Part shown: positions 1 to 64,000 of the stretch, in pieces
Layout of the letters: the number at the start of each line of letters is the position of its first letter
Numbering within the stretch: the stretch's first letter is position 1
IMG/VR virus record: IMGVR_UViG_3300028831_000229
Span: 32,001 to 96,000 of that record
DNA length: 64,000 nucleotides
Source of the DNA: a virus
Reading direction: 5' to 3' (one strand)
Position numbers and translations under genes: made by a program
Notes under the pieces: model-generated
Database searches by the model: none
What the model saw: only the letters and a program-made list of their open reading frames with translations
What the model was told of the DNA's origin: nothing

Positions 1-2
1 AC

Positions 3-2015
3 CTGCGTGTCGAGAACAGCATCGCCAATCTGTACCCGGGTGCTCGCGAAGCGCTGGTCTTCATGAACGACTGGTTGCAGACCAGCATCGCCAAGAAGCT
101 GGAAGCCGCTGGTGGTACGCTCTCACCGTTCGCGGCCACCTGTTACGCGATCGGGCTCATCGGCACGCTGTCAGGTCGCGGTGAAGACCACCAGCTGTGG
201 TCGATGCTGAACGAGCAGACTCGCGAGTACGTGACCAGCATCCGCAAGCTGGTGATGCGTGCACGCAACGCGCAGAGCCCCAAGGTGGCGTACAAGATCG
301 CGCTGGAGATCTGGAACCACCTGAAGGACGAAGAGGAGCGACGGAAGCAGGAGAAGAAGCGCCAGCGGGACGAAGAGAAGGCCAAGGCCGGCAAGAAGAC
401 CAAGAAGGAGAAAAGCGATGGCAAGAGCAAGCGCAAGCCCAAGAAGCCCAAAGCTTCGTCCAAAGACGACGAAGGCGAGGACGACGACGCGTCCGGTGGC
501 GCTCCTCTGGACGAAGACGACACCGACCAGGACGACGCTTCAGACGGCGGTGACGACGACGATGCCGGAGATGATTCTTCTGGAGATGAGGAGGGCGCTG
601 AAGGAGACGGTGACGACGATGAATCTGCCGATGACGAAGGCGACGACGACGGTGACGGTGACGATCACGGTGACGGAGGACGAGGAGATGACGACGGAGA
701 CGATGCCGCTACCGAAGAAGCGCCGGAGCCGGACCCTGCGCTAGATGCCGACGAGCAACTCGTTGGTGATGAAGCCGACGAGTCCGACAAGGCCGAGGAG
801 AAGGAAGAGACCATCCGCGAGCGGATGAAGAACGAGGTCAAGCAGACGCTCGCGGTCGGCGAGCGGCGGTACCGTGTCTACACCACGGAGCACGATGTGA
901 TCGGACCACCGCCCAAGCCGCCCAGCGATGACGACCTGCAACGCTACCGGCAGTTCGTCAACCGGCTCGATGAGGAGACCCGCTTCGCATACGGACCGGT
1001 GAAGCGCCAGCTCGAGAACCTCCTCAAGGCGCAGACGCACTCGTTCTACATCCACGGCCTCGACGCCGGAGAGCTGGACCCGGCAGCCCTCCACAGGCTA
1101 GCATCGGCGGCCAATGGTGGTCCGCAGATGAAGGCTCAGGCGCAGTACGTCTTCCGTGAGAAGGTGCGCGCGAAGAGCCTCAAGAGCACCGATGTCGAGA
1201 TCGTGATCGATGTCAGTGGCAGCATGGGGTGTGCAGGCAAGGACGTCTCGCTCTGGCACTGCCAGCAGTGCGACACCGAAGCCGAGCACCTGGTGGTGCC
1301 GCCGTCCATCGACTACTATCACTTCAGCGCTGCTCACCGGCTGGAGCTACCGAAGACGCACACGCACGAGTGCCCGTCGTGTGGGGTGATGACGCTCCAC
1401 AAGCTGGTGAAGGCCCCGGAGTGGGAAGCGAAGATCTCGCTCGCACGGAAGTGCGCGCTGGTCTTCGCTCACTCGCTGGAGTCCGTGCATGTGCCGTTCG
1501 ACATGTACACCTACACGACCGAAGATCCCGGGATGTCGGAGCGCGTGCTGGAGGAGATCCGCGACCGCTCCGTGGACGAGTACAACGAGGTGCGCCAGCT
1601 CTACTCGCGGTTCGGCGGTCTTCACATCATGGACATCAAGCGCTTCGATGAGCGCTGGGCGAACGTGATGTGGAGGCTTGCGCACGTCAACGCCGCGATG
1701 TGCAACTACGACGGCGAGTCGCTGCGGATCGGCGCGCAGCGGCTGATGGCGCGACGCAGCCAACGCAAGGTGATGTTCGTCCTGTGCGACGGCATCCCTG
1801 GTCCGTGCGCAAGCGAGTCGACGGAAGCGCACCGGCTGTACCTGCACGACGTGGTCAAGGAGATCCGCAGCGCCACGCCGATCGAGATCGTGTGCATCGG
1901 AATCGGTGCGCCGGAGGCTGCGGAGTTCTACAACCCGGGGTATGTCAACGTGATGAACGCCAAACAGCTCCCGGCGATCTGCATCCAGCAACTCAAACGC
2001 GTGTTGCTTCAGTAA
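3..2015 (+). CDS. CobT-like VWA-domain protein (5'-partial), probable partner of a MoxR/CobS AAA ATPase
   Basis: Frame is open from the window edge (LRVENSIANLYPGAREAL...). Long D/E tract, then G.LD...L motif, MIDAS DVSGSM and VLCDGIP: CobT-like layout. Confidence 0.75.
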   Translation: MRVENSIANLYPGAREALVFMNDWLQTSIAKKLEAAGGTLSPFAATCYAIGLIGTLSGRGEDHQLWSMLNEQTREYVTSIRKLVMRARNAQSPKVAYKIALEIWNHLKDEEERRKQEKKRQRDEEKAKAGKKTKKEKSDGKSKRKPKKPKASSKDDEGEDDDASGGAPLDEDDTDQDDASDGGDDDDAGDDSSGDEEGAEGDGDDDESADDEGDDDGDGDDHGDGGRGDDDGDDAATEEAPEPDPALDADEQLVGDEADESDKAEEKEETIRERMKNEVKQTLAVGERRYRVYTTEHDVIGPPPKPPSDDDLQRYRQFVNRLDEETRFAYGPVKRQLENLLKAQTHSFYIHGLDAGELDPAALHRLASAANGGPQMKAQAQYVFREKVRAKSLKSTDVEIVIDVSGSMGCAGKDVSLWHCQQCDTEAEHLVVPPSIDYYHFSAAHRLELPKTHTHECPSCGVMTLHKLVKAPEWEAKISLARKCALVFAHSLESVHVPFDMYTYTTEDPGMSERVLEEIRDRSVDEYNEVRQLYSRFGGLHIMDIKRFDERWANVMWRLAHVNAAMCNYDGESLRIGAQRLMARRSQRKVMFVLCDGIPGPCASESTEAHRLYLHDVVKEIRSATPIEIVCIGIGAPEAAEFYNPGYVNVMNAKQLPAICIQQLKRVLLQ

Positions 2016-2027
2016 GGAGACGAGGTC

Positions 2028-3131
2028 ATGAGCTACAAGAGTGACGCAGAAGCCTACTACTCGGAGCACTACAAGGGCCGTGGCCTGGCTCCGAAGCACG
2101 TGATCGGCTTGAAGGACGCCATCGCCAAGGCGCTGAAGAAGGGCGAGAAGCCCGCCAGCGCGGCCAAGGCGTTCTTCAAGGAGAAGGAGATCACACTCAC
2201 CGACAAGCCGGCCGACAAGCCGGCGAAGGAGGACAAGAAGAAGGAGAAGACGAGCAAGGAGCAGACGAGCAAGAAGAATGGCAAGGCGCCGGTCGACGCC
2301 GATGCTCAGGAGGAGACGAGCGACCAGGAAGAGGAGGCTCCGAAGAAGCGGAGCAAGGACACCAAGATGACGGTGGTGCCGTTGCCCGCCGTGGAGGTCA
2401 CCAAGATGGATAGGAAGTCGCTGAAGGCGACCATCGCGCAGCTCAAGGAAGCTGGCGTCAACATCGAGTACGACAAGAAGGACGAGGACGACGTGCTCCG
2501 GCGGCGTATCAACGACGCCATGCAGGCGCTGCCCTCGCCCAAGATGCTCTCCATGCTGGAGAACATCGAGCCGAGCAAGCTCAAGGAGGTGCTGGATCGC
2601 GACTGCTTCGGCATCTTCATCGACATCCGTTCGGCCAGCTGCATGGCGTGCCCGGATGTCGAGACGTGCACCAAGGAGTACCTGAAGAACCTCAAGGGGG
2701 ACTTCAAGGTGTTCCGCCCCGCAATGCAGGAGATCAAGGCAGAGGAGTCGGCTGCCTTGGTCACGGAGGATCAAGTGAAGAAGGCAACGAAGAAGGCGAA
2801 GGAACAGAAGAACGAGAAGCCCTCGGACGAGCCGAAGGCGAAGAAGGTCAAGTGGGATCCGGACCGCTTCATCGCGGTCATCGACGTCGACATCAAGACG
2901 CTCGACAAGGACCACGAGACCTACCAGACGCTCAAGGCGGTCTTCAAGGAGGTGCCCGGCACGTTCGCCGAGCTGCGTGAGATCGTCGAGCGCGAGTACG
3001 ACCTGGCCGGCGACGAGTCGTTCGTCAAGGACTGGGTGCTCGGTCTGCGCAAGCTCGGCTACATCAAGCTCGAAGCCGACCTCGATGACGACGAGCGCAA
3101 GGCGTACGTGGAGGCCGGCCTCCTGAAGTAG
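2028..3131 (+). CDS. Hypothetical K/E-rich protein with Cys cluster (DCFG..CMAC..C)
   Basis: RBS (aggag/gagg) upstream, genome-typical codon usage, 367 aa. Confidence 0.7.
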   Translation: MSYKSDAEAYYSEHYKGRGLAPKHVIGLKDAIAKALKKGEKPASAAKAFFKEKEITLTDKPADKPAKEDKKKEKTSKEQTSKKNGKAPVDADAQEETSDQEEEAPKKRSKDTKMTVVPLPAVEVTKMDRKSLKATIAQLKEAGVNIEYDKKDEDDVLRRRINDAMQALPSPKMLSMLENIEPSKLKEVLDRDCFGIFIDIRSASCMACPDVETCTKEYLKNLKGDFKVFRPAMQEIKAEESAALVTEDQVKKATKKAKEQKNEKPSDEPKAKKVKWDPDRFIAVIDVDIKTLDKDHETYQTLKAVFKEVPGTFAELREIVEREYDLAGDESFVKDWVLGLRKLGYIKLEADLDDDERKAYVEAGLLK

Positions 3132-3203
3132 ACACGGCGCGAGCGATCGCGCCATCACATCCAACAGTTTCGCAAGCAATCTCAACCGTACGGAGACAAG
3201 ACC

Positions 3204-3749
3204 ATGGCCAAGAACGACAAGACCGAGAAGAAGAGCAAGACCCCGTTCGTCGTCACCTTCCCGATGCAGGGCACCCTGCTCGTGCAGGCGACCAGCAAGG
3301 AGACGGCGCTCGACGCCGCCAAGGAGCGGCTGCCGGAGATCCTCAAGAGCGTCGGCGGTTTGCTGGTGAACATCAGCGGCGACCCCACGCTCCTGGTCAC
3401 CGCAGGCGACACCGCGTCTCCGAAGAAGGAGAAGGCCAAGGCCGAGAAGGAGTCCGACTCGGACGACGATGATGATGACGACGAGGACGACGAGGACGAG
3501 GACGAGGAGGGCGAGGACGACGACTCGGATGATGACGACGAGGACGACGACTCCGATGACGACGAGGAGGAGTCCGACGACGATGACGACGACTCGGACG
3601 ATGACGACGAGGACGAGGATGGCGAGGACGACGATGACGACGATGACGAGGAGGAGAAGCCCGCCAAGTCGTCCAAGAAGAGCGACAAGAAGCCGGCCGC
3701 TGGCAAGCCGAAGGTGAAGATCAAGCTGCCCGGCAAGGCCAAGAAGTAG
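3204..3749 (+). CDS. Hypothetical protein with a very long D/E/S tract flanked by K-rich segments
   Basis: ggag RBS; about 65-residue acidic tract. Confidence 0.7.
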   Translation: MAKNDKTEKKSKTPFVVTFPMQGTLLVQATSKETALDAAKERLPEILKSVGGLLVNISGDPTLLVTAGDTASPKKEKAKAEKESDSDDDDDDDEDDEDEDEEGEDDDSDDDDEDDDSDDDEEESDDDDDDSDDDDEDEDGEDDDDDDDEEEKPAKSSKKSDKKPAAGKPKVKIKLPGKAKK

Positions 3750-4097
3750 CTCGCACGGCGACACCAACGTGAAGGAGATGCATGCCGCGACAACGAGCGC
3801 CTCCGCAGGTGAGCGGCTTCGGCCGCGTGTGTCACACGAAAACAATGAGGGATACATGGCTGCATGATTGAAGGCACAGAACATGGTCGACCGAGTGCGA
3901 AGGTGCTGCCGCTCAAAGGCCACGAGCGGATCCGCCTACGCTCTGGGAGCAACAGGCGCGGAGGTTCAACTCCTCCGAGCACGAGGTCGACGCATGCGTG
4001 ACTGACCGCGCCGTCCAGCCTTTCCTATGCAGGGCGATGAAGCTGGACGGCGCCACTGAGCCACGCAAGCGATGAAGACGAGCAAGCGAGGAGCACG

Positions 4098-6425
4098 ATG
4101 TCCAGATCACCAGTCGAGTTCGCCGATACCAAGAAGAAAGCCCGTCGCTTCATGGACGAGCTGTACAAGGAGGCGTACCTCAACCGCCTCGACACGGCGA
4201 TGGACACCGAGTTCGACTTCAAGACGAACCAGATCGCCTTGATGTCGTACTCCTGGGGTCCAGGCATCCGCCGCGTCGTGCAAGGCGACCTCGTGTTGCC
4301 TCACTTCGGCGACTGGCTCGTGGACGACCAGTCGAAGATCGTCTACCAGAACCTCAAGGCCGACAAGGAGGTTATGGAAGAGGCCGGCATCGATGTCGTA
4401 CCCAGCTTCTACGCTGACATCATGATCACCGGCTGGCTTCATGACGAGACGCTCATGAAGCACGACCTCAAGACGCAGAGCGAGCACTGGTTGAAGGACC
4501 CGGATGCTCCAGCGAAGCCGTGGAGGCGAAAGCCGTACCAGCACCTCTTCGCCTACGTGCCGGAAGGCAAGAAGACGCCGATCGTAATGACGCCGTTCCA
4601 GGTGCTCTACGATCTGCCGCCCGATGCGCTGCGTAACGCCTTGAAAACACCAGGCGTGAAGTCCAAGAAGATCCCACCGACCACGGAGCCGCGCACGCGC
4701 GAGCAGTGGTTGCAGCTGATGCTCGACTACTCGGGTGACGACGCCGAGAGCACGGTGCTCAACCACCACGTACACAAGAAGTACCTCAAGCGCATCGGCT
4801 ACTGGAAGAACTACCTCGCGATCGACAGACCGTACACGCTCACGCTCCTCGCTCAGTCCGACCGCGGCGTGCTACTCGACATCCCGCGACTCAAGGTCAT
4901 CCTCCGCAAGATGGACGTGAAGATCATGCGCGCGGAGCGTGTGTTCCGAGCGTTAGCCGGCAACCCGAAGCTCAACCTGCGCAGCGGACCGCAGATGCAG
5001 GAGCTGCTCATCAACGAGTGGGGTTGGCCGGTGCGTGACGACTTCAAGACGGCGACCGGCGCAGCGAAGCTCAACAAGGAGGCGATGTACTGGTGGAGCG
5101 AAGAAGGCTACGAGATGGCCGACGTCAAGCTGGAGTTCAACAACGCTGCCACGATGAAGGGCACGTTCCTCCAAGGCTTGATCAACGGTGTCAGTGACGA
5201 CGGTCGCCTGCGTTCGGACTTCAACCAGATCGGCGCACGCACCGGTCGCATTTCTTCGCGGAAGGGCGTTGAGGAGGTCGAGGAGGAGTACACGCTGAAG
5301 AACGGCGTCACCAAGACGCGCACCAAGAAGGTGAAGGTCGGCGCGAACCTCCAGAACATCCCGAGCCGGAAGGAGAAGGATCCGGACGGCATCCGTGGTG
5401 CCTTCATCGCACCGAAGGCTGGACAGATCACAGCGTGGGGCGACGTGGCGGACGAAGACCACGTGCTCATCGTCTGCGACTTCAGCGGCTTCGAGCTGTG
5501 CATGGCGATTCACTGGGCGTCCAGCCTGGTGAAGGACTCGCCGATGCTCAAGGTGATGCACAAGTACGGTTCGCCGAGCGCGTGCCACGCGTTCACCGCG
5601 ATCAACCTCTACGCCGAGCACGTTCACCGCTGCGACTCCAGCTGCTACGAGGTTGACAAGAAGACCAAGCTCGTGGTGATGGGCGCAGACGGCAAGCCGG
5701 TCTTCAAGAAGTTCCACGCCGACGGTCAGAAGATCAAGCTCGGCAAGATCAAGATGGACGACTGGAAGATGGTGAAGGCGCTCTTCCCTGACCAGTACCT
5801 CATCTCGAAGAACAACAACTTCAACCTGCTGTACGGCGGCTCGCCCAAGATGATGGCGCGGCTTCGCGGTCTCGACTTCCGAGACGAGGCGGTGCTGGAC
5901 GAGTGTCGCGAGCAGGCGCAGGCATGGAACGACCTCTACCAGGAGATCCCGATCTACCAGCGCTTCATGGTGGACCACGGTTACGAAGAAGGCTGGGTCC
6001 CAGTGCTCGGCGGCTGGCACGCGAACGTCGCGAACGGTCTCGCAGGCAAGGACAGCAACGGCAAATTCGTCTCGGACGAGGACAAGCGCAAGCGTCTCAT
6101 CGCTCACTGGGAACGCGTGTGCATGAACACGCCGTGCCAAGGCAGCGCGAGCTGGATCGTGAAGATGGCGCAGATCCTGTGCGAACGTGATCAGCGTCTT
6201 CGCGAGATGCGTTGCGCGCAGCTGTTCCCGGTGCACGATGAGCTGGTCTTCGAGGTGCCGAAGCGCTTCGCGCAGGAGTGCCTGCCGATCGTGATCGGCA
6301 ACATGAAGAAACCGTTCGCTCCTGGTTCGAGCGGCAAGAAGCATCCCAAGCCTCACGAGGAACTCGCCTTCCTGATGGACGTGGAAGGCATGATCGGTGA
6401 GAACTGGTTGCAAGCGAAGGGCTAA
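4098..6425 (+). CDS. polA: DNA polymerase family A (3'-5' exonuclease + polymerase)
   Basis: ExoI MDTEF, ExoII QNLKAD, ExoIII YSGDDA, TGRISS...NLQNIP, motif A DFSGFEL, motif B K.NNFNLLYG, NTPCQGSA, motif C VHDEL. Confidence 0.95.
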   Translation: MSRSPVEFADTKKKARRFMDELYKEAYLNRLDTAMDTEFDFKTNQIALMSYSWGPGIRRVVQGDLVLPHFGDWLVDDQSKIVYQNLKADKEVMEEAGIDVVPSFYADIMITGWLHDETLMKHDLKTQSEHWLKDPDAPAKPWRRKPYQHLFAYVPEGKKTPIVMTPFQVLYDLPPDALRNALKTPGVKSKKIPPTTEPRTREQWLQLMLDYSGDDAESTVLNHHVHKKYLKRIGYWKNYLAIDRPYTLTLLAQSDRGVLLDIPRLKVILRKMDVKIMRAERVFRALAGNPKLNLRSGPQMQELLINEWGWPVRDDFKTATGAAKLNKEAMYWWSEEGYEMADVKLEFNNAATMKGTFLQGLINGVSDDGRLRSDFNQIGARTGRISSRKGVEEVEEEYTLKNGVTKTRTKKVKVGANLQNIPSRKEKDPDGIRGAFIAPKAGQITAWGDVADEDHVLIVCDFSGFELCMAIHWASSLVKDSPMLKVMHKYGSPSACHAFTAINLYAEHVHRCDSSCYEVDKKTKLVVMGADGKPVFKKFHADGQKIKLGKIKMDDWKMVKALFPDQYLISKNNNFNLLYGGSPKMMARLRGLDFRDEAVLDECREQAQAWNDLYQEIPIYQRFMVDHGYEEGWVPVLGGWHANVANGLAGKDSNGKFVSDEDKRKRLIAHWERVCMNTPCQGSASWIVKMAQILCERDQRLREMRCAQLFPVHDELVFEVPKRFAQECLPIVIGNMKKPFAPGSSGKKHPKPHEELAFLMDVEGMIGENWLQAKG

Positions 6426-6446
6426 GGCCCGGAAGGAGAAGAGGAG

Positions 6447-6791
6447 ATGCACACCAAGGTCGGCATGATTTCCACTAGACTCACAGAAGCCGAGCGCAAG
6501 AAGATGTATGACCTCGCGCAGCGAGGCGTCAAGTTGTGCAAGGTGGTCCCGTCACGCGGCGGCATGTTACTCACGTACCTGTTTGACTACCTCTCCCGTG
6601 CGATGGTTGCGCTCGCTGCCAGCGAGCTGCGTGTCAACCACGCCGAGCGCGAGCTTCGCGAGCTGCGTACCGAGAACGCCCAGCTCAGCGAGCAGCTGCG
6701 TCTCGCGAAGGCCGACATGCCGCCGGAGCGGTTCGAGGAAGACACACGCACCGGCACAGCGAACCCGTTCGCCGAAGGCAGCCGGCCGTGA
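6447..6791 (+). CDS. Hypothetical coiled-coil protein
   Basis: Strong purine RBS; its stop overlaps the next start (GTGA). Confidence 0.6.
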   Translation: MHTKVGMISTRLTEAERKKMYDLAQRGVKLCKVVPSRGGMLLTYLFDYLSRAMVALAASELRVNHAERELRELRTENAQLSEQLRLAKADMPPERFEEDTRTGTANPFAEGSRP

Positions 6792-7270
6792 CGCCGAAGC
6801 GGATGATGGCGCATCGCTTCTGGCAGAAGCGCGAGGTCGGTCGCGTGAAGGCGCTGCATCCGCAGACCAAGGCGGAGATCTACGTCAACCCGCAGCGTGA
6901 TGCGCTCATCTCTTCCGACCTCGACATGGAGCTGCGTCGCTTGCCAGGCACGTTGTCCTGGTACCTGGCGCTCAAGACTGCGGCGAAGACCGCTCTCGAT
7001 GAAGCGAAGCACAACGAGCACAACGTCAGTGAAGACCTGTACGCTCAGAAGCGTGCAGAGAGAGGAGCCGCGAAGACCACAGAGACAGAGCTGAAGATGC
7101 TGGTGAAGGTCGACCCCAAGATGCGCCGAGCGTTCCGCAAGCGCATGGAGGCGGAAGAGATGCTGCGCAACATGGAGGACGCAGTCGAGCAGATCCAGAG
7201 CAAGAAGTGGACGCTTCGTGATCTCGTCCAGCTCATGCTCGCCGAACGCGGAACGAAAGATCACATCTAA
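6788..7270 (+). CDS. UvsY-like recombination mediator
   Basis: All-helical 160 aa with a pattern like T4 UvsY (P..LSWY...LY..K..TETELKMLVKVDP...IQSKKWTL); sits just upstream of SSB and RecA. Confidence 0.6.
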   Translation: MTPKRMMAHRFWQKREVGRVKALHPQTKAEIYVNPQRDALISSDLDMELRRLPGTLSWYLALKTAAKTALDEAKHNEHNVSEDLYAQKRAERGAAKTTETELKMLVKVDPKMRRAFRKRMEAEEMLRNMEDAVEQIQSKKWTLRDLVQLMLAERGTKDHI

Positions 7271-7317
7271 CGACCGTAATGCCCTTTGAGGCCGGATGGT
7301 CCATCAGGAGAATGAAC

Positions 7318-8271
7318 GTGAAGAAGGACAAGTCGAAGAAGAAGTCGAAGAGCGGTGGTGACGATGACCTGCGCAAGATGCGCGAGCGCCACCAGCGCCT
7401 CAAGGAGCGCTCGGAGAACCCCGGTGGCGGAGGCGGAGAGAAGCGCTTCGATGAACTGAAGGTCGGCAAGAACCTGCGTCGTGTGCTGCCGCGGCTCGTG
7501 GACGGCAAGATCAACCCGCAGTTCTACACAGAATCGTTGATGCACTTCAAGGTCGGTCCGAATCAGTGGACCGTCCGGTGCATCGGCGACAAGTTCATCG
7601 ACAAGAAGTCAGGACGTCCGACGCCCGGCACGCCGTGTCCGATCTGCAAGAAGTTCCTGAAGGAGCAGGATCGGGTCAACAGCGAGTACGGCAAGGGCGA
7701 CGAGGAAGGCAAGCACGAGTGGAAGAAGGCGAAGGAAGCCTACTGCCCACGCGTCCGCTACTACTTCAACGTCATCGACGGCGAAGGCGAGGTCAAGCTC
7801 CACAGCTGCGGCGACCAGATCATGGAGCAGCTTCTCGGCTATTTCTTCGAGGACGACTCCGACGTCGGTGACTTCACCGCGGTCGACGGCGGCTCGTGGA
7901 TGAACTTCAAGCGCATCGGGGACGGCCGGAACACGAAGTACAAGGTCTTTCCCGGTGACCCGGCTCCGATCGAAGACCAGTGGGACACCGTCAAGGACAT
8001 GCTCCACGATCTCGAGGCTGCCAAAGGCGAGGTGCGCACCGCCGAACAGATCGTCAACATCATGAAGGGCGTCAAGGAGGAGGACGACGAGTCCGACGAC
8101 TCCAGCGATGACGAAGAGGAGGAGGAGGACGAAGACGAGGAGCAGGAAGACGACGAGAGCGAGGAGGAAGCGGAGGACGATGACGAGGACGACGAAGACG
8201 AGCGCCCCATCAAGTCCTCCAAGCTGAGCAAGAAGATGAAGTCGAAGCTCAAGAAGAAAAGCAGGAGGTAA
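7318..8271 (+). CDS. gp32-like single-stranded DNA-binding protein
   Basis: GKNLRRVLP, H..C...CPIC zinc site, RYYFNVID, acidic tail. Start placed at GTG after aggag; the ORF track starts it at 7279. Confidence 0.8.
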   Translation: MKKDKSKKKSKSGGDDDLRKMRERHQRLKERSENPGGGGGEKRFDELKVGKNLRRVLPRLVDGKINPQFYTESLMHFKVGPNQWTVRCIGDKFIDKKSGRPTPGTPCPICKKFLKEQDRVNSEYGKGDEEGKHEWKKAKEAYCPRVRYYFNVIDGEGEVKLHSCGDQIMEQLLGYFFEDDSDVGDFTAVDGGSWMNFKRIGDGRNTKYKVFPGDPAPIEDQWDTVKDMLHDLEAAKGEVRTAEQIVNIMKGVKEEDDESDDSSDDEEEEEDEDEEQEDDESEEEAEDDDEDDEDERPIKSSKLSKKMKSKLKKKSRR

Positions 8272-8273
8272 CC

Positions 8274-8510
8274 ATGCCCGTCGTCACTTACAAGCTCGGA
8301 GACATCGTGCGGTGCAAGCGCTGCAAGCGCCTGTACGAGATGAACGTGTGCGGCTCGTGCAGCGAGCAGCACCCGATCGCTGTCGACATGCCGTTCCACA
8401 CGGTGGTCGACCACGTGGAGGAGTTCTGCGTCGAGTGCATCACGCCGGAAGAGCTGGCACTCATCGCCTACCATGCGCGTGAGCGCGTCCACGGAGCGCA
8501 AGCCAACTAG
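8274..8510 (+). CDS. Small Zn-finger protein
   Basis: Three CxxC pairs. Confidence 0.55.
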   Translation: MPVVTYKLGDIVRCKRCKRLYEMNVCGSCSEQHPIAVDMPFHTVVDHVEEFCVECITPEELALIAYHARERVHGAQAN

Positions 8511-8566
8511 CGAGACCGCGGCAAGCCGCCTGTACAGCGGCTTCTCGCCCTCTCATCGGAGGACGC

Positions 8567-9538
8567 ATGGCGAAGACGAAAGAGAAGCGGATCGACATCT
8601 TCAAGGAGATGGAGCGGCGGCGCAAGGAGCACGTCCGTGCTGCCGTCAAGCTCAAGGCCGCTCGCGACGCGGCGATGCTGAAGATCCGCGAGAAGTACGG
8701 CATCGCCCCACTCGCGGGATCTCGTGCGAAGAACATCCTGACGATTCCGTCAGGCCACCAGCGGCTGGATGACCTGCTCACCGGCACGACCGACAAGACG
8801 CACGAGACGGTCGAAGGCAGCGGCGGCGGCTGGCCGCGCGGTCGCATCATCGAGATCTACGGCCCGGAGTCGTGCGGCAAGACGACCATGACGCTGGAGA
8901 TCATCAAGGCTGCGCAGACCGCCGGTCTTCGCTGTGCGTTCATCGACGCCGAGCACGCGCTTCATGCCGGGTACGCCGCGAAGATCGGCGTCGACCTTGA
9001 TGCGCTGGAGTTCGAGCAACCCAGCAGCGCGGAGGAGGCGTTCGACCTCGGCATTGATCTGGCGAAGGCGCAAGCCGTTGACGTCATCGTCATCGACTCG
9101 GTGTCAGCGTTGGAGCCCGAGGCCGAAGACGAGGAGGATATGAAGAAGAGCAGCGTCGCCCTCCAAGCCCGGCTGATGTCGAAGGGCTTGCGCAAGCTCG
9201 TCAAGCACGTCTCAGACGCCGGCATCCTCATGGTGTTCGTGAACCAGACGCGCAAGAAGATCGGCGTGCGGTTCGGCAATCCGAACACCACGAGCGGCGG
9301 CAACGCGCTCCGCTTCTACGCGAGCATCCGGCTCGACATGGTGCGCGTGAAGACGCTCAAGAAGGGCGACAAGAAGTTCGGCATCCGCACCAAGGTGCAG
9401 ACCGTGAAGAACAAGGTTGCGCCGCCGTTCCGCGAGGTCCACATCGACATCCACAACAAGGTCGGCATCGCGGAAGTGCACGGCGATTTCATCCCAGGCG
9501 GGAAGGGAAGCTCAGGAGGTGATGACGATGACGAGTAG
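8567..9538 (+). CDS. recA: RecA recombinase
   Basis: [60 protein letters not shown]. Confidence 0.97.
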
Positions 9539-9767
9539 GTGGCGAAGGTTTGCCCAGTGGTTGAATCTGAAGCTGATGCCGAACAGGCCGTGCAGCTTCT
9601 GGCGCCGCAACAAGACACGCTACGAGGCGAGTCGTCGTTTGTACAAAGGCGATCCGGCGATGCGCCTCTTGGTCGACGTGCTCGCACACCCCACGCCGGC
9701 AGAGCGTGCGGAAGACGAAGCAGATCCGAAGTGCGGCAAGTGCAAGACCTGCACCGCGCCGCCGTGA
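9528..9767 (+). CDS. Hypothetical protein
   Basis: ggaggt RBS inside the recA 3' end; C-terminal CxxCxxC. Confidence 0.45.
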   Translation: MTSRWRRFAQWLNLKLMPNRPCSFWRRNKTRYEASRRLYKGDPAMRLLVDVLAHPTPAERAEDEADPKCGKCKTCTAPP

Positions 9768-9789
9768 CCGCTCACCCAAGGAGACTACG

Positions 9790-10089
9790 ATGATGAAGAA
9801 GAGCGTGAAGACGAAGAAGCAACCGCGCCCCGTGTCCGACAAGGTCAAGGAGGCGCACCACGGTGTCATCGCAGCCACGGCGATCGAAGAGATCGCTGGT
9901 GCTGCGCTGCTCAACGGTGAGATCGGCAAAGCGGTCGAGATGCGCGATTACCGCAGGGTGGTCGAGCTGACCAGGCAGGCTGCCGCGCACTACAACCGCA
10001 TCGACCGTGCCACCACTTCGGCGATGGTCCAGCTCAACTACGACGGCATGGACAGCTCTCAGTACGAAGACGATGACGACGATCTGTGA
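9790..10089 (+). CDS. Hypothetical protein
   Basis: aaggag RBS, typical codon usage. Confidence 0.55.
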   Translation: MMKKSVKTKKQPRPVSDKVKEAHHGVIAATAIEEIAGAALLNGEIGKAVEMRDYRRVVELTRQAAAHYNRIDRATTSAMVQLNYDGMDSSQYEDDDDDL

Positions 10090-10159
10090 AGGCTGTGACT
10101 GCCCGATTGACGGCAAGTACCTTCACGATTTTTGCAACACGCAACAAGGAGAAGAGCAG

Positions 10160-12469
10160 ATGAAGAACGTCAACAGCTACAAGGTCTCGAACAACCTCTA
10201 CATCAACAGCCTGCGCGTCGGTAGCGCGCCCAAGAAGAGCGCGCCCACCAGCATCAACCACATCGTGGTAGTCGACTGCTCCGGCTCGATGTACGGCCAG
10301 CTCGACAAGCTGCGTGCGCACGTCAAGGCGAAGGTGCCGACGCTCGTGCGCGAAGGCGACACGCTGAGCCTGGTTTGGTTCAGTGGGCGCGGCGAGTTCG
10401 GTCCGATCCTCGAAGGCGCGTCGGTGGCAACGCTGCGCGACCTCACGAAGATCAACACGGCGATCGACCGCTGGCTCCAGCCGCACGGCTTGACCGGCTT
10501 CAAGGAGCCGCTCGAGGAGGTCACCCGGATGATCGGACGCATCCAGAAGACCAACAACAATCAGTTCTCGCTGTTCTTCATGAGCGACGGCATGGACAAC
10601 CAGTGGAACCGTGCCGACGTCCTCAAGACGGTCGAGACCGCGGCGAAGGGGCTCGTGTCGAGCACGTTCGTCGAGTACGGCTACTACGCCGACCGACAGA
10701 TGCTCAGCGCGATGGCTGCGAAGGCGGGCGGTCAGCTGATCCACTGCGACTCGTTCCAGGACTTCGAGCCGGCGTTGGAGCAGGCGATCACCAAACAGGT
10801 CAACGCCGGCTTGCGTGCCGAGGTCGGTGTCCCGAGCCACGCAGTTGGTGGCATCGTCTTCGAGATGACGGATGGCAACGAGCTGGTCACCTACGATGCC
10901 ACGAGCGGCACCGCGCTGGTGGACACCAACACGCAGCACCTGTGGTTCCTGAGCACGAAGCCCGAAGGTCAGGAGCCGCCGCTCACCGACACCGCCTGGG
11001 CGGCGCAGTACGCCGCGCTGTCGCTCTTCGCGGTGCGGATGAAGCCGGACATCATCTTCCCGCTGCTCAAGAGCACCGGCGACGTCCGCTTCATCAAGGC
11101 GTTCGCGAACTGCTTCGGCAAGCAGGCGTACAACACGTTCATGGATGCCGCCAAGGCAGCGGCGTTCGACTCCGCGCTCCGCTACCAGGAAGGCCACAAC
11201 CCGGCACTCGTGCCGGCCGAGGACGCGTTCACCGTCTTCGATCTGCTCAAGCTGCTGGAGCAGGACGACCACACCAAGCTGCTGCTGGACGACCCGGCGT
11301 TCGACTACAGCAAGATCTCCAGGGCGATGCTCAACGCGGACGAGAACCTGTCCGCGGCCGAGCAGGACCAGGTCGCCAAGCTGATCGCAGCGATGGCGAA
11401 GGAGAAGAACGCCGCGAAGCTGAAGACGTTGCAGGAGCAGCTCACGGCGATCACCAGCAAGAAGCGCGAGGCGTTGAAGTTCACGGCGGACCCGCAGCCG
11501 GACGGCTACGACATCTCGTCGCTCACCTACAACGAGGAGAGCCCGAACATCTCGGTCCTAGTCAAGAAGACCGGCACGGTGGACATCGCGCCGCGGCGTG
11601 CGGAGCTGGACAAGCTCGGCGTGTTGTCGAACGACAATGTGGTGCCGCCTAGCAACTTCCCGACGTTCATCTACCGCAACTACGCCATCGTCGCGCACGG
11701 CATCGTCAACGTGAAGCAGCTACCCGTGATGGTGAGCGACGCCGTCTGGAAGAAGCTCATCGAGAACAACGTGCGCTTCACCGGCGTGCTCAGCAGCGGC
11801 GAGACCACCAGCAAGGCGGTCATCGACCTGACGTCGCTCCCCATCATCAACCGCCAGATGGTCAAGTCCGTGACGCTGGCCGACACCGCGCAGCTGGCGT
11901 TCCATCTCGAGGCGGCGCGCGCCTCGCAGAAGGTCTTCAAGGACTACGTCAAGACCCGCTATCCGGGCGAGAAGCTCGTGGCATTCAACGCGAAGTATGG
12001 CACGACCGCCGCGCAGTGGCTCAAGGACAACGGCATCACCGAGTACAGCGGCTTCAACCCGCCGAAGGTGCAAGCCGAGTCCACCGACTTCATCATGGGC
12101 AAGGAGTTGAGCATCAAGCTCAAGGGCTATTCGTCCCTGCCGCCGGTCGAGAAAGTCCGCGAGAAGATGGCGAAGCAGGGAGCCAAGCTCAACGGACCGG
12201 AGACGCTGATGGTCTCTGCGATCCACGAGGTCGAGGAGTTCCTGGCCAAGAACCCGGAGAAGCTCCACAAGAACTGGCTCACCGGCAAGGAGAAGATGAA
12301 CCAGGCGTACGTTCGCTCGCTCTCGCACCAGCTGTCGCAGATCGCGTTCAGCATTATCGTCGGCCAGACGTGGTTCAGCGACTGCCCCACGCTGGACGAC
12401 AAGACCGTCACGCTCGCCAACGGCGTGATCGCGACGGCGGAGCTGAAGGAAGTCGAGATCAAGCTGTGA
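10160..12469 (+). CDS. Large VWA-domain protein
   Basis: N-terminal MIDAS VVDCSGSM ... FMSDG; aaggagaag RBS before ATG 10160. Confidence 0.85.
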   Translation: MKNVNSYKVSNNLYINSLRVGSAPKKSAPTSINHIVVVDCSGSMYGQLDKLRAHVKAKVPTLVREGDTLSLVWFSGRGEFGPILEGASVATLRDLTKINTAIDRWLQPHGLTGFKEPLEEVTRMIGRIQKTNNNQFSLFFMSDGMDNQWNRADVLKTVETAAKGLVSSTFVEYGYYADRQMLSAMAAKAGGQLIHCDSFQDFEPALEQAITKQVNAGLRAEVGVPSHAVGGIVFEMTDGNELVTYDATSGTALVDTNTQHLWFLSTKPEGQEPPLTDTAWAAQYAALSLFAVRMKPDIIFPLLKSTGDVRFIKAFANCFGKQAYNTFMDAAKAAAFDSALRYQEGHNPALVPAEDAFTVFDLLKLLEQDDHTKLLLDDPAFDYSKISRAMLNADENLSAAEQDQVAKLIAAMAKEKNAAKLKTLQEQLTAITSKKREALKFTADPQPDGYDISSLTYNEESPNISVLVKKTGTVDIAPRRAELDKLGVLSNDNVVPPSNFPTFIYRNYAIVAHGIVNVKQLPVMVSDAVWKKLIENNVRFTGVLSSGETTSKAVIDLTSLPIINRQMVKSVTLADTAQLAFHLEAARASQKVFKDYVKTRYPGEKLVAFNAKYGTTAAQWLKDNGITEYSGFNPPKVQAESTDFIMGKELSIKLKGYSSLPPVEKVREKMAKQGAKLNGPETLMVSAIHEVEEFLAKNPEKLHKNWLTGKEKMNQAYVRSLSHQLSQIAFSIIVGQTWFSDCPTLDDKTVTLANGVIATAELKEVEIKL

Positions 12470-12810
12470 GCCGTCGCTGCCGCACCGTTCCAGTAGCGCA
12501 GCTGGAGTTCCACGAAGGTGGAAATACCCTCTGGGTCCATGGCCCGGACGGTGGCACAGTCCTGCGCATCAAGACCATGGGGCGGATCGTGGTCGACAAC
12601 AACTGCGCGTCACCGACGCCGCACGGTGACATCATCGTCAACAGCGACATCCATCTGTGCATCAATGCGCCGAAGCGTCGCGCGAAGAAGCCGGTCGTCA
12701 CGGCGCGTCCTGACGGGACGATCGACGGCGTGTTTGATGCCGGTCACGTGGCGGCAGCGTTCGGCGCTACGCTTCGACGCACGCGTCGAGGCAAGGAGAA
12801 GCGCAAGTGA
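12466..12810 (+). CDS. Hypothetical protein
   Basis: GTGA overlap with the VWA stop; plausible composition. Confidence 0.5.
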   Translation: MSRRCRTVPVAQLEFHEGGNTLWVHGPDGGTVLRIKTMGRIVVDNNCASPTPHGDIIVNSDIHLCINAPKRRAKKPVVTARPDGTIDGVFDAGHVAAAFGATLRRTRRGKEKRK

Positions 12811-12976
12811 ATAACCGACTCAAGCGCATGGACGAGCTGATCGACATGATCGCCAGCAACGATACGAAAGGCTGCCCCGATCCGGTCGGTGGTGGTTGCA
12901 TGGGGCGCTACTGCACTACGTGCGCCGTGCGTGAGCTGCGATCGCACATGCGAGACCTCCACAAGGAGACACCGCG

Positions 12977-13375
12977 ATGAAGCGCTTGCTCACCGTACAC
13001 GGCAGCAGCAACGTGAAGATGATCGGCTACGACCAGGCGACGCGCGAGCTGGACGTCGTCTACCACGCTACGCCCGACATCGTGTACCGCTTCCAGGACA
13101 TCACGGCGCAGGCGTTCTGTGGCGTGATCGCAGCTGACTCGGTCGGCACCGCGTTGGCCGTTGCGGTTAAGCTCAAGGCGCATCGCAAGCACGGTCTGCC
13201 CGAGAGCGGCGACCACGACACGCCGGCCAGCGTCAAAAGCGGGCCGGTCGAGGTCACGGTGCCGCGTCACATCGCACAGACGACGCGCGGTCCGCTTCCT
13301 CAGAAGCCGCAACCGCCGCCGATGACCGACCAAGAAGCGTTCGACGCCGTCACCAACCGCCCGAAGAAGCTGTAG
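12977..13375 (+). CDS. KTSC-domain protein
   Basis: SSNVKMIGYD...LDVVY...VYRFQDI...A.SVG pattern. Confidence 0.8.
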   Translation: MKRLLTVHGSSNVKMIGYDQATRELDVVYHATPDIVYRFQDITAQAFCGVIAADSVGTALAVAVKLKAHRKHGLPESGDHDTPASVKSGPVEVTVPRHIAQTTRGPLPQKPQPPPMTDQEAFDAVTNRPKKL

Positions 13376-13400
13376 ACTCTGATCTCAGAAAGGATCAACG

Positions 13401-13925
13401 ATGCCTCTCATCTATGGACTGCTCATCGCTCTCGCTGTCGCAGGCGCCGGTGTCTGCGTCGGCGTGCTCATCACACGGTCGCGTCGCAAGCGCGCCGAAC
13501 CGGACGACGAGATGACCAAGGTCGTGCCGTTCTACACCGACCCGTACCGTACGTCGGTCAAGCCGCCGGCGCCTCGGCGCAACGCCAGGCAGATGACCGC
13601 GGTCGCGGACGACGACATGGTGCTCGACCCCAATGTGCCTGCGCTGATCAAGCGCCACGTACCGGACGAAGAGACCAGCGTCATGACGACGCCGCACCTC
13701 GAGCAGATGCGCACCATGCTCATGACCCACACGGACGACGCGCCTCGACACGTTCATCCGCACACGGTGCCTCATCACGACCACGGCAGCAGCAACGTGT
13801 GCGCCGAGGCGCCGGTGCACTCGCCGTCTCACGCCGGTCACGACGTCAACAGCCCGTTCGATCACGGTCACTGCTCCACCGACTTCGGCGGCGGTGGCTT
13901 CGACGGCGGCGGTCACCACCACTGA
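13401..13925 (+). CDS. Membrane-anchored hypothetical protein with His/Gly-rich tail
   Basis: N-terminal TM helix; ends DFGGGGFDGGGHHH. Confidence 0.6.
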   Translation: MPLIYGLLIALAVAGAGVCVGVLITRSRRKRAEPDDEMTKVVPFYTDPYRTSVKPPAPRRNARQMTAVADDDMVLDPNVPALIKRHVPDEETSVMTTPHLEQMRTMLMTHTDDAPRHVHPHTVPHHDHGSSNVCAEAPVHSPSHAGHDVNSPFDHGHCSTDFGGGGFDGGGHHH

Positions 13926-13949
13926 CACCCAGTACAAGGAGAGAAGAAG

Positions 13950-14312
13950 ATGCCCAGGATGTTCGTCGCGTTCCGAACCGACAGCGAGGAAGAGCCGCAG
14001 CGCCTCGCTGACGGTAGCAACGCCAACATGAAGAAGCGCTTGCGCGCCTACCTCGACACGTCGTGGTGCGTGGCCTTCTACGTCATCAAGCCCGACGTCA
14101 AGACCATCGCGCAGATCATCGAAGACCTGTCCGAGGTCGAAGCGACCGAGGCGCAGCACTACCGCGTCAACGCGCACGGCCAGGTGCGGAAGATCGACGC
14201 GCCGGAAGGCTCCGCGAACGTCACCGCCCCGGATGACGAGGACGAGGAGGAAGAGGAGAAGCCGCGCAAGAAGGCCAAGAAGAAGTCCAAGAAGTCGAAG
14301 TCGAAGAAGTAG
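13950..14312 (+). CDS. Hypothetical protein (acidic then basic tail)
   Basis: Purine RBS, typical codon usage. Confidence 0.65.
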   Translation: MPRMFVAFRTDSEEEPQRLADGSNANMKKRLRAYLDTSWCVAFYVIKPDVKTIAQIIEDLSEVEATEAQHYRVNAHGQVRKIDAPEGSANVTAPDDEDEEEEEKPRKKAKKKSKKSKSKK

Positions 14313-14354
14313 CTCCGTCGTCACGACGACACCACGAGAAGAGGAGAGAGCGGC

Positions 14355-15449
14355 ATGCGCATCGCGCTGGTCAGCGACATTCACATCCACGACTGGTCAG
14401 AGTTTCGCGTCATCGAGGATGGCGTGCCCTCTCGCCTCTCTCACGGCGTCGGCGTGTTGGCCGACGTGCGAGCCTACTGCAACGAGCACGACATCGACGT
14501 CATCGCCATCATCGGCGACGTCTTCCACAAGCGGAACGTGATCTACACGCGCCCGTACCGGATGGTGGTGGAGGAGCTGCAAGCGATGAAGCGCGACGGG
14601 AAGATCGTGCTCGCGGTGACAGGCAACCACGACCAGGCCGACAAGGAAGGCACGGTCTCGACCATCGACACGTTCGCTGCTGCTGAGCTGGTGACGCACG
14701 CAGTGCCACCAGAGCATGGTTGGGCGACGTGGGAGTTCGACGACCTGACCATCCATGGCTTCAACTACTGCGACAACCGAGAGCTGCTCTTGCGTCGTGT
14801 GGACGAGGCGCTCAGCAACGCAGCGCCCGCGGCGGTTCAGATCGGTCTCTTCCATCACGGCTTCAAAGGCGCACGCGTTGGCAGCGCGCTGGAGTACATC
14901 GTGAAGGAAGACGTCGATCCAGGTCCGCTGGGCAACGCGTTCGACTTCATCTTCAGCGGTCACTACCATGGCAGGCAGTCGATCGGTGAGCTGGAGAACG
15001 CGCTGTATCTCGGCTCACCGATGCAGCACACACGTGGTGAAGGCCGAGAGCCGAAGGGTTTCACGGTCTACGACTCGAAGACCAACACCGCGACGCTCGT
15101 GCCGATCGACCGCCCACGTTTCGTCCGTGTGACGCAGGAGCTGCTCGCAGCCAAGCCTGACAAGGCGAAGCGCCGCATCCGCGGCAACTTCGTCGACTTC
15201 CACTACGAGGTGTGGGACCCACATCTGCACGCTGACCTCATCAAGCTCGGCGCCGCTGGCGTCAAGCTCGTGCCGTTGCGCCGCTCCAAGATCACACCTG
15301 ACGAGCGTCGGCTGGAGGTAGACCCGACGCTCAGCGTGAAGACCGTCCTCAAGCGGTACATCAAGTACCGCAAGGACGACGTGAAGCACCTGGACCAGAC
15401 CGAGTTGCTCCGCATCGGGCTGGACCTCTACAACAGCGGAGAGGAGTGA
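14355..15449 (+). CDS. sbcD: SbcD/Mre11/gp47-like metallophosphoesterase nuclease
   Basis: SDIH, GDVFH, GNHD, SGHYH, YLGSP motifs. Confidence 0.92.
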   Translation: MRIALVSDIHIHDWSEFRVIEDGVPSRLSHGVGVLADVRAYCNEHDIDVIAIIGDVFHKRNVIYTRPYRMVVEELQAMKRDGKIVLAVTGNHDQADKEGTVSTIDTFAAAELVTHAVPPEHGWATWEFDDLTIHGFNYCDNRELLLRRVDEALSNAAPAAVQIGLFHHGFKGARVGSALEYIVKEDVDPGPLGNAFDFIFSGHYHGRQSIGELENALYLGSPMQHTRGEGREPKGFTVYDSKTNTATLVPIDRPRFVRVTQELLAAKPDKAKRRIRGNFVDFHYEVWDPHLHADLIKLGAAGVKLVPLRRSKITPDERRLEVDPTLSVKTVLKRYIKYRKDDVKHLDQTELLRIGLDLYNSGEE

Positions 15450-15461
15450 GGAACAGCAACG

Positions 15462-15683
15462 ATGAGCATCAAGCTCGGAGCCGTGACCGGAGTCGTGCAC
15501 CACGCCCGTGGTGTGCTCGCGGCTCTGCGCATCGGCAAGACAGTGACGGTGAGCGAAGAGACTCTGGAGGTGGTCAGGCGCGATCCGTTGCGCCTGCGCG
15601 ACCTTCATCACCACGCACAAGCGCTCGAGGACTACGTTCGTGAGCTGGAAGCCCAAGTCCTAGCCACGAGCGACAAGAAGTAG
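15462..15683 (+). CDS. Hypothetical protein
   Basis: Fits operon packing and codon usage. Confidence 0.5.
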   Translation: MSIKLGAVTGVVHHARGVLAALRIGKTVTVSEETLEVVRRDPLRLRDLHHHAQALEDYVRELEAQVLATSDKK

Positions 15684-15711
15684 ACAACCAACGAGAAGAG
15701 GAGAAGAGAAG

Positions 15712-15918
15712 ATGCGCCATGCTCAACTGAAGGATCTCTTGCCGCCGGAGGCGCTGCGCGAGGTCGAAGCGCTCATGAAGGCGGGCAAGTGCGACGCCGA
15801 CAACCTCAAGCCGATCACGCGGCGCTACACGGCCGATCTGCTGGCGAAAGGTGTGGACGCCGACTACCTGGCGTACTCCATCGAGAACGCGATGAACCAC
15901 GTGCGCGGGAGGCGGTGA
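15712..15918 (+). CDS. Hypothetical protein
   Basis: Preceded by the ACGAGAAGAGGAGAAGA leader. Confidence 0.6.
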   Translation: MRHAQLKDLLPPEALREVEALMKAGKCDADNLKPITRRYTADLLAKGVDADYLAYSIENAMNHVRGRR

Positions 15919-16112
15919 TGGATCCGACCGCTCTGCTCAAGCAAGCGTTGATGATCGCGGACCGCATCGTCCGACACGCGGACGACCCACAGCCGTACAG
16001 CACGCTCCGCGATGACGCCACGGCGCTTGCCGAACGCGTGAACCAGTTGAACGACTGGCTCTCGCGTGGCAACGCGTTGCCCGCACAGTGGCGCCATCGA
16101 GGTGAATCGTGA
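15918..16112 (+). CDS. Hypothetical protein
   Basis: TGATG overlap, ggagg RBS. Confidence 0.55.
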   Translation: MDPTALLKQALMIADRIVRHADDPQPYSTLRDDATALAERVNQLNDWLSRGNALPAQWRHRGES

Positions 16113-16263
16113 GCAAGACACTGCCACCACATCCGTTGCCGACGTGCGCGTGCCCACCACCGCCGGTGTACACCGGATTCTGGACGGACCTGTCTTGGCG
16201 CAAGTGGATCGCGATGCACTGCAACTGCTACGGCCACCTGATGTGGCGTGCACTGGACAAGCC

Positions 16264-16479
16264 ATGAAGAAATTCTACCTTTACCACGCGCCTCCCTTCG
16301 GGCGGCGGAAGTACATCGCCACGGTGAAGGCGGAGAACGACAAGGAGCTGCGCAAGCTGGTGAAGCGCGAGCACCCGAAGTTGACCGAGTGGGAGGCGCT
16401 GCGGACGAAGTACGTGAAGGACAAGATGACCGGCGAGATCTCGCTGCCACCGCGCGGCACTGAAGACAAGGAGGACTGA
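16264..16479 (+). CDS. Hypothetical protein
   Basis: Typical codon usage. Confidence 0.5.
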   Translation: MKKFYLYHAPPFGRRKYIATVKAENDKELRKLVKREHPKLTEWEALRTKYVKDKMTGEISLPPRGTEDKED

Positions 16480-16480
16480 C

Positions 16481-16798
16481 GTGAGCTACGTGTTCAAGGT
16501 TGTGCACAGCAAGGACGGCGTGGAGGACGTGTACCTGGTGACCGGGTCGTCACGGCGGGACGCTGAGACGAAGGTGCTCGACATGCTGTACGAGCGCCGT
16601 CATCGTGCACGGCCGGACCTCACGTCAGAGGAACGCGAACGCGACGTGTTCGGGTTGCAGTCGGCGTCCGTGTTCCAGGACTACACCAACAGCGCGCTGT
16701 GCAGGATCAACAACTGCTCGGTGAACGCGACGGTCTTCAACCCGGACCCGCCGTACAAGCTCTACTCGTTCAACCGCAAGACCGGAGGAGTTGAATGA
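16481..16798 (+). CDS. Hypothetical protein
   Basis: aggagg RBS. Confidence 0.55.
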   Translation: MSYVFKVVHSKDGVEDVYLVTGSSRRDAETKVLDMLYERRHRARPDLTSEERERDVFGLQSASVFQDYTNSALCRINNCSVNATVFNPDPPYKLYSFNRKTGGVE

Positions 16799-16958
16799 CG
16801 GACGAAGAACATCGACTGGAGGTCAAGCGCGGCTTTGTCGCCGGCTACCTCCACGGACGTAGCTCTCTCGGCGACTACGAGGCTGCCGGGAAAGAAGCTG
16901 ACGCGGCGTTCGAGCGCTGGTGGCACTGGCGGCACATCTCGTCCAAGGACACGCAGCC

Positions 16959-18797
16959 GTGAGGGCGCTCAGTCTCGACATCCGCAACTTCCTGTCGTTC
17001 GGTCGCGCGAAGATCCAGCTCGCGCGACGCGGTCTCGTGCTGATCGAAGGAGAGAACAAGGACGACCCGACAGCGCGAAGCAACGGCGCTGCGAAGAGCG
17101 CCATCGTGGAGGCGTTCGTATGGTGCGTCCAAGGCACCACGCTGCGCGGCTACGTCGGCGACGACGTCATCAACCGCAAGGTCGGCAAGAACTGCCGGGT
17201 GACGACCGTGTGGAAGGACCGCGGCTCGAAGTGGAAGATCGTGCGGACTCGTCAAGACGACAAGCTCAAGACGAGCCTGAACCTTTACCACGATGGTCGT
17301 CGCGTCACAGGGTCCACGGTCGCTGACACGCAGGAGCTTATCGACCGTATGCTCGGCATGACGGCGAAGACGTTCCTCTCCTCCGTGGTGTTCGGGCAGA
17401 GCAACGCGTACCGCTTCAGCTCGCTGACCGACACCGAGCAGAAGGCCATCCTCGATGAGGCGCTCGGCATTGAGGCGTACGCGGAAGCTGGCGTGGCGGC
17501 ACGTGACAAGGTCAGCGTCCACAGCGTGAACGTCGACACCCTCAAGCAGACGTTCGACGACACGGCAGCAGAGATCGAGAAGGCCGAGCAGGAGCGTGAC
17601 CGTGCTGGTGATCGCGAGCGCACCTTCAAGGCTGACCAGGAAGCGAAGCTCAAGGAGGTGCAGGGTGAGCTTGACGAGGTCAACGAACGCCTGACTTCAC
17701 TCGTCAAGTCGGACGTCAAGACGCTGCGTGACCAGCTGAAGACGATGCGGGACGTGCTTCGCAACCGGGAGCGTGACGTCGAGAGCCTGAAAGAGAACGC
17801 CGCGAAGATGCAGGCTGAGCACGGAACGCTTCACCGCGAGGTCGGCCGGCTGGAGCGTGAGATCTCACGCCACGAGGAGCTGAAGGGCGACTGCCCGACG
17901 TGTGGTCAGGAGATCGATGCGGACGACCAGGCCGAGGTGCTCTACGACATGCGCAAGCAGCTAAAGAACGCCCAGGCTTCCGCACGCGAAGCGCAAGAGG
18001 CTGCTGACAACGCCGACCGCAAGGCGCGCGCAGAGGCTTCGCGACTCCACAAGGAGCGCGAGGGTGTGTCCGAGGTGGAAGACGCGATCGAGCGCGCCGA
18101 GAAGCTCAACACGAAGCGCGCCGGCCTGGTGGAACGCGCGAAGGCTCTCCAGCGCCGGCTGGACGAGATCAAGGAGGAGAAGAACCCGTACCGCCGGCTG
18201 GTGAAGGAGGCCGAGCAGAAGGTCACCAAGCTGATCGAAGAGCGCGAGCGTGTGCGCGCCGACCTCGCCAAGGAAGAGGCCGAGTTGGAGTTGTACGAGT
18301 TCTGGCAAGGCGCGTTCGGCGCCAAGGGACTGCGGTCGCTGCTCATCGACACCGCGCTCCCGATTCTGAACGAGCGTGTAGATCACTACGCTCGCGCCAT
18401 CACCGGCGGCAGCATCCACATCGAGTTCAAGACCGAGAGCCTGTTGAAGAGTGGCAAGACGGTCGACAAGTTCGAGGTGGCGGTGACCAACGAGCACGGC
18501 GCAGGCAACTACAAGGGCAACAGCGCTGGTGAGAAGGCGAAGGTCGACCTCTGCGTCGGCCTGGCGTTGCAAGCTCTGGTGGCATCGCGCGCGCAGTCCG
18601 GGATCAACGTGGCGTTCTTCGATGAGCCGTTCGAGTCGCTGGACGACGCCGCGATCGAGCGTGTCGCAACGCTGCTGACCGAAGAGCTGACCGACCGCGA
18701 GTCGGTCTTCGTCATCACCCACAACGAGGCGCTCAAGGCGTTCTTCCCGAACGTCCTGACCGTCGTCAAGGAAGGAGGCATGTCCCATGTCGAGTAG
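16959..18797 (+). CDS. sbcC: SbcC/Rad50/gp46-like SMC ATPase
   Basis: NFLSF, Walker A variant G.N...SNGAAKS, Q-loop FGQ, CPTCGQ hook, coiled coils, SAGEK signature, FFDEPF, ITH. Confidence 0.93.
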   Translation: MRALSLDIRNFLSFGRAKIQLARRGLVLIEGENKDDPTARSNGAAKSAIVEAFVWCVQGTTLRGYVGDDVINRKVGKNCRVTTVWKDRGSKWKIVRTRQDDKLKTSLNLYHDGRRVTGSTVADTQELIDRMLGMTAKTFLSSVVFGQSNAYRFSSLTDTEQKAILDEALGIEAYAEAGVAARDKVSVHSVNVDTLKQTFDDTAAEIEKAEQERDRAGDRERTFKADQEAKLKEVQGELDEVNERLTSLVKSDVKTLRDQLKTMRDVLRNRERDVESLKENAAKMQAEHGTLHREVGRLEREISRHEELKGDCPTCGQEIDADDQAEVLYDMRKQLKNAQASAREAQEAADNADRKARAEASRLHKEREGVSEVEDAIERAEKLNTKRAGLVERAKALQRRLDEIKEEKNPYRRLVKEAEQKVTKLIEERERVRADLAKEEAELELYEFWQGAFGAKGLRSLLIDTALPILNERVDHYARAITGGSIHIEFKTESLLKSGKTVDKFEVAVTNEHGAGNYKGNSAGEKAKVDLCVGLALQALVASRAQSGINVAFFDEPFESLDDAAIERVATLLTEELTDRESVFVITHNEALKAFFPNVLTVVKEGGMSHVE

Positions 18798-19188
18798 TAG
18801 AAGAGGCAAGGGGTACGGCAGTGGCAGTCACACCGTGCCGGTGCCGAACCAGTCGATGGCGGAGATCCAGCGTGGCGGCAAGCCACCGTCAGTCCGTGAA
18901 GGCGCGCCGCAGAAACGGAAAGGCAAGCGTCCGTGGGCTTGGAAGGACGAACACACGCATGGTGAGGTTGGTGACTCTGAGCTTCACATCGGACCGTTGC
19001 GTCTGACGGTTCACCGCTACCACGGCTTGAATCCCAAGCAGTGGTTCGGCACGTGCTACGAACTGAGGATGGAGTGTCGACCGCTCGGCAATCCGGGCAT
19101 CCCGCTCAGCGAAGCGAAGACCATCTGGCTCGCGCTGGTCACCGAGCACGTGGACGAGCTGCACGAGCTGCTTCACGGACACGACTAA
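18787..19188 (+). CDS. Hypothetical protein
   Basis: Overlaps the sbcC end; ggagg upstream. Confidence 0.5.
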   Translation: MSSSRRGKGYGSGSHTVPVPNQSMAEIQRGGKPPSVREGAPQKRKGKRPWAWKDEHTHGEVGDSELHIGPLRLTVHRYHGLNPKQWFGTCYELRMECRPLGNPGIPLSEAKTIWLALVTEHVDELHELLHGHD

Positions 19189-19191
19189 CGG

Positions 19192-19220
19192 TTGACCGCC
19201 TACGCGATGCGACGTAGGAT
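19192..19220 (+). promoter_or_regulatory. sigma70-type promoter inside an inverted repeat
   Basis: TTGACC-17 nt-TAGGAT upstream of the 19247 gene. Confidence 0.55.
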
Positions 19221-19246
19221 GTCAACATCGATCACCAGGATCGACC

Positions 19247-20485
19247 ATGAGCAGAGGAGAAGATGATGAGGCACTCGACTCGACGCCGTTCCACGGCATC
19301 AGGATGGACTGGAGTGGGTTCCCGACGTTGTCGCGTGATCTGCTCAAGCCGTCCTCCAAGAACTACCGGACGGCGTGCGGCGACAACTGGCCGGCGTACG
19401 TCGTCTACCACCTCAACAAGTTGGCAGTCGACGGGCTGTTCGACAAAGACGTCATGCAGCTGAAGAACAAGCAGCAGAAGCGCGAGGCTCGAGAGATCGA
19501 CCGTGAGCGCATGCGTGCCGAGCATGTGCTCAAGGCGATGAAGGCCAAGGGCATCGCGCAAGAGATCAAGGATGCGTTCATCAAGGCGCGCTTCGGCGGC
19601 GACCTCGAGATCGCGAAGAGCGCGCGCACCGAGACCAAGCGGCAGGTCAAGTTCCAGCGTGGCGCGAAGGCCAAGGCGACGCATCCCGGAGTTCACAGGC
19701 ACGCCGCGCAAGAGCGACAGCGCATGGTGGCCTACGCACCGCGCTCGATCGCGGAGCAAGCGCTGAAGGAGGGCAACCCGTTCATCCGCCGCACGGCGAA
19801 GTACCGTGCGAACTGCAAGCACAAGTGGAAGAAGATCACCAGCGAGTGGAGCCAGTGTAAGCTCTGCGCGTGGTGCAAGCCACGCATCCCGGAAGACGAG
19901 ATGCTGCGCTTGCCGCCGATCCTTGAAGGTCGTGAGCTGCCACCGCTCAGCGAAGACCAGCAGTGGATCAACATGCGCAGCGTGAACACGCTGGCAGGGG
20001 TGGTGCTCAGCAAGATCTGCCGCGCCAAGCAGGTGCAGTACAGCTTCCAGCACGACCCGTACATCCTTCGCTACGGCATCGAGGTGAAGTTCAAGAACGG
20101 CTGGAAGGCAGCCGGCATCTTCTTCGAGACGGCGTGGTACCGCATCCTTCCCGTGCTCCAGGCGAACGGCGACAAGCCGAAGCGTCTGTGGCGCGCGATC
20201 CAGAAAGAACTCGGTCTCGACTGGTGGCCGCCGTGGCAGGTGCATCCTCGTCTGATTCCGCTGGGTGAACGCATGGCGCTATACCGCTGTGCCGACTGCT
20301 CGTTCACCCGGCGTCCTGGTTGGTGCAGTCGGCACATGTCGAACAACGAACGCTACAAAGAGGAGAAGAGACGTGAAGAAGAGAGGGACGAAGCCAGTGA
20401 AAAAGCCAAGCGCAAAGCGCTCCGCCGCCAAGCCAAAGCGCGCCGCGCGCGCGAAACCGAAGGCAAAAGCAAAGGCCGCACGTAA
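19247..20485 (+). CDS. Basic hypothetical protein with Cys/His clusters
   Basis: 412 aa; CKH..CKLC..C and C..C...WC.RH clusters. Confidence 0.65.
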   Translation: MSRGEDDEALDSTPFHGIRMDWSGFPTLSRDLLKPSSKNYRTACGDNWPAYVVYHLNKLAVDGLFDKDVMQLKNKQQKREAREIDRERMRAEHVLKAMKAKGIAQEIKDAFIKARFGGDLEIAKSARTETKRQVKFQRGAKAKATHPGVHRHAAQERQRMVAYAPRSIAEQALKEGNPFIRRTAKYRANCKHKWKKITSEWSQCKLCAWCKPRIPEDEMLRLPPILEGRELPPLSEDQQWINMRSVNTLAGVVLSKICRAKQVQYSFQHDPYILRYGIEVKFKNGWKAAGIFFETAWYRILPVLQANGDKPKRLWRAIQKELGLDWWPPWQVHPRLIPLGERMALYRCADCSFTRRPGWCSRHMSNNERYKEEKRREEERDEASEKAKRKALRRQAKARRARETEGKSKGRT

Positions 20486-21101
20486 GCCGGTCGCCAAGCG
20501 TGTCGTGAAGAAGGTGACGCCGAAGAAGGGCGGCGGCTTCAAGACGCACGCCATGCGCGTGACCACCAGCTCGAAGAAGCACAAGTGGCGTACCGATCCG
20601 CGCCTCATCAAGCTCATCGAGCGGTTCGCGAAGGGTAAGATCGGTCTCGACCCGTGCGCGGCGAAGGCTGAGAAACACCAGTTCGCGAAGGTCAACTACT
20701 CGCTGCACAACGGCAAGGACGGTCTCAAGGAAAAGTGGACCGGGTTTGGTGTGGTGTACGCGAACCCGGAGTACGCGCGTAGCACGCTGCTCAAGTTCAT
20801 CAACAAAGGCGTCAACGAGTTCGCTGAGAGTCGCGACATCGAGGCGTCTGGTCTCAAGGTCAACAAGACCGATCACCTCTTCCTGCTCGTGCCGGCGCGT
20901 CCTGACACGCGGTGGTTCCACGACGTGCTGCTCAAGCACATGACCGGGATGTGCTTCTGGAAGGGACGGCTGAAGTTCAGCGACAGCGATCCGGCGCCGT
21001 TCCCGTCGCTCATCATCTACTTCGGCCACAAGCCGAACCGCTTCCGCAAGCTGTTCGTGAAGCACGGCTGGGTCATCATCAACGGAAGGAAGCAGTCGTG
21101 A
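20373..21101 (+). CDS. Phage N6-adenine DNA methyltransferase (Dam-like family) with a basic N-terminal extension
   Basis: W.T.P, LDPCA, DGL..W, VYANPEY (NPPY position), LLVPARPDTRWFH, GRLKF, APFPS. Confidence 0.85.
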   Translation: MKKRGTKPVKKPSAKRSAAKPKRAARAKPKAKAKAARKPVAKRVVKKVTPKKGGGFKTHAMRVTTSSKKHKWRTDPRLIKLIERFAKGKIGLDPCAAKAEKHQFAKVNYSLHNGKDGLKEKWTGFGVVYANPEYARSTLLKFINKGVNEFAESRDIEASGLKVNKTDHLFLLVPARPDTRWFHDVLLKHMTGMCFWKGRLKFSDSDPAPFPSLIIYFGHKPNRFRKLFVKHGWVIINGRKQS

Positions 21102-21358
21102 TCAAGTACAAGGCAACGCTCGAGGTCGAGATCCACGTGCCGGACGCGTATCCCGAGGAGCAGATCCCGACGGCGGAGCAGTTGCGCGAGGCGTTGCTGT
21201 GCACCGCTCCGTCGAATCGTGGCAACGGCTACGCAGTGTGCGCCAAGGCTGACACGTCGAAGGTGACGGCCGGGCTCCACGTCACCAAGGTCACCTTCGA
21301 CTCGAAGCCGTGCGTCGCGTGCGGACACCTCGAACCCATCGTGGAGAAGATCAAGTGA
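21098..21358 (+). CDS. Hypothetical protein
   Basis: GTGA overlap; C-terminal CxxC. Confidence 0.5.
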   Translation: MIKYKATLEVEIHVPDAYPEEQIPTAEQLREALLCTAPSNRGNGYAVCAKADTSKVTAGLHVTKVTFDSKPCVACGHLEPIVEKIK

Positions 21359-21738
21359 CGAGAACGTACGCCATCCTCGAAGTCCACAAGACCACGTTCG
21401 ATGACATCGCCAAAAAGCTTCGCGCCGCGGACTACGATCACGCGTTCCACGACGACGTGATCGACATGCACGGCATCGCGCTCAAGGCGTTGCCCAAGCG
21501 CACCGAGCAGTCCGACGGCCACGGCGGCGGCATGTCCGGTCACGATGACGACATCGAGCCGCTGAGCGACCAGGAACTGACCGACCTCGATATCGCGGCC
21601 AGCGTGGGAGACTTCGGCACGTGCGGCGACGAGATCCATCGGGCAACCGATGAGATCCGGTGGCTTCGTGCCAAGCTCCGTACGCGCGAGGTCGAGCTAG
21701 CGCTCGCAACTGAGAAGCGAGACGGGCACGAATCGTAG
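21355..21738 (+). CDS. Hypothetical protein
   Basis: GTGA overlap; TYAILEV...I..KLRAADY.HAF...IDMHGIAL. Confidence 0.55.
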   Translation: MTRTYAILEVHKTTFDDIAKKLRAADYDHAFHDDVIDMHGIALKALPKRTEQSDGHGGGMSGHDDDIEPLSDQELTDLDIAASVGDFGTCGDEIHRATDEIRWLRAKLRTREVELALATEKRDGHES

Positions 21739-21774
21739 TATCATCCTTGGGTACCCGTTCCCAAGGAGACCACG

Positions 21775-22983
21775 ATGATGCGCATGTTCCTTCTCGTCTG
21801 CTTGACCGCCTGCTCTGCAAGCGTGTCGCTCGAACCGACGGCTTCCGTCTTGGAGGCTGTGTCTGACGACCCGTTGTGCGCCGTGACGACCGATGACACG
21901 GCGCTGGTGACGTCCGCGATGCAGAGCGCGACGTGCTTGCCCGACGGTACGTACCACATCGCGATGGCACCGCTCGGTCCGACTGGCCGTCGTCGCGATG
22001 CGATGCTGGCCGGCGGTACGCTGTGCGGCGTGCGGTCGAGCACCACGATCATGTTCCACGGTGACGCGAGCGGCATGTTCTGGGCAGGTGTGCTCGACGC
22101 CAGCGTGAACAACGTCAAGCTCGACACGCACTGCGTGTTCAACACACCGGAGCAGGCGCACCTCATCCGGCTGACCACCAACGGTCACGTCATCCGAGAC
22201 GTGGAGCTGGTGCACCCGAAGCGTAGTCCGTCGGCTGGTGACGACATCAACATCGTCGGCTCGCTCACCACACCCATCCAGGGCTTGGTGATCGACAACG
22301 TCAAGTTCACGTCGTGCGCCAGGTTCGGTGTGCAGATCTCGCGCGGCGTGACCAACGGCGTGATCAGCAACAGCGACTTCGGAGACGGCTGCGCCTTCGG
22401 CAGCGAAGGCGCGGGAGGGATCGATGGCTTGCGCATCGAGCATAGCAGGTTCGTGTCCACGACGCCGGGCCTGGCGCTCAACATCCAGCGCCAGACCAAC
22501 ACGGTCGTGTCGCACGTCGAGCTGCACGGCAGGACCATCCTCTTGTACTTCTGCGATGGATGCAGGGTCGAGCACAGCACGGTGTCCGACCTCATCCAAG
22601 TCACGCCTGGTGACTACGTCGGCGCGGTGACCATCGCGAACAGCGCCCACAACGTGACGCTGACCGACCTCACGCTGACGCAGTCTTCGCCTCTCGCTGC
22701 ATCGCTGGTGCGCATCACGCCGTTGCGCACCAACATGCAGGCCGACTTGGCGAACATCCTCATCACCGACAGCACGCTGACCCAGAGCACGCAAGCACCG
22801 CTGGTGGTGGCGCGAGGCGTGACCGGCGTGACGATCCAGAACAGCAACCTCACCTACAACGGCGTGACGACCTACGTCCCGGTCGTGCTCGATGCCGCGG
22901 CTTCCGTGGCAACGACACCGGCCGTGAGCGTTCCGACAACCGGCATCGTGTTGAGTAACAACACGACCGTCGGCATCCCGTAG
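21775..22983 (+). CDS. Lipoprotein with a right-handed beta-helix (pectin-lyase-like) fold
   Basis: Signal peptide with lipobox LTAC; repeated V/I-x-I-x-N/D-S beta-helix rungs; T/S/N/V-rich. Confidence 0.7.
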   Translation: MMRMFLLVCLTACSASVSLEPTASVLEAVSDDPLCAVTTDDTALVTSAMQSATCLPDGTYHIAMAPLGPTGRRRDAMLAGGTLCGVRSSTTIMFHGDASGMFWAGVLDASVNNVKLDTHCVFNTPEQAHLIRLTTNGHVIRDVELVHPKRSPSAGDDINIVGSLTTPIQGLVIDNVKFTSCARFGVQISRGVTNGVISNSDFGDGCAFGSEGAGGIDGLRIEHSRFVSTTPGLALNIQRQTNTVVSHVELHGRTILLYFCDGCRVEHSTVSDLIQVTPGDYVGAVTIANSAHNVTLTDLTLTQSSPLAASLVRITPLRTNMQADLANILITDSTLTQSTQAPLVVARGVTGVTIQNSNLTYNGVTTYVPVVLDAAASVATTPAVSVPTTGIVLSNNTTVGIP

Positions 22984-23014
22984 CTACCAACCACGAGAAG
23001 AGGAGAAGACGACC

Positions 23015-23437
23015 ATGAGTGAAGACGAGGTGACGACGCCGGAGAGGCTCGTCATGCTGACCAAGCGCAGCTTCGCTGTGATGCTGCTCAAGCGGCTCAG
23101 CGGCGGGCTCGCTGGCGTGCTCGTTGACGAAGACGAGCACCGCTTCGTCGTGCACTTCCCGGTGCTCGGCGGCAACGTGAAGATGACGATCGACCTGGAC
23201 GAGACGCGCCCCGGCGGCATCCCGATCCAGGAGGTCGACGGCTTCACCAACCTCAAGCAGCAGCGCGAGCTGCTGATGGTGCTCGCAGGTCACACTGCCT
23301 GGGAGCAACAGGAAGGCACGATGCGCAATCGCATCCTCGGCATCGCCAAGGAGATGGAGGAGGCGGGCTACGAGAGTCTGCCTCGGTCTCTCCGTGACCA
23401 CGTCGACTGGCTGGACCAGGAAGGCAGGACCGAATGA
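23015..23437 (+). CDS. Hypothetical protein
   Basis: ACGAGAAGAGGAGAAGA leader. Confidence 0.6.
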   Translation: MSEDEVTTPERLVMLTKRSFAVMLLKRLSGGLAGVLVDEDEHRFVVHFPVLGGNVKMTIDLDETRPGGIPIQEVDGFTNLKQQRELLMVLAGHTAWEQQEGTMRNRILGIAKEMEEAGYESLPRSLRDHVDWLDQEGRTE

Positions 23438-23700
23438 AGTGCGGCAACTGCAACACTGAAGACGGCCACGCCGAGTGGTGCATCGTGCCCAAGCAGGCGG
23501 CGCGCGACCGCCAGTTCCGTGAGCACTACGCGCGCGAGATCTACTCGGCCATGCGCGACGAGATCCGCAACGCGATCGAGAAGGCACGCGCCGACATGGC
23601 ACATTACCAGCGTACCGGCGAGGGTCACCTGTCCCTCATCCGCGACTACACCATCTCGATGGACAAGCTACTCGACCACATCAACAGGATGAGCCCATGA
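23434..23700 (+). CDS. Hypothetical protein
   Basis: ATGA overlap; CxxC..H...C. Confidence 0.55.
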   Translation: MKCGNCNTEDGHAEWCIVPKQAARDRQFREHYAREIYSAMRDEIRNAIEKARADMAHYQRTGEGHLSLIRDYTISMDKLLDHINRMSP

Positions 23701-24020
23701 GCGACCGAGCCTTGTGCGAAGTGAAGTGCGACCGTTGCGGCAACACGTCCATTGTGGCGGCTGACTTGGTGGACGATCGCATCGTGCCTGCCGTCTACCC
23801 GGAGAACTGGAGCGGCGTCCACCAGCACAAGTGGAAAGTGCACGGACCGAACAAGTTCGACCTCTGCCGCGCGTGTGCGCTCGACTTCGAGAACTGGATG
23901 AAACTGCGCGACCCCATCGGACGTCCACTTCCGTGCAGGCATGCTGGTTGTACGCATACCGCCAACGTCGACACGAAGACCCCGTACTGCATGAACCACA
24001 TCAACGACGACAACGAGTAG
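23697..24020 (+). CDS. Zn-finger hypothetical protein
   Basis: CDRCG...DLCRAC...C...C..YC..H. Confidence 0.6.
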   Translation: MSDRALCEVKCDRCGNTSIVAADLVDDRIVPAVYPENWSGVHQHKWKVHGPNKFDLCRACALDFENWMKLRDPIGRPLPCRHAGCTHTANVDTKTPYCMNHINDDNE

Positions 24021-24031
24021 AGGAGAAGACC

Positions 24032-24490
24032 ATGACGACCCCAATCAGTGACGAGCGCGCGCAGAAGATGACCGAGGAATACCAGCAGCTGATGGCGATT
24101 GCCGTCAAGCAGCTGGACGAGCACAAGGTGTGGTTGAAGGACCGCATCGCGGCGCTCACCAGCATGACGAGTTTCGACCGGGCGACGCTCGCGTACCAGG
24201 TCGACCGCATCGAGCTGGAGACCGTCTACGCCGAGCCCAACGTGACGCAGCTCCTATACGAGGACGGCGTGCTCGTGCCGAAGAAGACGATGTCGCTCGT
24301 CTGGCAGTACCCGGACGAGCTGATCGCGTTCCTCACGAGCGACCTCGCAACCGAGGAGCTGCGCAACACGCTGGACGGCGCCAACTTCCACAGCGAAGAA
24401 GACCAGCCGGCGTTCCACCTCAAGAAGGCCACGGACGCCGAAGTCCAGGCGGAAGCCGAGAAGGCGCGGGCTCAACGAGACACACCGTGA
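24032..24490 (+). CDS. Hypothetical protein
   Basis: gaggagaagac leader. Confidence 0.6.
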   Translation: MTTPISDERAQKMTEEYQQLMAIAVKQLDEHKVWLKDRIAALTSMTSFDRATLAYQVDRIELETVYAEPNVTQLLYEDGVLVPKKTMSLVWQYPDELIAFLTSDLATEELRNTLDGANFHSEEDQPAFHLKKATDAEVQAEAEKARAQRDTP

Positions 24491-25119
24491 GTGACCTCGA
24501 TGACATGCGGCGTGAGATGGCCGCGCTCAGTGGCAAGAGCGGGAAGAAGCGCTTGCCGAGCGAGCGCGTGCCTGACACGTCGCTCGCCAAGATGAACCGT
24601 CGCCAAGCACGTCGGCGCTCCAAGGCCAAGGGCAGCAGCAACGAGCGTGTCGTGGCCAAGATGTTCGAGGCGTGGTGCGGCTGGAAGGTGAAGCGCACCC
24701 CGCAGAGCGGTGGCTGGTCGACCGCGGCGTTCGGCGTGACCGGCGACCTGGTCTGCGAGGACAAGCGCTTCCCGTTCCACGTCGAGTGCAAGAAGCGCGA
24801 GGACTGGCAGCTGGACGACCTGGTCACCGGCGTGCGCGTGAAGGACGAGCGATCCATCCTCGAGTGGTGGAAGCAGACGATCCGCACGTGCCCGAAGAAC
24901 AAGGAGCCGCTCCTCGTCTTCACGCGGAACAACAAGGCGCAGCTGGTGATGGTGCGCTCGTTCTGGTTCTCGGATTTCCGCGATCCGGACGCCAACGAGG
25001 TCCCCAAGTTCGTCATCACCTTGCAAGACCTGCCAGTTCCCGATACCGTGAGCATCATGCGGCTGGACCTGTTCCTTGCTGCACTACCGCCGCCGAAGCG
25101 GAAGGAGAAGAGGAAGTGA
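24487..25119 (+). CDS. Holliday junction resolvase (PD-(D/E)XK, Hjc-like)
   Basis: SKAKGSSNER.VAK...KRTPQSGG...GDL...HVECKKRE...WWKQ...PLLVF.RN. Confidence 0.85.
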   Translation: MSDLDDMRREMAALSGKSGKKRLPSERVPDTSLAKMNRRQARRRSKAKGSSNERVVAKMFEAWCGWKVKRTPQSGGWSTAAFGVTGDLVCEDKRFPFHVECKKREDWQLDDLVTGVRVKDERSILEWWKQTIRTCPKNKEPLLVFTRNNKAQLVMVRSFWFSDFRDPDANEVPKFVITLQDLPVPDTVSIMRLDLFLAALPPPKRKEKRK

Positions 25120-25469
25120 AGAGACCACGCAACATCGACTTCGTCTGCCCGGACTGCGACCACCGCGAGACGCGACTCGTCGAGACCAACGACGATGGGA
25201 CCGTCATCGAGGAGCAGCACTGCGAGCAAGCGATCACCAACACGGACGACGTCTGCGAGCTGCCGTGCGGCGCCACCTGTGGCGGTGTCATGGTGGCTCA
25301 GGAGTACGGCGTCGGAGGCTACTCGCAGACCATCAACAAGAACAACGCCGACTTCGCCGAGAGGCAGCGCGAGCGCCTCGAGAAGCGCTCATGGGAGCAC
25401 TGGCAGAAGAAGGGCAGAGACGAGGCCGTCGATCGGCAGCGCGCTCTGGAGAAGAAATACGGAGCCTGA
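25116..25469 (+). CDS. FmdB-like Zn-ribbon protein
   Basis: DFVCPDCDH...C..CGG.M. Confidence 0.55.
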   Translation: MKRPRNIDFVCPDCDHRETRLVETNDDGTVIEEQHCEQAITNTDDVCELPCGATCGGVMVAQEYGVGGYSQTINKNNADFAERQRERLEKRSWEHWQKKGRDEAVDRQRALEKKYGA

Positions 25470-25518
25470 CGTGCCTGCAACCCCAATCCGTCTGAAGTTC
25501 AACGACGAGGAGAAGACG

Positions 25519-25803
25519 ATGCCCCGTCTCAAGCGAGAAGAGCAGATCGAGCTGCTCAGGAACCTGGCCACCACGATGGTGAAGTCCGTGGCCGAGAAGC
25601 CCGAGGAGGTGGTCGTCCGCATGGTCGACACGCAGCACAACCTCGTGTTCGAGATCTGCGTCGCGTCCAGTGACATGGGCCTCGTGCTCGGCCGTGACGG
25701 CTGCACCGCGGAGTCGATGCGCGACGTCATGTACGTCGCGTGCAAGAAGACCGACTTCAAGATCACGCTGGACATCGTGACCAAGGACAAGCGCGGTGGC
25801 TAG
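25519..25803 (+). CDS. khpA: KhpA/YlqC-like single KH-domain protein
   Basis: LV..P.EV.V...V...DMG.V.GR.G.TA...R...-type pattern (MVKSVAEKPEEVVV...VASSDMGLVLGRDGCTAESMR) and a size typical of KhpA. Confidence 0.8.
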   Translation: MPRLKREEQIELLRNLATTMVKSVAEKPEEVVVRMVDTQHNLVFEICVASSDMGLVLGRDGCTAESMRDVMYVACKKTDFKITLDIVTKDKRGG

Positions 25804-26047
25804 CCTGTGTCCCGGCTGCCTCCGGGACGACTGCGACGGATGCACTGCCTTGCAGGACGTGCGTACCAAATGCGATCACCCCGAGCACCGGCGCGGCACG
25901 CGCGGTGGTCTTGGTGCGAACCAGGAGGTCTGCATGAACTGCGGGGAGACCGTGCTCAAGCGACGCTCGAAGTGAGCACGACGCGCTGAGGCCGCTCGTG
26001 CACAACGAGTGAGCACAGCGCGGTATGTGCATGCACAGCGGGTCGAG

Positions 26048-26086
26048 GCTGGCGTGCTGGCATTCCGTCGACGCCAGCACGCCAGC
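26048..26086. repeat. Perfect 14-bp inverted repeat upstream of the terminase operon
   Basis: GCTGGCGTGCTGGC-11 nt-GCCAGCACGCCAGC. Confidence 0.85.
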
Positions 26087-26091
26087 TTGCA

Positions 26092-26382
26092 GTGGTTGCC
26101 TTGTGCACCGCGGCGCGTTACAGTGCGCACATGCCGGGCATCAGGCGGCGCACAGTCAGAAAACCAGCTGCCATGGCCAGGGCACGCTGGTATGCCGCGC
26201 GGGGTTACCCGCACAGTTTCATCGCGGCCAAGGTCGGCGTCACACGCAACACGGTGCGGAAGTGGTGCGTCAAGTACGAGGCCAGGCGCTCACTTGACAG
26301 GCTGGTTGCACGCATCATGGGCTTGTCGGAGACGCAGCGGCGTGCGTTGATGGATCGCATCACCACGAGGACCGCGTCATGA
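26092..26382 (+). CDS. Small HTH protein
   Basis: GYPHSFIAAKVGVTRNTVRKW; start uncertain (possibly ATG 26131). Confidence 0.6.
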   Translation: MVALCTAARYSAHMPGIRRRTVRKPAAMARARWYAARGYPHSFIAAKVGVTRNTVRKWCVKYEARRSLDRLVARIMGLSETQRRALMDRITTRTAS

Positions 26383-27173
26383 ACAAGAAGCCCGTCGACC
26401 TCATCAAGGCAGACGCCAAGCTGCGCGAGATCAAGAAGCGCAAGCCCAAGGTCGCCGCTGCCAAGGAGACACCACCGCCGCTCGCGTTGCCGGCCGCCGC
26501 GACACCAGCCGTGGCATCGCCAGCAGCCGAAGAGACCGCGGCTCAGGAAGATGAAGCTTGGGCCTGGACACCGGAGCGCGAGAAGGCAGTGCAACAGGTG
26601 GTTGCTGGCATTCCCAAGACGCAGATCGCGGACAAGCTCGGCGTCCACCGCAACACGGTCAACAACTGGTGCAAGCACCCAGAGTTCGTGGCACGCGTGC
26701 GAGAGCTGACCGATGACCGCGTCAACACCACGCGCCAGCGCCGACACGTGGAGACGCAGCTCTTCACGGACAAGATCGCCAAGGCCGCGCACACGATGCT
26801 CGATGTCGCGATCAAGAACCCGAAGGACGGCACCGCTGTCCGCGCTGCGCGCGAGTGGCTCGGTGAGTACCGCTCCTTCCGTGCGGAAGAGCGCATCGAC
26901 ACGGGTGACAACGTCGCGCACGTGAAGCACGAGCACGAAGGCTCGGTCAACCACAGCCACACGCTCAGCACGAAGTCCTTCAAGGGGTTCATGCAGGAGG
27001 CGCTCGGCAGCAACATCATCGACGCCGAGTGCATCGAGGCGAACGACGTGCACGGCATCATCCTCCAGGCGACGCAGCAAGCGCTCGTGGAGGGGACGCT
27101 GCTGGACGACCTCGCGGAGGAAGAGCGCCACCTCAAGCTGGACGCGCACACGCAGGTGGAGAAGAAGCCGTGA
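26379..27173 (+). CDS. Putative terminase small subunit (HTH)
   Basis: TQIADKLGVHRNTVNNWCKHPEF HTH; directly upstream of and overlapping terL. Confidence 0.65.
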   Translation: MNKKPVDLIKADAKLREIKKRKPKVAAAKETPPPLALPAAATPAVASPAAEETAAQEDEAWAWTPEREKAVQQVVAGIPKTQIADKLGVHRNTVNNWCKHPEFVARVRELTDDRVNTTRQRRHVETQLFTDKIAKAAHTMLDVAIKNPKDGTAVRAAREWLGEYRSFRAEERIDTGDNVAHVKHEHEGSVNHSHTLSTKSFKGFMQEALGSNIIDAECIEANDVHGIILQATQQALVEGTLLDDLAEEERHLKLDAHTQVEKKP

Positions 27174-28933
27174 TTACGCGCGCACAACTCGAGGAGACCA
27201 TCCGGCGCATGCCCGATGCGCCGGTCGGCGTGGTGCTCGAAGAGCTGAGCCGCCAGGACCCGGTGCTGTGGTGCATGTTCTACCGCCGGCTGCGTGGCCA
27301 TCCGCTGACGTTCGACAACAGCAGGCAGCTCACGGAGGCCGCGCTTGAGCAGACCAAGCGCGAGATCCGCGACCCGGAGAAGTACAAGCGCGAGGTGCAG
27401 TCGCGTTTGCTGCGCCATCGACCGTTCATCATGCAGCCGATGAGCGACACGCACCCGTGGAAGGTCTACGAAAAGGCGCGGCAGATCGGCATCAGCGAGA
27501 CCTCCATCAGCGAGGTCATCCACTTCCTGTGGACCAACCCGACCACGAAGTGGATCTACACGTTCCCTCGCGACACGCAGCTCCGCGACTTCAGCACCAC
27601 GCGCATCGCCGAGGCGTTCGCCGAGACGCCGCGCATGCGCTCGCTGCTCGGCACGCCGAACCAGATCTACACCAAGAAAATCGGCGAGGCGTACCTCATC
27701 CTGCGCTCAGCCTGGGAGAGCAACCTCGGTGAGGGCATCGACGCCGACGGTGTGACCCTGGACGAGAAGGACCGCATGAAGGAAGGCGTCGAGGTCGCCT
27801 TCCGCGAGTCGATGAAGTCCTCCAAGTTCGGCTTCCTGCGCGAGGTCAGCACGCCGACGCTCCCTGGTCGTGGCGTGGACGCGAGCTTCAAGGAGAGCGA
27901 CCAGCAGTGCTGGCTCGTGCGCTGCGTGAAGTGCAGGCTGGAGCAGGAGATCGCCTGGCCGGACAACATCCACCAGGAGCTGGACTACCCGCTCGGCACC
28001 AAGGAGCTGCCGGATGGTGCGTACGAGTACCGCTGCCGGCGCTCGAAGTGCCAAGGCTTGCTCGACCGCGTGCACGGTCGCTGGGTACCGCGGTTCCCCG
28101 ACAAGAAGAACATCCGCGGCTACCACATGCCGCAGACGATCGCGCCGTGGATCACCGCGACGCGCCTGATGCAGAACAAGATCGACTACAAGTTCATCCA
28201 GCTCTGGACGAACTACTGCCTGGGGCTGCCGGCGATCAGCAACGACGTGCTACTCAGCGATGCCGACTACGACGCAGCGTGCGCGGGTCACCAGCTCGTC
28301 CTGCGCCGCACGCGCGACTGGCACAACATCTCGGTCGGCATCGACTGGGGCCACCTCAACTGGGTGGTCGTCATCGCGCAGAGCACGCATAACAACCTCT
28401 TCTACCTGCTCAACCTCGGTGTGTTCGAGGACAACTACTCGCAGGAGCTGGAGAGCGTCAAGGACATCGAGAAGTTCATCGCGCCCTACGAGCCTGACCG
28501 CATCATCGCGGATGCCGGCTTCGGCAAGGACCGCAACGCGTACCTGATGCGGAAGTTCTCGCCGCGTGGTCTCGGCCGGTTCTACAGCTGCCAGTACAAC
28601 CCGTCGACCAAGCACAGCCGCACCTTCCAGCCGGTGTGGTCGGCGCCTGACCAGGGACGTCTGCTGGTCGACCGCACCATGAGCATCAAGACGGTGTGCC
28701 GCGCAGTGAAGGAGCGCGAGTTCGGCATCCCTGACCTTGGCTTGGAGAAGACGCAGCTCTGGAAGCGTCACTTCAAGAACCTCGCGCCGCTGCGTGTGGA
28801 AGAAGAGGGAGAGATCGTCGAGGACATCAGCCACACCGGCGATGACCACCTGGTGCACGCCACGGTCTACGCGTGGCTCGGCATCGAGCACATCACGAAA
28901 GGCGGACGGTTCTCGTTCGACTTCCTGGGATGA
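27170..28933 (+). CDS. terL: Terminase large subunit (GpA/Herelleviridae-like)
   Basis: KARQIGISE, YTFP, LDEKDRM, STPT.PG.G, CxxC, NYCLG, GIDWG, IIADAG, DDH..HA. Confidence 0.92.
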   Translation: MITRAQLEETIRRMPDAPVGVVLEELSRQDPVLWCMFYRRLRGHPLTFDNSRQLTEAALEQTKREIRDPEKYKREVQSRLLRHRPFIMQPMSDTHPWKVYEKARQIGISETSISEVIHFLWTNPTTKWIYTFPRDTQLRDFSTTRIAEAFAETPRMRSLLGTPNQIYTKKIGEAYLILRSAWESNLGEGIDADGVTLDEKDRMKEGVEVAFRESMKSSKFGFLREVSTPTLPGRGVDASFKESDQQCWLVRCVKCRLEQEIAWPDNIHQELDYPLGTKELPDGAYEYRCRRSKCQGLLDRVHGRWVPRFPDKKNIRGYHMPQTIAPWITATRLMQNKIDYKFIQLWTNYCLGLPAISNDVLLSDADYDAACAGHQLVLRRTRDWHNISVGIDWGHLNWVVVIAQSTHNNLFYLLNLGVFEDNYSQELESVKDIEKFIAPYEPDRIIADAGFGKDRNAYLMRKFSPRGLGRFYSCQYNPSTKHSRTFQPVWSAPDQGRLLVDRTMSIKTVCRAVKEREFGIPDLGLEKTQLWKRHFKNLAPLRVEEEGEIVEDISHTGDDHLVHATVYAWLGIEHITKGGRFSFDFLG

Positions 28934-28958
28934 GCAGCACACAGAAAGAACAGGCGTC

Positions 28959-29183
28959 ATGGCACTTGTTGTCGAGCTTGGCAGGCAGAGGCAGCGCAGG
29001 ACCACGAGCGATCAGATGCTCGCGGAGTGCGCGACGGTGGCGTGCAGGGACTGCCGAGCGGTCCTGGTCGAGATGCAAGACGCCGTGCACCACGGGATCG
29101 ACACGGACGGTTGGTGGCGTGCGCAATTCAAGCTGGCTCGCGAGAGCGTGAGCGCAGGACACCATGTCCACCTCCAACCTTGA
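28959..29183 (+). CDS. Hypothetical protein
   Basis: CxxC; fills the operon gap. Confidence 0.4.
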   Translation: MALVVELGRQRQRRTTSDQMLAECATVACRDCRAVLVEMQDAVHHGIDTDGWWRAQFKLARESVSAGHHVHLQP

Positions 29184-29487
29184 CTGCACCAAGTGCGGTG
29201 CCTGCTGCTGGGTGAAGCACTGGTCGCACGGCTACACGCCGCTGACCGACTTCGACCTCACCAACGTCCCTGGCACGTTGGTCGTGGAGCGCCAGTATGG
29301 ACGCGTAAAGCTCCGCGTGCTCCAAGACAAGCCGCGACACGGTGGCTTCGCGTGCATCGCGCTCGCCGGTCGCATCGGCCAGCGTGTCAGCTGCTCCATC
29401 TACGAGCAGCGCCCTCAGTTCTGTCGAGAGTTCAAGCCGGGCTCGCCTGCCTGCCTCAAGGCCAGGCGCAGAGCCGGCGTAAGCTGA
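29164..29487 (+). CDS. YkgJ-family (CxxCxxCC) Cys-cluster protein, copy 1
   Basis: DCTKCGACC...CIAL.G....SCSIYEQRPQFCREF.PGS..C..AR. Confidence 0.85.
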   Translation: MSTSNLDCTKCGACCWVKHWSHGYTPLTDFDLTNVPGTLVVERQYGRVKLRVLQDKPRHGGFACIALAGRIGQRVSCSIYEQRPQFCREFKPGSPACLKARRRAGVS

Positions 29488-29509
29488 CCACCAGCAAGGA
29501 GAAGAGAAG

Positions 29510-30010
29510 ATGAGCGTATGCAGGATGGATGACTCGCCGTGGTGCACGCCGGGCACGTGCAAGGACTGCGATGCGGCACGAGGTGAGCCCACCAAAGAGG
29601 TGACGAGGATGAGCGTCACGCACGTGGCAGTCACGCCGCGTGGTCTGGAGCTTGGCGGCTACGTCAAGAGCGAGCGCTTGGTGCCTCGCATGCACAACCA
29701 ACAGGGAGACAAGCAGATGGCGACCTTCGGTGAAGTGGAACCAGTGATCAAGACCGAGCACGACATCGAGAAGGCGATCGAGATGGTCACGGCGCTCACG
29801 CGCAACCTGCTCTCGCTGCCCGCCGACATCGAGGTCGGCGTGCACATCCGACCGCACTACCGGCAGTACATCGCGACCGTGGAGGTCGCCGGGTTCGTGC
29901 TGGTGCAGAAGCACGCACGCATGAGCCTGGCGATCGAGGCGCTGCTCAGCGACCTCAGCGACCGCGTGCACAAGCGCATCGCGGAAGCTCAGGCCCTGCT
30001 CAGCAAGTAG
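29510..30010 (+). CDS. Hypothetical protein
   Basis: Purine leader; an internal start at about 29717 is possible. Confidence 0.55.
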   Translation: MSVCRMDDSPWCTPGTCKDCDAARGEPTKEVTRMSVTHVAVTPRGLELGGYVKSERLVPRMHNQQGDKQMATFGEVEPVIKTEHDIEKAIEMVTALTRNLLSLPADIEVGVHIRPHYRQYIATVEVAGFVLVQKHARMSLAIEALLSDLSDRVHKRIAEAQALLSK

Positions 30011-30048
30011 CCACGGCTACAACGAGAAGACGAGAAGACGAGAAGAGG

Positions 30049-30447
30049 ATGAAGAGGAAGCCGCCCTGCACGCCGCACAGCGTGCACAAGAGCCGGCGCC
30101 TGGAGCGTGTCGTCCAAGAGCTGAGCAAGCCACAGTCGCTTGAGCCGCTTGACGAAGCCGTGCGCCAACGCATCGCCGCTCTGGCTCCGAGAGCATGGAC
30201 ACGTCCCTGGTTCGAGCAGGTGATCGAGGCGTGCATCGGTCGCAACAAGCTGCTCGCGTGGGACGTGGACACGGTGATCGACAGGAAGGCTGTGAGCACG
30301 GTGACCGTGCATCTGACCTTCTGGCCAGACGTGGTCAACACGATGTACGCCGATCACCTGGCTCACGTGTTCGAGCTGGAGTGCTGGCCCTACAAACCAG
30401 CTGGCACGCTCTTCCGCGTGCGAGTCCACAAGGCCCCAACATCATGA
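30049..30447 (+). CDS. Hypothetical protein
   Basis: Preceded by (ACGAGAAG)x3. Confidence 0.55.
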   Translation: MKRKPPCTPHSVHKSRRLERVVQELSKPQSLEPLDEAVRQRIAALAPRAWTRPWFEQVIEACIGRNKLLAWDVDTVIDRKAVSTVTVHLTFWPDVVNTMYADHLAHVFELECWPYKPAGTLFRVRVHKAPTS

Positions 30448-30839
30448 GCAAGCAACTCGAACTGAGAGGTAGCACGCACCGCGAGACGGCTCGTGCGTGG
30501 TGGCGCGTGATGCACCAACGCGACTACCCGACGATCTGCGAGGTCTGTCAGGATCCGATCGGTGACGCGCTCTACCAGCGCACGCGGTTCGGCGCGTACA
30601 TCTTCCCTGTGGAGGAGCCAGGCGTGCTCTTGGAGTACGTCTGCAAGCGCTGCTACGACTGCAACTACGGCTGGCTCTACGAGGTGCGCTGCAAGGAGTG
30701 CGGGTCCGTGCACACGCGCAACCAGAAGTGCGACGGGCCGTACACGTGCTCGCACCACTGCGACACGTGCAAGCGCAACACGCTGCACGAGCGGACCGAC
30801 GTGCACATGGCTGACACAACCAAGGATGACCGTCCATGA
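30444..30839 (+). CDS. Multi-CxxC Zn-finger protein
   Basis: Four CxxC pairs; ATGA overlaps. Confidence 0.6.
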   Translation: MSKQLELRGSTHRETARAWWRVMHQRDYPTICEVCQDPIGDALYQRTRFGAYIFPVEEPGVLLEYVCKRCYDCNYGWLYEVRCKECGSVHTRNQKCDGPYTCSHHCDTCKRNTLHERTDVHMADTTKDDRP

Positions 30840-31387
30840 AGTACCTCAACTTGGAGCACAGCAAGAAAAGAAAGACAGCGCTTGGTTTGGATGACCCGTC
30901 AATCGTCCGTGCAGCAGCCGAAGCCAGGGTTGCTGGTCGACGAGCGCGTGCCAAGACGCGTGGTGAACATTGCGAATGCGGCTACGTGAGTAGCGGCTCG
31001 TTCCTGCGGTGTCGTTGGTGCACTGAGAGTGGCATGCGCTATCTGCCCCGCTATGTGCCAGGTGCGTTGCAATGCTGGAGCCTCCACAAGAAAGGTGACA
31101 AGTGGTACCGATGTGAGCGTGCCGACGGTCACGAGGCGCAGCACAGCTGGGGGTCTGTGCTCAGTTGGAGCGTCGGCGATCAGCGCGTGCGGGTAGTCTG
31201 CGGCGTGTGCAAGACCGACGTGATCACCGTACGCAACGGTGACGACGATCCGCCGTGGTACGTCCGCTGTCCGATCTGCAACGAGGGACGGCAGACCGGA
31301 CCTGTGGCCAGCCGATGCACGATGCAGCTGATGCCACCGCCTGATGACCTGCAACCGTTCGCCAGCGGCCCGAAGGAGGCCACATGA
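30836..31387 (+). CDS. Cys-rich hypothetical protein
   Basis: ATGA overlaps; several Cys pairs. Confidence 0.55.
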   Translation: MKYLNLEHSKKRKTALGLDDPSIVRAAAEARVAGRRARAKTRGEHCECGYVSSGSFLRCRWCTESGMRYLPRYVPGALQCWSLHKKGDKWYRCERADGHEAQHSWGSVLSWSVGDQRVRVVCGVCKTDVITVRNGDDDPPWYVRCPICNEGRQTGPVASRCTMQLMPPPDDLQPFASGPKEAT

Positions 31388-31893
31388 GACGTCGCAACCT
31401 GGAACTCCAGCACAGCAAGAAGCGCCAGCCGCCACGCGAGCCCTCAGAGTTCGACGGCATCGATCGCTCGGTTGCCCCGGCTGGTCAGTGGCTCACAGGA
31501 CCACTCGGCGTGAGTGCTGACGAGGAGACGACCTCCAACTGGACGCACAAGGACGAGGCGTTCTTCATCAACCCCAAGCAGCTCGAGAAGCTGATCAAGA
31601 TGATGGAGGACGAGAAGCCCAAGAGCCGTGTCCTGGCGCCAGGCGCGCTCACCTTCATCGCCAAGCCGCGCGCCGCGCCGAGCCGCTTCAACCTGCGCTG
31701 GGACAACCTGCTGCTCAAGCCGCTGGTGCCGATGCCGAGCATCCTCACGCTCGAGGTCAGCGAGAAGGAGACGCTCGACCGGATGCAGCGCTACCTGAAC
31801 TTCCCCGCCAACGACCACGTGGACGCGCTCAAGCACGCCATGGAGAGCGTCCGCCGCGGGGCTTTGCTTGACCTCATCAAGGAGAAGCTCTGA
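31384..31893 (+). CDS. Hypothetical protein
   Basis: aaggagg RBS. Confidence 0.6.
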   Translation: MRRRNLELQHSKKRQPPREPSEFDGIDRSVAPAGQWLTGPLGVSADEETTSNWTHKDEAFFINPKQLEKLIKMMEDEKPKSRVLAPGALTFIAKPRAAPSRFNLRWDNLLLKPLVPMPSILTLEVSEKETLDRMQRYLNFPANDHVDALKHAMESVRRGALLDLIKEKL

Positions 31894-32468
31894 TGTCGAA
31901 GAAGCCTCCACTGCTCACCGGCAGCAAGCACAAGCGTCCGCTCACGGTGACGCAGCCCAACGCGCTGCTTAGCGAGTTCGCCGACAAGCTCAACGACCTG
32001 ACGATGGTACTCTGCGAGCACGGAGTCGGCGGACAGCTGACCATCAAGGTGCTCTGGCAGACTGCCGCAGCTCTAGGCATCGGCCCTGACGGTGGTGGCA
32101 TCGCCACTGCCGCAGGACCGGTTGCGATCGAAGTAGTCAACGCTGACGTGTTGAAGCGCATCGCAAAGATCGAGGAGTTGGCACGCGCAGGGACCGTGAC
32201 GCCTGCGATGCTGGACGAGCTGCGCATCGAGGACCGACCGCACAACTTCCGCCAGGATCTGAGTCGCCGCTTCAAGGGACCGCCGTCCGAGACCTGCGAG
32301 CTGTGCGGTCGCGATCCGCGCAACACCGTCCACAGGCTGTCCAGCACGCGTCAGGTGTCTCAAGCGGAGATCGGTGCCGAAGTTGACAGGCTGACACGTG
32401 CAGGGAAGCGCGTCACCGGAGTGACGGTGAGCGGACCGTACGCCGAGGTCCAGTGGGAGGAGCCGTGA
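31893..32468 (+). CDS. Hypothetical protein
   Basis: TGATG overlap. Confidence 0.6.
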   Translation: MSKKPPLLTGSKHKRPLTVTQPNALLSEFADKLNDLTMVLCEHGVGGQLTIKVLWQTAAALGIGPDGGGIATAAGPVAIEVVNADVLKRIAKIEELARAGTVTPAMLDELRIEDRPHNFRQDLSRRFKGPPSETCELCGRDPRNTVHRLSSTRQVSQAEIGAEVDRLTRAGKRVTGVTVSGPYAEVQWEEP

Positions 32469-32839
32469 GCGCCGCGCTCGACTGCCGCACGTGCGGCGCC
32501 TGCTGCGTCAGCTCGCAGGACACGCCGTACGGCTGGGCCGACGTCAGCCAGGAGGACGCCGCCAAGATGAGCCGGCGCGTCCGTCTCAAGCTGGTGCAGA
32601 CGGGAGGAGGCTGGCGCTTCAACGAGTGCCACCTCGCCACGCCGACCACCTGGCGAGACGACCTCAACTGCGCTCCCTGCTCCTTCCTCCAAGGCACGCC
32701 AGGCCAGCGCGTGACGTGCCGCATCTACGAGACCAGGCCGAGCGTCTGCCAGCGCTTCAAGCCGGGAAGCCGCAGCTGCTTGGAGGCGCGGCGAGAGCAG
32801 ACCTTCAGACTGGCAGACCAAGCAGAGGAGAACCCGTGA
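32465..32839 (+). CDS. YkgJ-family (CxxCxxCC) Cys-cluster protein, copy 2
   Basis: DCRTCGACC...CSFLQG....TCRIYETRPSVCQRF.PGS..C..AR. Confidence 0.85.
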   Translation: MSAALDCRTCGACCVSSQDTPYGWADVSQEDAAKMSRRVRLKLVQTGGGWRFNECHLATPTTWRDDLNCAPCSFLQGTPGQRVTCRIYETRPSVCQRFKPGSRSCLEARREQTFRLADQAEENP

Positions 32840-33216
32840 AGACCATCGAGACCACGCAACTGATCGTCCTGGCCACGCTCGCAGAGATGCAGCTCTTCGA
32901 GTCGGCCGCCATCACCTACGCCAAGGCCCTCCAGCACCACGCCGCAGAACCGCACGAGCGCAACGCGCTGGTCGAGTACGCGGTGCACGAGCAGGGAAGA
33001 GCCGTCGAGACCTTCCGCGTGACCTGCCTGACGTGCCAGGAGACCGTGACGGTGACCAGAGCCGAGCTGGAGCCGACGCTCGCAGCCGCTGGCGAGCACG
33101 TCCAGGCCGCCTGGGAGACCGTCAAGCGGATCCTCCGCAGGTGCCAGGAGTGCGACGGCACCTGCGCGCCAGGCGTCTGCGAGCGGCTGCGCGAGTGCAT
33201 CGAGGGAGAGTCGTGA
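32836..33216 (+). CDS. Zn-binding hypothetical protein
   Basis: gaggag RBS; CxxC pairs. Confidence 0.55.
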   Translation: MKTIETTQLIVLATLAEMQLFESAAITYAKALQHHAAEPHERNALVEYAVHEQGRAVETFRVTCLTCQETVTVTRAELEPTLAAAGEHVQAAWETVKRILRRCQECDGTCAPGVCERLRECIEGES

Positions 33217-33455
33217 CGACCACGCTGACGCTGACAGAGAGCCGCCGCAAGGTGGCGTGCAGCCTCTGTGGGAAGCGCGTCAGCGTGCCGCGCGACCAGA
33301 TGGCGCTCGTGGAGGCGGCGAACCAGCACCAGGACGTCAACGAGGCGCTCCAGGACGGCTACAGCACCGTCCCTGTTGGCGAGCCTGGCCAGGAGCACGA
33401 GACCGTCATCGTCTGCGACGCCTGCTGGACGACCGCCTCTGGGAGGACGCCGTGA
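33213..33455 (+). CDS. Zn-finger hypothetical protein
   Basis: CSLC...CDAC; GTGA overlap. Confidence 0.55.
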   Translation: MTTTLTLTESRRKVACSLCGKRVSVPRDQMALVEAANQHQDVNEALQDGYSTVPVGEPGQEHETVIVCDACWTTASGRTP

Positions 33456-33706
33456 CGCGGAGACGCCGCTGCACCTTCTGCGGTCGCCTGATGCCAGCCA
33501 CGCAGACCAAGCGTGACCCTGACTGCGTGGAGAGCGGCTGCACCACGCAGCACTGGATGTGCAGGAGCGAGGTCAGTTGCGCTCTGGCCATCAGGGAGAC
33601 GCGCTCGTGGACGCCGCAGGACGTGTCTGTGCCGCCTCCTGGGAGAGGTGGTGGAAAACGCCGCACCAAGCAAAAGGCCGCCGCTAGGAGGAACCGTGCC
33701 AGGTAG
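33452..33706 (+). CDS. Cys-rich hypothetical protein
   Basis: ggagg RBS; GTGA overlap. Confidence 0.5.
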   Translation: MTRRRRCTFCGRLMPATQTKRDPDCVESGCTTQHWMCRSEVSCALAIRETRSWTPQDVSVPPPGRGGGKRRTKQKAAARRNRAR

Positions 33707-33977
33707 GAAGCCACCACAGCTCACCGGCAGCATCCACAGGAGCACCGCTCTAGGGACAGCCACAGGCCACAGCACAGAGCCTGCGTGTGCCACGTGCAGC
33801 ACAGCAGCACAGTACGCCAAGGAGTATCCAGACCTCATGGGAAGCGACCACGCAACGCCAGCACACTGTGCCGACCACTGTCCTTCACCGGACGAGCATT
33901 CGACCTGTGAGCCACGCAGCAAGCAGTACATCTCAGGACGCTACAGAGGGACCATCACTCTCACACGCCTCGCCTGA
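33696..33977 (+). CDS. Cys/His-rich hypothetical protein
   Basis: aggagg RBS; last gene before the strand switch. Confidence 0.45.
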   Translation: MPGRKPPQLTGSIHRSTALGTATGHSTEPACATCSTAAQYAKEYPDLMGSDHATPAHCADHCPSPDEHSTCEPRSKQYISGRYRGTITLTRLA

Positions 33978-34205
33978 GCTTGCACCACAGCACCGGCCGG
34001 TCAGGCTCCTTGGCCCTGTCTCCGCCAGCCACCTCGCGCGTGCGCATGCGTGCTAAAGGCTGGGTGCGTTGACAGGAAACTCCAGCGCCCTGAGCGCTGG
34101 CCTCAGCGTGCCGTCGCGCTCGACCGCTCCTCCGGGTCGGCGTGAACGGCGCGCGAATACTGATGCAGGCGGGCAGGCTGTGCTAGTAAGCCTGGCGTGG
34201 GCTAC

Positions 34206-34261
34206 TTTTTTTTTGAATTTTGAGCGTGCGACCCGCGTGCGATAGCGTGCACAGCGCGTGC
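34206..34261. repeat. T-tract followed by four helically phased GCGTGC hexamers (candidate pac/origin element)
   Basis: T9-GAA-T4 at 34206-34221; GCGTGC at 34224, 34235, 34245, 34256. Confidence 0.65.
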
Positions 34262-34433
34262 GTACGTCACCCAGGAGAACGCTGTGGCTCGCGCACAGCG
34301 CACCTACGCGACCAACGTGTACACCCGCACGTGGCGCCTGTCGTACACCACGCGTCGCCTTCAAGCGCTACACGAAACCAGTAAGTCTCGGCAGACCTGC
34401 TGGTGCGGTCTATGTAGAACGAGGCGTAGAACG

Positions 34434-34994
34434 TTAGCGGCTGGCCAGCCGGCCAGCGATGGACATGCGGAGGTCAACCGGGAGTGGCTCGGGCGGCGTT
34501 GGGAGGCCGGGAGGGTTCTGCGGCAGCTCGCCGTCCAGCGCGCAGCGAATCTGCTCACCCACGATGTTGTTGAGCCACGCCTTGCCTTCGGCTCCGGTCG
34601 GCGTGTCCTGGATGAACACGTACGCCACCAACAAAACGCGGTCGCCAGCAAGCGGTATTTCCATGGGTGGCGCGATGGCTGCGTGCGCGGTCGGCGAGCG
34701 GAAGCTCGAGACGGGTATCTCGCCAGCCTTGCGATGCGTATACACGTATGACTGACCGTCGAGCTGGTCGACCAGGTAGTTCACGCGGTGCGCGAAGTCG
34801 TGGTGGTTCGCCAGCCGTGTCTCCGCGTCCGGTGGCGCGGCGTACAGGCAGCCGAAGTAGAACATGCTGGGTGTTGGCTCTGGCAACAGGTTGGCGAACA
34901 CGGCGCGTGCGCGCTCGCTAAGCACTGGCAGCATAGGCTCCAGGATGCTCTCCACGCGAAGTGCGGACTGAACGGTGGTTGGTGTATCTCGCAT
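34434..34994 (-). CDS. Hypothetical protein
   Basis: 186-aa leftward ORF with protein-like composition. Confidence 0.6.
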   Translation of the reverse strand: MRDTPTTVQSALRVESILEPMLPVLSERARAVFANLLPEPTPSMFYFGCLYAAPPDAETRLANHHDFAHRVNYLVDQLDGQSYVYTHRKAGEIPVSSFRSPTAHAAIAPPMEIPLAGDRVLLVAYVFIQDTPTGAEGKAWLNNIVGEQIRCALDGELPQNPPGLPTPPEPLPVDLRMSIAGRLASR

Positions 34995-35193
34995 GGCTAC
35001 GAGCCTACCATCACCACGCCTTATGGGAGCGCGTAGAATCGCGCTGGTTAACGCGGAGGCCGACCGTCGTACTCGTCAGGCGGCTCGCGGTCGTCGCCTG
35101 CCACAGCGCGTGTGAGCGCGGCCAGCACGATGATGGCCGGGCTGAACAACACGAGCACCACGGTGCCGACCGTGTACGCGATGCGCTTCACGG

Positions 35194-35484
35194 TCAGCCT
35201 CCTTGGTCAGCGTAGTAGGCGCTGTACTCGGCCTGAGACCACACCTTGTACGGGTAGTTTCGTGGCGGAGGCCAGTCGGTCACCACGCGTGCGGTGCGGA
35301 TGGCGACGGCGTGCTCGACCACCGCGCTGTAGCAGTCGTTGCACGCAGGGTAGATGATGAAGTCCATGCGTGGGTTGCGCACCAGCATCGCGACCATCAC
35401 CGCGAGTGGTGCGTGGTACACGCCGCAGAATTGGCAGCGGTCCTCAGTGGGCGGCTTCTCTTCTTCGACCTGCGGTTCACACAC
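35194..35484 (-). CDS. Zn-finger hypothetical protein
   Basis: CQFC...CNDC; aaggag RBS; overlaps the upstream leftward gene. Confidence 0.6.
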   Translation of the reverse strand: MCEPQVEEEKPPTEDRCQFCGVYHAPLAVMVAMLVRNPRMDFIIYPACNDCYSAVVEHAVAIRTARVVTDWPPPRNYPYKVWSQAEYSAYYADQGG

Positions 35485-35776
35485 GTGCTCGCTCCTTCTG
35501 TTGTTGAGCCTTGCGCTCGGTGATCTTGTCCAGGATGTGCTTCGCGATCGCTTCGTCGTCTTCGCCGAACGTGTTGTCCGGTGCGCGCTTGACCTCGGCG
35601 AGCTTCTCTTCCACCCAGCGACCAGCAGCGCGCAGGTTCTCCTGCAACAGCTGCGGATTCGTCATCACGCGCATCGCATCAGCGATGCCGCCACCAGGCG
35701 GCACCGCCAACACCGCGGCGTACTCACACACGAGGCGCTTGACCATCGGACCCATCTTCTTGCTCGTCTTCTCCAC
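35477..35776 (-). CDS. Hypothetical protein
   Basis: taaggag RBS on the minus strand. Confidence 0.6.
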   Translation of the reverse strand: MEKTSKKMGPMVKRLVCEYAAVLAVPPGGGIADAMRVMTNPQLLQENLRAAGRWVEEKLAEVKRAPDNTFGEDDEAIAKHILDKITERKAQQQKERARV

Positions 35777-35788
35777 GTCTGCTGCTCC

Positions 35789-36709
35789 TTACTTGATCCG
35801 CTTCATCATCGCACGGACGGTCGTCTTCTGTCGTTCCTCTTCTGCGACCACCTCATCAAACAGTTCTTGATCCTTGCGCGCGGTGATGGCTTGCTCAACC
35901 AGGCGATTCAGCTCGCGCGGTGGGAGTGCGTCCAGCTCCCACGACTTCGGACCGAACTCGGCGATGTACGCCTTCGCACGCGAATCGGTCAGCTTCGCAG
36001 GATTCGGTGGCGGGTTGAACGCCTTGACCTGCGCTGTCGTGAGCGCGACCGACACGACCTCCAGCTCCGACACACCGAACTCGCGGAGCCTGTCTTCGAT
36101 GTCACGCACCATGTCCTTGCCGCTCGGGTCGTGGTCACCGAGATAGAGGATGACCGGCTTCTTGGTGTCGTTGCCATACAGCTCCAGCAAGCGCTCGGCC
36201 TCGGTGTCGTTTGCGGCGTTGCACGCCGTCATCAATCGCTGAGCGCTCTCGTACATCGCGCTCGCGGAGCTGTAGCCCTTGTTCACCATGAGCGTCACGT
36301 GGTGGCTACGCGTGATCGGCGAGAGCACGCCGGCCAGTGCCATCTTCTCGACCCACACCTCCACGTAGAACTCCTGGTTGCGCCAGCGCGGCAGCTTGAA
36401 CGAGTACACCGCCGCATCAAGGATGTCGTTGATGTGGCGCCAGTCGGCCGGTGACTCCGGCTCGCGTCCGCGATCCTCGATCGAGTCCCAGTCGATCTCG
36501 CCAGCGTAACGTCCATCGGTGAGCACACCGGTGAGCATCTTGTAGTTCTTGACGTTGTTCGCGAGCCATCCGCGGGACACGAACTGGTAGTAGATCTGGC
36601 GCGCGGTCAGCTTCTGGCCGCCGTACTCGCCGATGATGGCGTTGGCGCGATCGATCTTCTCCTGGGTCTCTGCTCGGAACTTGATGGTGCGGAACTGTTC
36701 GGTGCTCAC
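35789..36709 (-). CDS. Topoisomerase VI subunit A-like TOPRIM protein (Mini-A-like)
   Basis: LTARQIYYQ (catalytic-Tyr-like motif), EVWVEK, KGYSS, LYLGDHDPSG, ELDAL; gaggag RBS before GTG 36709. Confidence 0.8.
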   Translation of the reverse strand: MSTEQFRTIKFRAETQEKIDRANAIIGEYGGQKLTARQIYYQFVSRGWLANNVKNYKMLTGVLTDGRYAGEIDWDSIEDRGREPESPADWRHINDILDAAVYSFKLPRWRNQEFYVEVWVEKMALAGVLSPITRSHHVTLMVNKGYSSASAMYESAQRLMTACNAANDTEAERLLELYGNDTKKPVILYLGDHDPSGKDMVRDIEDRLREFGVSELEVVSVALTTAQVKAFNPPPNPAKLTDSRAKAYIAEFGPKSWELDALPPRELNRLVEQAITARKDQELFDEVVAEEERQKTTVRAMMKRIK

Positions 36710-36767
36710 GGTGTTCTCCTCGGTGGGCGCATTTCGCGCGCGCAGCGCTTGCGTTTGCCTGGGTTTG

Positions 36768-36796
36768 ATTGTAGAACACCAATGTAGAACAAACAA
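36768..36796 (-). promoter_or_regulatory. Leftward sigma70-type promoter overlapped by two GTTCTACA repeats
   Basis: Minus strand reads TTGTTT-gttctacattggtgttc (17 nt)-TACAAT. Confidence 0.6.
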
Positions 36797-36798
36797 GG

Positions 36799-37242
36799 AT
36801 GACCATGGGCACTCGTAAGTGGAGTCACGTGTACATCGCGGCAGCGTCCGGTGACCTCGACCGGGTCACGCGCGTGCGAGCGCAGCTGGTCGCAGGTGGG
36901 CTCATGGTGACGTCACGGTGGATCGACGAGGTGACGGTGAGTGGGGCGAATCCATCGGACATCACCGAGCGCAAGCGCCGCGCAGAGTCCGACATGCAGG
37001 ATGTCAACCAGAGCGACGTCATGCTCTTCCTCGTACCGGACGCGCGCTTCCAAACACGCGGCGCCTGGTTCGAGCTGGGCTACGCGCACCACGCTGGGCT
37101 GCCGTTCATCTCCGCAGGACGTCGCGAGGATCTCGACCGCTCGGTGTTCACCGCGCTGGGCGAAGAGTTCGAGCACGACGTGGACGCCATCATCCGGCTG
37201 CTGCGGATCGATTGGCCCGATGACCAAGGAAAGGGAAGCTGA
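36799..37242 (+). CDS. Nucleoside 2-deoxyribosyltransferase-like protein
   Basis: VYIAA...DMQDV.QSDV...RGAWFELGYA. Confidence 0.75.
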   Translation: MTMGTRKWSHVYIAAASGDLDRVTRVRAQLVAGGLMVTSRWIDEVTVSGANPSDITERKRRAESDMQDVNQSDVMLFLVPDARFQTRGAWFELGYAHHAGLPFISAGRREDLDRSVFTALGEEFEHDVDAIIRLLRIDWPDDQGKGS

Positions 37243-37243
37243 C

Positions 37244-37435
37244 ATGGCGCTATTCGAGACCAAGCGCGATGGCGACAACAAGACAAAGGTCTTCGGCGTT
37301 CGTATGAGCGAGCGCGAGATCTTCGTCCTCAAGCGCTACGCGAAGAAGCACAAGCTCAAGCCCAGCAACTTCGTCCGCAAGGCAATCAAGATCCTCATCC
37401 GAGACACGGACACCAAACCAGGAGACAGCAAGTGA
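37244..37435 (+). CDS. Ribbon-helix-helix DNA-binding protein
   Basis: KVFGVRMSERE..VLKRYAKK..L.PSNFVRKAI. Confidence 0.7.
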   Translation: MALFETKRDGDNKTKVFGVRMSEREIFVLKRYAKKHKLKPSNFVRKAIKILIRDTDTKPGDSK

Positions 37436-37839
37436 AGACCATCATCGCTACGAGCACCCTCATCTTCTGCGCCATCGTCGGCCTCATGGCTGCGTGTGGC
37501 ACCTCTTCCTCGGGCAACGAGGTCGTCGGTCAGGTGAAGAAGGTCGTCAACAAGACGCCGTTCATCTGCCCGAACTACACCGAGGTCGATGTCTCCCTGG
37601 GCGTCGTGCGCAACGGCATCGGCTCGATGTCGCACGAAGACCTCGTGCTGGCGCTCGACAACAGCGCCAAGAACAGCATCGACAAGCTCAAGCGCGCGGC
37701 CGAGGATGGGTCGGTCGTCAAGCTGACCTACAACGTCGAGCGCGTGTCGCCGTGTTGGCCGGATCATCGTCTCGATCCGGCCATCGTCATCGAAGCCACG
37801 CCGTCACCGTCGCTCGTCACGCCGGAGCAGTCGAAGTGA
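37432..37839 (+). CDS. Putative lipoprotein
   Basis: Signal peptide with lipobox MAAC. Confidence 0.6.
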   Translation: MKTIIATSTLIFCAIVGLMAACGTSSSGNEVVGQVKKVVNKTPFICPNYTEVDVSLGVVRNGIGSMSHEDLVLALDNSAKNSIDKLKRAAEDGSVVKLTYNVERVSPCWPDHRLDPAIVIEATPSPSLVTPEQSK

Positions 37840-38048
37840 AGGGCTTCAAGAAGCAGCTGTTCGTGACCACGATGGACGCGGACGGCGACAAGATGTTCCT
37901 CGCGCACGAGGACGTGACCGACGCCGACGATGGCCAGCTTGTCGGCGTCTACGAGCTGGTCGACGTGCACCGCGTGTCGGTGAAGCGCGAGCTGAAGCCG
38001 GTGAAGGGCAAGAAGAACACCAAGGCCAAGAAGGGAAGCAAGCGATGA
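37836..38048 (+). CDS. Hypothetical protein
   Basis: GTGA/ATGA overlaps. Confidence 0.5.
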   Translation: MKGFKKQLFVTTMDADGDKMFLAHEDVTDADDGQLVGVYELVDVHRVSVKRELKPVKGKKNTKAKKGSKR

Positions 38049-38932
38049 TTCACGTCCACGCACCAGCGACGTACAAGACCAGCCGCGGCACGGTCTACCT
38101 GAAGGAGCCCGGTGTCGCGCTGCTCTCGAAGCCGGAGTTCGAGCCGACGGCTGTGCGGTCGTTCCTCGAAGGGTTCGAGGACACGTTCGACGCCGAGGAC
38201 TACGTCAACGATTTCTACCAGTCGCAGTGGACTAACACGCCACGCTACGCGAACCCGCTGACGATGGACGACGGCGCGTCGCTCGTGAAGTTCGCCGGCC
38301 AGCTCTGCTACATGAGCATGGGCGAGCAGCGCACGCGCAACGCCGATGGCCAGAAGTACCTCGACCACATCAAGGAGAGCGGTCACGGCTCGGTCCTCGA
38401 GCACGCGAACTACTCGTTCCTGTTCTGGGGCATCGACCGGTCGGTCACGCACGAGCTGGTGCGCCATCGCGCCGGCATGGCGTACTCGCAGGTCAGCCAG
38501 CGCTACGTCAGCGGCAAGACGCTCCGCTTCGTGGAACGCCCGGAGTACCAGAACGACACGATGCTCCATCTGCTGTTCGAGCAGCGCATCGACGCCGCGC
38601 GTGAGAACTACGACCGCGTCGCCGAGATGCTCCAGAACTCGATGCCGAACCTGAAGGGCATGGCGCGCACCGACGCACGCAAGGCGGTCAACCAGACCGC
38701 GCGATCCGGGTTGCCGAACGAGACCGAGGCGCCGATCGTGGTCACCGGCAACGCGCGCGCCTGGCGTCACGTCATCGAGATGCGTGCGTCGAAGTTCGCC
38801 GAGACCACAATCCGGAAGCTGTTCGGCACCGTATGCTCGATCCTGAAGGACGTGTCTCCGCTCATCTTCAGCGACTACGAGCCGGAGAGCGAAACGCTGC
38901 ACGCCGTGTCGACGCGTTTCCGTAAGGTCTGA
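38045..38932 (+). CDS. thyX: FAD-dependent thymidylate synthase
   Basis: GHGSVLEHA, RSVTHELVRHR, SQVSQRY, AR..LP, N.RAWRH. Confidence 0.95.
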   Translation: MIHVHAPATYKTSRGTVYLKEPGVALLSKPEFEPTAVRSFLEGFEDTFDAEDYVNDFYQSQWTNTPRYANPLTMDDGASLVKFAGQLCYMSMGEQRTRNADGQKYLDHIKESGHGSVLEHANYSFLFWGIDRSVTHELVRHRAGMAYSQVSQRYVSGKTLRFVERPEYQNDTMLHLLFEQRIDAARENYDRVAEMLQNSMPNLKGMARTDARKAVNQTARSGLPNETEAPIVVTGNARAWRHVIEMRASKFAETTIRKLFGTVCSILKDVSPLIFSDYEPESETLHAVSTRFRKV

Positions 38933-38939
38933 CCGTGGC

Positions 38940-39218
38940 GTGAGCGCACGCTATCGGAGCGTTTCCGTCCGAGTCCCGTACGGAAATCTGGTATCGTGCA
39001 GCGTGCCCGTCGTCGGCCCCGTGGAGACGCTCTCCGTCATCGTCGGCAAGCTGCAAGACGAGGTGGCGAAGCTGCGTGCTGAGCGCGATCTCTCGCGTGC
39101 GGAGGTGCTGCGCCTGCGTCGCTTGCTGGCTCGAGTCATGGGACAGCTCCGTCACAAGGACGCCATCGACCGCATCGCCGACGCTATTCGTCCTCACGAA
39201 GGCGACGGGGAAAGCTAG
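38940..39218 (+). CDS. Hypothetical coiled-coil protein
   Basis: Heptad pattern; start uncertain. Confidence 0.4.
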   Translation: MSARYRSVSVRVPYGNLVSCSVPVVGPVETLSVIVGKLQDEVAKLRAERDLSRAEVLRLRRLLARVMGQLRHKDAIDRIADAIRPHEGDGES

Positions 39219-39252
39219 CACGCAAAGCATGCTGGCATTCCTGGCGTGACCT

Positions 39253-39570
39253 GTGCTAGGGTCAGCACCGAGGATGAACGCCATGCTTTCCGCAGTCGTT
39301 CGAGCAACGCGCCGGCAGCGGCGACGTTTCGTGTCCTCTGGTAGACTCGCGGGCGTGCAGGTACCGCTACCAGAGGTCAACGACCTCTCGCGTCCAGAGG
39401 ACGCGAGCCAGCGGGCGATCTACCAGCTGCTCATCCGCGAGTGGTGGCCGCACCTGCTGCACGGTCCGACGCGCTACGCGTACAACGAGACGCACATCGT
39501 CTTCGGCTGCACGTGCGGCGCAAGCTTGACGGTCACGCACGAAGCGGCGCAGCAGCTCGGCTTGCTGTAG
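39253..39570 (+). CDS. Hypothetical protein
   Basis: H...H...CTCG; start uncertain. Confidence 0.4.
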   Translation: MLGSAPRMNAMLSAVVRATRRQRRRFVSSGRLAGVQVPLPEVNDLSRPEDASQRAIYQLLIREWWPHLLHGPTRYAYNETHIVFGCTCGASLTVTHEAAQQLGLL

Positions 39571-39579
39571 GCTCGTCGC

Positions 39580-40041
39580 ATGAGCCACTCGACGAACTAC
39601 GCGTTCCCACCGCTGAGCGTACGAGCGCAATGCATCCAGGTCGTGGACGGCTTCACGTTGCAGCTGCTCATCGACTGCGGCTTCGGCAACTACCACGTCG
39701 AGACCGTGCGTCTGCGTGACATCGAGCCGACGAGCGACGAGGACATCTGGCACCTGACCGAAGAGCGGGGACGTCAACGCGAACTTCAGCAGTGGCTACG
39801 CGACCTGCTCAAGCCGGTGATGGTCACCGACGCGGCGCTGCTCAACGACTGGCCGGTCCGCGTCGTCGTTCACAAGATCGATCCAAGCTCATCAGTGACG
39901 CGCTACCCGAAGCGCGTCCCGCAATGGGAGGTCGACGTCTACGTGCTCGACCCTGTCGAGCGTCCTCACCGTCCGCAACACGAGATCCACGTCAACGCAC
40001 AGCTCAAGGAGTTGGGGCTGGCGCAGGCGTTTCGTCGATGA
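39580..40041 (+). CDS. Thermonuclease (SNase)-like protein with a degenerate active site
   Basis: VVDGFTL...IDCGFG....VRLRDI ... VN..L.E.GLA. Confidence 0.65.
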   Translation: MSHSTNYAFPPLSVRAQCIQVVDGFTLQLLIDCGFGNYHVETVRLRDIEPTSDEDIWHLTEERGRQRELQQWLRDLLKPVMVTDAALLNDWPVRVVVHKIDPSSSVTRYPKRVPQWEVDVYVLDPVERPHRPQHEIHVNAQLKELGLAQAFRR

Positions 40042-40333
40042 CGAAGGTGATCGCCACGACCGTCTTCTGAGACGTGTGCATGCGCGACACACGTAGCGTG
40101 CCATGCTTGCCGAGCCAGTCCTTCGGGATGAGGTCGCGAAGGTACGTCCGGCAATCGTAGAGCGGTTGCTCGGTGCGCGTCGCCTTTGCGAGGAGATGCG
40201 CTTCGTCGCTCGGGTGGCGGTCGAAGACGAGCTGACCGTTTCCGCTGATGTAGCAGTGCCTGTTCTTGTGGTCCTGGATCATGGCGGTGGGTTCCTCGGT
40301 TTGGATGTCATTCTCGTGTGGTAGGGTCTGCAT
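40004..40333 (-). CDS. Hypothetical protein
   Basis: Isolated leftward ORF with plausible composition. Confidence 0.45.
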   Translation of the reverse strand: MQTLPHENDIQTEEPTAMIQDHKNRHCYISGNGQLVFDRHPSDEAHLLAKATRTEQPLYDCRTYLRDLIPKDWLGKHGTLRVSRMHTSQKTVVAITFVIDETPAPAPTP

Positions 40334-40428
40334 GGGTCCATGGTGCTACACGGCATGCATTTACTGCAAGCATTCACTTGCAAAGGCATCCGTGGTCGGG
40401 CACATTTGTTCTACAAAGGAGACCGACG

Positions 40429-41016
40429 ATGAAGAAGATCCTGCGTGTTCTGTTCCTGTTCATGGTGCTTTGCGTTTGCTTCGCGCACGTCGCGGTGGCG
40501 GATACCGCCACAGCGGGTACGAACACGATGACCGTGTTCGACGACCTGGCTCACATCGCTGCCTACACGCTCAGCATCCTGCTCATGGGCTTGCTGACGC
40601 TCGCGGCGAACAAGCTCCGCCAGAAGTGGCATCTCGACGTGCCGCAGGCGTGGCTCGACAAGGTGCACAGCTACATCGACCTCGGCATCGCGTACGCCGA
40701 GGAACAGGGGCGCAAGGCGGTCACCGGCACGTCGGTCGCCACCAACGACAAGCTCGATACGGCGTTCGGCTTCGTCCTGAAGTTCCTGGGCGACGACAAG
40801 CAGCTGGTCGCGCTCGGCGAGGAGAAGATCAAGCAGCTCATCGAGGCGCGCCTCAACCAGACCAGAGTCGACACGCAGCCGTTCCTTTCGTCGAGCGCCA
40901 CCGATGCGCCGGTCGTGCACTCGGTCGTCACCAGTCCCACGGGTGGCGCGCAGACCATCGTCATGAACGACGGCACCACGAAGCCGCTGACCACCAGCCA
41001 GGAGAAGCCCCAGTGA
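40429..41016 (+). CDS. Holin (LL-H-like)
   Basis: Two hydrophobic segments, then IAYAEEQ...KLDTA...IKQLIEARL; heads the lysis cassette. Confidence 0.7.
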   Translation: MKKILRVLFLFMVLCVCFAHVAVADTATAGTNTMTVFDDLAHIAAYTLSILLMGLLTLAANKLRQKWHLDVPQAWLDKVHSYIDLGIAYAEEQGRKAVTGTSVATNDKLDTAFGFVLKFLGDDKQLVALGEEKIKQLIEARLNQTRVDTQPFLSSSATDAPVVHSVVTSPTGGAQTIVMNDGTTKPLTTSQEKPQ

Positions 41017-41384
41017 AGAAGATCCTCAAGCTCCCCGTCCTCGTCGCGCTCTGCGCGCTGTTCGTCGCGTGCACGCACAGCGCGCGGCAGGACACCATCA
41101 CCTCGGCGTTCATCGCCACCAATGCCGCGCGCGACGCCTACGTGCAGTACGACGCCGCGCAGCAGGACAAGATCGTCAAGGAGGCGACGAGCCTCGATGA
41201 CGGCAAGGCGAAGCTCGCGGCGTACCGCGAGAAGCGCACGAAGTACCTGGCGCTGTTCCCGGTCGTCTACACCAGCATCAAGGTGGCGTCCGACGCGAAC
41301 GACGACCTGTCCATCAAGAACATGCAGACCTCGCTCAAGCAGCTGCTCGACGCTGTTCTACCGCTACTCGGAGGTGCGCTGTGA
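41013..41384 (+). CDS. Lipoprotein in the lysis cassette (spanin-like candidate)
   Basis: Lipobox FVAC; helical body; lies between holin and endolysin. Confidence 0.6.
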   Translation: MKKILKLPVLVALCALFVACTHSARQDTITSAFIATNAARDAYVQYDAAQQDKIVKEATSLDDGKAKLAAYREKRTKYLALFPVVYTSIKVASDANDDLSIKNMQTSLKQLLDAVLPLLGGAL

Positions 41385-41671
41385 GCAACGCTCTCGACAT
41401 CCTGAAGAAGGGCATCGGCTACGCCGAGCCCGTCATCCACGCGTTCCAGCTCGTCCAGAGCCTCACCGGCGTCGGCGGCACGGAGGCCGCGACCGCGCTG
41501 AAGGCCATCGACGCGATCGTGAACGCGGTCAACGACGGCATCACCAACGGCGCTAACCCGAAGGACATCATCGCCGAGCTGGACAAGCTCGCCGCCGGTG
41601 TCACGGCGAACGACGCCAAGGCGGACGCCGACCTCGCGTCGAGGTTCCCGACCGGAGGCCAGACCCCGTGA
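41381..41671 (+). CDS. Hypothetical amphipathic helical protein (lysis accessory?)
   Basis: GTGA overlaps on both sides. Confidence 0.6.
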   Translation: MSNALDILKKGIGYAEPVIHAFQLVQSLTGVGGTEAATALKAIDAIVNAVNDGITNGANPKDIIAELDKLAAGVTANDAKADADLASRFPTGGQTP

Positions 41672-42492
41672 TCGTCGGCGTCGACTACGCGAGCGTGGAC
41701 GCGAACAACAAGCCGGACTTCGCGGCGGCGAAGAAGTTCGGCGTGCAGTTCGTCATCTTGCGCGGCACGTACGGCACCTGGCTCGATCCGGTCGTACATC
41801 GCGACTGGCAAGCCATCAAGGACGCCGGTCTCGTGCGCGGCGCGTACATGTTCCCCGTGTACTCGGGGAATCCCATCACCGAGGCGACAGCGTTCATCAA
41901 CGCTGTCGGTCCGCTCGGTCCTGGCGACCTGCCTCCGACGCTCGACATCGAGTTCCCGGGCCACGGGCTCGTGGACACCGGGAAGACGCCGGCACAGGCG
42001 CTCGCGTGGCTCGAAGCCGCAGCTCAGGTTCTGCTCGACCACTACGGCACGCTCTTGAACTACACGAGCGGTCGCGTGTGGCACGAGGATCTTCGCGACA
42101 TCGCGTCGAAGCTGTTCGCGTCGACGCACAACTGGCTGGCGCGCTACACGTACGGCGAGCACCAGGCTCCTCATCTCGGTGAGAGCCTGGTGCCCGGTGT
42201 CGTGCCGCCGCAGCTCGGTGACAAGGACGACTACTGGATCCACCAGTGCCAAGGCGACGCCTGGTACGTGCCTGGCTTCCGGCAGGTCGACCTCAACCTC
42301 TTCCGCATGCTCGGTCAGGGTGCGAAGGGCGAGCGCGTGCGCTTCGTCCAGAGCGTGACCGGCGAGCGGATCGATGGTGACTTCGGAGCCAAGACGGCGG
42401 CGTCCGTCATCGCGTACCAGCAGCGCAAAGGACTGGTGGCCGACGGCATCGTCGGTCTGAACACGTTCTGCCAGATGGTGTGGGAACACTAA
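41668..42492 (+). CDS. Endolysin: GH25 muramidase + C-terminal peptidoglycan-binding domain
   Basis: GVDYA, RGAY.F, PPTLDIE, WLARY, VDLN.F; then IDGDFG.KT...YQ..KGL.ADGIVG. Confidence 0.9.
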   Translation: MIVGVDYASVDANNKPDFAAAKKFGVQFVILRGTYGTWLDPVVHRDWQAIKDAGLVRGAYMFPVYSGNPITEATAFINAVGPLGPGDLPPTLDIEFPGHGLVDTGKTPAQALAWLEAAAQVLLDHYGTLLNYTSGRVWHEDLRDIASKLFASTHNWLARYTYGEHQAPHLGESLVPGVVPPQLGDKDDYWIHQCQGDAWYVPGFRQVDLNLFRMLGQGAKGERVRFVQSVTGERIDGDFGAKTAASVIAYQQRKGLVADGIVGLNTFCQMVWEH

Positions 42493-42512
42493 CCCACGAA
42501 GGAGAAGAGACG

Positions 42513-43094
42513 ATGAGCAAGCAGACCGATCGCCTGTGCAGCAAGATCAACCGCCTCACGGATCGCGCCGAGCGCCTCCTACGGCGCTACCAGAACAAGA
42601 TGACGGACCTCGGCTCGAAGGAGTGGAAGAGCACCGACAACGCTCGCCGCATTTTCGACGCAGCGAACCGTGCGACGAACCGCAACTACCGCGCGGCGCC
42701 CACGAAGCGCGAGGTCGAAGTCCTGCTGAAGAAGTGGGGAACCATCGACCTCGGCACAGTGTACGCCATCACCAAGGTGCTCAAGCTGCCGGACCACGAC
42801 AAGCTGCTGACCGAGGTGGCGGCGCTCGACGAGAATACCGGCAAGATGGGGCTGCTGCACATGCTCCACGACTCCGTGTGCGCCGACGTCGAGAACGACC
42901 GCAAGCGCCGCACCGCGGAGGCGAAGAAGGCGAAGCGCGAGCGCGACAAGCAGCGGCGTGCGAACGCCAGCAACGCCAAGGCGAAGGTGCTCGCCGAGAC
43001 CGTGACGGAGGAGCAGTACGAGGACAACGAGTCGGACCCCGGCATCGAGGAAGATGCCGTCGATCCCAACGACGAAGACGCCATCGAAGAGTAG
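42513..43094 (+). CDS. Hypothetical protein
   Basis: aaggagaaga RBS. Confidence 0.65.
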   Translation: MSKQTDRLCSKINRLTDRAERLLRRYQNKMTDLGSKEWKSTDNARRIFDAANRATNRNYRAAPTKREVEVLLKKWGTIDLGTVYAITKVLKLPDHDKLLTEVAALDENTGKMGLLHMLHDSVCADVENDRKRRTAEAKKAKRERDKQRRANASNAKAKVLAETVTEEQYEDNESDPGIEEDAVDPNDEDAIEE

Positions 43095-43104
43095 GAGAAC
43101 GCAG

Positions 43105-43374
43105 ATGAAAAACACGCATGGTCCGACGCAGGACAGGATCGTTGACTGGCTTCGCCAGAACGGGCAGCAGTACCAGCTCACCACCGAAGAGCTGGCTACG
43201 ATCCTCGGCATCGACAAGAACAAGGTGAAGCACGCCGTCGCGCGGCTCTTCGCCTCCGGTGTCGTGCTGCGATCGCAAGGTCGGCCGGCGAAGTGGTCGA
43301 TCGCTCCGCAGGTGGTTCAGACGCCACCACAGGGGCACACGGCATCGCTCCACGGAACGATGCCTCGGGCGTAA
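43105..43374 (+). CDS. Winged-helix protein (Zalpha-like pattern)
   Basis: RIVDWLRQNG...TTEELATILGIDK..V..AV.RL..SG.V....GRPAKWSI. Confidence 0.7.
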   Translation: MKNTHGPTQDRIVDWLRQNGQQYQLTTEELATILGIDKNKVKHAVARLFASGVVLRSQGRPAKWSIAPQVVQTPPQGHTASLHGTMPRA

Positions 43375-43376
43375 CA

Positions 43377-43617
43377 ACGGTCGCTGAGGTAGAGGCGTGA
43401 TGTCCACCCAATCACAGCCTCCCTCAGCGGCTCGCTGCTGGCAGACCAGCGAGACGCGCAGACGTCTGCCTCCTTCGGGATCTCTGTTGTCGCCTCCACG
43501 TTCAAGCACAGCGTCGATGTGGCGCAACGTGGAGTCGAGAGTGGAGATCCTTCTTAGCAAGGGTATAGATCACTTACAGCGTCCTATAGGAGGAAGGCGA
43601 AAACGTGCGTTTGCCGT
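43377..43617. ncRNA. Candidate structured RNA (family unknown)
   Basis: Intergenic, with at least seven complementary helix pairs visible by eye (see findings). Confidence 0.45.
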
Positions 43618-43630
43618 CGAGTCTTCGTGC

Positions 43631-43659
43631 TTGACACCGCCATTGGATGCTGGCATGCT
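43631..43659 (+). promoter_or_regulatory. sigma70-like promoter overlapping an ATGCTGGC tandem repeat
   Basis: TTGACA-17 nt-CATGCT with TG just upstream of the -10. Confidence 0.45.
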
Positions 43660-43943
43660 GGCAGTCTTCTACGATGCCGCCTGCACGCGCTACACGAGCC
43701 GCGAAGCTCTTCGCGTTGATGGAGCGCTACGAGTCGTGGATCGGCATGAAGCACCACCTGCTCACGGTGGAGCGCCTGGTGCCGAACCGACTCGTGCCGC
43801 AATTCTGGTGCCGGTGCACGTGCGGGCGCAGGATCGTGGCGACCGCGAACGAGCTGGCGTTCGAGCGTGTCAAGTCGTGCGGCAGCTGCCAGTACAGGCG
43901 GCGCCGCGTCTCGCGCGTGATGCGCCGCGCTGGCAAGCGCTAG
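43647..43943 (+). CDS. Stand-alone Zn-binding domain of the type found at the N-terminus of HNH/AP2 homing endonucleases
   Basis: LTV...WCRCTCG......L....KSCGSC; no nuclease domain; start uncertain. Confidence 0.6.
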   Translation: MLACWQSSTMPPARATRAAKLFALMERYESWIGMKHHLLTVERLVPNRLVPQFWCRCTCGRRIVATANELAFERVKSCGSCQYRRRRVSRVMRRAGKR

Positions 43944-44081
43944 GAAGCGCTGGGCTCGCGCAGGCGAGCGTTTTCCGGTTCGGACCGGCCTCCGGCCGGC
44001 CTCCAGCCGCGCAATCGCGCAGCTGGCAATTCTGCTGGCACTCGGGTACGATGCCAGCACTACCAGCAGTAGAGGAGTCAC

Positions 44082-44753
44082 ATGTTCATCGTCCAGCAAC
44101 AGGATACAGGCAGCACACGCGGTCTCTACGTGGTGTTCGAGGGACCGGACGGCAGCGGGAAGTCGACGCTCTCACAGCTCTTCACCGACAAGCTCCTGGA
44201 GATCGGAGGCAGCGGCGCCGCGTTCCTCCAGACGTTTCCGTCCAAGGACGGTCCTGTCGGGCAGCTCATCCGCCGGTCGTTCACGCGCGAGGTCGAGCTG
44301 AGCGAGGAGACGCTCGGCTACCTGATGATTGCCGATGGTCACGATCGCTGTGATGGGCTGTACAAGCGGCTCGAGACCGGCATCACGGTCGTGTGTGATC
44401 GTCACCCGCTGGTCAGCGCCTGGGCGTACCAGACCGAGGTGTTCACGATGGACGAGCTGGTGGCGATTCAGCAACGCCAGCGCTTCGTCGAACCGGACGT
44501 CGTGTTCATCCTCGACGTGCCGCCGGAGGTTGCGGTCGAGCGCATCAAGGCGCGCCACGGGCTGGCCAACCTCGTCTTCGAGAAGGACGATGACGGCTAC
44601 CGCAACCGGCTCCGTCATCGGTACAGTGGCTACGCCGCGTTGAACGACCACAGCGTGGTGCTGGACGGCACGCGCCCGCTCGACGAGCTGCTCGAGGCGT
44701 GCATGAGCCTGGTGCGCGAGCACTTCACGGAGAAGAAGGAGCTGGCATCGTGA
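44082..44753 (+). CDS. tmk: Thymidylate kinase
   Basis: VFEGPDGSGKST, VVCDR..S..AYQ, PDVVFILDVPPEVAVERI. Confidence 0.92.
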   Translation: MFIVQQQDTGSTRGLYVVFEGPDGSGKSTLSQLFTDKLLEIGGSGAAFLQTFPSKDGPVGQLIRRSFTREVELSEETLGYLMIADGHDRCDGLYKRLETGITVVCDRHPLVSAWAYQTEVFTMDELVAIQQRQRFVEPDVVFILDVPPEVAVERIKARHGLANLVFEKDDDGYRNRLRHRYSGYAALNDHSVVLDGTRPLDELLEACMSLVREHFTEKKELAS

Positions 44754-44883
44754 CGTCGCTCGATTGGTTTGTCTGTGACCTGCTGGTGGAAGCCGTGCAC
44801 CAACAGTATTCACGCCTTCATGCGGTCGGCGGCACCGCTTTCATCTGTGAACGCAACGTGCACGCACGTTGGCGGAGCGTACC

Positions 44884-45492
44884 GTGAGCATCCTCAGCTA
44901 CCACGACATCTACAACGCGAAGCTGGCCGGTGACATCGTCATCGACCCGTACGACCCGCAGTGCCTCGGCACCAACAGCTACGACGTGCACCTCGCGTCC
45001 ACGCTGCTCACCTACAAGAAGAAGATCGACGAGCGATCGTTCGCGCCGCTGCCGCTCGATTGCAAGGAGGAGCGCGAGACGGTCGAAGCCGTCATCCCGG
45101 CAGACGGTCTCGTGCTCCAGCCTGGCAAGCTGTACCTCGCGTCGACCGTCGAGTACACCGAGACGCACAAGCACGTGCCGTTCCTCGAAGGCAAGTCGTC
45201 GCTCGGTCGGCTCGGTCTGAACATCCACATCACCGCCGGCAAGGGCGACGTCGGCTTCTGCGGTCACTGGACGATGGAGCTGTCGGTCGTCGAGCCGCTT
45301 CGCATCTACGCCGGCATGCCGATCGGCGTCCTCATCTACTACACGGTCTCGTCTCAGCCGATCGTCGACTACGCGGCGAAGCCGAGTCAGAAGTACGCCG
45401 CGCAGCACACGCGCAGCGACAACCCCAAGCCCGTCGCGTCCCGCATGTGGAAGAACTTCCCCGACGGTCGACCGCTCACGCGGAAGGAGTAA
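44884..45492 (+). CDS. dcd: dCTP deaminase
   Basis: ILS, NSYDVHL, L.PG..YLA.T.E, LEGKSSLGRLGL, AG.GD.GF.G.WTME. Confidence 0.92.
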   Translation: MSILSYHDIYNAKLAGDIVIDPYDPQCLGTNSYDVHLASTLLTYKKKIDERSFAPLPLDCKEERETVEAVIPADGLVLQPGKLYLASTVEYTETHKHVPFLEGKSSLGRLGLNIHITAGKGDVGFCGHWTMELSVVEPLRIYAGMPIGVLIYYTVSSQPIVDYAAKPSQKYAAQHTRSDNPKPVASRMWKNFPDGRPLTRKE

Positions 45493-45497
45493 CCGTC

Positions 45498-45788
45498 ATG
45501 GGCACCATGCCTGGCTACAAGCAAGTCACGTTGTACATCGATCCTCTGGTCTATGAGCAGGCTGCGCACGTAGCCAAGATGGTCGGCGAACCCGGCTACA
45601 CCTTCATCAACAAAGCCATCGCCGATGCCATCAAGGCACGGACAACGCCCGAGCAACGCAAGGCGATCGAAATCCTCACGAGCAGTGGAGGCAAGAAGAA
45701 TGAGCGACGAGAAGACGCAGGAACCGACGACAGCGGAGGTGCAGGCAAGAAGCGTAAGGATTCGCGGAAAGGTCGTGCATCTCGGTGA
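45498..45788 (+). CDS. RHH-like hypothetical protein
   Basis: KQVTLYIDP.VYE......FINKAI; aaggag RBS. Confidence 0.5.
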   Translation: MGTMPGYKQVTLYIDPLVYEQAAHVAKMVGEPGYTFINKAIADAIKARTTPEQRKAIEILTSSGGKKNERREDAGTDDSGGAGKKRKDSRKGRASR

Positions 45789-46083
45789 GCCGTTGTTCCA
45801 CACCAAGATGCTGATGCCAGACAGCTCCGTCCAGGAGATCCCGGTCACCGACCGCTACGGCTTGCCGTGCGACCCGAAGTTCTACGCGAAGCCGTCGTGC
45901 AAGCGCTGTAACGGGCGCGGCGTCGTCAGCATCACGAACCTCACCACCATCTCGAACGGTGTCCGCCACACGCGCCCGGGTCCGAACCTGGTCCGCTGCG
46001 GCTGCGTCGATCGCGAGTACGAACGGACCGAGCGCGCGCTGCTTGCCGCCTACCCGGACCTCGCCACCACCAAAGTCAAGTAG
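45700..46083 (+). CDS. Zn-finger protein (CxxCxGxG)
   Basis: CKRCNGRG...CGC. Confidence 0.55.
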   Translation: MSDEKTQEPTTAEVQARSVRIRGKVVHLGEPLFHTKMLMPDSSVQEIPVTDRYGLPCDPKFYAKPSCKRCNGRGVVSITNLTTISNGVRHTRPGPNLVRCGCVDREYERTERALLAAYPDLATTKVK

Positions 46084-46174
46084 ATGGTGTTGATCTCGGC
46101 GCCGACTTGGGTATGCTTGGGTGGCACGTCCGCCAGGCAGCTGCCGAGCGGCGACCTCAAGGAGAAAACAGACC

Positions 46175-46348
46175 ATGGCGAAGAAGTCCCCGCTCGACGC
46201 GCTCACCGGTGGTGGCGCGAGCAAGAAGAAGGCAAAGGCGAAGGCCGGCAAGAAGACCGACGCCAAGAAGGCGAAGGCCAAGACCAAGAAGGCCGGCAAG
46301 AAGTCCGCCGGCAAGAAGGCCGCGAAGAAGAGCGGCGGCGGGCGGTAG
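46175..46348 (+). CDS. Small histone-H1-like K/A-rich basic protein
   Basis: 57 aa, mostly K/A/G; aaggag RBS; followed by a terminator. Confidence 0.75.
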   Translation: MAKKSPLDALTGGGASKKKAKAKAGKKTDAKKAKAKTKKAGKKSAGKKAAKKSGGGR

Positions 46349-46375
46349 CTCGCAGCCAGCGCTCTGCGGCGTCAC

Positions 46376-46414
46376 AGCCCCGCACGTTTCACCCACGTGC
46401 GGGGCTTTTCATTT
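46376..46414 (+). terminator. Rho-independent terminator
   Basis: AGCCCCGCACGT-TTCACCC-ACGTGCGGGGCT followed by TTTCATTT. Confidence 0.85.
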
Positions 46415-46430
46415 CTACGAGGAGAGCAGC

Positions 46431-47546
46431 ATGAGGCTACCGGTTCTGAACTACCCCGAAGGTAAGGAGCTGCAACGATCGACGTGCCTCGGCACCGACC
46501 AGTGCTCCGGCTGCAAGCTGTTCGTGAAGAACGGCGGTCGCTGTGACGGCTGCACGAGCGCTCACAAGGAGCTGCTCTCGCCGAACTACGTCGCCTGCTA
46601 CAAGGAGTGCAGCCAGTGCGGCGGTGGCGGCTTCGAGGGTGTCGAGGCGCTCAGCATCTGCTGCCGCTCGCCGCTGAAGGACATCTACATGCAGGCGGTC
46701 ACCGGCGGCGACTGGAACCAGCCAGCATTCAAGGTGCACGCTCGCGAGCAGATCAAGCTCAAGAAGAAGGGCGTGTTCTACGTGACCGCTGGCTCCGTCG
46801 GCACGATTGTACGCGAGGAAGACGGCTACCTGGTGCCGCCGGACACCGAAGCGGTGGCCGTTTCGCTTGCTCGCGTGTGGTCGGGGAAGCGCTTCTCGAG
46901 CGACGACATGCACGACTACCTGCGGCTGCCGCGCAAGACGAAGCTGATGCTGATGACGATGAACCGAGACGACGTGCTGGAGCAAGCGTACGCCGCCGAG
47001 CTGTATGCTGACCCGCACGAGTTCACCAAGGTCGGCTTCACCTGGTGGATGCCGATCGCATTCAGCGCGTACCGCGGCGACGCGCACATGCAGCAGGTCT
47101 TCAACTTCTACCGCACGCTTCAGACGCTCGACCGATCGCACGGCTGGTGGTTCGTGGGCAACTACCGGCGTCCCGGTCTCCACCTCGAAGACCTGTTCGA
47201 TAAGGTGATGGAGAAGCTGCCGCAGCTGGTGTTCAACACGCAGTTCCTCGTCTCCGAGGAGATCATCAAGAAGCAACTCGCCGACGTGAAATGGTTCCAC
47301 GAGCGCTACCCGGCGAGCGTCGCTTTCTGGTTCGTCGGTGCTGCGTCGCCAACGATCTTCGCGTCCGTTCGCAAGATCGTCGGTGAGCGCCCGCTCTACT
47401 GGGTGAGCGGCAACCCGCATCACTTCGCGACGCAAGGCAAGGAGTTCGTCGCGAACGGCACCGGTAGGAAGTCGCGGCTCGCGAAGCACGAGCTGGTGAC
47501 GCACAACCTGCAAGCCTTTCAAGACTTGGTGGAGCGCTATGGCTGA
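46431..47546 (+). CDS. Cys-cluster + DUF4417-like protein
   Basis: About 10 N-terminal Cys; central P.AFSAY.GD...QQVFNFYR resembles the DUF4417 PDFSLY.D.P..Q..N.YR motif. Confidence 0.55.
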   Translation: MRLPVLNYPEGKELQRSTCLGTDQCSGCKLFVKNGGRCDGCTSAHKELLSPNYVACYKECSQCGGGGFEGVEALSICCRSPLKDIYMQAVTGGDWNQPAFKVHAREQIKLKKKGVFYVTAGSVGTIVREEDGYLVPPDTEAVAVSLARVWSGKRFSSDDMHDYLRLPRKTKLMLMTMNRDDVLEQAYAAELYADPHEFTKVGFTWWMPIAFSAYRGDAHMQQVFNFYRTLQTLDRSHGWWFVGNYRRPGLHLEDLFDKVMEKLPQLVFNTQFLVSEEIIKKQLADVKWFHERYPASVAFWFVGAASPTIFASVRKIVGERPLYWVSGNPHHFATQGKEFVANGTGRKSRLAKHELVTHNLQAFQDLVERYG

Positions 47547-48216
47547 CCTCGCACAGCTCTCGATCGACTGGGACTTCTTCGTCCGCATGGTGATTCCGTG
47601 GCAGGACTCCATCACCGAGACGGACGAGTTCCGCCTGCATCGGTGGAAGGAACGCGCTGTGCCTTCGCAGCTGCTACCGCCACCACGTACGTGGTGGCAG
47701 GAGTTCGCCCGTGGACGCTACATCCTTGGAAGCTGCGCCGTCTACGTCGCGGACTCACACCGCTATGCGGAGCGCGTGCTCGCGCAGAGCGGCGACGGTA
47801 TCTCGCGACTGATCCACGTCGATGCACACCACGACCTCGGCTACGACGACTTCAAGCAAGTCGACTGCGGGAATTGGTTGCGCTTCGTGATGGAACGTCG
47901 AACCGCGGTGCAGCTGCGCATCGTCTACCCGGACTGGAAGGGGCTTGCGGACCTTCAGCGTCGTGATCGTCCGTGGTGCGTGGAGCCGGCGCTCTCCAAG
48001 CGCATCGTGGTCGGCTGCTGGTCGACCGAGCAGATGTTCTTCGCACACGAGCACGTCGCGAAGATCTTCGTGTGCCGGTCGAGCGCGTTCACGCATCCTC
48101 GTCACGACCGCGCATTCTGCGCGTTCGTCGAGGCGATCTGTGCTTCGACGGGCACGAAGGCGCTGACGCCGTTCGTCGAGGATGAAGGCATCAACCCCCT
48201 CGAGCCGCGCCTGTAA
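47539..48216 (+). CDS. Arginase/deacetylase-fold (UPF0489-like) metallohydrolase
   Basis: LSIDWDFF, VADSH, HVDAHHD, DCGNW, FVCRS..F..P..D. Confidence 0.7.
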   Translation: MADLAQLSIDWDFFVRMVIPWQDSITETDEFRLHRWKERAVPSQLLPPPRTWWQEFARGRYILGSCAVYVADSHRYAERVLAQSGDGISRLIHVDAHHDLGYDDFKQVDCGNWLRFVMERRTAVQLRIVYPDWKGLADLQRRDRPWCVEPALSKRIVVGCWSTEQMFFAHEHVAKIFVCRSSAFTHPRHDRAFCAFVEAICASTGTKALTPFVEDEGINPLEPRL

Positions 48217-48264
48217 GTGCGCGATTGTCTGAGGGGTCCAGACGCGTTACTCTAGGAGGCAGCG

Positions 48265-49077
48265 ATGGGCAAGCAGAAAATCAAGTCGGCGGCATCGATC
48301 ATCAAGGAGAGCATCAGCAAGGACCCTGGACCGTTCAAGGCCATCCGCGTCTCCACCTGCGTGCCGAACGACTGGAACCCGAACAAGATGGATCCGTCGA
48401 CGCGTGACAAGCTCGTCCGCGGCATCAAGATGCTGCGCGACCAAGGTGCTGAGGTGCCGCCGATCATCGTGCGTCGGCACCCCGACAAGACCGTTGCGAA
48501 GTACCAGATCATCGACGGCTTCCATCGCTGGGATATCTACCGCGCCGATGGCATCGAGCGCATCAACGCCTTCGTCCTCAACGTCGACACGAAGACGGCG
48601 ATGATCCTCACCGACACGCTGAACTACCTGCGGGGCGAGCCGGCGCCGGACGATTACGCGGAATACTTCCGCCGGCTCATCACGGAGACGCAGACGCCAG
48701 TCGCCGAGCTTGGCGAGCTGGTGCACAAGAACCCCGATGAGATCGAAGCCATCCTCGATGCCTACGACATCGAGATCGAGCACATCGACGTCGTGGTGGA
48801 AGGGGACGGCGAGTCGCGCGCGAAGGACGAAGACGACGTGTTCGTCGAGGTGAAGTTCGTCATGTCGCGGTCTCAGCAGGAAGTCGTCGAGCGTGAGCTG
48901 TCACGCATCGGTGCGCTGCTCAACGGCAAGAACATCCGCGGACGCGCTCTCGAGTACATGGCGGTCAACAGCTCGCAGACCGAGCTGGACAACCTGATGG
49001 GTCAGGGCGTCGCCGACGTGCCGAAGAAGGAGAAGCTCTCGAAGCTCAAGAAGAAGATGAAGGAGAAAGCAGCATGA
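48265..49077 (+). CDS. ParB/Srx N-terminal domain protein
   Basis: PNDWNPNKM, PPIIVR, YQIIDGFHRW, N..RG. Confidence 0.85.
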   Translation: MGKQKIKSAASIIKESISKDPGPFKAIRVSTCVPNDWNPNKMDPSTRDKLVRGIKMLRDQGAEVPPIIVRRHPDKTVAKYQIIDGFHRWDIYRADGIERINAFVLNVDTKTAMILTDTLNYLRGEPAPDDYAEYFRRLITETQTPVAELGELVHKNPDEIEAILDAYDIEIEHIDVVVEGDGESRAKDEDDVFVEVKFVMSRSQQEVVERELSRIGALLNGKNIRGRALEYMAVNSSQTELDNLMGQGVADVPKKEKLSKLKKKMKEKAA

Positions 49078-49397
49078 TCGGAGACGACGATTTCACCTTC
49101 ATGGCCGACTCGTTCCCAGGGCTGGTCTCTCAGCTCCAGGAGAGCGCGGTCAAGCAAGCGGAAGACGCTCACCTCGCTGATCGCGAGAAGCGTCGCGCGC
49201 TCGCGGAGGCCAACAACCAGGGGCTCAACATCTCGGAGCTGTCGATGGCCGCGTTGGAGTCGCATCGTGCGAAGCAACAGCTCGAAGCGGACATCGACAA
49301 GATCAACCAAGAAGCCGCAGACGCGGCAGCAAAGAAGGAAGCCGATGCCAAGCAACTCCCCCAAGACCGGTTCCCCGCGCCACCAATCACCGTATAG
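49074..49397 (+). CDS. Hypothetical coiled-coil protein
   Basis: ATGA overlap. Confidence 0.55.
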   Translation: MIGDDDFTFMADSFPGLVSQLQESAVKQAEDAHLADREKRRALAEANNQGLNISELSMAALESHRAKQQLEADIDKINQEAADAAAKKEADAKQLPQDRFPAPPITV

Positions 49398-49563
49398 CGC
49401 GTCGCCGTACGGCGTCGGAGCCAACCAGGACTTTCGATGCACGTGCGGCTACCGCTTCATCGGCAAGAGCGCGACGTGTCCGAATTGCGGCAACCTCGCC
49501 AAGTCGGAAGGCGAGATCACGCGCAAGGTCGACGACGCGCCCGACCTCTTCAAGGCAGGCTAA
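49345..49563 (+). CDS. Small Zn-ribbon protein
   Basis: CTCG...CPNCG; contains LAKS and ends LFKAG. Confidence 0.55.
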   Translation: MPSNSPKTGSPRHQSPYSASPYGVGANQDFRCTCGYRFIGKSATCPNCGNLAKSEGEITRKVDDAPDLFKAG

Positions 49564-49566
49564 CCC

Positions 49567-50010
49567 ATGCGCACCTTCGCTCAGCTCTCACTGCTCGTCA
49601 CGAAAGACCCCGACCAGCGCCTCAAGCTGTTCGACCAGCTGCTTGCGCTCGACGACTCCGACGCGAACACGGCGAAGACGTTCCAGGCGAGCGACATCAC
49701 GCTCTCCGCGAACGCGACCGACACCGCGGTCGCGTTCGGTGGCGTGACGAACGCCGACACGCTCCTCATCATCGCGTACCAGGAGATCGCGGTGAAGCTG
49801 AACGCAGGTGGTTCGCCCGGCACGCAGCAGTCGTTCCGCGTGAAGCCGCTGCCGCTGACCGGCAGCGCTGATCCACTGTCGTCGTTTCAGCTCGCCGACC
49901 AGCCTGGTGTGCTCTTCATTCGCGGTAAGGTCACGAGCATTCACCTCAGCAACCCGAGCAGCGGTTCTACCGCTGAAGCGGTCATCGTCCTCGTTGGCGA
50001 GGCTTCGTAA
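49567..50010 (+). CDS. Putative virion structural protein (beta-rich)
   Basis: A/T/S/V-rich; near the portal. Confidence 0.55.
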   Translation: MRTFAQLSLLVTKDPDQRLKLFDQLLALDDSDANTAKTFQASDITLSANATDTAVAFGGVTNADTLLIIAYQEIAVKLNAGGSPGTQQSFRVKPLPLTGSADPLSSFQLADQPGVLFIRGKVTSIHLSNPSSGSTAEAVIVLVGEAS

Positions 50011-50019
50011 GGAGACACC

Positions 50020-50967
50020 ATGACGGCTCTATCAGTTTTCCCCGGCCAGACCGCGAAGGAGGTCTCGCCGAATCCGAAGTGCAACAACTGCCTCCACTAC
50101 ATGAGCAACGGCGGTCGCTCCGGCGTCTGCGTCATCGGCTTGAGCCCGTGGCTGTGCGGTGATGGCGACAACCAGGTCGCCGGCTACGCTCCGCTGGATG
50201 GCCAGGCTCCGTCCGATCCCGGCAGCTTCGCCGATCCGGGTCGTGCGAACGCGAACGTTGACCAGCTTCAGATGGTGCCGATGTCGCTCACCGTGCTCGG
50301 CGACGAACACGCAGAGATGGCGAAGAGCATCCACGACGAGCTGGATCGGCCGCAGAAGATGTGCTGCCCGCTCCACCAGAACTCCGGCGTCGCGAAGAGC
50401 TACAACGCGAGCGTCGGTGCCGTCGTGTGCCAGTGCAAGCGCATCGCGAGCAAGAGCGTGGCGCAGAAGCTGTGGAAGGCGCTCGAGAACAAGGAGCGCG
50501 TGCACCTGACGTTCAACGACGTCGTGTTCTTCGTGCGTGGCATCCGCAAGGGCATGACGCCGTTCGACATCGCCATCTCGAAGCTCCACGCCGGCACCGA
50601 CAACTCCGGTCTGAACAAGTCGCTCTACGCGCCGGACAAGCTCAAGCTCGGCGACAACAACGCGCTCGCGAAGAGCCTCTACGGTGACGACTGGACGTCG
50701 CAGTTCACGGGCACGCCGTTGTTCGACGAAGCCGTGAAGCTGCGTGAGCGCGAGATCGAGCATTGCGAGGCTGAGCTGAAGCGTCGCATCGAGCGCGCAG
50801 CGCAGCGGAAGAAGGAGGCCGCGCAGGCGGCGAAGATCCAGGCCGAGAGCCCGTACGATTACGAGGCCGAGTACCAGCGCGACGAGAAGCTGCGCATCGA
50901 CAAGTCGAAGCTGATGCTCAAGCTCCAGCAGCACCGCAACAAGCAGCTCTCGCCGAAGAAGGGATAG
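50020..50967 (+). CDS. Hypothetical head-region protein with several x-x-K-S/A motifs
   Basis: MAKS, VAKS, LWKA, LNKS, LAKS; Cys clusters; C-terminal coiled coil. Confidence 0.7.
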   Translation: MTALSVFPGQTAKEVSPNPKCNNCLHYMSNGGRSGVCVIGLSPWLCGDGDNQVAGYAPLDGQAPSDPGSFADPGRANANVDQLQMVPMSLTVLGDEHAEMAKSIHDELDRPQKMCCPLHQNSGVAKSYNASVGAVVCQCKRIASKSVAQKLWKALENKERVHLTFNDVVFFVRGIRKGMTPFDIAISKLHAGTDNSGLNKSLYAPDKLKLGDNNALAKSLYGDDWTSQFTGTPLFDEAVKLREREIEHCEAELKRRIERAAQRKKEAAQAAKIQAESPYDYEAEYQRDEKLRIDKSKLMLKLQQHRNKQLSPKKG

Positions 50968-50970
50968 CCC

Positions 50971-52818
50971 ATGCAGGTCGAACCGACTCCACCAGCGTAT
51001 CCGGTCACACCGGACATGCGAAAGGCGTTCGCCGACGCGTTCGAGGAGCTGCGCGACAAGGCGTGGACTCTCGAGCCGTCCACTGCGGTGAAACCCTCAC
51101 CGCAGCAGCCGAAGTCGTGGCTCACCGATCCGTACGCACTGATGGAGACGGTCGGCATGGGCTACCGCAACGCACCGAGCGTGTTGACGTTCGATACGCT
51201 GCGCATGACTGGCGATCGGAACACCGTCATCGCGGCAATCATCCTCACGCGCGTCAATCAGGTCGCTGCGTTCTGCCGCCCGCAGGAGAACAAGTACAGC
51301 GTCGGCTTCAAGATCAGGTTGCGCGGCAGCGCGCACATGCATCGCCGGCCGACCAAGGAAGAGAACGCGAAGGCGCAGTTCATCGAGCACTACCTTCTCA
51401 ACACCGGGCTCGAGTTCAACCTCGGACGTGATGGCTTCGAGCAAGGCGTGCGCAAGCTCGTTCGCGACTCGCTGACCTACGACCAGATGACGTTCGAGAA
51501 GGTCCGCACGTTCGGCGGTCGGCCGCACAGCTTCCACGTCGTGCCGGCCGACACCATCCGCATCGTGGCGCCGAAGATCCCCAAGGGCACGCCACCGGAT
51601 CGAGCGGATCTGAAGCGCCAGCTCAAGTACGTGCAGGTCATCAACGGCGAGATCGTCACCGAGTACACGCACGACGAACTCGCGTTCGCGGTGCGCAACC
51701 CGCGCTCGTACATCAAGGTCTACGGCTACGGTCTGCCGGAGATCGAGGTGCTGATGACGACCGTCACCTCGCACCTCTGGGCGGAGGAGTGGAACCGGCG
51801 GCAGTTCTCGCAAGGCTCGACGATCAAGGGCGTCGTCAACTTTCAGGGCAACATCCCGGCTCAGCAGTTCGAGGCGTTCAAGCGCCAGTGGTACGCGCAG
51901 ATCAGCGGTGTGAGCAACGCGTGGAAGACGCCGGTGGTGAACACCGACGGCATGACGTTCATCCCGCTTCAAGGGAACAACGTCGAGATGGGGTACCAGA
52001 TGTGGATGGAGTACCTCATCAAGATCGCGAGCGCCATCTACCAGATCGATCCGGCCGAGATCAATTTCGACCTCCGTGGTGGCTCGCAGCAGCAGCCGCT
52101 CTTCATGTCGTCGAACGAGGCGCAGCAGAAGGTCAGCAAGGATCGTGGGCTCCAGCCGCTGCTCCGGTTCGTCGAGGACACCGTCAATCGGCATGTGGTC
52201 TGGCAGATCGATGACGCCTTCGAGCTGGCGTTCGTGGGCCTCGATGCCAAGACCGAAGACCAGGCGATGCAGCTGCGCCAGCAGCAGGTCACCACCATCT
52301 ACACGCTCAACGAGGTGCGTGCGATGGAGGACTTGCCACCGCTGAAGCACGGCGACATGCCGCTGAACCCTGTCTACGCTGGTGCCAAGCAGCAAGCTGA
52401 CATGGCGGAGCAGCAACAGCAGATGGGTGGCATGCCTGGCGGCGCACCTGGCGGTGGAGGCATGCCTGGTGGTCAGCCAGGCATGCCTCCTGGCCAGGAC
52501 CAGCAGGATCAAGGTCAGGAGGCCGAGCCTGGCGGTCAGCCGGCGCCAGCACAGCCGTATGCGGGTCGCTTCGCCGGCAAGCAGCCTGGTCAGGAAGAGA
52601 AGCAAGGCGCCGACAACCTGCGGCGTTTTCACGACGAGGCCAGCGACGATTCGACCTCATCGCCGGAGCGTGGTGACCACGAGACGTCATCGGACAGCGA
52701 CGACTCGTCGGAGGACAAGCGCTACGTTCATCTTCACGACTGGGACTCGACAGTGCACGCGTCCGTCAACGACAACGACCTCGTCAAGTCGACCGTCGTC
52801 TACGACGTCATCGAGTAG
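50971..52818 (+). CDS. Portal protein (SPO1/Twort/phage K-like)
   Basis: VRDSLTYDQMTFEK, NPR...YGLPEIE, NR.QFSQGSTIKG, FKRQW...GVSNAWKTPV, YQIDPAEINF, SKDRGLQPLLRFVED. Confidence 0.92.
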   Translation: MQVEPTPPAYPVTPDMRKAFADAFEELRDKAWTLEPSTAVKPSPQQPKSWLTDPYALMETVGMGYRNAPSVLTFDTLRMTGDRNTVIAAIILTRVNQVAAFCRPQENKYSVGFKIRLRGSAHMHRRPTKEENAKAQFIEHYLLNTGLEFNLGRDGFEQGVRKLVRDSLTYDQMTFEKVRTFGGRPHSFHVVPADTIRIVAPKIPKGTPPDRADLKRQLKYVQVINGEIVTEYTHDELAFAVRNPRSYIKVYGYGLPEIEVLMTTVTSHLWAEEWNRRQFSQGSTIKGVVNFQGNIPAQQFEAFKRQWYAQISGVSNAWKTPVVNTDGMTFIPLQGNNVEMGYQMWMEYLIKIASAIYQIDPAEINFDLRGGSQQQPLFMSSNEAQQKVSKDRGLQPLLRFVEDTVNRHVVWQIDDAFELAFVGLDAKTEDQAMQLRQQQVTTIYTLNEVRAMEDLPPLKHGDMPLNPVYAGAKQQADMAEQQQQMGGMPGGAPGGGGMPGGQPGMPPGQDQQDQGQEAEPGGQPAPAQPYAGRFAGKQPGQEEKQGADNLRRFHDEASDDSTSSPERGDHETSSDSDDSSEDKRYVHLHDWDSTVHASVNDNDLVKSTVVYDVIE

Positions 52819-52827
52819 GAGCACGCC

Positions 52828-55509
52828 ATGAAGCTCGTCATCGACCTCTCGAAGGGCCGCCCGAAGGGGTCCACCAACAAGGACCACAAGTGGATCGCGC
52901 GCTACACGAACGCGAAAGGCGAGATCGTGCGCGTCTACCCGGACAAGCGGCATGGTGTGATGACGGACAAGGAGCAGCTCAAGCTGCATCCTGGTGTGTC
53001 GATCAACCAGGTCGTGAGCGACGTGATGATCGGCGGTCCGACTGGTGAGACGAAGCGCGATGGTCGTCCGAGCGTGCGCGAAGGCGAGTTCGTGCGCTAC
53101 GAGGTGGCACACGAGAGCGAGCTGCGTGACCCGCGCAATCGCGAGAACTACACGCGCGACGCGATCTCTCGCGAGAAGGTCGGGCAGTACCACGTGTTCG
53201 GCTATCCGAAGGTGCACGCCATCGAGCGCGATGAGAAAGAGAAGCCGGTGCGCTTCGCCGGCTACACGCACATCGAGTACCACCCGTCGGTGCGTGCGCA
53301 CGGCTACCGGACGCCGAAGAAGATCGAAACCTTCAAGGTCGAGCCTCACGAGATCAAGACGACGGAGGAACAAGCTCCGCAACGCGGCTTCAACGCGGCG
53401 GAGCTGCCGCTCCATGGAGACCGTGGTCCTCAGCGCATCGCTGGCGGCTCTGTGTCCGGGCGCGGTCCGGTAGCGCCTCCGCACACGAAGAAGGAGCACG
53501 ACTTCTCGATGGAGTCGATCGCTCGACGTGAGCAGATCGAGAACATGCGTCTCGACGAGCAGGTCGATCCGCTCTCGTTCGCGGCGAAGCTGTACGACAA
53601 GGCAGCGTTGAAGGCCAAGGAGAAGGCGACACCCGGTGCGCGTTCGGTGCTCGAGTTCCAGGACTGGCAGCTCGCGAAGTACCACGATCGTCAAGAGCTG
53701 ATGGACAAGCTCCAGAAGCAACCTGTCGGCGCGCTCATCTCGCTCGGCTACGCCAAGCCGACTGCGACGTCTCGCAAGCTCAACGAGGCGCTCATCGCGG
53801 AATGGACGCCGATCATCATGGGCCTGAGCGGCGACAACTTCGCTGCGTTCAAGGAGACCGACGACTACCGCGCCGCGGCAGCGCGCGATGCAGAGCGCAC
53901 GAAGCGCGGGCTCCAGCGCAACAAAGGAGGCACCGACTCGCGGAAGTACGTCAACGCGTACAAGCGAACCGTGGTGAGCGACCTCTTCCAGGCTGGCGCC
54001 GAGAAGCTGCTGCGCATCGCTCGGCAGTACGAGGTCGACACGGAGAATCCGCGCCATCGCTTCGACAAGCTCGCCTACGCTTCGGTAGCGAATGAGATCC
54101 GCAAGCAGAGCCGCATCAAGGCAGAGGAAGCTGGCCTCCTCGTACCCGTGAAGCACGAAGGCGAGATCGAGCAGGCGATGCGCGAGAACGCGCGCGGCGG
54201 CGGATCGATGGAGCCGCTCTCGCCGCATGAGGCTGCCGAGCTGAAGCAAGTCACGCCGGTTGCGCGAACCGCGCTCGCCGAGATCATGCCGAAGCTCCCG
54301 GATGCATACAGGCGTGTCGTGGAGGCACGCCTGTGGCTCGACGAGCCGTCGGACGGTGGCGTGCCATTGCTCGATGCTCCGCAGTCTCGCGCGGAGACGA
54401 TGACGCGCAAGCAGCGTCACGAGAAGCTCGATGAGAAGATCGCAGAGGCTGAGGAGCGCGGAGAGACCGTGGCGCGCGACCGACGCAAGCCGCGTTCGTG
54501 GGAGCGCGAGTGGACCGGCTTCGGTTCGATCGCTGACAAGTACCAGACCTGGATCGATCCAGAGACCGGTACCTCGTTCAACATCGACGAGTACAGTGTT
54601 GGCCACCAGCGTGAGGTACTCCAGAACTACTACCGCATGGGCGTCGCTCACATCATCCGCGAGCTGTCGGTGCCCGTGACGCGCACGAAGCCTGGGAAGC
54701 ACGACGCGCCGGTTTCGCATCCTCGTGCGTTCCAGCCGAGCGCCGAGTGGAAGCAGCGCGAGAACCACGTCATCGTGCCGCTCACGAACAAGGAAATCGC
54801 GCGCCTCTCACCGGAGGAGCAACTGACCTACACCGCAGTCGGAGGTGAACCCCGTGTGCTCACGCAACAAGGCAAGGCTGTCAAGCGCTACCTCCAGATC
54901 GAGACCAAGCTGGCTACTCAGAATCGCCGTCGGTGGATGGCTCCTGGTCATCAGCGCGAGGTGGATACTTCGACCGTCTCGATCGAGAAGCTGAAGAAGC
55001 CGCGCGCCGTCGGTTGGAAGATCGAACACACCTCTCCGCTCGAGAACCAAGCGGTGCGCTTCTTCACGTCGTCGGCCAACCAGGCGCTGGCTGGTCGTCT
55101 CGGGATGCATGATCTGCACGAGTACGCGCAGCAGGTGCACCAGCAGAACGTCTCGCCGGGCACGTACGCGGAGAACCTCTACCGCCGAGCGCGAAAGCAC
55201 TACAAGGTGTTCCACGAGGTCAACAACATGACCGACAAGCAGCTCGATCGTGAGCACAGCCAGCACGCGCGTCGTGTGCAGGTGCTTCAGAGCAAGCTGC
55301 GCACGGTGAAGGACGACGACACGCACAAGCGGATCCTCCACGACATCTCGGTGTCCGAGGGGCGCGTGCACATCATGGACTTCGTTCGGCAGACGCGTGG
55401 CACCACCAAGAGCATGGTGGTCACCAAGAAGGACACCCCATTGTCGCTCATCAAGGCGTTCCTCGACTACGACTTCGAGCTGGATCGGCTCGGTGTGGAG
55501 ATGAACTGA
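52828..55509 (+). CDS. Large head-region protein containing sigma70-like regions 2 and 4
   Basis: EALIAEWTPII; SDLFQAGAEKLLRIARQY...F.KLAYASVANEI; ALAEIMPKLPDAYRRVVEARL; N-terminal LSKG. Confidence 0.65.
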   Translation: MKLVIDLSKGRPKGSTNKDHKWIARYTNAKGEIVRVYPDKRHGVMTDKEQLKLHPGVSINQVVSDVMIGGPTGETKRDGRPSVREGEFVRYEVAHESELRDPRNRENYTRDAISREKVGQYHVFGYPKVHAIERDEKEKPVRFAGYTHIEYHPSVRAHGYRTPKKIETFKVEPHEIKTTEEQAPQRGFNAAELPLHGDRGPQRIAGGSVSGRGPVAPPHTKKEHDFSMESIARREQIENMRLDEQVDPLSFAAKLYDKAALKAKEKATPGARSVLEFQDWQLAKYHDRQELMDKLQKQPVGALISLGYAKPTATSRKLNEALIAEWTPIIMGLSGDNFAAFKETDDYRAAAARDAERTKRGLQRNKGGTDSRKYVNAYKRTVVSDLFQAGAEKLLRIARQYEVDTENPRHRFDKLAYASVANEIRKQSRIKAEEAGLLVPVKHEGEIEQAMRENARGGGSMEPLSPHEAAELKQVTPVARTALAEIMPKLPDAYRRVVEARLWLDEPSDGGVPLLDAPQSRAETMTRKQRHEKLDEKIAEAEERGETVARDRRKPRSWEREWTGFGSIADKYQTWIDPETGTSFNIDEYSVGHQREVLQNYYRMGVAHIIRELSVPVTRTKPGKHDAPVSHPRAFQPSAEWKQRENHVIVPLTNKEIARLSPEEQLTYTAVGGEPRVLTQQGKAVKRYLQIETKLATQNRRRWMAPGHQREVDTSTVSIEKLKKPRAVGWKIEHTSPLENQAVRFFTSSANQALAGRLGMHDLHEYAQQVHQQNVSPGTYAENLYRRARKHYKVFHEVNNMTDKQLDREHSQHARRVQVLQSKLRTVKDDDTHKRILHDISVSEGRVHIMDFVRQTRGTTKSMVVTKKDTPLSLIKAFLDYDFELDRLGVEMN

Positions 55510-58500
55510 TGCGGATGCACAAGCCAGCTACCGTTCTTCCTCTGCGTATCGCGCAGGTCCCGCTGCCGGCGTACCCGGTGCTCGGCAACATCAAGCCTGG
55601 TGGCGTGCTGCTCAGCGGCAAGCTCGCGAGCGCGGTCGACACGCTCAAGCTGGACACGCGCGACATGCCGCCGTCGCGCTTCAAGAGCGTGCGTGACGAC
55701 ATCTCGCGCTACAGCCCGATCCCTGTGACGCGTGTGGCGTTGCGACGCAGCGAGCACGCGTACATCGGGATCATCGACTCGAACAACGAGCCGTACATCT
55801 TCGCGCTCAACAGCCAGGGCATCCTCGTCAAGCGCGCGCCGGACGCCGAGCACGCGTGGCAGCTGTTCGACCACTACATGGATGCCGAGCGCGCAACGGC
55901 GCTCGAGACACGGCGCTACGTCGCGGCCAAGGAGCAAGCATCACTCGTCATCAAGGCCGACATCAAGCAGCCGGGTTCACGTGGCGGGAAGTTCTACTTC
56001 GACAAGCACGGCAAGGTGCGCTACGGCAAGCAGCCGATGCACGATCACCACGTGCACGTCGAACTGCCGGCAAAGCACGAGCTGGAAGGTGACGCGGCAG
56101 AGCTGCACAAGCACGTTCGCAAGCAGAACCCTGCCACCGTACACGAGGCGCGGAAGCACATCCGGTCGTGGATCAAGGACAACTACAGCGCGAACGCCAA
56201 GCAGATCGATCAGACGACCGCGCACATGCTGCGCTACTTCCACGAGGAGGGTGCGCTCCACCTGCACCAGCACGATACGCAGCCGACCGCACAGCCGACC
56301 AAGGACGTTCCGCACTTCTTCAAGAAGCGCGAGGCGCTCACGCGTCCGGTTCTGCCATCACCGTTCGACGCGCAAGGGACGCGTCTCCTGGTCAACGGAT
56401 CGCCTGTGCGGCTGTCGGCTGACGCCGAGCACGCGTGCTACGCGTTCGCCAAGCGCTTCCTCGTCAACGAAGGCACGGTGAAGGGTCACGCCGAGTTCGT
56501 GCGTGGCTTCGAGAAGAGTCTCCAGTCGATGGGCGTGCCGAAGGGCACCTACGACTACAAGAACTTCGTCAAGCGCATCACCACCGAGCCGGAGAAGGAG
56601 AAGGCACCGAAGAGCAAGGAGCAGCCGACGCCGAAGACGCATCCTCACCTCTTCATCAAGCAGGACGGTCAGTTCGTCCGACTCTCGGACGTTCGGACGC
56701 CGGCAGGTAACTTCTACACCGGCAAGGGCAAGCGCGGTACGTGGGCTCGTGCTCTGCGCGAAGAGGACATCACGATGAACGTCGCCAACGGCGGCGCTCC
56801 GAAGGGTTGGAAGGGCAAGGTCATCTTCGATCCCACGAAGGACTACTACCTCACGTGGCGTCATCCCGACACCGACGAGATCGGCTACGTCTATCCGTCG
56901 CGCGCGTCTGCCTACCAGAGGAAGTTCGAGGAGGCGTCGAAGCTCGGTCTCAACATCGACCGCATCCGCGAAGGCGTGGTGCGTGACATCGAGAAGAGCG
57001 GCAACAGCATGCCGGAGCGCGTCGCAGCGCTCTGCACCTACTTGATCGACAAGGAGCACTTCCGCGTGGGAGAAGAGTCGCACGCTGAGGACACCGGCAC
57101 GTTCGGTATCGGCTCGCTGCGCGTCGAGCACGTGAAGGTGGACGGCAAGCACGTCATCTTCGATTTCCCGGGGAAGAAGGATGAGCCGTGGCGCCGCGTC
57201 GTCGACTTCAGCAAGATGCCGGAGGCGCTCCACATCATCAAGAGCTGCCTGGCGCACAAGCACAAGAAGGATCGCGTCTGGGAAGAGCTGGGTGGTGGCT
57301 GGTCGGTGGACAGCAAGGTCATCAACGAGTATCTCGACGGCTACTCGAAGGACGGCGTGAAGTTCACGGCGAAGATGTTCCGCACGTTCCACGCGAACAA
57401 GTACATGAAGAAGATGCTCGACACCCTCGAGACGCTGGCCGCAGAGCACGGCTGGGATGATGCGACGGTGAAGAAGATCTACAAGGGGTTCAAGGTCAAC
57501 GACAGAGCCGGCAAGAAGCTGCTCGACATGAAGGCGCCTGGTGGCGGCACGGTGCGCCAGGCACTCGGTCTCGAGGAGAATCACGGCGCCAAGGGCAAAG
57601 GCAAGGCGATCATCGGCGTGCTTCCGACCATCGCAACGAAGCTCGGTCACACGGTGTCCAGCTGCCGCAACAGCTACATCGATCCGGTGCTCGTGACGCC
57701 GTTCGGCGCGAAGCATGGATGGGACGAGCGCACGCTCGGCGAGAAGAAGACGCGTGACGATCTTCCGGCGTTCGAGAAGAAGCACGTCGCGAAGCCGGCG
57801 AAGCAACCGAAGGCGCCTGCATCGCCGATGAAGAAGGCCGGGATTCCGAGCCATCAAGAGCTGGCAAAGGCCAGCGAGAAGCTGCTGACCAAGGTCACGC
57901 AGAAGCACGCCGATCTGGCTCCCATGATCGATAGCTACAAGGAGACGGCGATCAAGCGGCGCTGGAACGTGCCGGCAGAAGCGTGTGGCAATTGCGATCG
58001 TGCGACCGGAGAGTTCGTCTCACAGGCACCGGCGTCGGCTGGCTTGAAGAAGTACCGCTTCGACACCTTCACGCCGGAGGGTATCGCGCGCGTTCAGAAG
58101 CTGTACGGGATGAGCGACAAGACCATCGCCGAGATGCGGAAGCGTGACCGCAAGTCGATCAAGGACGGTCACGCTGATCCGGAAGACATGTTCCACGAAG
58201 TCGCGGTCACGCCAGACGGCACCGTGATCGACTGGACGGCCAATCAGTTTGCACAGAGCGACAAGACGCTGCCCGTTCCTTTTGTGTACAAGATTGACCA
58301 CACAAAGAACAGCAAGCCGCACAGCGGCATCGAGGACGAGGAGGCGTACGCGAAGGCGCTGCCGTACGGTCACGTGGCCTACGCGCGGCACTCGAAGACC
58401 GGCAAGCTCGTCCAGGTGAAGGCGAAGGGCGTGAAGCCGGTGCAGATGAACACGCAGGCACCTTTCCTTGTGCACCCCGATCAGCAGCCGTTCCATCCCA

Positions 58501-61085
58501 AGAAGAACGAGAAGGACTACAAGGTCTGGCGCACCGTGCATGATGCGAAGCCGCAGACCTACGACGAGACGGTCCGCGCGATTCACGGCGCGATCAAGCA
58601 CCACTTCGGCGCGGATGACGAAGAGCTGACCGACAGCGTGGTGGATCATTTCCAAGAGGAAGGGGCGATGCACGCGCCGGATCATGAGCCAGAGGACAGC
58701 GTTGACGAAGATGACGATCACATCAAGCGTGACTATCTCAAGATCGACCACGGGAAGTACGCGACCGACATCGCAAATGCACGCTCTGCGGCACACGGCG
58801 CCGTTCTCTCCGCAGCACGCAACGCTGTGTACGAAGCTCACGGTGCGCATCTCTTCACGGCATACACGGAGCGGTTGTTCCGTGATCGGAAGGAGACTCC
58901 GTACGGCGGGTTCAAGATCGACGAAGGCGTGCACCAGCTGGCCGATCAAGCTCAGGCGAATGTGCAGGAGGAGGCGCAACGTGCAGGCGACGAGGCTGAG
59001 CGTCAAGCAGGAGAGCACGCCGATCAGGACATCGCAGACAGACGGCACGCGAACGAGATGCTCCGGCAAGGGCTTGTCACGTTCGAGCACATCGATCCGA
59101 CGCCGGCTGAGCACGCGCTCGAACGTATGAACGATGCGCTTCCGAAGGTGATTACTCAGATCAGTAACGCCATAAAGCAGGTCGCACCAGCGTTGGCATC
59201 GTTCTACGACGTGGAGAACAAGTTCGAGGATGAACCGGAGCACGAGGACGTTACCTTCGAGCGGTCGGATGTCAGTGACCCGGAGACCGACCTCTCTGAG
59301 ATCCTCGACTTCATGAGCAACTACGGTGGCGACGACGCTGTTACCAGTGATGACTTGGAGCCGGAGTCTGTCGATTTGCCGGAACTCCCCGATGAGCCGT
59401 CCTTTGACGGCGATGATGAAGAGGACGCGGAAGACGACGAGACCTACCAAGCCGAGTTGGCAGCGTACAACGGTGTGATCAAACAGCGCGCGGCTACGCT
59501 GAATGCTGCACGCTTGAAGTATGCCGAGCAAGCCGTGACCGGGCTGTCGAAGTTGGAGACGGTGCTGAAGAACGCGACAGCGACGCTCAAGGCCAGAGGG
59601 AAGGAGGCGACCGCTGCACGCGAGAAGCTCGAGAAGGACTTCGATGAGAAGACCGGTGACGGCAGCTTCGATGACGATCTGGTGTTCATGAACCAGAAGG
59701 AGTTCCCGCAGGTCGCGAAGGAGATGAACCCAGAGGAAGAGGAGGACGAAGAGATCGCTGATGAAGGTGAAGGCGATGAAGGCGACGAGGAAGAGGAGCC
59801 GCAGGAGGACGCGCGCTATGACGACGCACGTCGTGCTGCGCAGACACTGCGTGACCACGTCAGAAGCATCATCGACGGTGACTTCGAGAGCGCGTACGAC
59901 GGTGAAGAAGTCACCACGGGTCTGGAGTCCGCAGTTGAGCAGGTGCGCACCTTGCGGAAGGAGTACGCCTCGGTCATCAAGAAACTGTCGAAGAAGAAAG
60001 GCAAGGTCTCCAAGGCGGTTCCGATCATCCAGCGACCGGGCGTACGCGGTGGCCATTTCCACTTCAACACGAAGGGCAAGGTCGTCTACGAACGGCACAT
60101 CACATACAACGCGCCAGCTCGGTCATGGCGTGGCTTCGATGACCTGGCGTTTCGTCGTGTGATGGACGAGCACAAGCACGTCGAGGTCGCGCACAAGAAG
60201 CACGTCAAGCGTCTGGCTGACGAAATGAAGACCCTGCGTGCAAAGAAGCAGATCGTTCCGAAGCACCGCCGTGCAGCTCTTCAGCTGAAGATCAACAAGC
60301 TACGCGCTCAGCAGCTCGACCATCGCATGGTCGTTGCTGCTGCTCGCGAGCAGCGGCTGCGCGTCAACAAGCAGCGAGCTGTTGCGAAGCAGAAGTTCGT
60401 GGCTACCCAGCGCCTGGCCTCGAAGAAGAAGCAGACCGCGACGGCGAGGAAGCGTAAGCGCGAGATGATCATGCCGATTGGCGTGGGCATGGGGATCGGC
60501 ACGCACACGATCAGGGAGAAGCCGGTAAAGCCGAAGGTCAAGACGTTGGAGCGCATGGTCTATCGCAAGGACGTGGAGACCGATCCACCTGTGAAGGAAG
60601 CGCCGAAGGTCGAGCCTGCGCCAGAACAGGAGCCCAAGAAGGAGCCGCAGACCGCACAGGAGCGCGCAGCAGCTGCAAGCGCTGCCAAGTGGGATCCGCA
60701 GTCCAGGTCGTGGGTGGTCAACGGGAAACCGATGGTCACGCCGGCTTCGGAGAAGTACCGCGAGGCTCCTCGCGAAGTGGTGTCCTACAAGCAGAAGACC
60801 TACGAGGAGCAGGTGGCCGAAGAGCAGCGAAAGCGTGCGTACTTCGACGCGAGCGCCAAGCGTGCCCGAGCGAAATACGAGGCGCTGCGTGCAGCCAAGG
60901 AAGCGGAGGTCGTGCACCAGAAGGAGCACGCACCACCGCCTGTGGAGGAGAAAGAAGCCCAGGGCATGAAGAAGCGCGGCGTGCTCTCCAAGCTCGGTGG
61001 CCTCTTCCGTCGGAAGAAGGACACTGGCACAATCACCGCGTCGTTCGTGGACTCGCACAACATCTTCAAGGTGAGCTACCTATGA
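55509..61085 (+). CDS. 1858-aa multidomain protein (putative polyprotein) with an embedded DNA topoisomerase IB
   Basis: FRVG, SLRVEHV, FDFPGK, TAKMFRTFHA, LGHT...SYIDP; plus a C..H..D module and acidic/basic regions. Confidence 0.9.
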   Translation: MRMHKPATVLPLRIAQVPLPAYPVLGNIKPGGVLLSGKLASAVDTLKLDTRDMPPSRFKSVRDDISRYSPIPVTRVALRRSEHAYIGIIDSNNEPYIFALNSQGILVKRAPDAEHAWQLFDHYMDAERATALETRRYVAAKEQASLVIKADIKQPGSRGGKFYFDKHGKVRYGKQPMHDHHVHVELPAKHELEGDAAELHKHVRKQNPATVHEARKHIRSWIKDNYSANAKQIDQTTAHMLRYFHEEGALHLHQHDTQPTAQPTKDVPHFFKKREALTRPVLPSPFDAQGTRLLVNGSPVRLSADAEHACYAFAKRFLVNEGTVKGHAEFVRGFEKSLQSMGVPKGTYDYKNFVKRITTEPEKEKAPKSKEQPTPKTHPHLFIKQDGQFVRLSDVRTPAGNFYTGKGKRGTWARALREEDITMNVANGGAPKGWKGKVIFDPTKDYYLTWRHPDTDEIGYVYPSRASAYQRKFEEASKLGLNIDRIREGVVRDIEKSGNSMPERVAALCTYLIDKEHFRVGEESHAEDTGTFGIGSLRVEHVKVDGKHVIFDFPGKKDEPWRRVVDFSKMPEALHIIKSCLAHKHKKDRVWEELGGGWSVDSKVINEYLDGYSKDGVKFTAKMFRTFHANKYMKKMLDTLETLAAEHGWDDATVKKIYKGFKVNDRAGKKLLDMKAPGGGTVRQALGLEENHGAKGKGKAIIGVLPTIATKLGHTVSSCRNSYIDPVLVTPFGAKHGWDERTLGEKKTRDDLPAFEKKHVAKPAKQPKAPASPMKKAGIPSHQELAKASEKLLTKVTQKHADLAPMIDSYKETAIKRRWNVPAEACGNCDRATGEFVSQAPASAGLKKYRFDTFTPEGIARVQKLYGMSDKTIAEMRKRDRKSIKDGHADPEDMFHEVAVTPDGTVIDWTANQFAQSDKTLPVPFVYKIDHTKNSKPHSGIEDEEAYAKALPYGHVAYARHSKTGKLVQVKAKGVKPVQMNTQAPFLVHPDQQPFHPKKNEKDYKVWRTVHDAKPQTYDETVRAIHGAIKHHFGADDEELTDSVVDHFQEEGAMHAPDHEPEDSVDEDDDHIKRDYLKIDHGKYATDIANARSAAHGAVLSAARNAVYEAHGAHLFTAYTERLFRDRKETPYGGFKIDEGVHQLADQAQANVQEEAQRAGDEAERQAGEHADQDIADRRHANEMLRQGLVTFEHIDPTPAEHALERMNDALPKVITQISNAIKQVAPALASFYDVENKFEDEPEHEDVTFERSDVSDPETDLSEILDFMSNYGGDDAVTSDDLEPESVDLPELPDEPSFDGDDEEDAEDDETYQAELAAYNGVIKQRAATLNAARLKYAEQAVTGLSKLETVLKNATATLKARGKEATAAREKLEKDFDEKTGDGSFDDDLVFMNQKEFPQVAKEMNPEEEEDEEIADEGEGDEGDEEEEPQEDARYDDARRAAQTLRDHVRSIIDGDFESAYDGEEVTTGLESAVEQVRTLRKEYASVIKKLSKKKGKVSKAVPIIQRPGVRGGHFHFNTKGKVVYERHITYNAPARSWRGFDDLAFRRVMDEHKHVEVAHKKHVKRLADEMKTLRAKKQIVPKHRRAALQLKINKLRAQQLDHRMVVAAAREQRLRVNKQRAVAKQKFVATQRLASKKKQTATARKRKREMIMPIGVGMGIGTHTIREKPVKPKVKTLERMVYRKDVETDPPVKEAPKVEPAPEQEPKKEPQTAQERAAAASAAKWDPQSRSWVVNGKPMVTPASEKYREAPREVVSYKQKTYEEQVAEEQRKRAYFDASAKRARAKYEALRAAKEAEVVHQKEHAPPPVEEKEAQGMKKRGVLSKLGGLFRRKKDTGTITASFVDSHNIFKVSYL

Positions 61086-61804
61086 GCAACTACCGCGCCT
61101 ACTACGCGTACGACGGTGACGAAGAGCGCTACCTGCGCTTTCTCGAAGCACCGGGCGACGGCCTCGGGATGGTTCTCGGCGACGCGCCAACCGTGGAGGA
61201 CGTGTTGGCTCGTGGCGGTACCGTCTTCGTGAAGGCGATGAAGGAAGAGCAGCCACCGAAGCTCGTCATCACCGATCGCAAGAAGAAGTGCATGAAGTGC
61301 GGTAGCCGCGAGTGGACCGACATGCACAAGGACGGCGTGGGCGACTGTTGCGACAAGCGCATGCGCAAGGCACTGCCGAAGAAGGACAAGAGCGCGGCGC
61401 CAGCCAAGAAGGCGAAGTCGTCCAAGGCCAACAAGCAGGTCGCCGGCAAGACCGGCAAGGTGCGCAGCTCGTACCCGCAGGAAGCCGGCGGTCAGCCGGC
61501 ACCGCAACCGACGCCGCAAGAGCAGTCGGCTCCTCCGAAGCCGAACCCGGCGCGCACGCCGCCGGATGCCGAAGAGGGACCGCCGATCGCCAGTCCGAGC
61601 GAGCTGGCGAACATCCTCGGCACGCCGGTGACGTCGTTGCAGCGCATCGCGCACCGGTTCCGCGACAACAAGAAGCTCGGCGGACGGTCGGGCTTCGTGA
61701 CCTTCATGAAGACGCGCCTGAAGCGCATGGCCAACAAGCACAAGCTCGACGGAGATTACTTCGGGCTGATCTACGACGCGCTGTGCCCCAAGAAGCCGGC
61801 GTGA
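61082..61804 (+). CDS. Hypothetical head-region protein
   Basis: ATGA overlap; FVKA and MRKA motifs; CxxC..CC. Confidence 0.7.
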   Translation: MSNYRAYYAYDGDEERYLRFLEAPGDGLGMVLGDAPTVEDVLARGGTVFVKAMKEEQPPKLVITDRKKKCMKCGSREWTDMHKDGVGDCCDKRMRKALPKKDKSAAPAKKAKSSKANKQVAGKTGKVRSSYPQEAGGQPAPQPTPQEQSAPPKPNPARTPPDAEEGPPIASPSELANILGTPVTSLQRIAHRFRDNKKLGGRSGFVTFMKTRLKRMANKHKLDGDYFGLIYDALCPKKPA

Positions 61805-61850
61805 CCTAACCCCTGAATGCTGGCATACTAGCCAGGCTGGAGACCCACCG

Positions 61851-62243
61851 ATGCCAGGAAAGCACACCGCCAAGCAGAAGCGCCAAGCGAAGCACGTCGC
61901 AGCTTCGGAGCGCGCTCGCGGCATGAGCCCGAAGAGAGCCGAGAGCGTCGGCTGGGCCACCGTGAACAAGCAGAAGAAAACGCGCAAGTCCTTCGACGTG
62001 ATCTCGTTGGACGAAGCGCACGCTCGCCTTCGGAAGGACATGGGCGGAGGAGGCGGCGAGGTGAAACCGCAGGTGAGCGCGACGCCGTTCAATCGACGTC
62101 GTGCGCCGAAGGAGACGGTCAGGATGAAACCGATCACCAACGCGGAAGCCGCTGCGAACCTTCGCGCCGGCAAGTTCCACGAGAAGTCGCTCACCCTCGG
62201 TCTCACGCAACTCGCGCGCGCCTTGCGCAAGGCGCGGCGGTAA
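61851..62243 (+). CDS. Basic protein with ChaB-like N-terminus
   Basis: T.KQKRQAKHV..SE..RG.S.KRAE...WATVNK. Confidence 0.65.
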   Translation: MPGKHTAKQKRQAKHVAASERARGMSPKRAESVGWATVNKQKKTRKSFDVISLDEAHARLRKDMGGGGGEVKPQVSATPFNRRRAPKETVRMKPITNAEAAANLRAGKFHEKSLTLGLTQLARALRKARR

Positions 62244-62313
62244 CAGGATCAACCACCGCAAGCGTCGAGTGACGCTGGCGGGCATCAATGCAACGTCACT
62301 CACGGAGAACATC

Positions 62314-62880
62314 ATGAGCAAGCAGAACGAAGACCAGGATCTGACGAAGTCGCTCGGCGACCTGTTTCAGGAGGAGCTGGGCAAGTCGACCGACGCGAAG
62401 GTGCTCGACTGCCCGCACTGCGGTGAAGGCATCAGCAAGGCCGACGTCATCGCCAAGGCGAAGGGCGGTCTGCCGGGCAAGGCGAAGAAGGAGATGGAGT
62501 CCGAGAAGCAGAACTCGGCGAGCGGCAAGGGCGCCAACGCGCGCTACGGCAACGCGCCGAAGCCGCACGTCGCCACCAAGAAGGCCGGCAAGAAGGTCGC
62601 GAAGACGAGCCCGGCGTACCCTGGCGCGATGGCGGCGAAGAAGAGCGATGCCGAGGACGACGTGAGCACCGAGGACGACACCTCCGAGGAGACCACGGAG
62701 ACCACCGAGGAGAACGTCCAGAAGTCGGCGCGGCCGACGATCTACGGCACGGAGCACGTCCAGTATTACACCGACCCGTCGGCGACCGGTGACGCGGCGA
62801 TCGCCAAGATGATCGCGGAAGGCGGTCTCGGTCAGCAGCCGACGCAGCCGATCGACAAGAACCACAAGCGCACCTGGTAG
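62314..62880 (+). CDS. Hypothetical head-region protein
   Basis: ggag RBS; LTKS, LGKS, IAKA, VQKS motifs; CPHC. Confidence 0.7.
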   Translation: MSKQNEDQDLTKSLGDLFQEELGKSTDAKVLDCPHCGEGISKADVIAKAKGGLPGKAKKEMESEKQNSASGKGANARYGNAPKPHVATKKAGKKVAKTSPAYPGAMAAKKSDAEDDVSTEDDTSEETTETTEENVQKSARPTIYGTEHVQYYTDPSATGDAAIAKMIAEGGLGQQPTQPIDKNHKRTW

Positions 62881-62892
62881 GAGGCAACCGTC

Positions 62893-63132
62893 ATGATCGC
62901 ACGCTGCAAGTTCCAGGTCACGAATGTGCTCCCGGCGTATCCGAACTCGGAGCCGGAGAGCACCGCCAAGCGTCTGGTGCTCGAGACGCGATACGACAAC
63001 ACCGTCGCCGAGGATCAGGCGTTCACCAAGTACACGCCGACCGGTCGTATGGACGTCGTGATCGATAACCCGAACGTCACGAGCCAGCTCAACGTCGGCG
63101 ATCACGTCTACATCGACATCACGAAGATCTAG
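62893..63132 (+). CDS. Small beta-rich phage protein
   Basis: RCKFQV...F.KYTP.G.M...IDNP...G..VYID; aggagg RBS. Confidence 0.7.
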   Translation: MIARCKFQVTNVLPAYPNSEPESTAKRLVLETRYDNTVAEDQAFTKYTPTGRMDVVIDNPNVTSQLNVGDHVYIDITKI

Positions 63133-63162
63133 CGACCACGCAACCAACCACGCAGGCATACA

Positions 63163-64000
63163 ATGAACCTCGACGATCTATTCGGTGGCGTCATCCTCGG
63201 TGGCACCACACTGGTGAAGGCTCAGGTCATCACCCCGGTTCGGGCAGCACGTCTGCCTGCGTTGCGCGATCTCACCGCAAAGCTCGAAGCGCTGTACGAC
63301 GAGCGCCTTTCGCTCATGATGGAAGACATCGACCGCGTTCTCGCGAACGCGGATGCGCGCAAGGCACTCGGCTTGTACGTCGTCGACGGGGGACTCTCCG
63401 GTGGATCGGACCTGCGCAAGGCTGTGCTGCACGAGGTTCAACAGCCGCAGTTCATCAACGATCTCTTCAAGGCCGCTCCGAAGACGGTGCCGACGCGTGT
63501 CGGCGGCAACAAGAGCGACCAAGGCACCGCACAGAAGTTCGAGCACGGCACGTACAGCACGCACCAGACCCCCAAGGGGAAGACGCAGCTGACGTTCCGC
63601 AGCCACACTGGCGTGACCGAAGACCTCGGTCAACACGGTGACCCCAAGGCAGTCGAGAGCGCGCAGTCGAAGCACCTCGCGTCTCACGGCTACGCGCCGA
63701 CTGGCAAGAAGGTCGGTCGTCCGTCTACCGGACAGAAGGCCGAGCGCAAGGAAGTGACGCAGGCGACCGCTGGCTCTCGCGGTGGCAAGTATTACGTCAC
63801 GGCGAGCGGCAAGATTCGCTACGGCACGAAGCCGCAAGGCGAGTTCGCGCGCGAAGCCGACCCGTCCGAGATCGCGCAGCACCTCTCGCACTACCGTCCG
63901 TTACCGTTCATGGGGACGAATGGCAACGACGCGAAGCTGATCAAGCACCTCATGGACAACGGTGAGGAGCTTGGCTTCTCCGACACGGACATCCAGTTTC
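63163..64000 (+). CDS. 3'-partial large head-region protein (absent from the ORF track because it has no stop in the window)
   Basis: Open frame MNLDDLFGG...LVKAQ...LRKAV...LFKAA...GSRGGKYYVTASGKIRYG... runs to the window end. Confidence 0.8.
   Translation, partial: MNLDDLFGGVILGGTTLVKAQVITPVRAARLPALRDLTAKLEALYDERLSLMMEDIDRVLANADARKALGLYVVDGGLSGGSDLRKAVLHEVQQPQFINDLFKAAPKTVPTRVGGNKSDQGTAQKFEHGTYSTHQTPKGKTQLTFRSHTGVTEDLGQHGDPKAVESAQSKHLASHGYAPTGKKVGRPSTGQKAERKEVTQATAGSRGGKYYVTASGKIRYGTKPQGEFAREADPSEIAQHLSHYRPLPFMGTNGNDAKLIKHLMDNGEELGFSDTDIQF

Follow-up and report, generated by a model that had tools for sequence, protein, structure and literature searches.

The motif Phi-x-K-[SAG] (Phi, hydrophobic) is common to the capsid-building proteins and to several large multi-enzyme proteins of an uncultured 118-kb phage known from a metagenomic contig and, judged from sequence, is most likely the cutting signal of the head-maturation protease. 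Because the giant proteins share this motif with the proteins that build the capsid, the topoisomerase and other such enzymes are probably packaged in the capsid and trimmed inside it. The complete reading, in which the motif is a prohead-protease site and carrier proteins bring cargo into the prohead, where it is trimmed and from where it enters the host with the DNA, is considered reasonably probable. Coordinates refer to the window, the whole stretch of 64,000 nucleotides that was analysed.

Distribution of the motif

Matches were counted and compared with composition shuffles (2,000 for the window regions). The 49-64 kb region of the window contains 37 matches in 4,816 aa (0.77 per 100 aa; 22.0 ± 4.5 after shuffling, P = 0.0005) and the 1-49 kb region contains 39 in 13,325 aa (0.29 per 100 aa; 48.6 ± 6.7 after shuffling). 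The excess is due to three small proteins, starting at 49345, 50020 and 62314. Of the 124 ORFs in the genome, four reached P <= 0.001, namely the prohead protease, the scaffold-like protein and, within the window, the 315-aa and 188-aa proteins. All four belong to the head module and all kept significance under a 20-aa local shuffle. Shuffle statistics overstate independence because family proteins share ancestry. Counts were at chance under the composition shuffle for the portal (3 vs 1.6), the 893-aa protein (3 vs 3.4), the proteins at 61082 (2 vs 1.5) and 61851 (1 vs 0.8) and the fragment at 63163 (3 vs 1.4). Neither giant is enriched over its shuffles (1858-aa protein, 10 vs 9.3-9.4; 1713-aa protein, 9 vs 10.0), so that the sites of the giants rest on position and not on number.

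All 28 tetrapeptides listed in the preliminary description were found at the genes named, and the five coordinates it gives within the 1858-aa protein fall on the codons of K149, K776, K787, K949 and K1502. Its statement that most proteins around and after the portal carry the motif is true as worded, but says little for the long proteins, which are at chance by count; likewise, the enrichment survived composition correction for the 49-64 kb region but not for the giants.

Usage of P1 in the motif frame of the four enriched proteins was 34/101 for Lys, 4/49 for Arg, 5/86 for Glu and 0/80 for Asp. Two proteins also had a modest excess of the reversed motif (6 vs 1.6 and 5 vs 2.0), which is judged largely a by-product of Ala or Ser at P2 with Leu at P2'.

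Head proteins

Beyond the 3' end of the window, 14 sites (2.0 expected) occur in the scaffold-like protein and 8 (1.0 expected) in the prohead protease. The protease matches phrog_1028 (E 8e-51) and shares 51% identity over 136 aa with the S78 protease of SP-10, which passes Pfam Peptidase_S78 with 36.6 bits (cut-off 21). The capsid protein has ~38% identity to its SPO1-type counterparts, shares DV-ALNKAL with SPO1 Gp6.1 and presents LNK|A at residues 30-33, where a cut would fall at K32|A33. In the alignment, A33 corresponds to the residue at which the mature Staphylococcus-phage chain 9row_B of the PDB begins (439 aa, vs 463 aa in the precursor 5lii_P), and phage K has VVK24|S25 at the aligned position. 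Protease and capsid protein were located where the preliminary description had proposed to look, with the motif at the capsid N-terminus, and the Herelleviridae link that it had drawn agrees with both identities. The scaffold and protease counts, the match at the capsid N-terminus and the same pattern in relatives suggest that an HK97-type (Peptidase S78) protease cuts at Phi-x-K|[SAG] in a head module of the Herelleviridae kind. The recognition site would have mostly Leu, Met, Val or Ile at P3, Lys at P1, Ser, Ala or Gly at P1' and often Leu at P2'.

The first genes of the region are as follows:
49345-49563, + strand, 72-aa zinc-ribbon protein, with sites IGKS39, LAKS51 and C-terminal LFKA68
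50020-50967, + strand, 315-aa Cys-rich/coiled-coil head-module protein, directly 5' of the portal, with 7 sites
50971-52818, + strand, portal protein (Pfam Phage_portal, E 1.4e-23)
52780-52791, + strand, conserved portal C-terminal site D-L-V-K|S (aa 603-607)
52828-55509, + strand, 893-aa protein
52846-52857, + strand, LSK|G ending the N-terminal 9-residue peptide of the 893-aa protein
55447-55458, + strand, LIK|A preceding the C-terminal 17-residue peptide of the 893-aa protein

The 72-aa protein (GC3 0.82) has 3 sites vs 0.27 and a single residue beyond the Lys-Ala of LFKA68; its syntenic homolog in the relative G001 (tblastn E 5e-4, 18.5-kb locus) terminates in ..PDLKKG-F. The 315-aa protein (7 sites vs 1.6-1.7, P <= 0.001) probably acts as a core or scaffold-like component and is digested. 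In G001 the homolog shows 6 vs 1.4, and 4 of the 7 sites have an aligned counterpart there; homologs in six further relatives have 4-11 (P <= 0.008). In the portal, D603, L604 and K606 are invariant in 8/8 aligned sequences, and a cut would remove the last 9 residues; the SP-10 counterpart is VSKS|ETKFLRIEIE, and the site is absent from the portals of phage K and a Listeria phage. Both ends of the 893-aa protein are found in its G001 homolog (1340 aa, 27% identity) as MLVIDVVK|A and MKK|S..YDYDFEF, the homolog extending into an RGG tag and a basic module. Searches with the 893-aa protein gave no Pfam match (E <= 0.01) and no match to a sigma-70 family (E <= 1). Compared across phages, the putative site is dense and conserved in position in the scaffold-like protein, the protease and two small head-module proteins, and it marks the predicted capsid maturation point K32|A33 and the conserved C-terminal tail of the portal.

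The 1858-aa topoisomerase protein

This protein comprises the following features:
55509-55958, + strand, leader domain (aa 1-150), terminating at VIK149|A
55980-56024, + strand, RGG hairpin tag 1, RGGKFYFDKHGKVRY (aa 158-172), 8 residues past K149
56916-57443, + strand, topoisomerase IB (TopoIB) catalytic core (Pfam match aa 470-645, PF01028 E 5.8e-32)
57828-57872, + strand, C-terminal linker of the TopoIB module, with sites MKK776|A and LAK787|A
58347-58439, + strand, YAK949|A and then the PYGH tag (PYGHVAY..KAKGVKP, aa 952-977)
60006-60089, + strand, VSK1502|A and then RGG tag 2 (aa 1513-1527), starting the basic C-terminal module, which ends at 61085

The leader profile search gave 70 cluster representatives with total lengths of 84-1858 aa, and the leader is N-terminal in all of them (the matched stretch begins by residue 75). 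Of 60 family members, 47 have a site at most 50 aa past the leader (~28% expected), most commonly at +17, and the other 13 lack one within 50 residues. The AF2 model of the leader (pLDDT 83.4) had no fold match at E <= 1e-3 and places VIK|A in the last turns of a confident helix (residues 141-150, pLDDT 91), not in a loose linker. RGG tag 1 is modelled as a beta-hairpin (E162-164/E170-172).

The TopoIB module spans about aa 150 to 770, with H714 and Y723 (SYIDP) invariant across 4 homologs; in three distant relatives the protein terminates directly after it. Homology to P0002 and P0003 breaks off exactly at the K776/K787 linker, a low-confidence coil in a poor model (pLDDT 42.8), and restarts exactly at K1502. 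Among the homologs compared, K776 and K787 are unique to this phage, P0002 having PYKA (P-Y-K-A) and P0003 no Lys. Upstream of K1502 the sequences differ, yet Phi-x-K-A is kept in all three (VSKA, VKKA and IEKA), and the same pattern was identified in P0019 and P0027. Five of the ten matches (FEKS334, VPKG343, IEKS494, IIKS576 and IYKG657) had been left out of the preliminary description and fall within the X/TopoIB part.

The placing of motifs at domain borders has comparative support at K149 (leader and cargo), K949 (before the PYGH tag) and K1502 (acidic and basic modules), but not after TopoIB, where K776/K787 occur in this phage only. K149, K949 and K1502 are likely genuine; K776 and K787 are plausible, and the matches at K336, K345, K496, K578 and K659 probably reflect chance or lie buried. 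In the giants, genuine sites are a subset of the matches.

Genes downstream of the topoisomerase protein

The genes that follow are:
61082-61804, + strand, 240-aa protein with a small N-terminal part, zinc ribbon, basic linker and conserved C-terminal domain
61361-61372, + strand, MRK96|A-LPKK in the 240-aa protein
61851-62243, + strand, 130-aa basic protein, with LRKA125 two residues ahead of the stop
62314-62880, + strand, 188-aa protein, with LTKS10, LGKS22, ISKA40, IAKA46 and VQKS135
63163-64000, + strand, first 279 aa of the 1713-aa SNF2-helicase protein, which extends past the window end; N-terminal sites LVK19|A, LRK86|A and LFK103|A
63778-63822, + strand, RGG tag of the SNF2 protein (aa 206-220)

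Genes standing apart in this phage form fusions in relatives, and sites occur at the joints. The 240-aa protein forms the C-terminus of the leader protein in most relatives; L009 (320 aa) and L008 (603 aa) carry it as a fusion with the leader, and so do 34 of 62 family members, 32 of these 34 having Phi-x-K-A|LP at most 70 residues (~27-32 in listed positions) 5' of GxGxTRYxY. Homologs of the 130-aa protein and the next gene are fused in L009 (404 aa, 10 vs 2.5), L008 (874 aa, 14 vs 4.8), L019, L020 and L025. The 188-aa protein has 5 sites vs 1.1 (P 0.001-0.0035), and its homologs are enriched in 6/6 further relatives (5-11 sites, P <= 0.004). The SNF2 protein contains SNF2-rel_dom (E 1.4e-16) and Helicase_C (E 4e-10). 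LVKA17 and LFKA101 are kept in L009 (1655 aa), and the L008 counterpart (471 aa, without SNF2) keeps the first site and has an LAKA site 5' of its tag; matches within the SNF2 core are not conserved. Relatives encode only the N-terminal part, of 467-482 aa.

Module organization and proposed mechanism

In the protein set analysed, a site lysine lies at most 15 residues upstream of 17/18 RGG tags and 12/13 PYGH tags (mostly 2-5), an association that need not mean cutting because both may belong to a single conserved structural element. Of 2,394 BLAST homology end-points, 275 fall near sites vs 138 ± 12 for random site positions (z = 11), and this association is lysine-specific (z with other P1 residues: R -4.3, E -1.8, D -3.8, Q 1.7, T 2.5). 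Only some sites matter in the giants: those at the leader end, before tags and at homology breakpoints. The cargo of 62 leader-family members includes 2H/LigT (15), NUDIX (12), TopoIB (7), ART-type (4) and Acb1-like (1) domains, a range characteristic of counter-defence enzymes delivered by injection.

As the prohead matures, the protease would degrade the scaffold, the small core proteins and its own chain, and trim the capsid protein and portal. The ~18 kb from portal to protease would consist of head-module carriers (one the 150-aa N-terminal leader family, the other an N-terminal module of ~470 aa) with inserted enzyme modules, TopoIB and SNF2 here and ADP-ribosyltransferase, 2H phosphoesterase, NUDIX and others in relatives. 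We infer that this cargo is cut, packaged and injected: the carriers would take it into the prohead, where the protease would strip short terminal peptides and the leader and cut some module joints, chiefly just 5' of the two kinds of small basic hairpin tag. The freed enzymes would remain in the capsid and then enter the host with the DNA.

Alternative explanations

It is rather unlikely that the motif is a protease site only in the scaffold, protease, small core proteins, capsid protein and portal, the giants staying intact. The TopoIB and SNF2 proteins would then be packaged whole, as the virion RNA polymerase of phage N4, or remain unpackaged, and their matches would be due to chance or belong to conserved linker and tag structures. 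The chance-level counts of both giants, the poor conservation of matches within the TopoIB and SNF2 cores and the helical position of the K149 site are consistent with this, as is the N4 polymerase, which the relevant passage of Iyer et al. (PMC5512222) describes as packaged without processing. Arguing against intact giants are a post-leader site at near-fixed distance in 47/60 members, homology breakpoints tied specifically to Lys sites, Phi-x-K-A kept at K1502 next to unrelated upstream sequence, conserved site-bounded terminal peptides in the 893-aa and SNF2 proteins, and gene fusion or fission falling at sites.

Cutting of the joints by another protease, either a cargo-borne peptidase (autoprocessing by a zincin-like MPTase) or a host enzyme, before packaging or after injection, is improbable. 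MPTase-driven autoprocessing of polyvalent proteins is proposed in a passage of Iyer et al. 2017 (PMC5512222), HE..H motifs (e.g. HEELHG) were seen by eye in several leader-family relatives, and the Cys-His module (aa 786-949) points weakly to a papain fold (score 0.88, under the 0.9 mark of the tool). Nevertheless, no Pfam peptidase domain was found in the giants of this phage, the junction motif is identical to that of the capsid maturation point and scaffold, and Lys at P1 suits the S78 family, HK97 gp5 being cleaved after Lys. Hardly credible is a functionless artefact of composition or periodicity in Lys/Ala-rich helical proteins. The scaffold-like and 315-aa proteins are indeed Lys-rich and helical and the reversed motif is mildly raised, but counts exceed global and local shuffles in every run, Arg, Glu and Asp show no enrichment in the motif frame, site positions are kept across genomes of 43% to 68% GC and in Bacillus and Staphylococcus phages, and the capsid site coincides with a deposited mature N-terminus; given these controls the artefact is close to refuted. 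A prohead-protease site shared by head proteins and cargo carriers is the preferred explanation.

Comparison with relatives and known phages

The pattern recurs in 11 uncultured relatives and in the Herelleviridae SP-10 and K. All five of L005-L009 (GC 43-61%) have 6-8 sites in the protease and 9-13 in the scaffold. The protease has 6-7 in L016, L019, L020, L023 and L025, and the scaffold 10-11 in the last four; L017, whose sequence stops before both genes, is outside these counts. The scaffold of a Listeria phage has a non-significant 3 vs 1.6. Scaffold sites hold position across relatives while their flanks diverge. The MuF-like protein has 0 sites in this phage and 8 (vs 1.5) in G001; the set of enriched proteins, as read from these sequences, drifts between phages.

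Protease and scaffold have 8 sites each in SP-10 and 7 each in phage K. In T4, according to passages of PMC9026906, core proteins are cleaved into fragments, and gp21 removes N-terminal propeptides from Alt and the internal proteins (from Alt also a C-terminal one), the products being ejected.

Organization of the head module

The record from which the window was taken (117,941 bp, 63% GC) looks like the complete genome of an uncultured phage and carries nearly all of its genes on the + strand. Inspection of the sequence indicated that its ends overlap, about 85 bases being common (by eye) to genome positions 1-100 and 117842-117941 (genome coordinates refer to the whole record); since the ends share these bases, the contig is either circularly closed or terminally redundant. 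The elements of the head region, in order, are the following:

Window 49345: 72-aa zinc-ribbon ORF
Window 49567: 147-aa ORF
Window 50020: 315-aa protein
Window 50971: portal protein (Pfam Phage_portal, E 1.4e-23)
Window 52828: 893-aa protein
Window 55509: 1858-aa protein with a topoisomerase IB (TopoIB) core (PF01028)
Between the 1858-aa protein and window 63163: 240-, 130-, 188- and 79-aa proteins
Window 63163, extending past the window end: 1713-aa protein with an SNF2 helicase
Genome 100718-101671 (window coordinate 68718-69671, outside the window): MuF-like protein (weak match)
Downstream of the window, between the MuF-like protein and the protease: 289-aa protein
Genome 102579-103289: head-maturation protease (phrog_1028, E 8e-51), predicted catalytic Ser in a GFSIEG motif
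Between the protease and the scaffold-like protein: two small ORFs
Downstream of the protease, upstream of the capsid gene: 297-aa acidic scaffold-like protein
Downstream of the scaffold-like protein: major capsid protein (phrog_752, E 2.6e-94)

The protease, the two small ORFs, the scaffold-like protein and the capsid protein occupy genome 102579-106391, and the order protease, scaffold, capsid is the same in 10 of 11 relatives, the exception being L017, an IMG/VR record that ends before these genes. All the candidate cargo genes belong to the head block: the portal (window 50971) precedes them and the protease (genome 102579) follows. No large terminase adjoining the portal was identified.

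Just upstream of the head module, window 48265-49077 encodes a protein with a ParB_N domain (E 5.4e-6); a homolog of its C-terminal part was identified at the syntenic place in G001, a relative with a syntenic head module. The first 100 or so residues of the longest ORF at window 46107-47546 are Arg/Pro-rich and of low complexity, so its start is probably wrong, and the part from window 46407 matched no Pfam family at E ≤ 1. The 280-aa ORF at genome 24317-25159, upstream of the window, gave no Pfam family at E ≤ 1 either; a serpin reading of it is unsupported at this threshold, although remote homology is possible.

Protease, capsid protein and capsid site

Scanned directly against Pfam and NCBIfam, the protease gave no match. 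An alignment of 136 aa (51% identity, E 3e-41) connects it to the procapsid protease of SP-10, which scores 36.6 bits for PF04586 (Peptidase_S78), above the cut-off of 21. Its own membership in Peptidase S78 is putative and by transitivity, since only the SP-10 homolog matches the Pfam profile. For the capsid protein 782 phage records matched; none reaches 60% identity, and the best are those of SPO1-like Bacillus phages (about 38%). Because the protease resembles that of SP-10 and the capsid protein those of SPO1-like phages, the head module is by homology of the Herelleviridae kind, in a genome otherwise unrelated and high-GC, an assignment that concerns the type of module and not the virus family.

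The capsid protein contains only one match to the motif Phi-x-K|[SAG] ([LIVMFY]-x-K-[SAG], hereafter the site), LNKA at residues 30-33, in a segment (DVEALNKAL) that reads DVDALNKAL in Gp6.1 of SPO1 (PDB 9vel, E 1e-82). For the capsid protein of a Staphylococcus phage there are two deposited chains, 5lii_P, the precursor of 463 aa, and 9row_B, of 439 aa. The latter starts at precursor residue 25, which by the offsets aligns with A33 of this phage. At the aligned position phage K presents VVK24|S25 and an A511-type Listeria phage ALK23|S24. Cleavage after Lys by the putative S78 protease is indicated indirectly, by the start of 9row_B aligned with A33. The capsid precursor Cps of A511 is reportedly cut after Lys (K|S), as stated in the preliminary description, and the Listeria phage sequence agrees with it. 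The expectation that a protease, and a capsid protein with the same motif in its N-terminal region, would lie downstream was likewise borne out.

Distribution of the motif and lysine specificity

In the preliminary description most proteins around and after the portal were said to carry the motif, and it was proposed that the prohead protease cuts head-packaged polyprotein cargo at these places. Every listed tetrapeptide was found where it had been placed, and five further matches inside the TopoIB part of the 1858-aa protein had been omitted. Between 49 and 64 kb of the window 37 motifs occur in 4,816 aa, compared with 22.0 ± 4.5 after shuffling (P 0.0005), whereas 39 occur in the 13,325 aa encoded between 1 and 49 kb (48.6 ± 6.7 after shuffling, P 0.94). 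The regional enrichment therefore stands, but the excess is confined to three small proteins of 72 aa (3 vs 0.27 expected), 315 aa (7 vs 1.6) and 188 aa (5 vs 1.1). The two giant proteins are at chance by count, with 10 matches against 9.3-9.4 in the 1858-aa protein and 9 against 10.0 in the whole 1713-aa protein, so that the presence of the motif in most proteins, true as stated, weighs little for the long ones.

Across the genome P ≤ 0.001 was reached in only 4 of 124 ORFs: the 315-aa and 188-aa proteins, the protease (8 motifs vs 1.0 expected) and the scaffold-like protein (14 vs 2.0). All four were still significant under a 20-residue local shuffle. Taken together, they hold 34 of their 101 lysines in Phi-x-K-[SAG], the same frame being occupied by 4 of 49 Arg, 5 of 86 Glu and none of 80 Asp. 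The P1' residue of these 34 sites is Ser in 18, Ala in 8 and Gly in 8, and P2' is Leu in 11.

Conservation in relatives and in Herelleviridae

Five IMG/VR relatives were found via the protease, L005-L008 (58-61% GC) and L009 (43% GC, a complete 117-kb record). Their proteases contain 6-8 sites and their scaffolds 9-13, values reached in 0 of 500 shuffles, and all of them retain the capsid site as ELSK|A or ELNK|A. In the scaffold alignment (five usable rows, that of L008 being left out) the majority of sites are fixed in position amid diverging flanks. Six further relatives (64-68% GC) were found via the leader (residues 1-150 of the 1858-aa protein) and present the order 315-aa-like protein, portal, leader protein, 130/188-aa-like protein, 467-482-aa protein, MuF, 289-aa protein, protease, scaffold and capsid, L017 ending after the leader protein; the same proteins are motif-enriched wherever they are present. 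The pattern extends to SP-10 (protease 8 vs 1.3, scaffold-like protein 8 vs 1.4; 19 genes tested) and phage K (protease 7 vs 1.7, scaffold 7 vs 1.5; 12 genes tested), and in the Listeria phage enrichment was seen for the protease (5 vs 1.2) and not for the scaffold (3 vs 1.6).

Which proteins are rich in the motif varies between relatives, since the MuF-like protein (genome 100718-101671) has 0 matches here and its G001 ortholog 8 (1.5 expected). A C-terminal D-L-x-K|[SA] is invariant in the 8 portals of the lineage and is shared by SP-10, whereas phage K and the Listeria phage lack it. The peptides that follow the C-terminal sites of the portal (window 52780-52818) and of the 893-aa protein (window 55447-55509) look similar in their alternating hydrophobic and acidic residues, ending in ..VVYDVIE and ..FLDYDFELD, respectively, and in relatives in ..LFDTIDLD and ..FLRIEIE. 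They may constitute a shared docking peptide.

Modules and sites of the 1858-aa protein

The whole 1858-aa protein had no match in the phage collection or in IMG/VR; its close homologs, all from protein collections, are P0002 (1368 aa), P0003 (1126 aa) and P0005 (930 aa). It consists of the leader, TopoIB and at least three more modules delimited by breaks in homology. Residues 1-773 (leader, an unassigned part and TopoIB) are common to the aligned homologs. The homology with P0002 and P0003 ends exactly at MKKA774 and restarts exactly at VSKA1500, where the three proteins read VSKA, VKKA and IEKA, the Phi-x-K-A being kept despite unrelated preceding residues. Between both points there are about 725 residues here, about 330 in P0002 (an ADP-ribosyltransferase, PF03496) and about 55 in P0003. 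For residues 786-949 the ESM Atlas yielded only clusters without names, plus a lead to a papain-fold toxin whose score of 0.88 fell short of the 0.9 mark and which was set aside.

The PF01028 match (E 5.8e-32) spans profile positions 10-169 of 228, and the LGHT...SYIDP segment is invariant in four homologs; by these sequence criteria the catalytic core with the active-site Tyr region is present, and topoisomerase activity is predicted. Candidate sites were rated on an alignment of seven TopoIB-bearing sequences. At K149 five of the seven sequences have a site in the aligned column, and in the other 2 it is shifted by 1-3 residues. Five matches, FEKS (4/7), VPKG (5/7), IEKS (2/7), IIKS (4/7) and IYKG (5/7), are all in or beside the enzyme core. 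The MKKA and LAKA sites occur only in this phage, three distant relatives terminating at that point. From this comparison K149, K949 and K1502 are likely cut sites, K776/K787 are plausible ones and the other five matches were rated as chance or buried. The suggestion that motifs separate the modules of this protein thus survives for the three likely sites and is only plausible for the pair unique to the phage. A structure model of residues 1-960 (4-row alignment) had a mean pLDDT of 42.8, which made it unusable for comparing domain borders with sites.

The leader family and its candidate cargo

The leader is a separate unit: in G001 it matches, with 46% identity, the N-terminal end of a 320-aa protein whose C-terminus is the homolog of the separate 240-aa gene of this phage. 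A profile search recovered 70 cluster representatives among 1.84 billion, 42 of them at E ≤ 1e-10; these proteins measure 84-1858 aa and the match always begins by residue 75. Nine short profile matches (P0043, P0050, P0053, P0055, P0063, P0065, P0066, P0070 and P0072) were left out and P0052, a repetitive protein without the matched stretch, was dropped, leaving 60 proteins for the site-spacing count. A site lies no more than 50 residues past profile position 130 in 47 of the 60 (about 28% would be expected), most often at +17. In 10 of the 13 exceptions the first match, at +93 to +107, is FPKG within GYDWTFPKG, a motif that by eye belongs to the NUDIX module after the leader; the other three are P0008 (+87), P0051 (+202) and P0057 (+57).

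A conserved C-terminal domain was identified in 34 of 62 leader-family members, preceded in 32 of these 34 by Phi-x-K-A|L-P. The inner modules of the 62 members, by Pfam, are 2H/LigT phosphoesterases (15), NUDIX (12), TopoIB (7), DUF5661 (5), ADP-ribosyltransferases (4), EncFtn-like (2), GNAT (1) and Acb1-like (1). The EncFtn-like modules are encapsulin-cargo ferritin domains and the Acb1-like one is an anti-CBASS phosphoesterase, both being leader-family cargo from other metagenomes (P0006-P0073). The leader (window 55509-55958) and the C-terminal domain of the 240-aa protein (window 61082-61804) are the two ends of one ancestral protein: both are in a single polypeptide, with variable enzyme modules between them, in 34 of 62 members, and here that protein is split into two genes with about 1,700 residues inserted.

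The model of the leader (pLDDT 83.4) begins with a helix and a sheet of four strands, continues with a long helix (113-152) and ends in a hairpin, the tag described below. Its VIK|A site lies in the final turns of helix 113-152 (residues 141-150 have pLDDT 91, residues 151-160 pLDDT 64), so location of the site in an exposed linker is mildly disfavoured. The fold had no Foldseek match at E ≤ 1e-3 in PDB or BFVD. Complex prediction for portal and leader gave no answer (score 0.00), which counts neither for nor against binding.

Hairpin tags and module borders

Two kinds of short basic hairpins follow the sites: the RGG tag (RGG-x-aromatic...G-K-V-x-Y) and the PYGH tag (PYGH-x-AY). Their positions here are:

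Window 55980-56024: RGG tag
Window 60045-60089: RGG tag
Window 63778-63822: RGG tag
Window 58362-58439: PYGH tag

In the 1858-aa protein RGG tags follow K149 and K1502 and the PYGH tag follows K949. Among the stored proteins a site lysine is present within 15 residues upstream of 17 of 18 RGG tags and 12 of 13 PYGH tags. P0004, a classic polyvalent protein with InPase, ddrB-ParB and LPD1 modules and a weak match to the 1858-aa protein, contains three units of site plus RGG tag. The tags could have a role in DNA binding, capsid retention or protease docking.

Borders were also located as the ends of local BLAST alignments between stored proteins of at least 250 aa, P0004 being left out. An end lies beside a site in 275 of 2,394 cases; with sites placed at random the count is 138 ± 12 (z = 11). 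Other P1 residues gave z = -4.3 (Arg), -1.8 (Glu), -3.8 (Asp), 1.7 (Gln) and 2.5 (Thr) in the same test. All these z-scores overstate independence because the proteins are related.

SNF2 protein, 893-aa protein and gene fusions

The 1713-aa protein is formed by an N-terminal module and SNF2, and most relatives encode only its 467-482 N-terminal residues. LVKA17 is kept in L008 and L009 and LFKA101 in L009; the matches within the SNF2 core are not conserved. The 893-aa protein and its 1340-aa homolog in G001 both have a site after a 9-residue N-terminal peptide and a second one before a short acidic-hydrophobic C-terminal peptide. In G001 the protein runs on into an RGG tag and a basic module, the module that ends the 1858-aa protein here. 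A sigma-70 reading of the 893-aa protein (window 52828-55509) was unsupported, with no Pfam sigma family at E ≤ 1; remote homology is possible. The 130-aa and 188-aa genes are a single gene in L008, L009, L019, L020 and L025, and fusion or fission at sites is what would be expected of proteins that are cut there anyway.

At the sequence level a site of the capsid and scaffold type bounds the N-terminal part of different proteins: the leader in 47 of 60, and short N-terminal peptides in the 893-aa and SNF2 proteins.

Proposed processing of head cargo

The motif distribution, the lysine specificity, the conservation and the match with the deposited mature capsid N-terminus are direct readings of the sequences; the scheme that follows is an extrapolation from them. 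The S78 protease would assemble into the prohead, where the scaffold, the small core proteins and the protease itself would be digested and the capsid protein and the portal trimmed, as suggested by the T4 paradigm (PMC9026906) and the family assignment. The proteins encoded between portal and protease would be prohead components whose carrier parts bring the inserted enzymes inside. The protease would then take off the terminal peptides and the leader and separate at least some of the modules, and the freed enzymes would exit with the DNA.

A broader reading, regarded as rather improbable, is that phages with S78 proteases use a portable grammar of carrier, site and hairpin to load almost any enzyme as part of a polyprotein, single enzymes being released at maturation. 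A carrier domain would be followed by Phi-x-K|[SAG] sites, each with a small basic hairpin of the RGG or PYGH type that would stay at the new N-terminus and anchor the enzyme on the packaged DNA or guide its exit through the tail. TopoIB, the Cys-His module and the SNF2 helicase would enter the host together with the genome.

If the proposed processing is true, it would answer how giant polyvalent proteins enter the capsid and get split: the usual maturation protease of the head would do so through a site grammar that can be read from sequence, in place of an embedded peptidase. Cargo modules and mature N-termini would be predictable from sequence across many phages with HK97-type proteases, type IB topoisomerase would join the list of phage-delivered proteins, and the 70 cluster representatives would be a carrier-domain family with swappable counter-defence enzymes. 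The scheme also suggests a natural way of loading foreign proteins into capsids, as done with the T4 targeting sequence. Among cultured Herelleviridae, SPO1 and phage K, for example, present the same motif pattern and would allow the specificity of the protease to be tested.

Comparison with known systems

The poxviruses carry a type IB topoisomerase inside the virus particle and use it early in infection, but they are eukaryotic viruses and are not known to use the protease-site grammar. The prohead proteases of the giant phages SPN3US and phiKZ cut after Glu. Many head proteins of these phages are described, in the available text, as entering the capsid with the genome, being processed by the prohead protease and being ejected (PMC10052503). 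Their ejection proteins are not known to have the leader family, the Lys sites or the polyvalent architecture. The Dar system of phage P1 (DarB, DdrB, DarA and Hdf) comprises large anti-restriction proteins of helicase/methylase type carried in the head, DarA and DdrB being proteolytically processed (PMC5512222, available text). The preprint on the Thermus phage Lalka27a (10.64898/2026.04.20.719267) describes Lvh, an SF2 helicase of 1715 aa that is associated with the virion and whose gene lies among the structural ones, a cultured precedent for a giant virion-borne helicase from a structural-gene block; no Thermus match of the 1713-aa SNF2 protein was present in the phage collection and homology to Lvh was not found.

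Herelleviridae (SPO1, SP-10, phage K and A511-type phages) share a homologous capsid protein, protease (here putatively S78), scaffold and portal. The capsid cut, predicted in this phage, is likewise placed behind an aligned Lys, and scaffold and protease are rich in Phi-x-K-[SAG]. In SP-10 and phage K the protease directly follows the portal, whereas in this phage roughly 18 kb with genes for candidate carriers and cargo separates the two. No close cultured relative of this 63% GC phage was found.

In T4 the capsid-targeting sequences of IPI-III and Alt are cut off by the prohead protease gp21; core proteins are fragmented, and the cargo loses N-terminal peptides (Alt also a C-terminal one) and is then ejected, according to the available text of PMC9026906. 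As proposed here, head-module proteins would similarly enter the prohead core, one short motif serving core, capsid and cargo, and the ADP-ribosyltransferase module that constitutes Alt is also present in relatives of this phage. The differences are that gp21 cuts after Glu (L/I-x-E) whereas P1 here would be Lys and the protease of the S78 (HK97) family; that the T4 carrier is a 10-residue peptide and here a folded 150-aa domain; and that the cargo here, known from sequence alone, would consist of giant multi-module proteins in which candidate sites occur internally, along with hairpin tags.

The polyvalent proteins of phages and conjugative elements are giant late-gene strings of several enzymes (SNF2, ART, ParB, 2H, NUDIX-like) predicted to be delivered with the DNA, and autoprocessing by an embedded zincin-like MPTase was proposed for them in the available text of Iyer, Burroughs, Anand, de Souza and Aravind (Iyer et al. 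2017, PMC5512222). Both giants resemble them in joining two or more unrelated domains in one late-gene polypeptide, and relatives add ART, 2H, NUDIX, DUF5661 and GNAT modules. The embedded peptidase is common, not universal, in polyvalent proteins; neither giant contains a zincin-like MPTase or other peptidase at Pfam E ≤ 0.01, and the junction motif here coincides with the putative prohead-protease site. TopoIB is not among the modules listed in the available text of PMC5512222, since "topoisomerase" occurs there once, in a reference title. The literature searched, which covers few subscription journals, contained no relevant report of a virion-packaged phage topoisomerase IB and no printed description of Lys-site processing of polyvalent cargo. 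Protease-processed head cargo and polyvalent proteins are each already known. What would differ from them, as predicted from the sequences, is a Lys-specific S78 site as the junction signal, TopoIB as cargo, a family of folded carrier domains with a conserved C-terminal partner domain, and a unit formed by a site plus a hairpin.

What the first reader, a model, noticed from the sequence alone, without database searches (positions are those of the whole stretch)
56322..57740. Phage topoisomerase IB with a eukaryote-type N-terminal cap but no linker, embedded in a virion-region polyprotein
All five catalytic-residue motifs are visible: R (FRVG), K (FPGKK), R (MFRT), H (LGHT), Y (SYIDP). The upstream ~200 aa track the eukaryotic/thaumarchaeal Top1 core subdomains I-II as I recall them: PVLPSPF ~ PVFAPPY; LVNGSPVRLSADAEHACYAFAK ~ YYDGKVMKLSPKAEEVATFFAK; PAGNFYTGKG ~ PPGLFRGRG; LREEDITMN ~ IMPEDIIIN; KFEEASKL...IDRIR ~ KYETARRL...VDKIR; SLRVEHV ~ SLRVEHI. 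Short bacterial and poxviral TopoIBs lack this region. The His-to-Tyr spacing (LGHTVSSCRNSYIDP) is the short linker-less bacterial/poxviral type. This mosaic form matters for TopoIB evolution. Poxviruses package TopoIB to support early transcription, and an injected phage equivalent would be a notable parallel (inference).
Basis: partly seen in the sequence, partly recalled or inferred. Interest (0 to 1): 0.87.

Follow-up and report, generated by a model that had tools for sequence, protein, structure and literature searches.

The report
Phage head-gene topoisomerase IB with eukaryote-type clamp
An uncultured 118-kb tailed phage encodes, among its head-assembly genes, a DNA-relaxing enzyme (topoisomerase IB) that combines the large DNA clamp of eukaryotes and archaea with the short catalytic tail of bacteria and poxviruses. 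This form has not been described and bears on how the enzyme family evolved.

Summary
Window 56322-57740 (aa 272-744 of the 1858-aa ORF 55509-61085) is a type IB topoisomerase. Pfam Topoisom_I scores E 4e-33 and Topoisom_I_N 25.6 bits against a cut-off of 25. The AlphaFold model (pLDDT 95.5) aligns with human TOP1 at Z 26 over 406 residues, and its first 194 residues align with the yeast N-terminal fragment at Z 15.6.

All five catalytic residues are present and kept in 12 of 12 full-length relatives. The His sits 9 residues before the Tyr, as in short bacterial forms. There is no linker and no Topo_C_assoc domain.

- **Unnoticed insert:** a family-specific 44-aa insert lies upstream of the His.
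- **Not a trimmed long form:** catalytic-core trees exclude the family from the archaeal/eukaryotic clan (99/99), but its place between long and short forms is unresolved (AU p 0.44). It looks like an old separate lineage, not a recent chimera.
- **Rarity:** about a dozen metagenomic members among 1.8 billion cluster representatives, and none in 50,697 phage records.
- **Position:** the gene lies between portal and a DarB-like helicase, head protease and capsid genes, and this position is kept in two other phage contigs.

Virion packaging and polyprotein cleavage remain inference. Earlier notes of this scan report head-module topoisomerase IB in other phages, so the new element here is the clamp.

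The parts
55509..61085 (+). 1858-aa ORF that carries the topoisomerase. It is a multi-module protein of the head-gene block.
   Evidence: A single open frame with GC3 0.81, like its neighbours. Pfam finds only PF01028 in the whole protein, and nothing in aa 1-271 or 745-1858.
55509..55955 (+). N-terminal region (aa 1-149), conserved in the family. The model shows a 4-stranded sheet plus a long helix.
   Evidence: Aligned in family members. AlphaFold pLDDT is 85-94 for aa 60-140 and below 50 for aa 11-53. No clear PDB fold match, best Z 5.0. No atlas hit.
55956..56294 (+). Repeated unit, copy 1 (aa 150-262): a Gly/Arg-rich beta-hairpin (PGSRGGKFYFDKHGKVRYG) plus a small helical, winged-helix-like domain.
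   Evidence: Model strands 161-164 and 170-173, helices 195-246. Weak winged-helix-type matches, Z 5-7. The unit recurs in other head-block proteins.
56322..56903 (+). CAP clamp (aa 272-465 of the ORF), the eukaryote/archaeal Topoisom_I_N-type DNA-binding fragment.
   Evidence: PF02919 25.6 bits against a cut-off of 25, and 26.0 and 44.1 bits in relatives P0152 and P0155. Alone it finds 6z01 at E 6.5e-5. Yeast fragment 1ois Z 15.6, rmsd 3.3, 189 aligned, over model residues 1-194.
56904..57485 (+). Catalytic core with Arg (57063-57065), Lys (57174-57176) and Arg (57381-57383).
   Evidence: PF01028 E 3.9e-33. Alignments to CsTOP1, Leishmania, human and Deinococcus enzymes. Residue positions.
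57486..57617 (+). Family-specific 44-aa Lys/Gly-rich insert (GFKVNDRAGKK...GAKGKGKAIIG) between the second Arg and the His.
   Evidence: Present in 12 of 12 full-length family members. The short forms lack it: the distance from the residue before the second Arg to the Tyr is 45-63 in 47 of 53 CAP-less proteins, against 90-103 in the family. Modelled as short helices and bridges with block-mean pLDDT 86 or higher.
57618..57740 (+). Short tail with the His (57648-57650) nine residues before the active-site Tyr (57675-57677). No linker.
   Evidence: LGHTVSSCRNSYIDP aligns contiguously with LGNTPAVTRGSYICP of Deinococcus TopIB 2f4q. His at Tyr-9 in 12 of 12 family members and in 0 of 79 long forms. 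No PF14370 hit at E up to 1.
58341..58706 (+). Repeated unit, copy 2 (around aa 945-1066).
   Evidence: jackhmmer domain E 1e-13. Hairpin YGHVAYARHSKTGKLVQVKAKG and HFQEEGAMH, matching YFHEEGALH of copy 1.
60021..60300 (+). Repeated unit, copy 3 (about aa 1505-1597), followed by a strongly basic helical tail.
   Evidence: jackhmmer domain E 2.9e-17. Hairpin PGVRGGHFHFNTKGKVVYE. Charge profile.
50971..52818 (+). Portal protein gene, two genes upstream.
   Evidence: PHROG 12, E 1.7e-53. 50-56% identical to the portals of L002 and L009.
52828..55509 (+). 893-aa ORF of unknown family between the portal and the topoisomerase ORF.
   Evidence: No PHROG or Pfam hit. 30% identical over 843 columns to the post-portal ORF of L002.
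63163..64000 (+). Start of a 1713-aa SNF2 helicase-type giant protein. It runs on beyond the window.
   Evidence: PHROG 62 E 1.4e-39; PF00176 and PF00271. Its L009 counterpart also hits the PHROG 'DarB-like antirestriction'. It carries the repeated unit.

Best explanation
The stretch encodes a catalytically competent type IB topoisomerase. This kind of enzyme nicks one DNA strand through a 3'-phosphotyrosine bond, lets the duplex swivel and reseals it, without ATP or metal (family knowledge).

Its architecture is its own:
- a full eukaryote/archaeal-type CAP clamp;
- a catalytic core about equally close to long and short forms;
- a 44-aa Lys/Gly-rich insert;
- a bacterial/poxviral-type tail in which the His is 9 residues before the Tyr.

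It belongs to a small, old, phage-borne lineage.

The enzyme is one module of a giant head-block protein. I infer that it is loaded into the procapsid as cargo and released into the cell with the DNA. There it would relax the incoming genome, or the host chromosome, at a moment when no phage protein has yet been made. An enzyme that needs no cofactor suits this task.

Shown: domain identity, fold, conserved active site, gene position and synteny.

Inferred: activity, packaging, ejection and target.
For: **Enzyme**
- PF01028 E 3.9e-33 and PF02919 above cut-off.
- CsTOP1 E 3e-29 over aa 10-369.
- Model pLDDT 95.5, matching human TOP1 at Z 26.0 over 406 residues.
- Arg, Lys, Arg, His and Tyr are kept in all 12 full-length family members.

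**Own lineage**
- Only 8 of 1.84 billion representatives score E 1e-30 or better, and the next hit is at 2e-29.
- The family forms one clan at 99/98, and the long-form clan of 34 rows at 99/99 excludes it.

**Cargo**
- Gene order is portal, 893-aa ORF, topoisomerase ORF, SNF2 giant protein, weak MuF-like ORF, head protease, major capsid protein.
- The same order holds in two other phage contigs whose portals are 50-56% identical while the topoisomerase is 28-40% identical.
- A hairpin-plus-small-domain unit is shared by the topoisomerase ORF (3 copies), the SNF2 ORF and, in L002, four ORFs: the post-portal, topoisomerase, 453-aa and SNF2 ORFs.
- Other giant metagenomic proteins join short topoisomerase IB domains to polyvalent-protein hallmarks: LPD1, ADP-ribosyltransferase, ParB_N, Mu-like_Pro.
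- Iyer et al. 2017 (PMC5512222, passages read) argue that such phage proteins encoded beside portal and MuF genes are packaged and injected.
Against: - No virion proteomics, activity assay or expression data exist, and no member comes from a cultured phage.
- Only one recognisable enzymatic domain sits in this ORF, so it is not a textbook polyvalent protein.
- The MuF-like hit is below Pfam's cut-off (18.4 against 29.6 bits).
- The shared unit was found by an iterative search in a tiny database, and its role as a loading tag is a guess.
- Cultured jumbo-phage topoisomerase IB genes lie among replication-type genes, not head genes, so phage topoisomerase IB need not be virion cargo.
- Pfam support for the CAP is borderline in this protein and fails in three relatives: P0005 13.8 bits, P0008 11.8, P0009 none.
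Confidence: 0.55

Rival explanations
1. It is an active topoisomerase IB that works inside the infected cell late in infection and is not carried in the virion. For example, it could relieve the twist that builds up while concatemeric DNA is processed and pumped through the portal. The gene would sit in the head block only because it is needed at that time.
For: The gene lies next to the portal in a late-type block. Topoisomerase IB genes of cultured jumbo phages sit beside ssDNA-binding protein, thymidylate kinase and glycosylase genes and are read as DNA-metabolism enzymes (Iyer et al. 2021, PMC7824862, passage read).
Against: The enzyme is fused to more than 1300 aa of non-enzymatic, highly charged sequence. 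It shares a repeated unit with the neighbouring giant SNF2 protein. Its position between portal and head protease is kept in three diverged phages. Related domains occur with polyvalent-protein hallmarks.
Confidence: 0.25
2. The domain acts as a sequence-specific strand transferase on the phage's own DNA (end joining, circularisation, or resolution of replication or recombination intermediates), not as a general relaxase.
For: Topoisomerase IB belongs to the tyrosine-recombinase superfamily; the model also matches Xer and Cre recombinases at Z 10-12 over the catalytic domain. From recall, not from a call: poxvirus topoisomerase is sequence-specific and can resolve junctions in vitro. A ParB-like gene lies nearby at 48265-49077.
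Against: The full CAP clamp and closed-clamp model match the swivelling enzymes (human TOP1 Z 26) far better than any recombinase. No repeat or target site was looked for or found.
Confidence: 0.1
3. The domain is an inactive DNA-clamping remnant used only as a DNA-binding or structural part of an internal head protein.
For: No activity data exist. The rest of the ORF looks structural: charged, helical and repetitive.
Against: All five catalytic residues are kept in 12 of 12 full-length family members, which are only 44-76% identical to this protein over the topoisomerase stretch. The model has very high confidence.
Confidence: 0.05

Closest known systems
Archaeal and eukaryotic TOP1 (long form): Caldiarchaeum CsTOP1 (PDB 6z01) and human TOP1 (1a35, 1k4t)
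   Same: Same CAP plus catalytic-core clamp: 6z01 E 3e-29 over aa 10-369, and human TOP1 Z 26.0 with 406 residues aligned. Same catalytic residues.
   Different: - No linker and no Topo_C_assoc domain; the His is 9 residues before the Tyr. Human TOP1 has a linker at residues 636-712, and it is shorter in archaea (PMC8748870, passages read).
- The core lies outside the long-form clan (99/99).
- CAP identity is only 17-28%.
- There is an extra 44-aa insert.
Short bacterial and poxviral topoisomerase IB (Deinococcus 2f4q/3m4a, variola 2h7f)
   Same: Same contiguous His/Asn-to-Tyr tail; LGHT...SYIDP aligns with LGNT...SYICP of 2f4q. The family cores score 2.7-20 bits higher on a short-form HMM than on a long-form HMM in 9 of 9 members.
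   Different: The short forms have a small N-terminal domain (PF21338 in the Arthrobacter protein) in place of the approx. 195-aa CAP; 3m4a matches only model residues 197-465. Their Arg-to-Tyr distance is about 50 residues, against about 98 here.
Jumbo-phage topoisomerase I (Achromobacter phage Motura, Pseudomonas phages Lu11 and PaBG, Rhizobium phage RHEph12), noted by Iyer et al. 2021 (PMC7824862)
   Same: Phage-encoded type IB catalytic domains with PF01028. In the trees they fall on the non-long side.
   Different: - Only 23-28% identical, and only over aa 170-410.
- No PF02919 hit and no match to my CAP profile.
- Stand-alone proteins of 541-605 aa in DNA-metabolism-type neighbourhoods.
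Linker-less long-form topoisomerase IB of NCLDV-like contigs (P0036, P0102, P0068, P0106, P0072; locus L010)
   Same: CAP plus catalytic core with no, or almost no, linker; His to Tyr is about 10-17 residues.
   Different: They carry PF14370 and the CNH / TSKANY(L/I)DPR long-form motifs, and nest inside the long clan. They are therefore long forms that lost the linker. L010 has TBP, capping-enzyme and ligase genes, so it is not a phage.
Phage polyvalent / virion-delivered proteins (Iyer et al. 2017, PMC5512222) and poxvirus virion topoisomerase
   Same: A giant protein encoded beside portal, MuF-like and head-protease genes and next to a giant SNF2 protein (its L009 counterpart also hits a DarB-like PHROG family). 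From recall: poxviruses carry their topoisomerase IB in the particle.
   Different: This ORF has only one recognisable enzymatic domain. Packaging is not shown.

Membership tests
Type IB topoisomerase (Pfam PF01028 catalytic core) | Profile match above the curated cut-off | tested here: met
   115.2 bits against a cut-off of 23.7, E 3.9e-33. It is the only such match in the 117,941-bp genome.
Type IB topoisomerase (Pfam PF01028 catalytic core) | Catalytic Arg-Lys-Arg-His-Tyr set in register | tested here: met
   R248, K285, R354, H443 and Y452 of the 473-aa stretch. The first three align with the same motifs in CsTOP1, Leishmania, human and Deinococcus enzymes, and the His (Asn in Deinococcus) and the Tyr align with Deinococcus 2f4q; with CsTOP1 only the Tyr motif pairs, in a separate stretch that scores below zero (-2.9 bits). 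All are kept in 12 of 12 full-length relatives. Calling these 'the pentad' rests on recalled literature.
Type IB topoisomerase (Pfam PF01028 catalytic core) | Fold of the clamp around DNA | tested here: met
   Model pLDDT 95.5. Foldseek E 7e-24 to 1k4t with TM 0.67-0.70. VIA Z 26.0, rmsd 3.3, 406 aligned.
Type IB topoisomerase (Pfam PF01028 catalytic core) | Mg- and ATP-independent relaxation through a 3'-phosphotyrosine intermediate | not testable with these tools
   Needs an enzyme assay.
Long-form TOP1 (eukaryotes, Nitrososphaerota and other archaea) | CAP domain (Pfam PF02919, Topoisom_I_N) | tested here: met
   25.6 bits against a cut-off of 25, over profile positions 11-210 of 213. P0155 scores 44.1 and P0152 26.0, but P0005 13.8, P0008 11.8 and P0009 none. 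Structure: 1ois Z 15.6 over model residues 1-194.
Long-form TOP1 (eukaryotes, Nitrososphaerota and other archaea) | Linker between the His and the Tyr-bearing C-terminal domain | tested here: not met
   The His is 9 residues before the Tyr in 12 of 12 family members, and in 0 of 79 long forms with a Tyr motif found.
Long-form TOP1 (eukaryotes, Nitrososphaerota and other archaea) | C-terminal domain (Pfam PF14370, Topo_C_assoc) | tested here: not met
   No hit at E up to 1 in the window protein or in five relatives. The archaeal control P0156 scores 77.9 bits.
Long-form TOP1 (eukaryotes, Nitrososphaerota and other archaea) | Catalytic core inside the long-form clan | tested here: not met
   The long clan of 34 rows is supported at 99/99 and excludes the family (74 rows, 162 columns, LG+C20+F+G4).
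Short-form bacterial/poxviral topoisomerase IB | Small N-terminal domain (PF21338 in bacteria) instead of a CAP | tested here: not met
   No PF21338 hit; a full CAP is present. The Arthrobacter control scores 80.7 bits on PF21338.
Short-form bacterial/poxviral topoisomerase IB | His or Asn 9 residues before the Tyr | tested here: met
   His in 12 of 12 family members; Asn or His in 46 of 53 CAP-less proteins. The tail aligns contiguously with 2f4q.
Short-form bacterial/poxviral topoisomerase IB | Catalytic core groups with short forms | tested here: inconclusive
   The quick LG+G4 tree puts it on the short side (95). The careful mixture-model tree puts it beside the long clan (82/90). The AU test does not reject the short-side placement (p 0.44).
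Phage polyvalent / virion-cargo proteins (Iyer et al. 2017) | Encoded in the portal/MuF/head-protease block of a phage | tested here: met
   synteny is kept in L002 and L009. The MuF-like hit is below cut-off.
Phage polyvalent / virion-cargo proteins (Iyer et al. 2017) | Several domains of disparate activity in one polypeptide | tested here: inconclusive
   Only the topoisomerase is recognisable in 1858 aa. Three copies of a repeated unit suggest several modules.
Phage polyvalent / virion-cargo proteins (Iyer et al. 2017) | Physical presence in the virion and delivery into the host | not testable with these tools
   Needs virion proteomics on a cultured relative, and none is known.

The most novel reading that the evidence does not exclude
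This family, together with the more distant L009 protein, would be a surviving branch of the 'missing' viral topoisomerase IB group that Forterre and Gadelle postulated in 2009. It would keep an ancestral-like architecture: a full CAP clamp with a contiguous His-Tyr tail. Archaeal/eukaryotic TOP1 would then derive from it by linker insertion, and bacterial/poxviral enzymes by CAP reduction. It would also be carried in the phage head and injected with the DNA, a bacterial-virus counterpart of the poxvirus virion topoisomerase.
Probability: 0.2. Interest if true: 0.85.

Novelty: new variant of a known kind. Interest (0 to 1): 0.66.

Why it matters
Type IB topoisomerases have been seen as two separate worlds. 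One is the long archaeal/eukaryotic TOP1, with a CAP and a linker. The other is the short bacterial/poxviral enzymes, with a different small cap (PMC8748870 and PMC2647321, passages read).

[quoted passage not shown] A phage lineage that has the long-form clamp and the short-form tail, and whose core sits between the two groups, gives that question something concrete to test.

It also offers a compact natural TOP1-like clamp without a linker for studies of swivel control and camptothecin sensitivity, which depend on the linker and C-terminal domain in the CsTOP1 work.

If the enzyme is indeed head cargo, it adds DNA relaxation to the functions that phages deliver with their genome.

Tried and rejected
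**Close DNA or protein relatives in cultured phages.** Megablast and tblastn at E 1e-5 found none among 50,697 records. At E up to 1, 12 records gave weak hits over the catalytic part only.

**Relatives in one genome per prokaryote species.** None turned up with the two patterns used, so I have no evidence of a prophage copy. This is a pattern-limited scan, not proof of absence. The metagenome-contig scan gave one distant locus, L003 (23% identity), which I did not study.

**Recent-chimera reading.** Rejected, because CAP identity to every sampled long form is 17-28% and the family CAPs form their own clan (98).

**The other His (ENHGAKG) as the catalytic His with a mini-linker.** Rejected, because it is not conserved in the family while LGHT is.

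**Function of aa 1-271.**
- Pfam, PHROGs and the protein atlas gave nothing.
- The fold had pLDDT 70, and the best PDB matches were Z 7.0 or lower: winged-helix-like for aa 183-257, and Z 5.0 or lower for aa 55-148. This is not enough to name a fold.

**Function of aa 745-1858.** No Pfam or PHROG hit. BLAST against L002 and L009 found only the short repeated hairpin.

**Contexts of P0141 and P0110 in viral contigs.** None found.

**Names for 10 unnamed metagenomic proteins.** Only generic names came back: 'hypothetical protein' for P0031 itself and 'DNA topoisomerase-1' for a shorter member of the P0106 cluster.

**My first two regular expressions for the repeated hairpin.** They failed. jackhmmer replaced them.

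**Papers.** Nine full-text searches found no paper on a CAP-bearing topoisomerase IB in phages or on topoisomerase IB as a polyvalent-protein domain. Supplements were closed, so the domain lists of PMC5512222 and PMC7824862 could hold it.

**Rows left out of the trees.**
- One search kept 138 of 191 catalytic cores: near-copies at 62% identity or more to a kept row, and rows with more than 30 gaps, were dropped.
- One search kept 74, with thresholds of 48% identity and 15 gaps; L002_topIB, P0154 and P0006 were dropped as near-copies or truncated.
- One search kept 68 of 110 CAP segments.
- Labels 'long', 'short' and 'CAP' come from my own profile and motif rules, not from taxonomy. Most rows are unnamed metagenomic proteins.


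Full report
**1. What is there**

The window is bases 32001-96000 of a 117,941-bp IMG/VR virus record that CheckV rates 100% complete. It has about 63% G+C, and nearly all genes are on the + strand.

The finding lies inside one open frame, 55509-61085, of 1858 aa.

**2. Identity of the domain**

- **Pfam.** Pfam gives Topoisom_I (PF01028) at E 3.9e-33. When the stretch is scanned alone it also gives Topoisom_I_N (PF02919) at 25.6 bits, against a cut-off of 25, over profile positions 11-210 of 213.
- **PDB by sequence.** The best match is the archaeal CsTOP1 of Caldiarchaeum (6z01), E 3e-29, query 10-369 against chain 13-382. Next come Leishmania (1e-18), human TOP1 (4e-14) and Deinococcus TopIB (4.5e-10, aa 200-295 only).
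- **Halves searched separately.** The first 194 aa still find 6z01 at E 6.5e-5. The rest finds 6z01 (3e-19), Leishmania (4e-11), Deinococcus (1.2e-10) and human (5e-9).
- **Structure.** An AlphaFold2 model built on 116 aligned sequences has pLDDT 95.5 and pTM 0.89. VIA-align gives human TOP1 1a35 Z 26.0 (rmsd 3.3, 406 aligned, model 1-472 against human 217-746). The yeast N-terminal fragment 1ois gives Z 15.6 for model 1-194. The Deinococcus enzyme 3m4a gives Z 19.5 but only for model 197-465. Foldseek agrees.

So the CAP clamp of the long-form enzymes is really there. The CsTOP1 paper states that bacterial and viral enzymes have a different capping module (PMC8748870, passages read).

**3. 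The tail**

In the family the conserved His is the one in LGHT. The other His (ENHG) varies.

The His lies 9 residues before the Tyr in 12 of 12 full-length family members. Asn or His occupies that position in 46 of 53 CAP-less proteins, and neither does in any of 79 long forms. HMMER aligns the tail contiguously with the Deinococcus enzyme, LGHT...SYIDP with LGNT...SYICP. With CsTOP1, only the Tyr motif pairs, in a separate stretch that scores below zero (-2.9 bits).

No Topo_C_assoc (PF14370) hit appears at E up to 1 in the window protein or in five relatives, whereas an archaeal control scores 77.9 bits. 'No linker' is therefore right.

It is present in all family members. It makes the Arg-to-Tyr distance about 90-103 residues, against 45-63 in 47 of 53 CAP-less proteins. 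The insert is modelled with high confidence as short helices and bridges, not as a coiled coil. I could not see where it sits in space.

**4. How rare it is, and where it belongs**

An exhaustive HMMER search of 1.84 billion cluster representatives gave 2362 hits at E 1e-3 or better but only 8 at 1e-30 or better. Those 8 are the protein itself plus seven at 45-76% identity. The next hit is at 2e-29.

The 90%-identity collection adds four more members. All are metagenomic, and the next hit is a Nitrososphaerota TOP1 at 4e-33.

Catalytic-core trees (162 columns):
- The quick LG+G4 tree of 138 rows puts the family on the CAP-less side of a branch with SH-aLRT 95.
- The careful LG+C20+F+G4 tree of 74 rows makes the 34 long forms one clan (99/99) that excludes the family.
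- In the same tree the 9 family rows form one clan (99/98).
- It places the family, the L009 protein P0031 and P0141 beside the long clan with only 82/90 support.
- An AU test does not reject holding the family with the short forms (p 0.44).

The family cores score 2.7-20 bits higher on a short-form profile than on a long-form profile in 9 of 9 members.

In a CAP-only tree the family is again its own clan (98). The window protein's CAP is 17-28% identical to long-form CAPs.

My reading is that this is a separate, old lineage lying between the two big groups. It is not a long form that lost its linker, and it is not a recent chimera.

True linker-less long forms do exist: proteins of 418-439 aa with the His about 10-17 residues before the Tyr. 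They nest inside the long clan. A relative of one of them lies on a contig with TBP, capping-enzyme and ligase genes, that is, a giant-virus-like contig, and carries PF14370.

**5. Gene context**

Upstream lie a ParB-like gene (48265-49077) and the portal (50971-52818, PHROG 12, E 1.7e-53), then an 893-aa ORF of no known family.

Downstream lie:
- a 1713-aa SNF2-type giant protein (from 63163; PHROG 62, E 1.4e-39);
- a 317-aa ORF with a sub-threshold MuF hit;
- the head maturation protease (E 8e-51);
- the major head protein (E 2.6e-94; SPO1-like, 38% identity);
- the tail sheath.

Two other viral contigs keep this order.
- **L002:** the topoisomerase protein is a separate 728-aa ORF, 40% identical.
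- **L009:** the domain (28% identical over aa 282-747) is the C-terminal part of a 1251-aa ORF. The SNF2 protein there also hits a 'DarB-like antirestriction' PHROG.

Their portals are 50-56% identical to the window's.

Family members end 15-30 residues after the domain, at 717-818 aa. The window's 1858-aa frame is therefore a fusion with about 1100 further residues that are highly acidic in places and strongly basic near the end.

**6. A shared unit**

ORF aa 150-262 form a Gly/Arg-rich hairpin plus a small, weakly winged-helix-like domain (VIA Z 5-7). This unit recurs:
- twice more in the same ORF (domain E 1e-13 and 3e-17);
- twice in the SNF2 ORF;
- in four ORFs of L002: the post-portal ORF, the topoisomerase ORF, the 453-aa ORF, and twice in the SNF2 ORF (an iterative search in a very small database).

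This fits a common handle on several head-block proteins. Its role as a loading tag is a guess.

**7. Cargo reading**

Iyer et al. 2017 argue that giant multi-domain phage proteins encoded beside portal and MuF genes are packaged and injected (PMC5512222, passages read). In the main text of that paper, 'topoisomerase' occurs only in a reference title.

Among my hits, other giant proteins join short topoisomerase IB domains to hallmarks of such proteins:
- two topoisomerase domains plus an ADP-ribosyltransferase;
- a histidine phosphatase plus Mu-like_Pro;
- ParB_N;
- LPD1.

Earlier notes of this scan also report head-module and portal-fused topoisomerase IB in many other phage genomes (AI notes that I did not check). 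Together with the synteny, this makes virion cargo the best reading, at roughly 55%. Nothing here shows packaging, cleavage or delivery.

**8. What is known**

- Forterre and Gadelle 2009 list viral Topo IB only for poxviruses and mimivirus, and postulate an undiscovered viral group as the source of the bacterial enzymes (PMC2647321, passages read).
- Iyer et al. 2021 note a phage-specific topoisomerase I in Motura, NCTB, phiRSL1, Lu11 and PaBG (PMC7824862, passage read).
- The three of these that I looked at (Motura, Lu11, RHEph12) have no detectable CAP and lie in DNA-metabolism-type neighbourhoods.
- My paper searches found nothing on a CAP-bearing phage enzyme. Supplements were closed.

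**9. Verdict**

It overreaches on 'mosaic' and 'polyprotein', and packaging remains an inference.

I rate this a new variant of a known kind, with interest 0.66.

Noticed in passing
window 55956-56294, 58341-58706, 60021-60300; SNF2 ORF from 63163 (hairpin near 63772-63825); L002 ORFs 5383-9264, 9266-11452, 11418-12779, 13868-18250: A hairpin (G-x-R-G-G-x-aromatic ... G-K) plus a small helical domain recurs in several giant proteins of the head block of this phage and of a related contig, as if it were a common handle on different cargo modules.
   Followed up: partly
window 63163-64000, continuing to genome 100304 (L004:163-5301): A 1713-aa SNF2 helicase-type giant protein lies in the head block. 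Its counterpart on L009 also hits a PHROG named 'DarB-like antirestriction'.
   Followed up: partly
window 52828-55509: An 893-aa ORF directly after the portal has no Pfam or PHROG family. It is 30% identical to the 1293-aa post-portal ORF of L002.
   Followed up: partly
L010:5001-6269 (IMG/VR contig with TBP, capping-enzyme and ligase genes): A giant-virus-like contig encodes a 422-aa long-form topoisomerase IB with essentially no linker. Four similar unnamed proteins of 418-439 aa exist.
   Followed up: partly
proteins P0020, P0060, P0080, P0100, P0110 (metagenomic, unnamed): Short-type topoisomerase IB domains occur in proteins of 1160-1630 aa together with ADP-ribosyltransferase, histidine phosphatase plus Mu-like_Pro, LPD1, HARP and ParB domains. 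Topoisomerase IB thus looks like a recurrent module of polyvalent-type proteins.
   Followed up: partly
L009:9878-13633: A second, much more diverged phage protein (1251 aa) carries a CAP-like region plus topoisomerase IB core at its C-terminal end, in the same gene position. In the trees it sits near the family and the jumbo-phage enzymes, on a long branch.
   Followed up: partly
window 58569-58748, 59289-59468, 59649-59828 (approx. ORF aa 1021-1080, 1261-1320, 1381-1440): Three very acidic tracts (net charge -14 to -24 per 60 residues) are followed near the end of the ORF by a very basic helical stretch (net +14 to +16). Earlier scan notes on other phages mention small acidic partners of head-borne topoisomerases. 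I did not test any link.
   Followed up: no
L004:9982-11388 (genome 104982-106391): The major capsid protein is SPO1-like, 37-39% identical in the 12 listed best of 778 matching records. Most of the 778 are phages of low-G+C Firmicutes, although this genome has about 63% G+C.
   Followed up: no
window 48265-49077: A ParB-like protein gene (PHROG 2159, E 1e-11) lies just upstream of the head block. It is conserved in L002 and L009.
   Followed up: no
ORF residue 723 (window 57675-57677): By coincidence the active-site Tyr is residue 723 of the 1858-aa ORF. That is the number I recall for the human enzyme's Tyr, which could cause confusion in notes.
   Followed up: no
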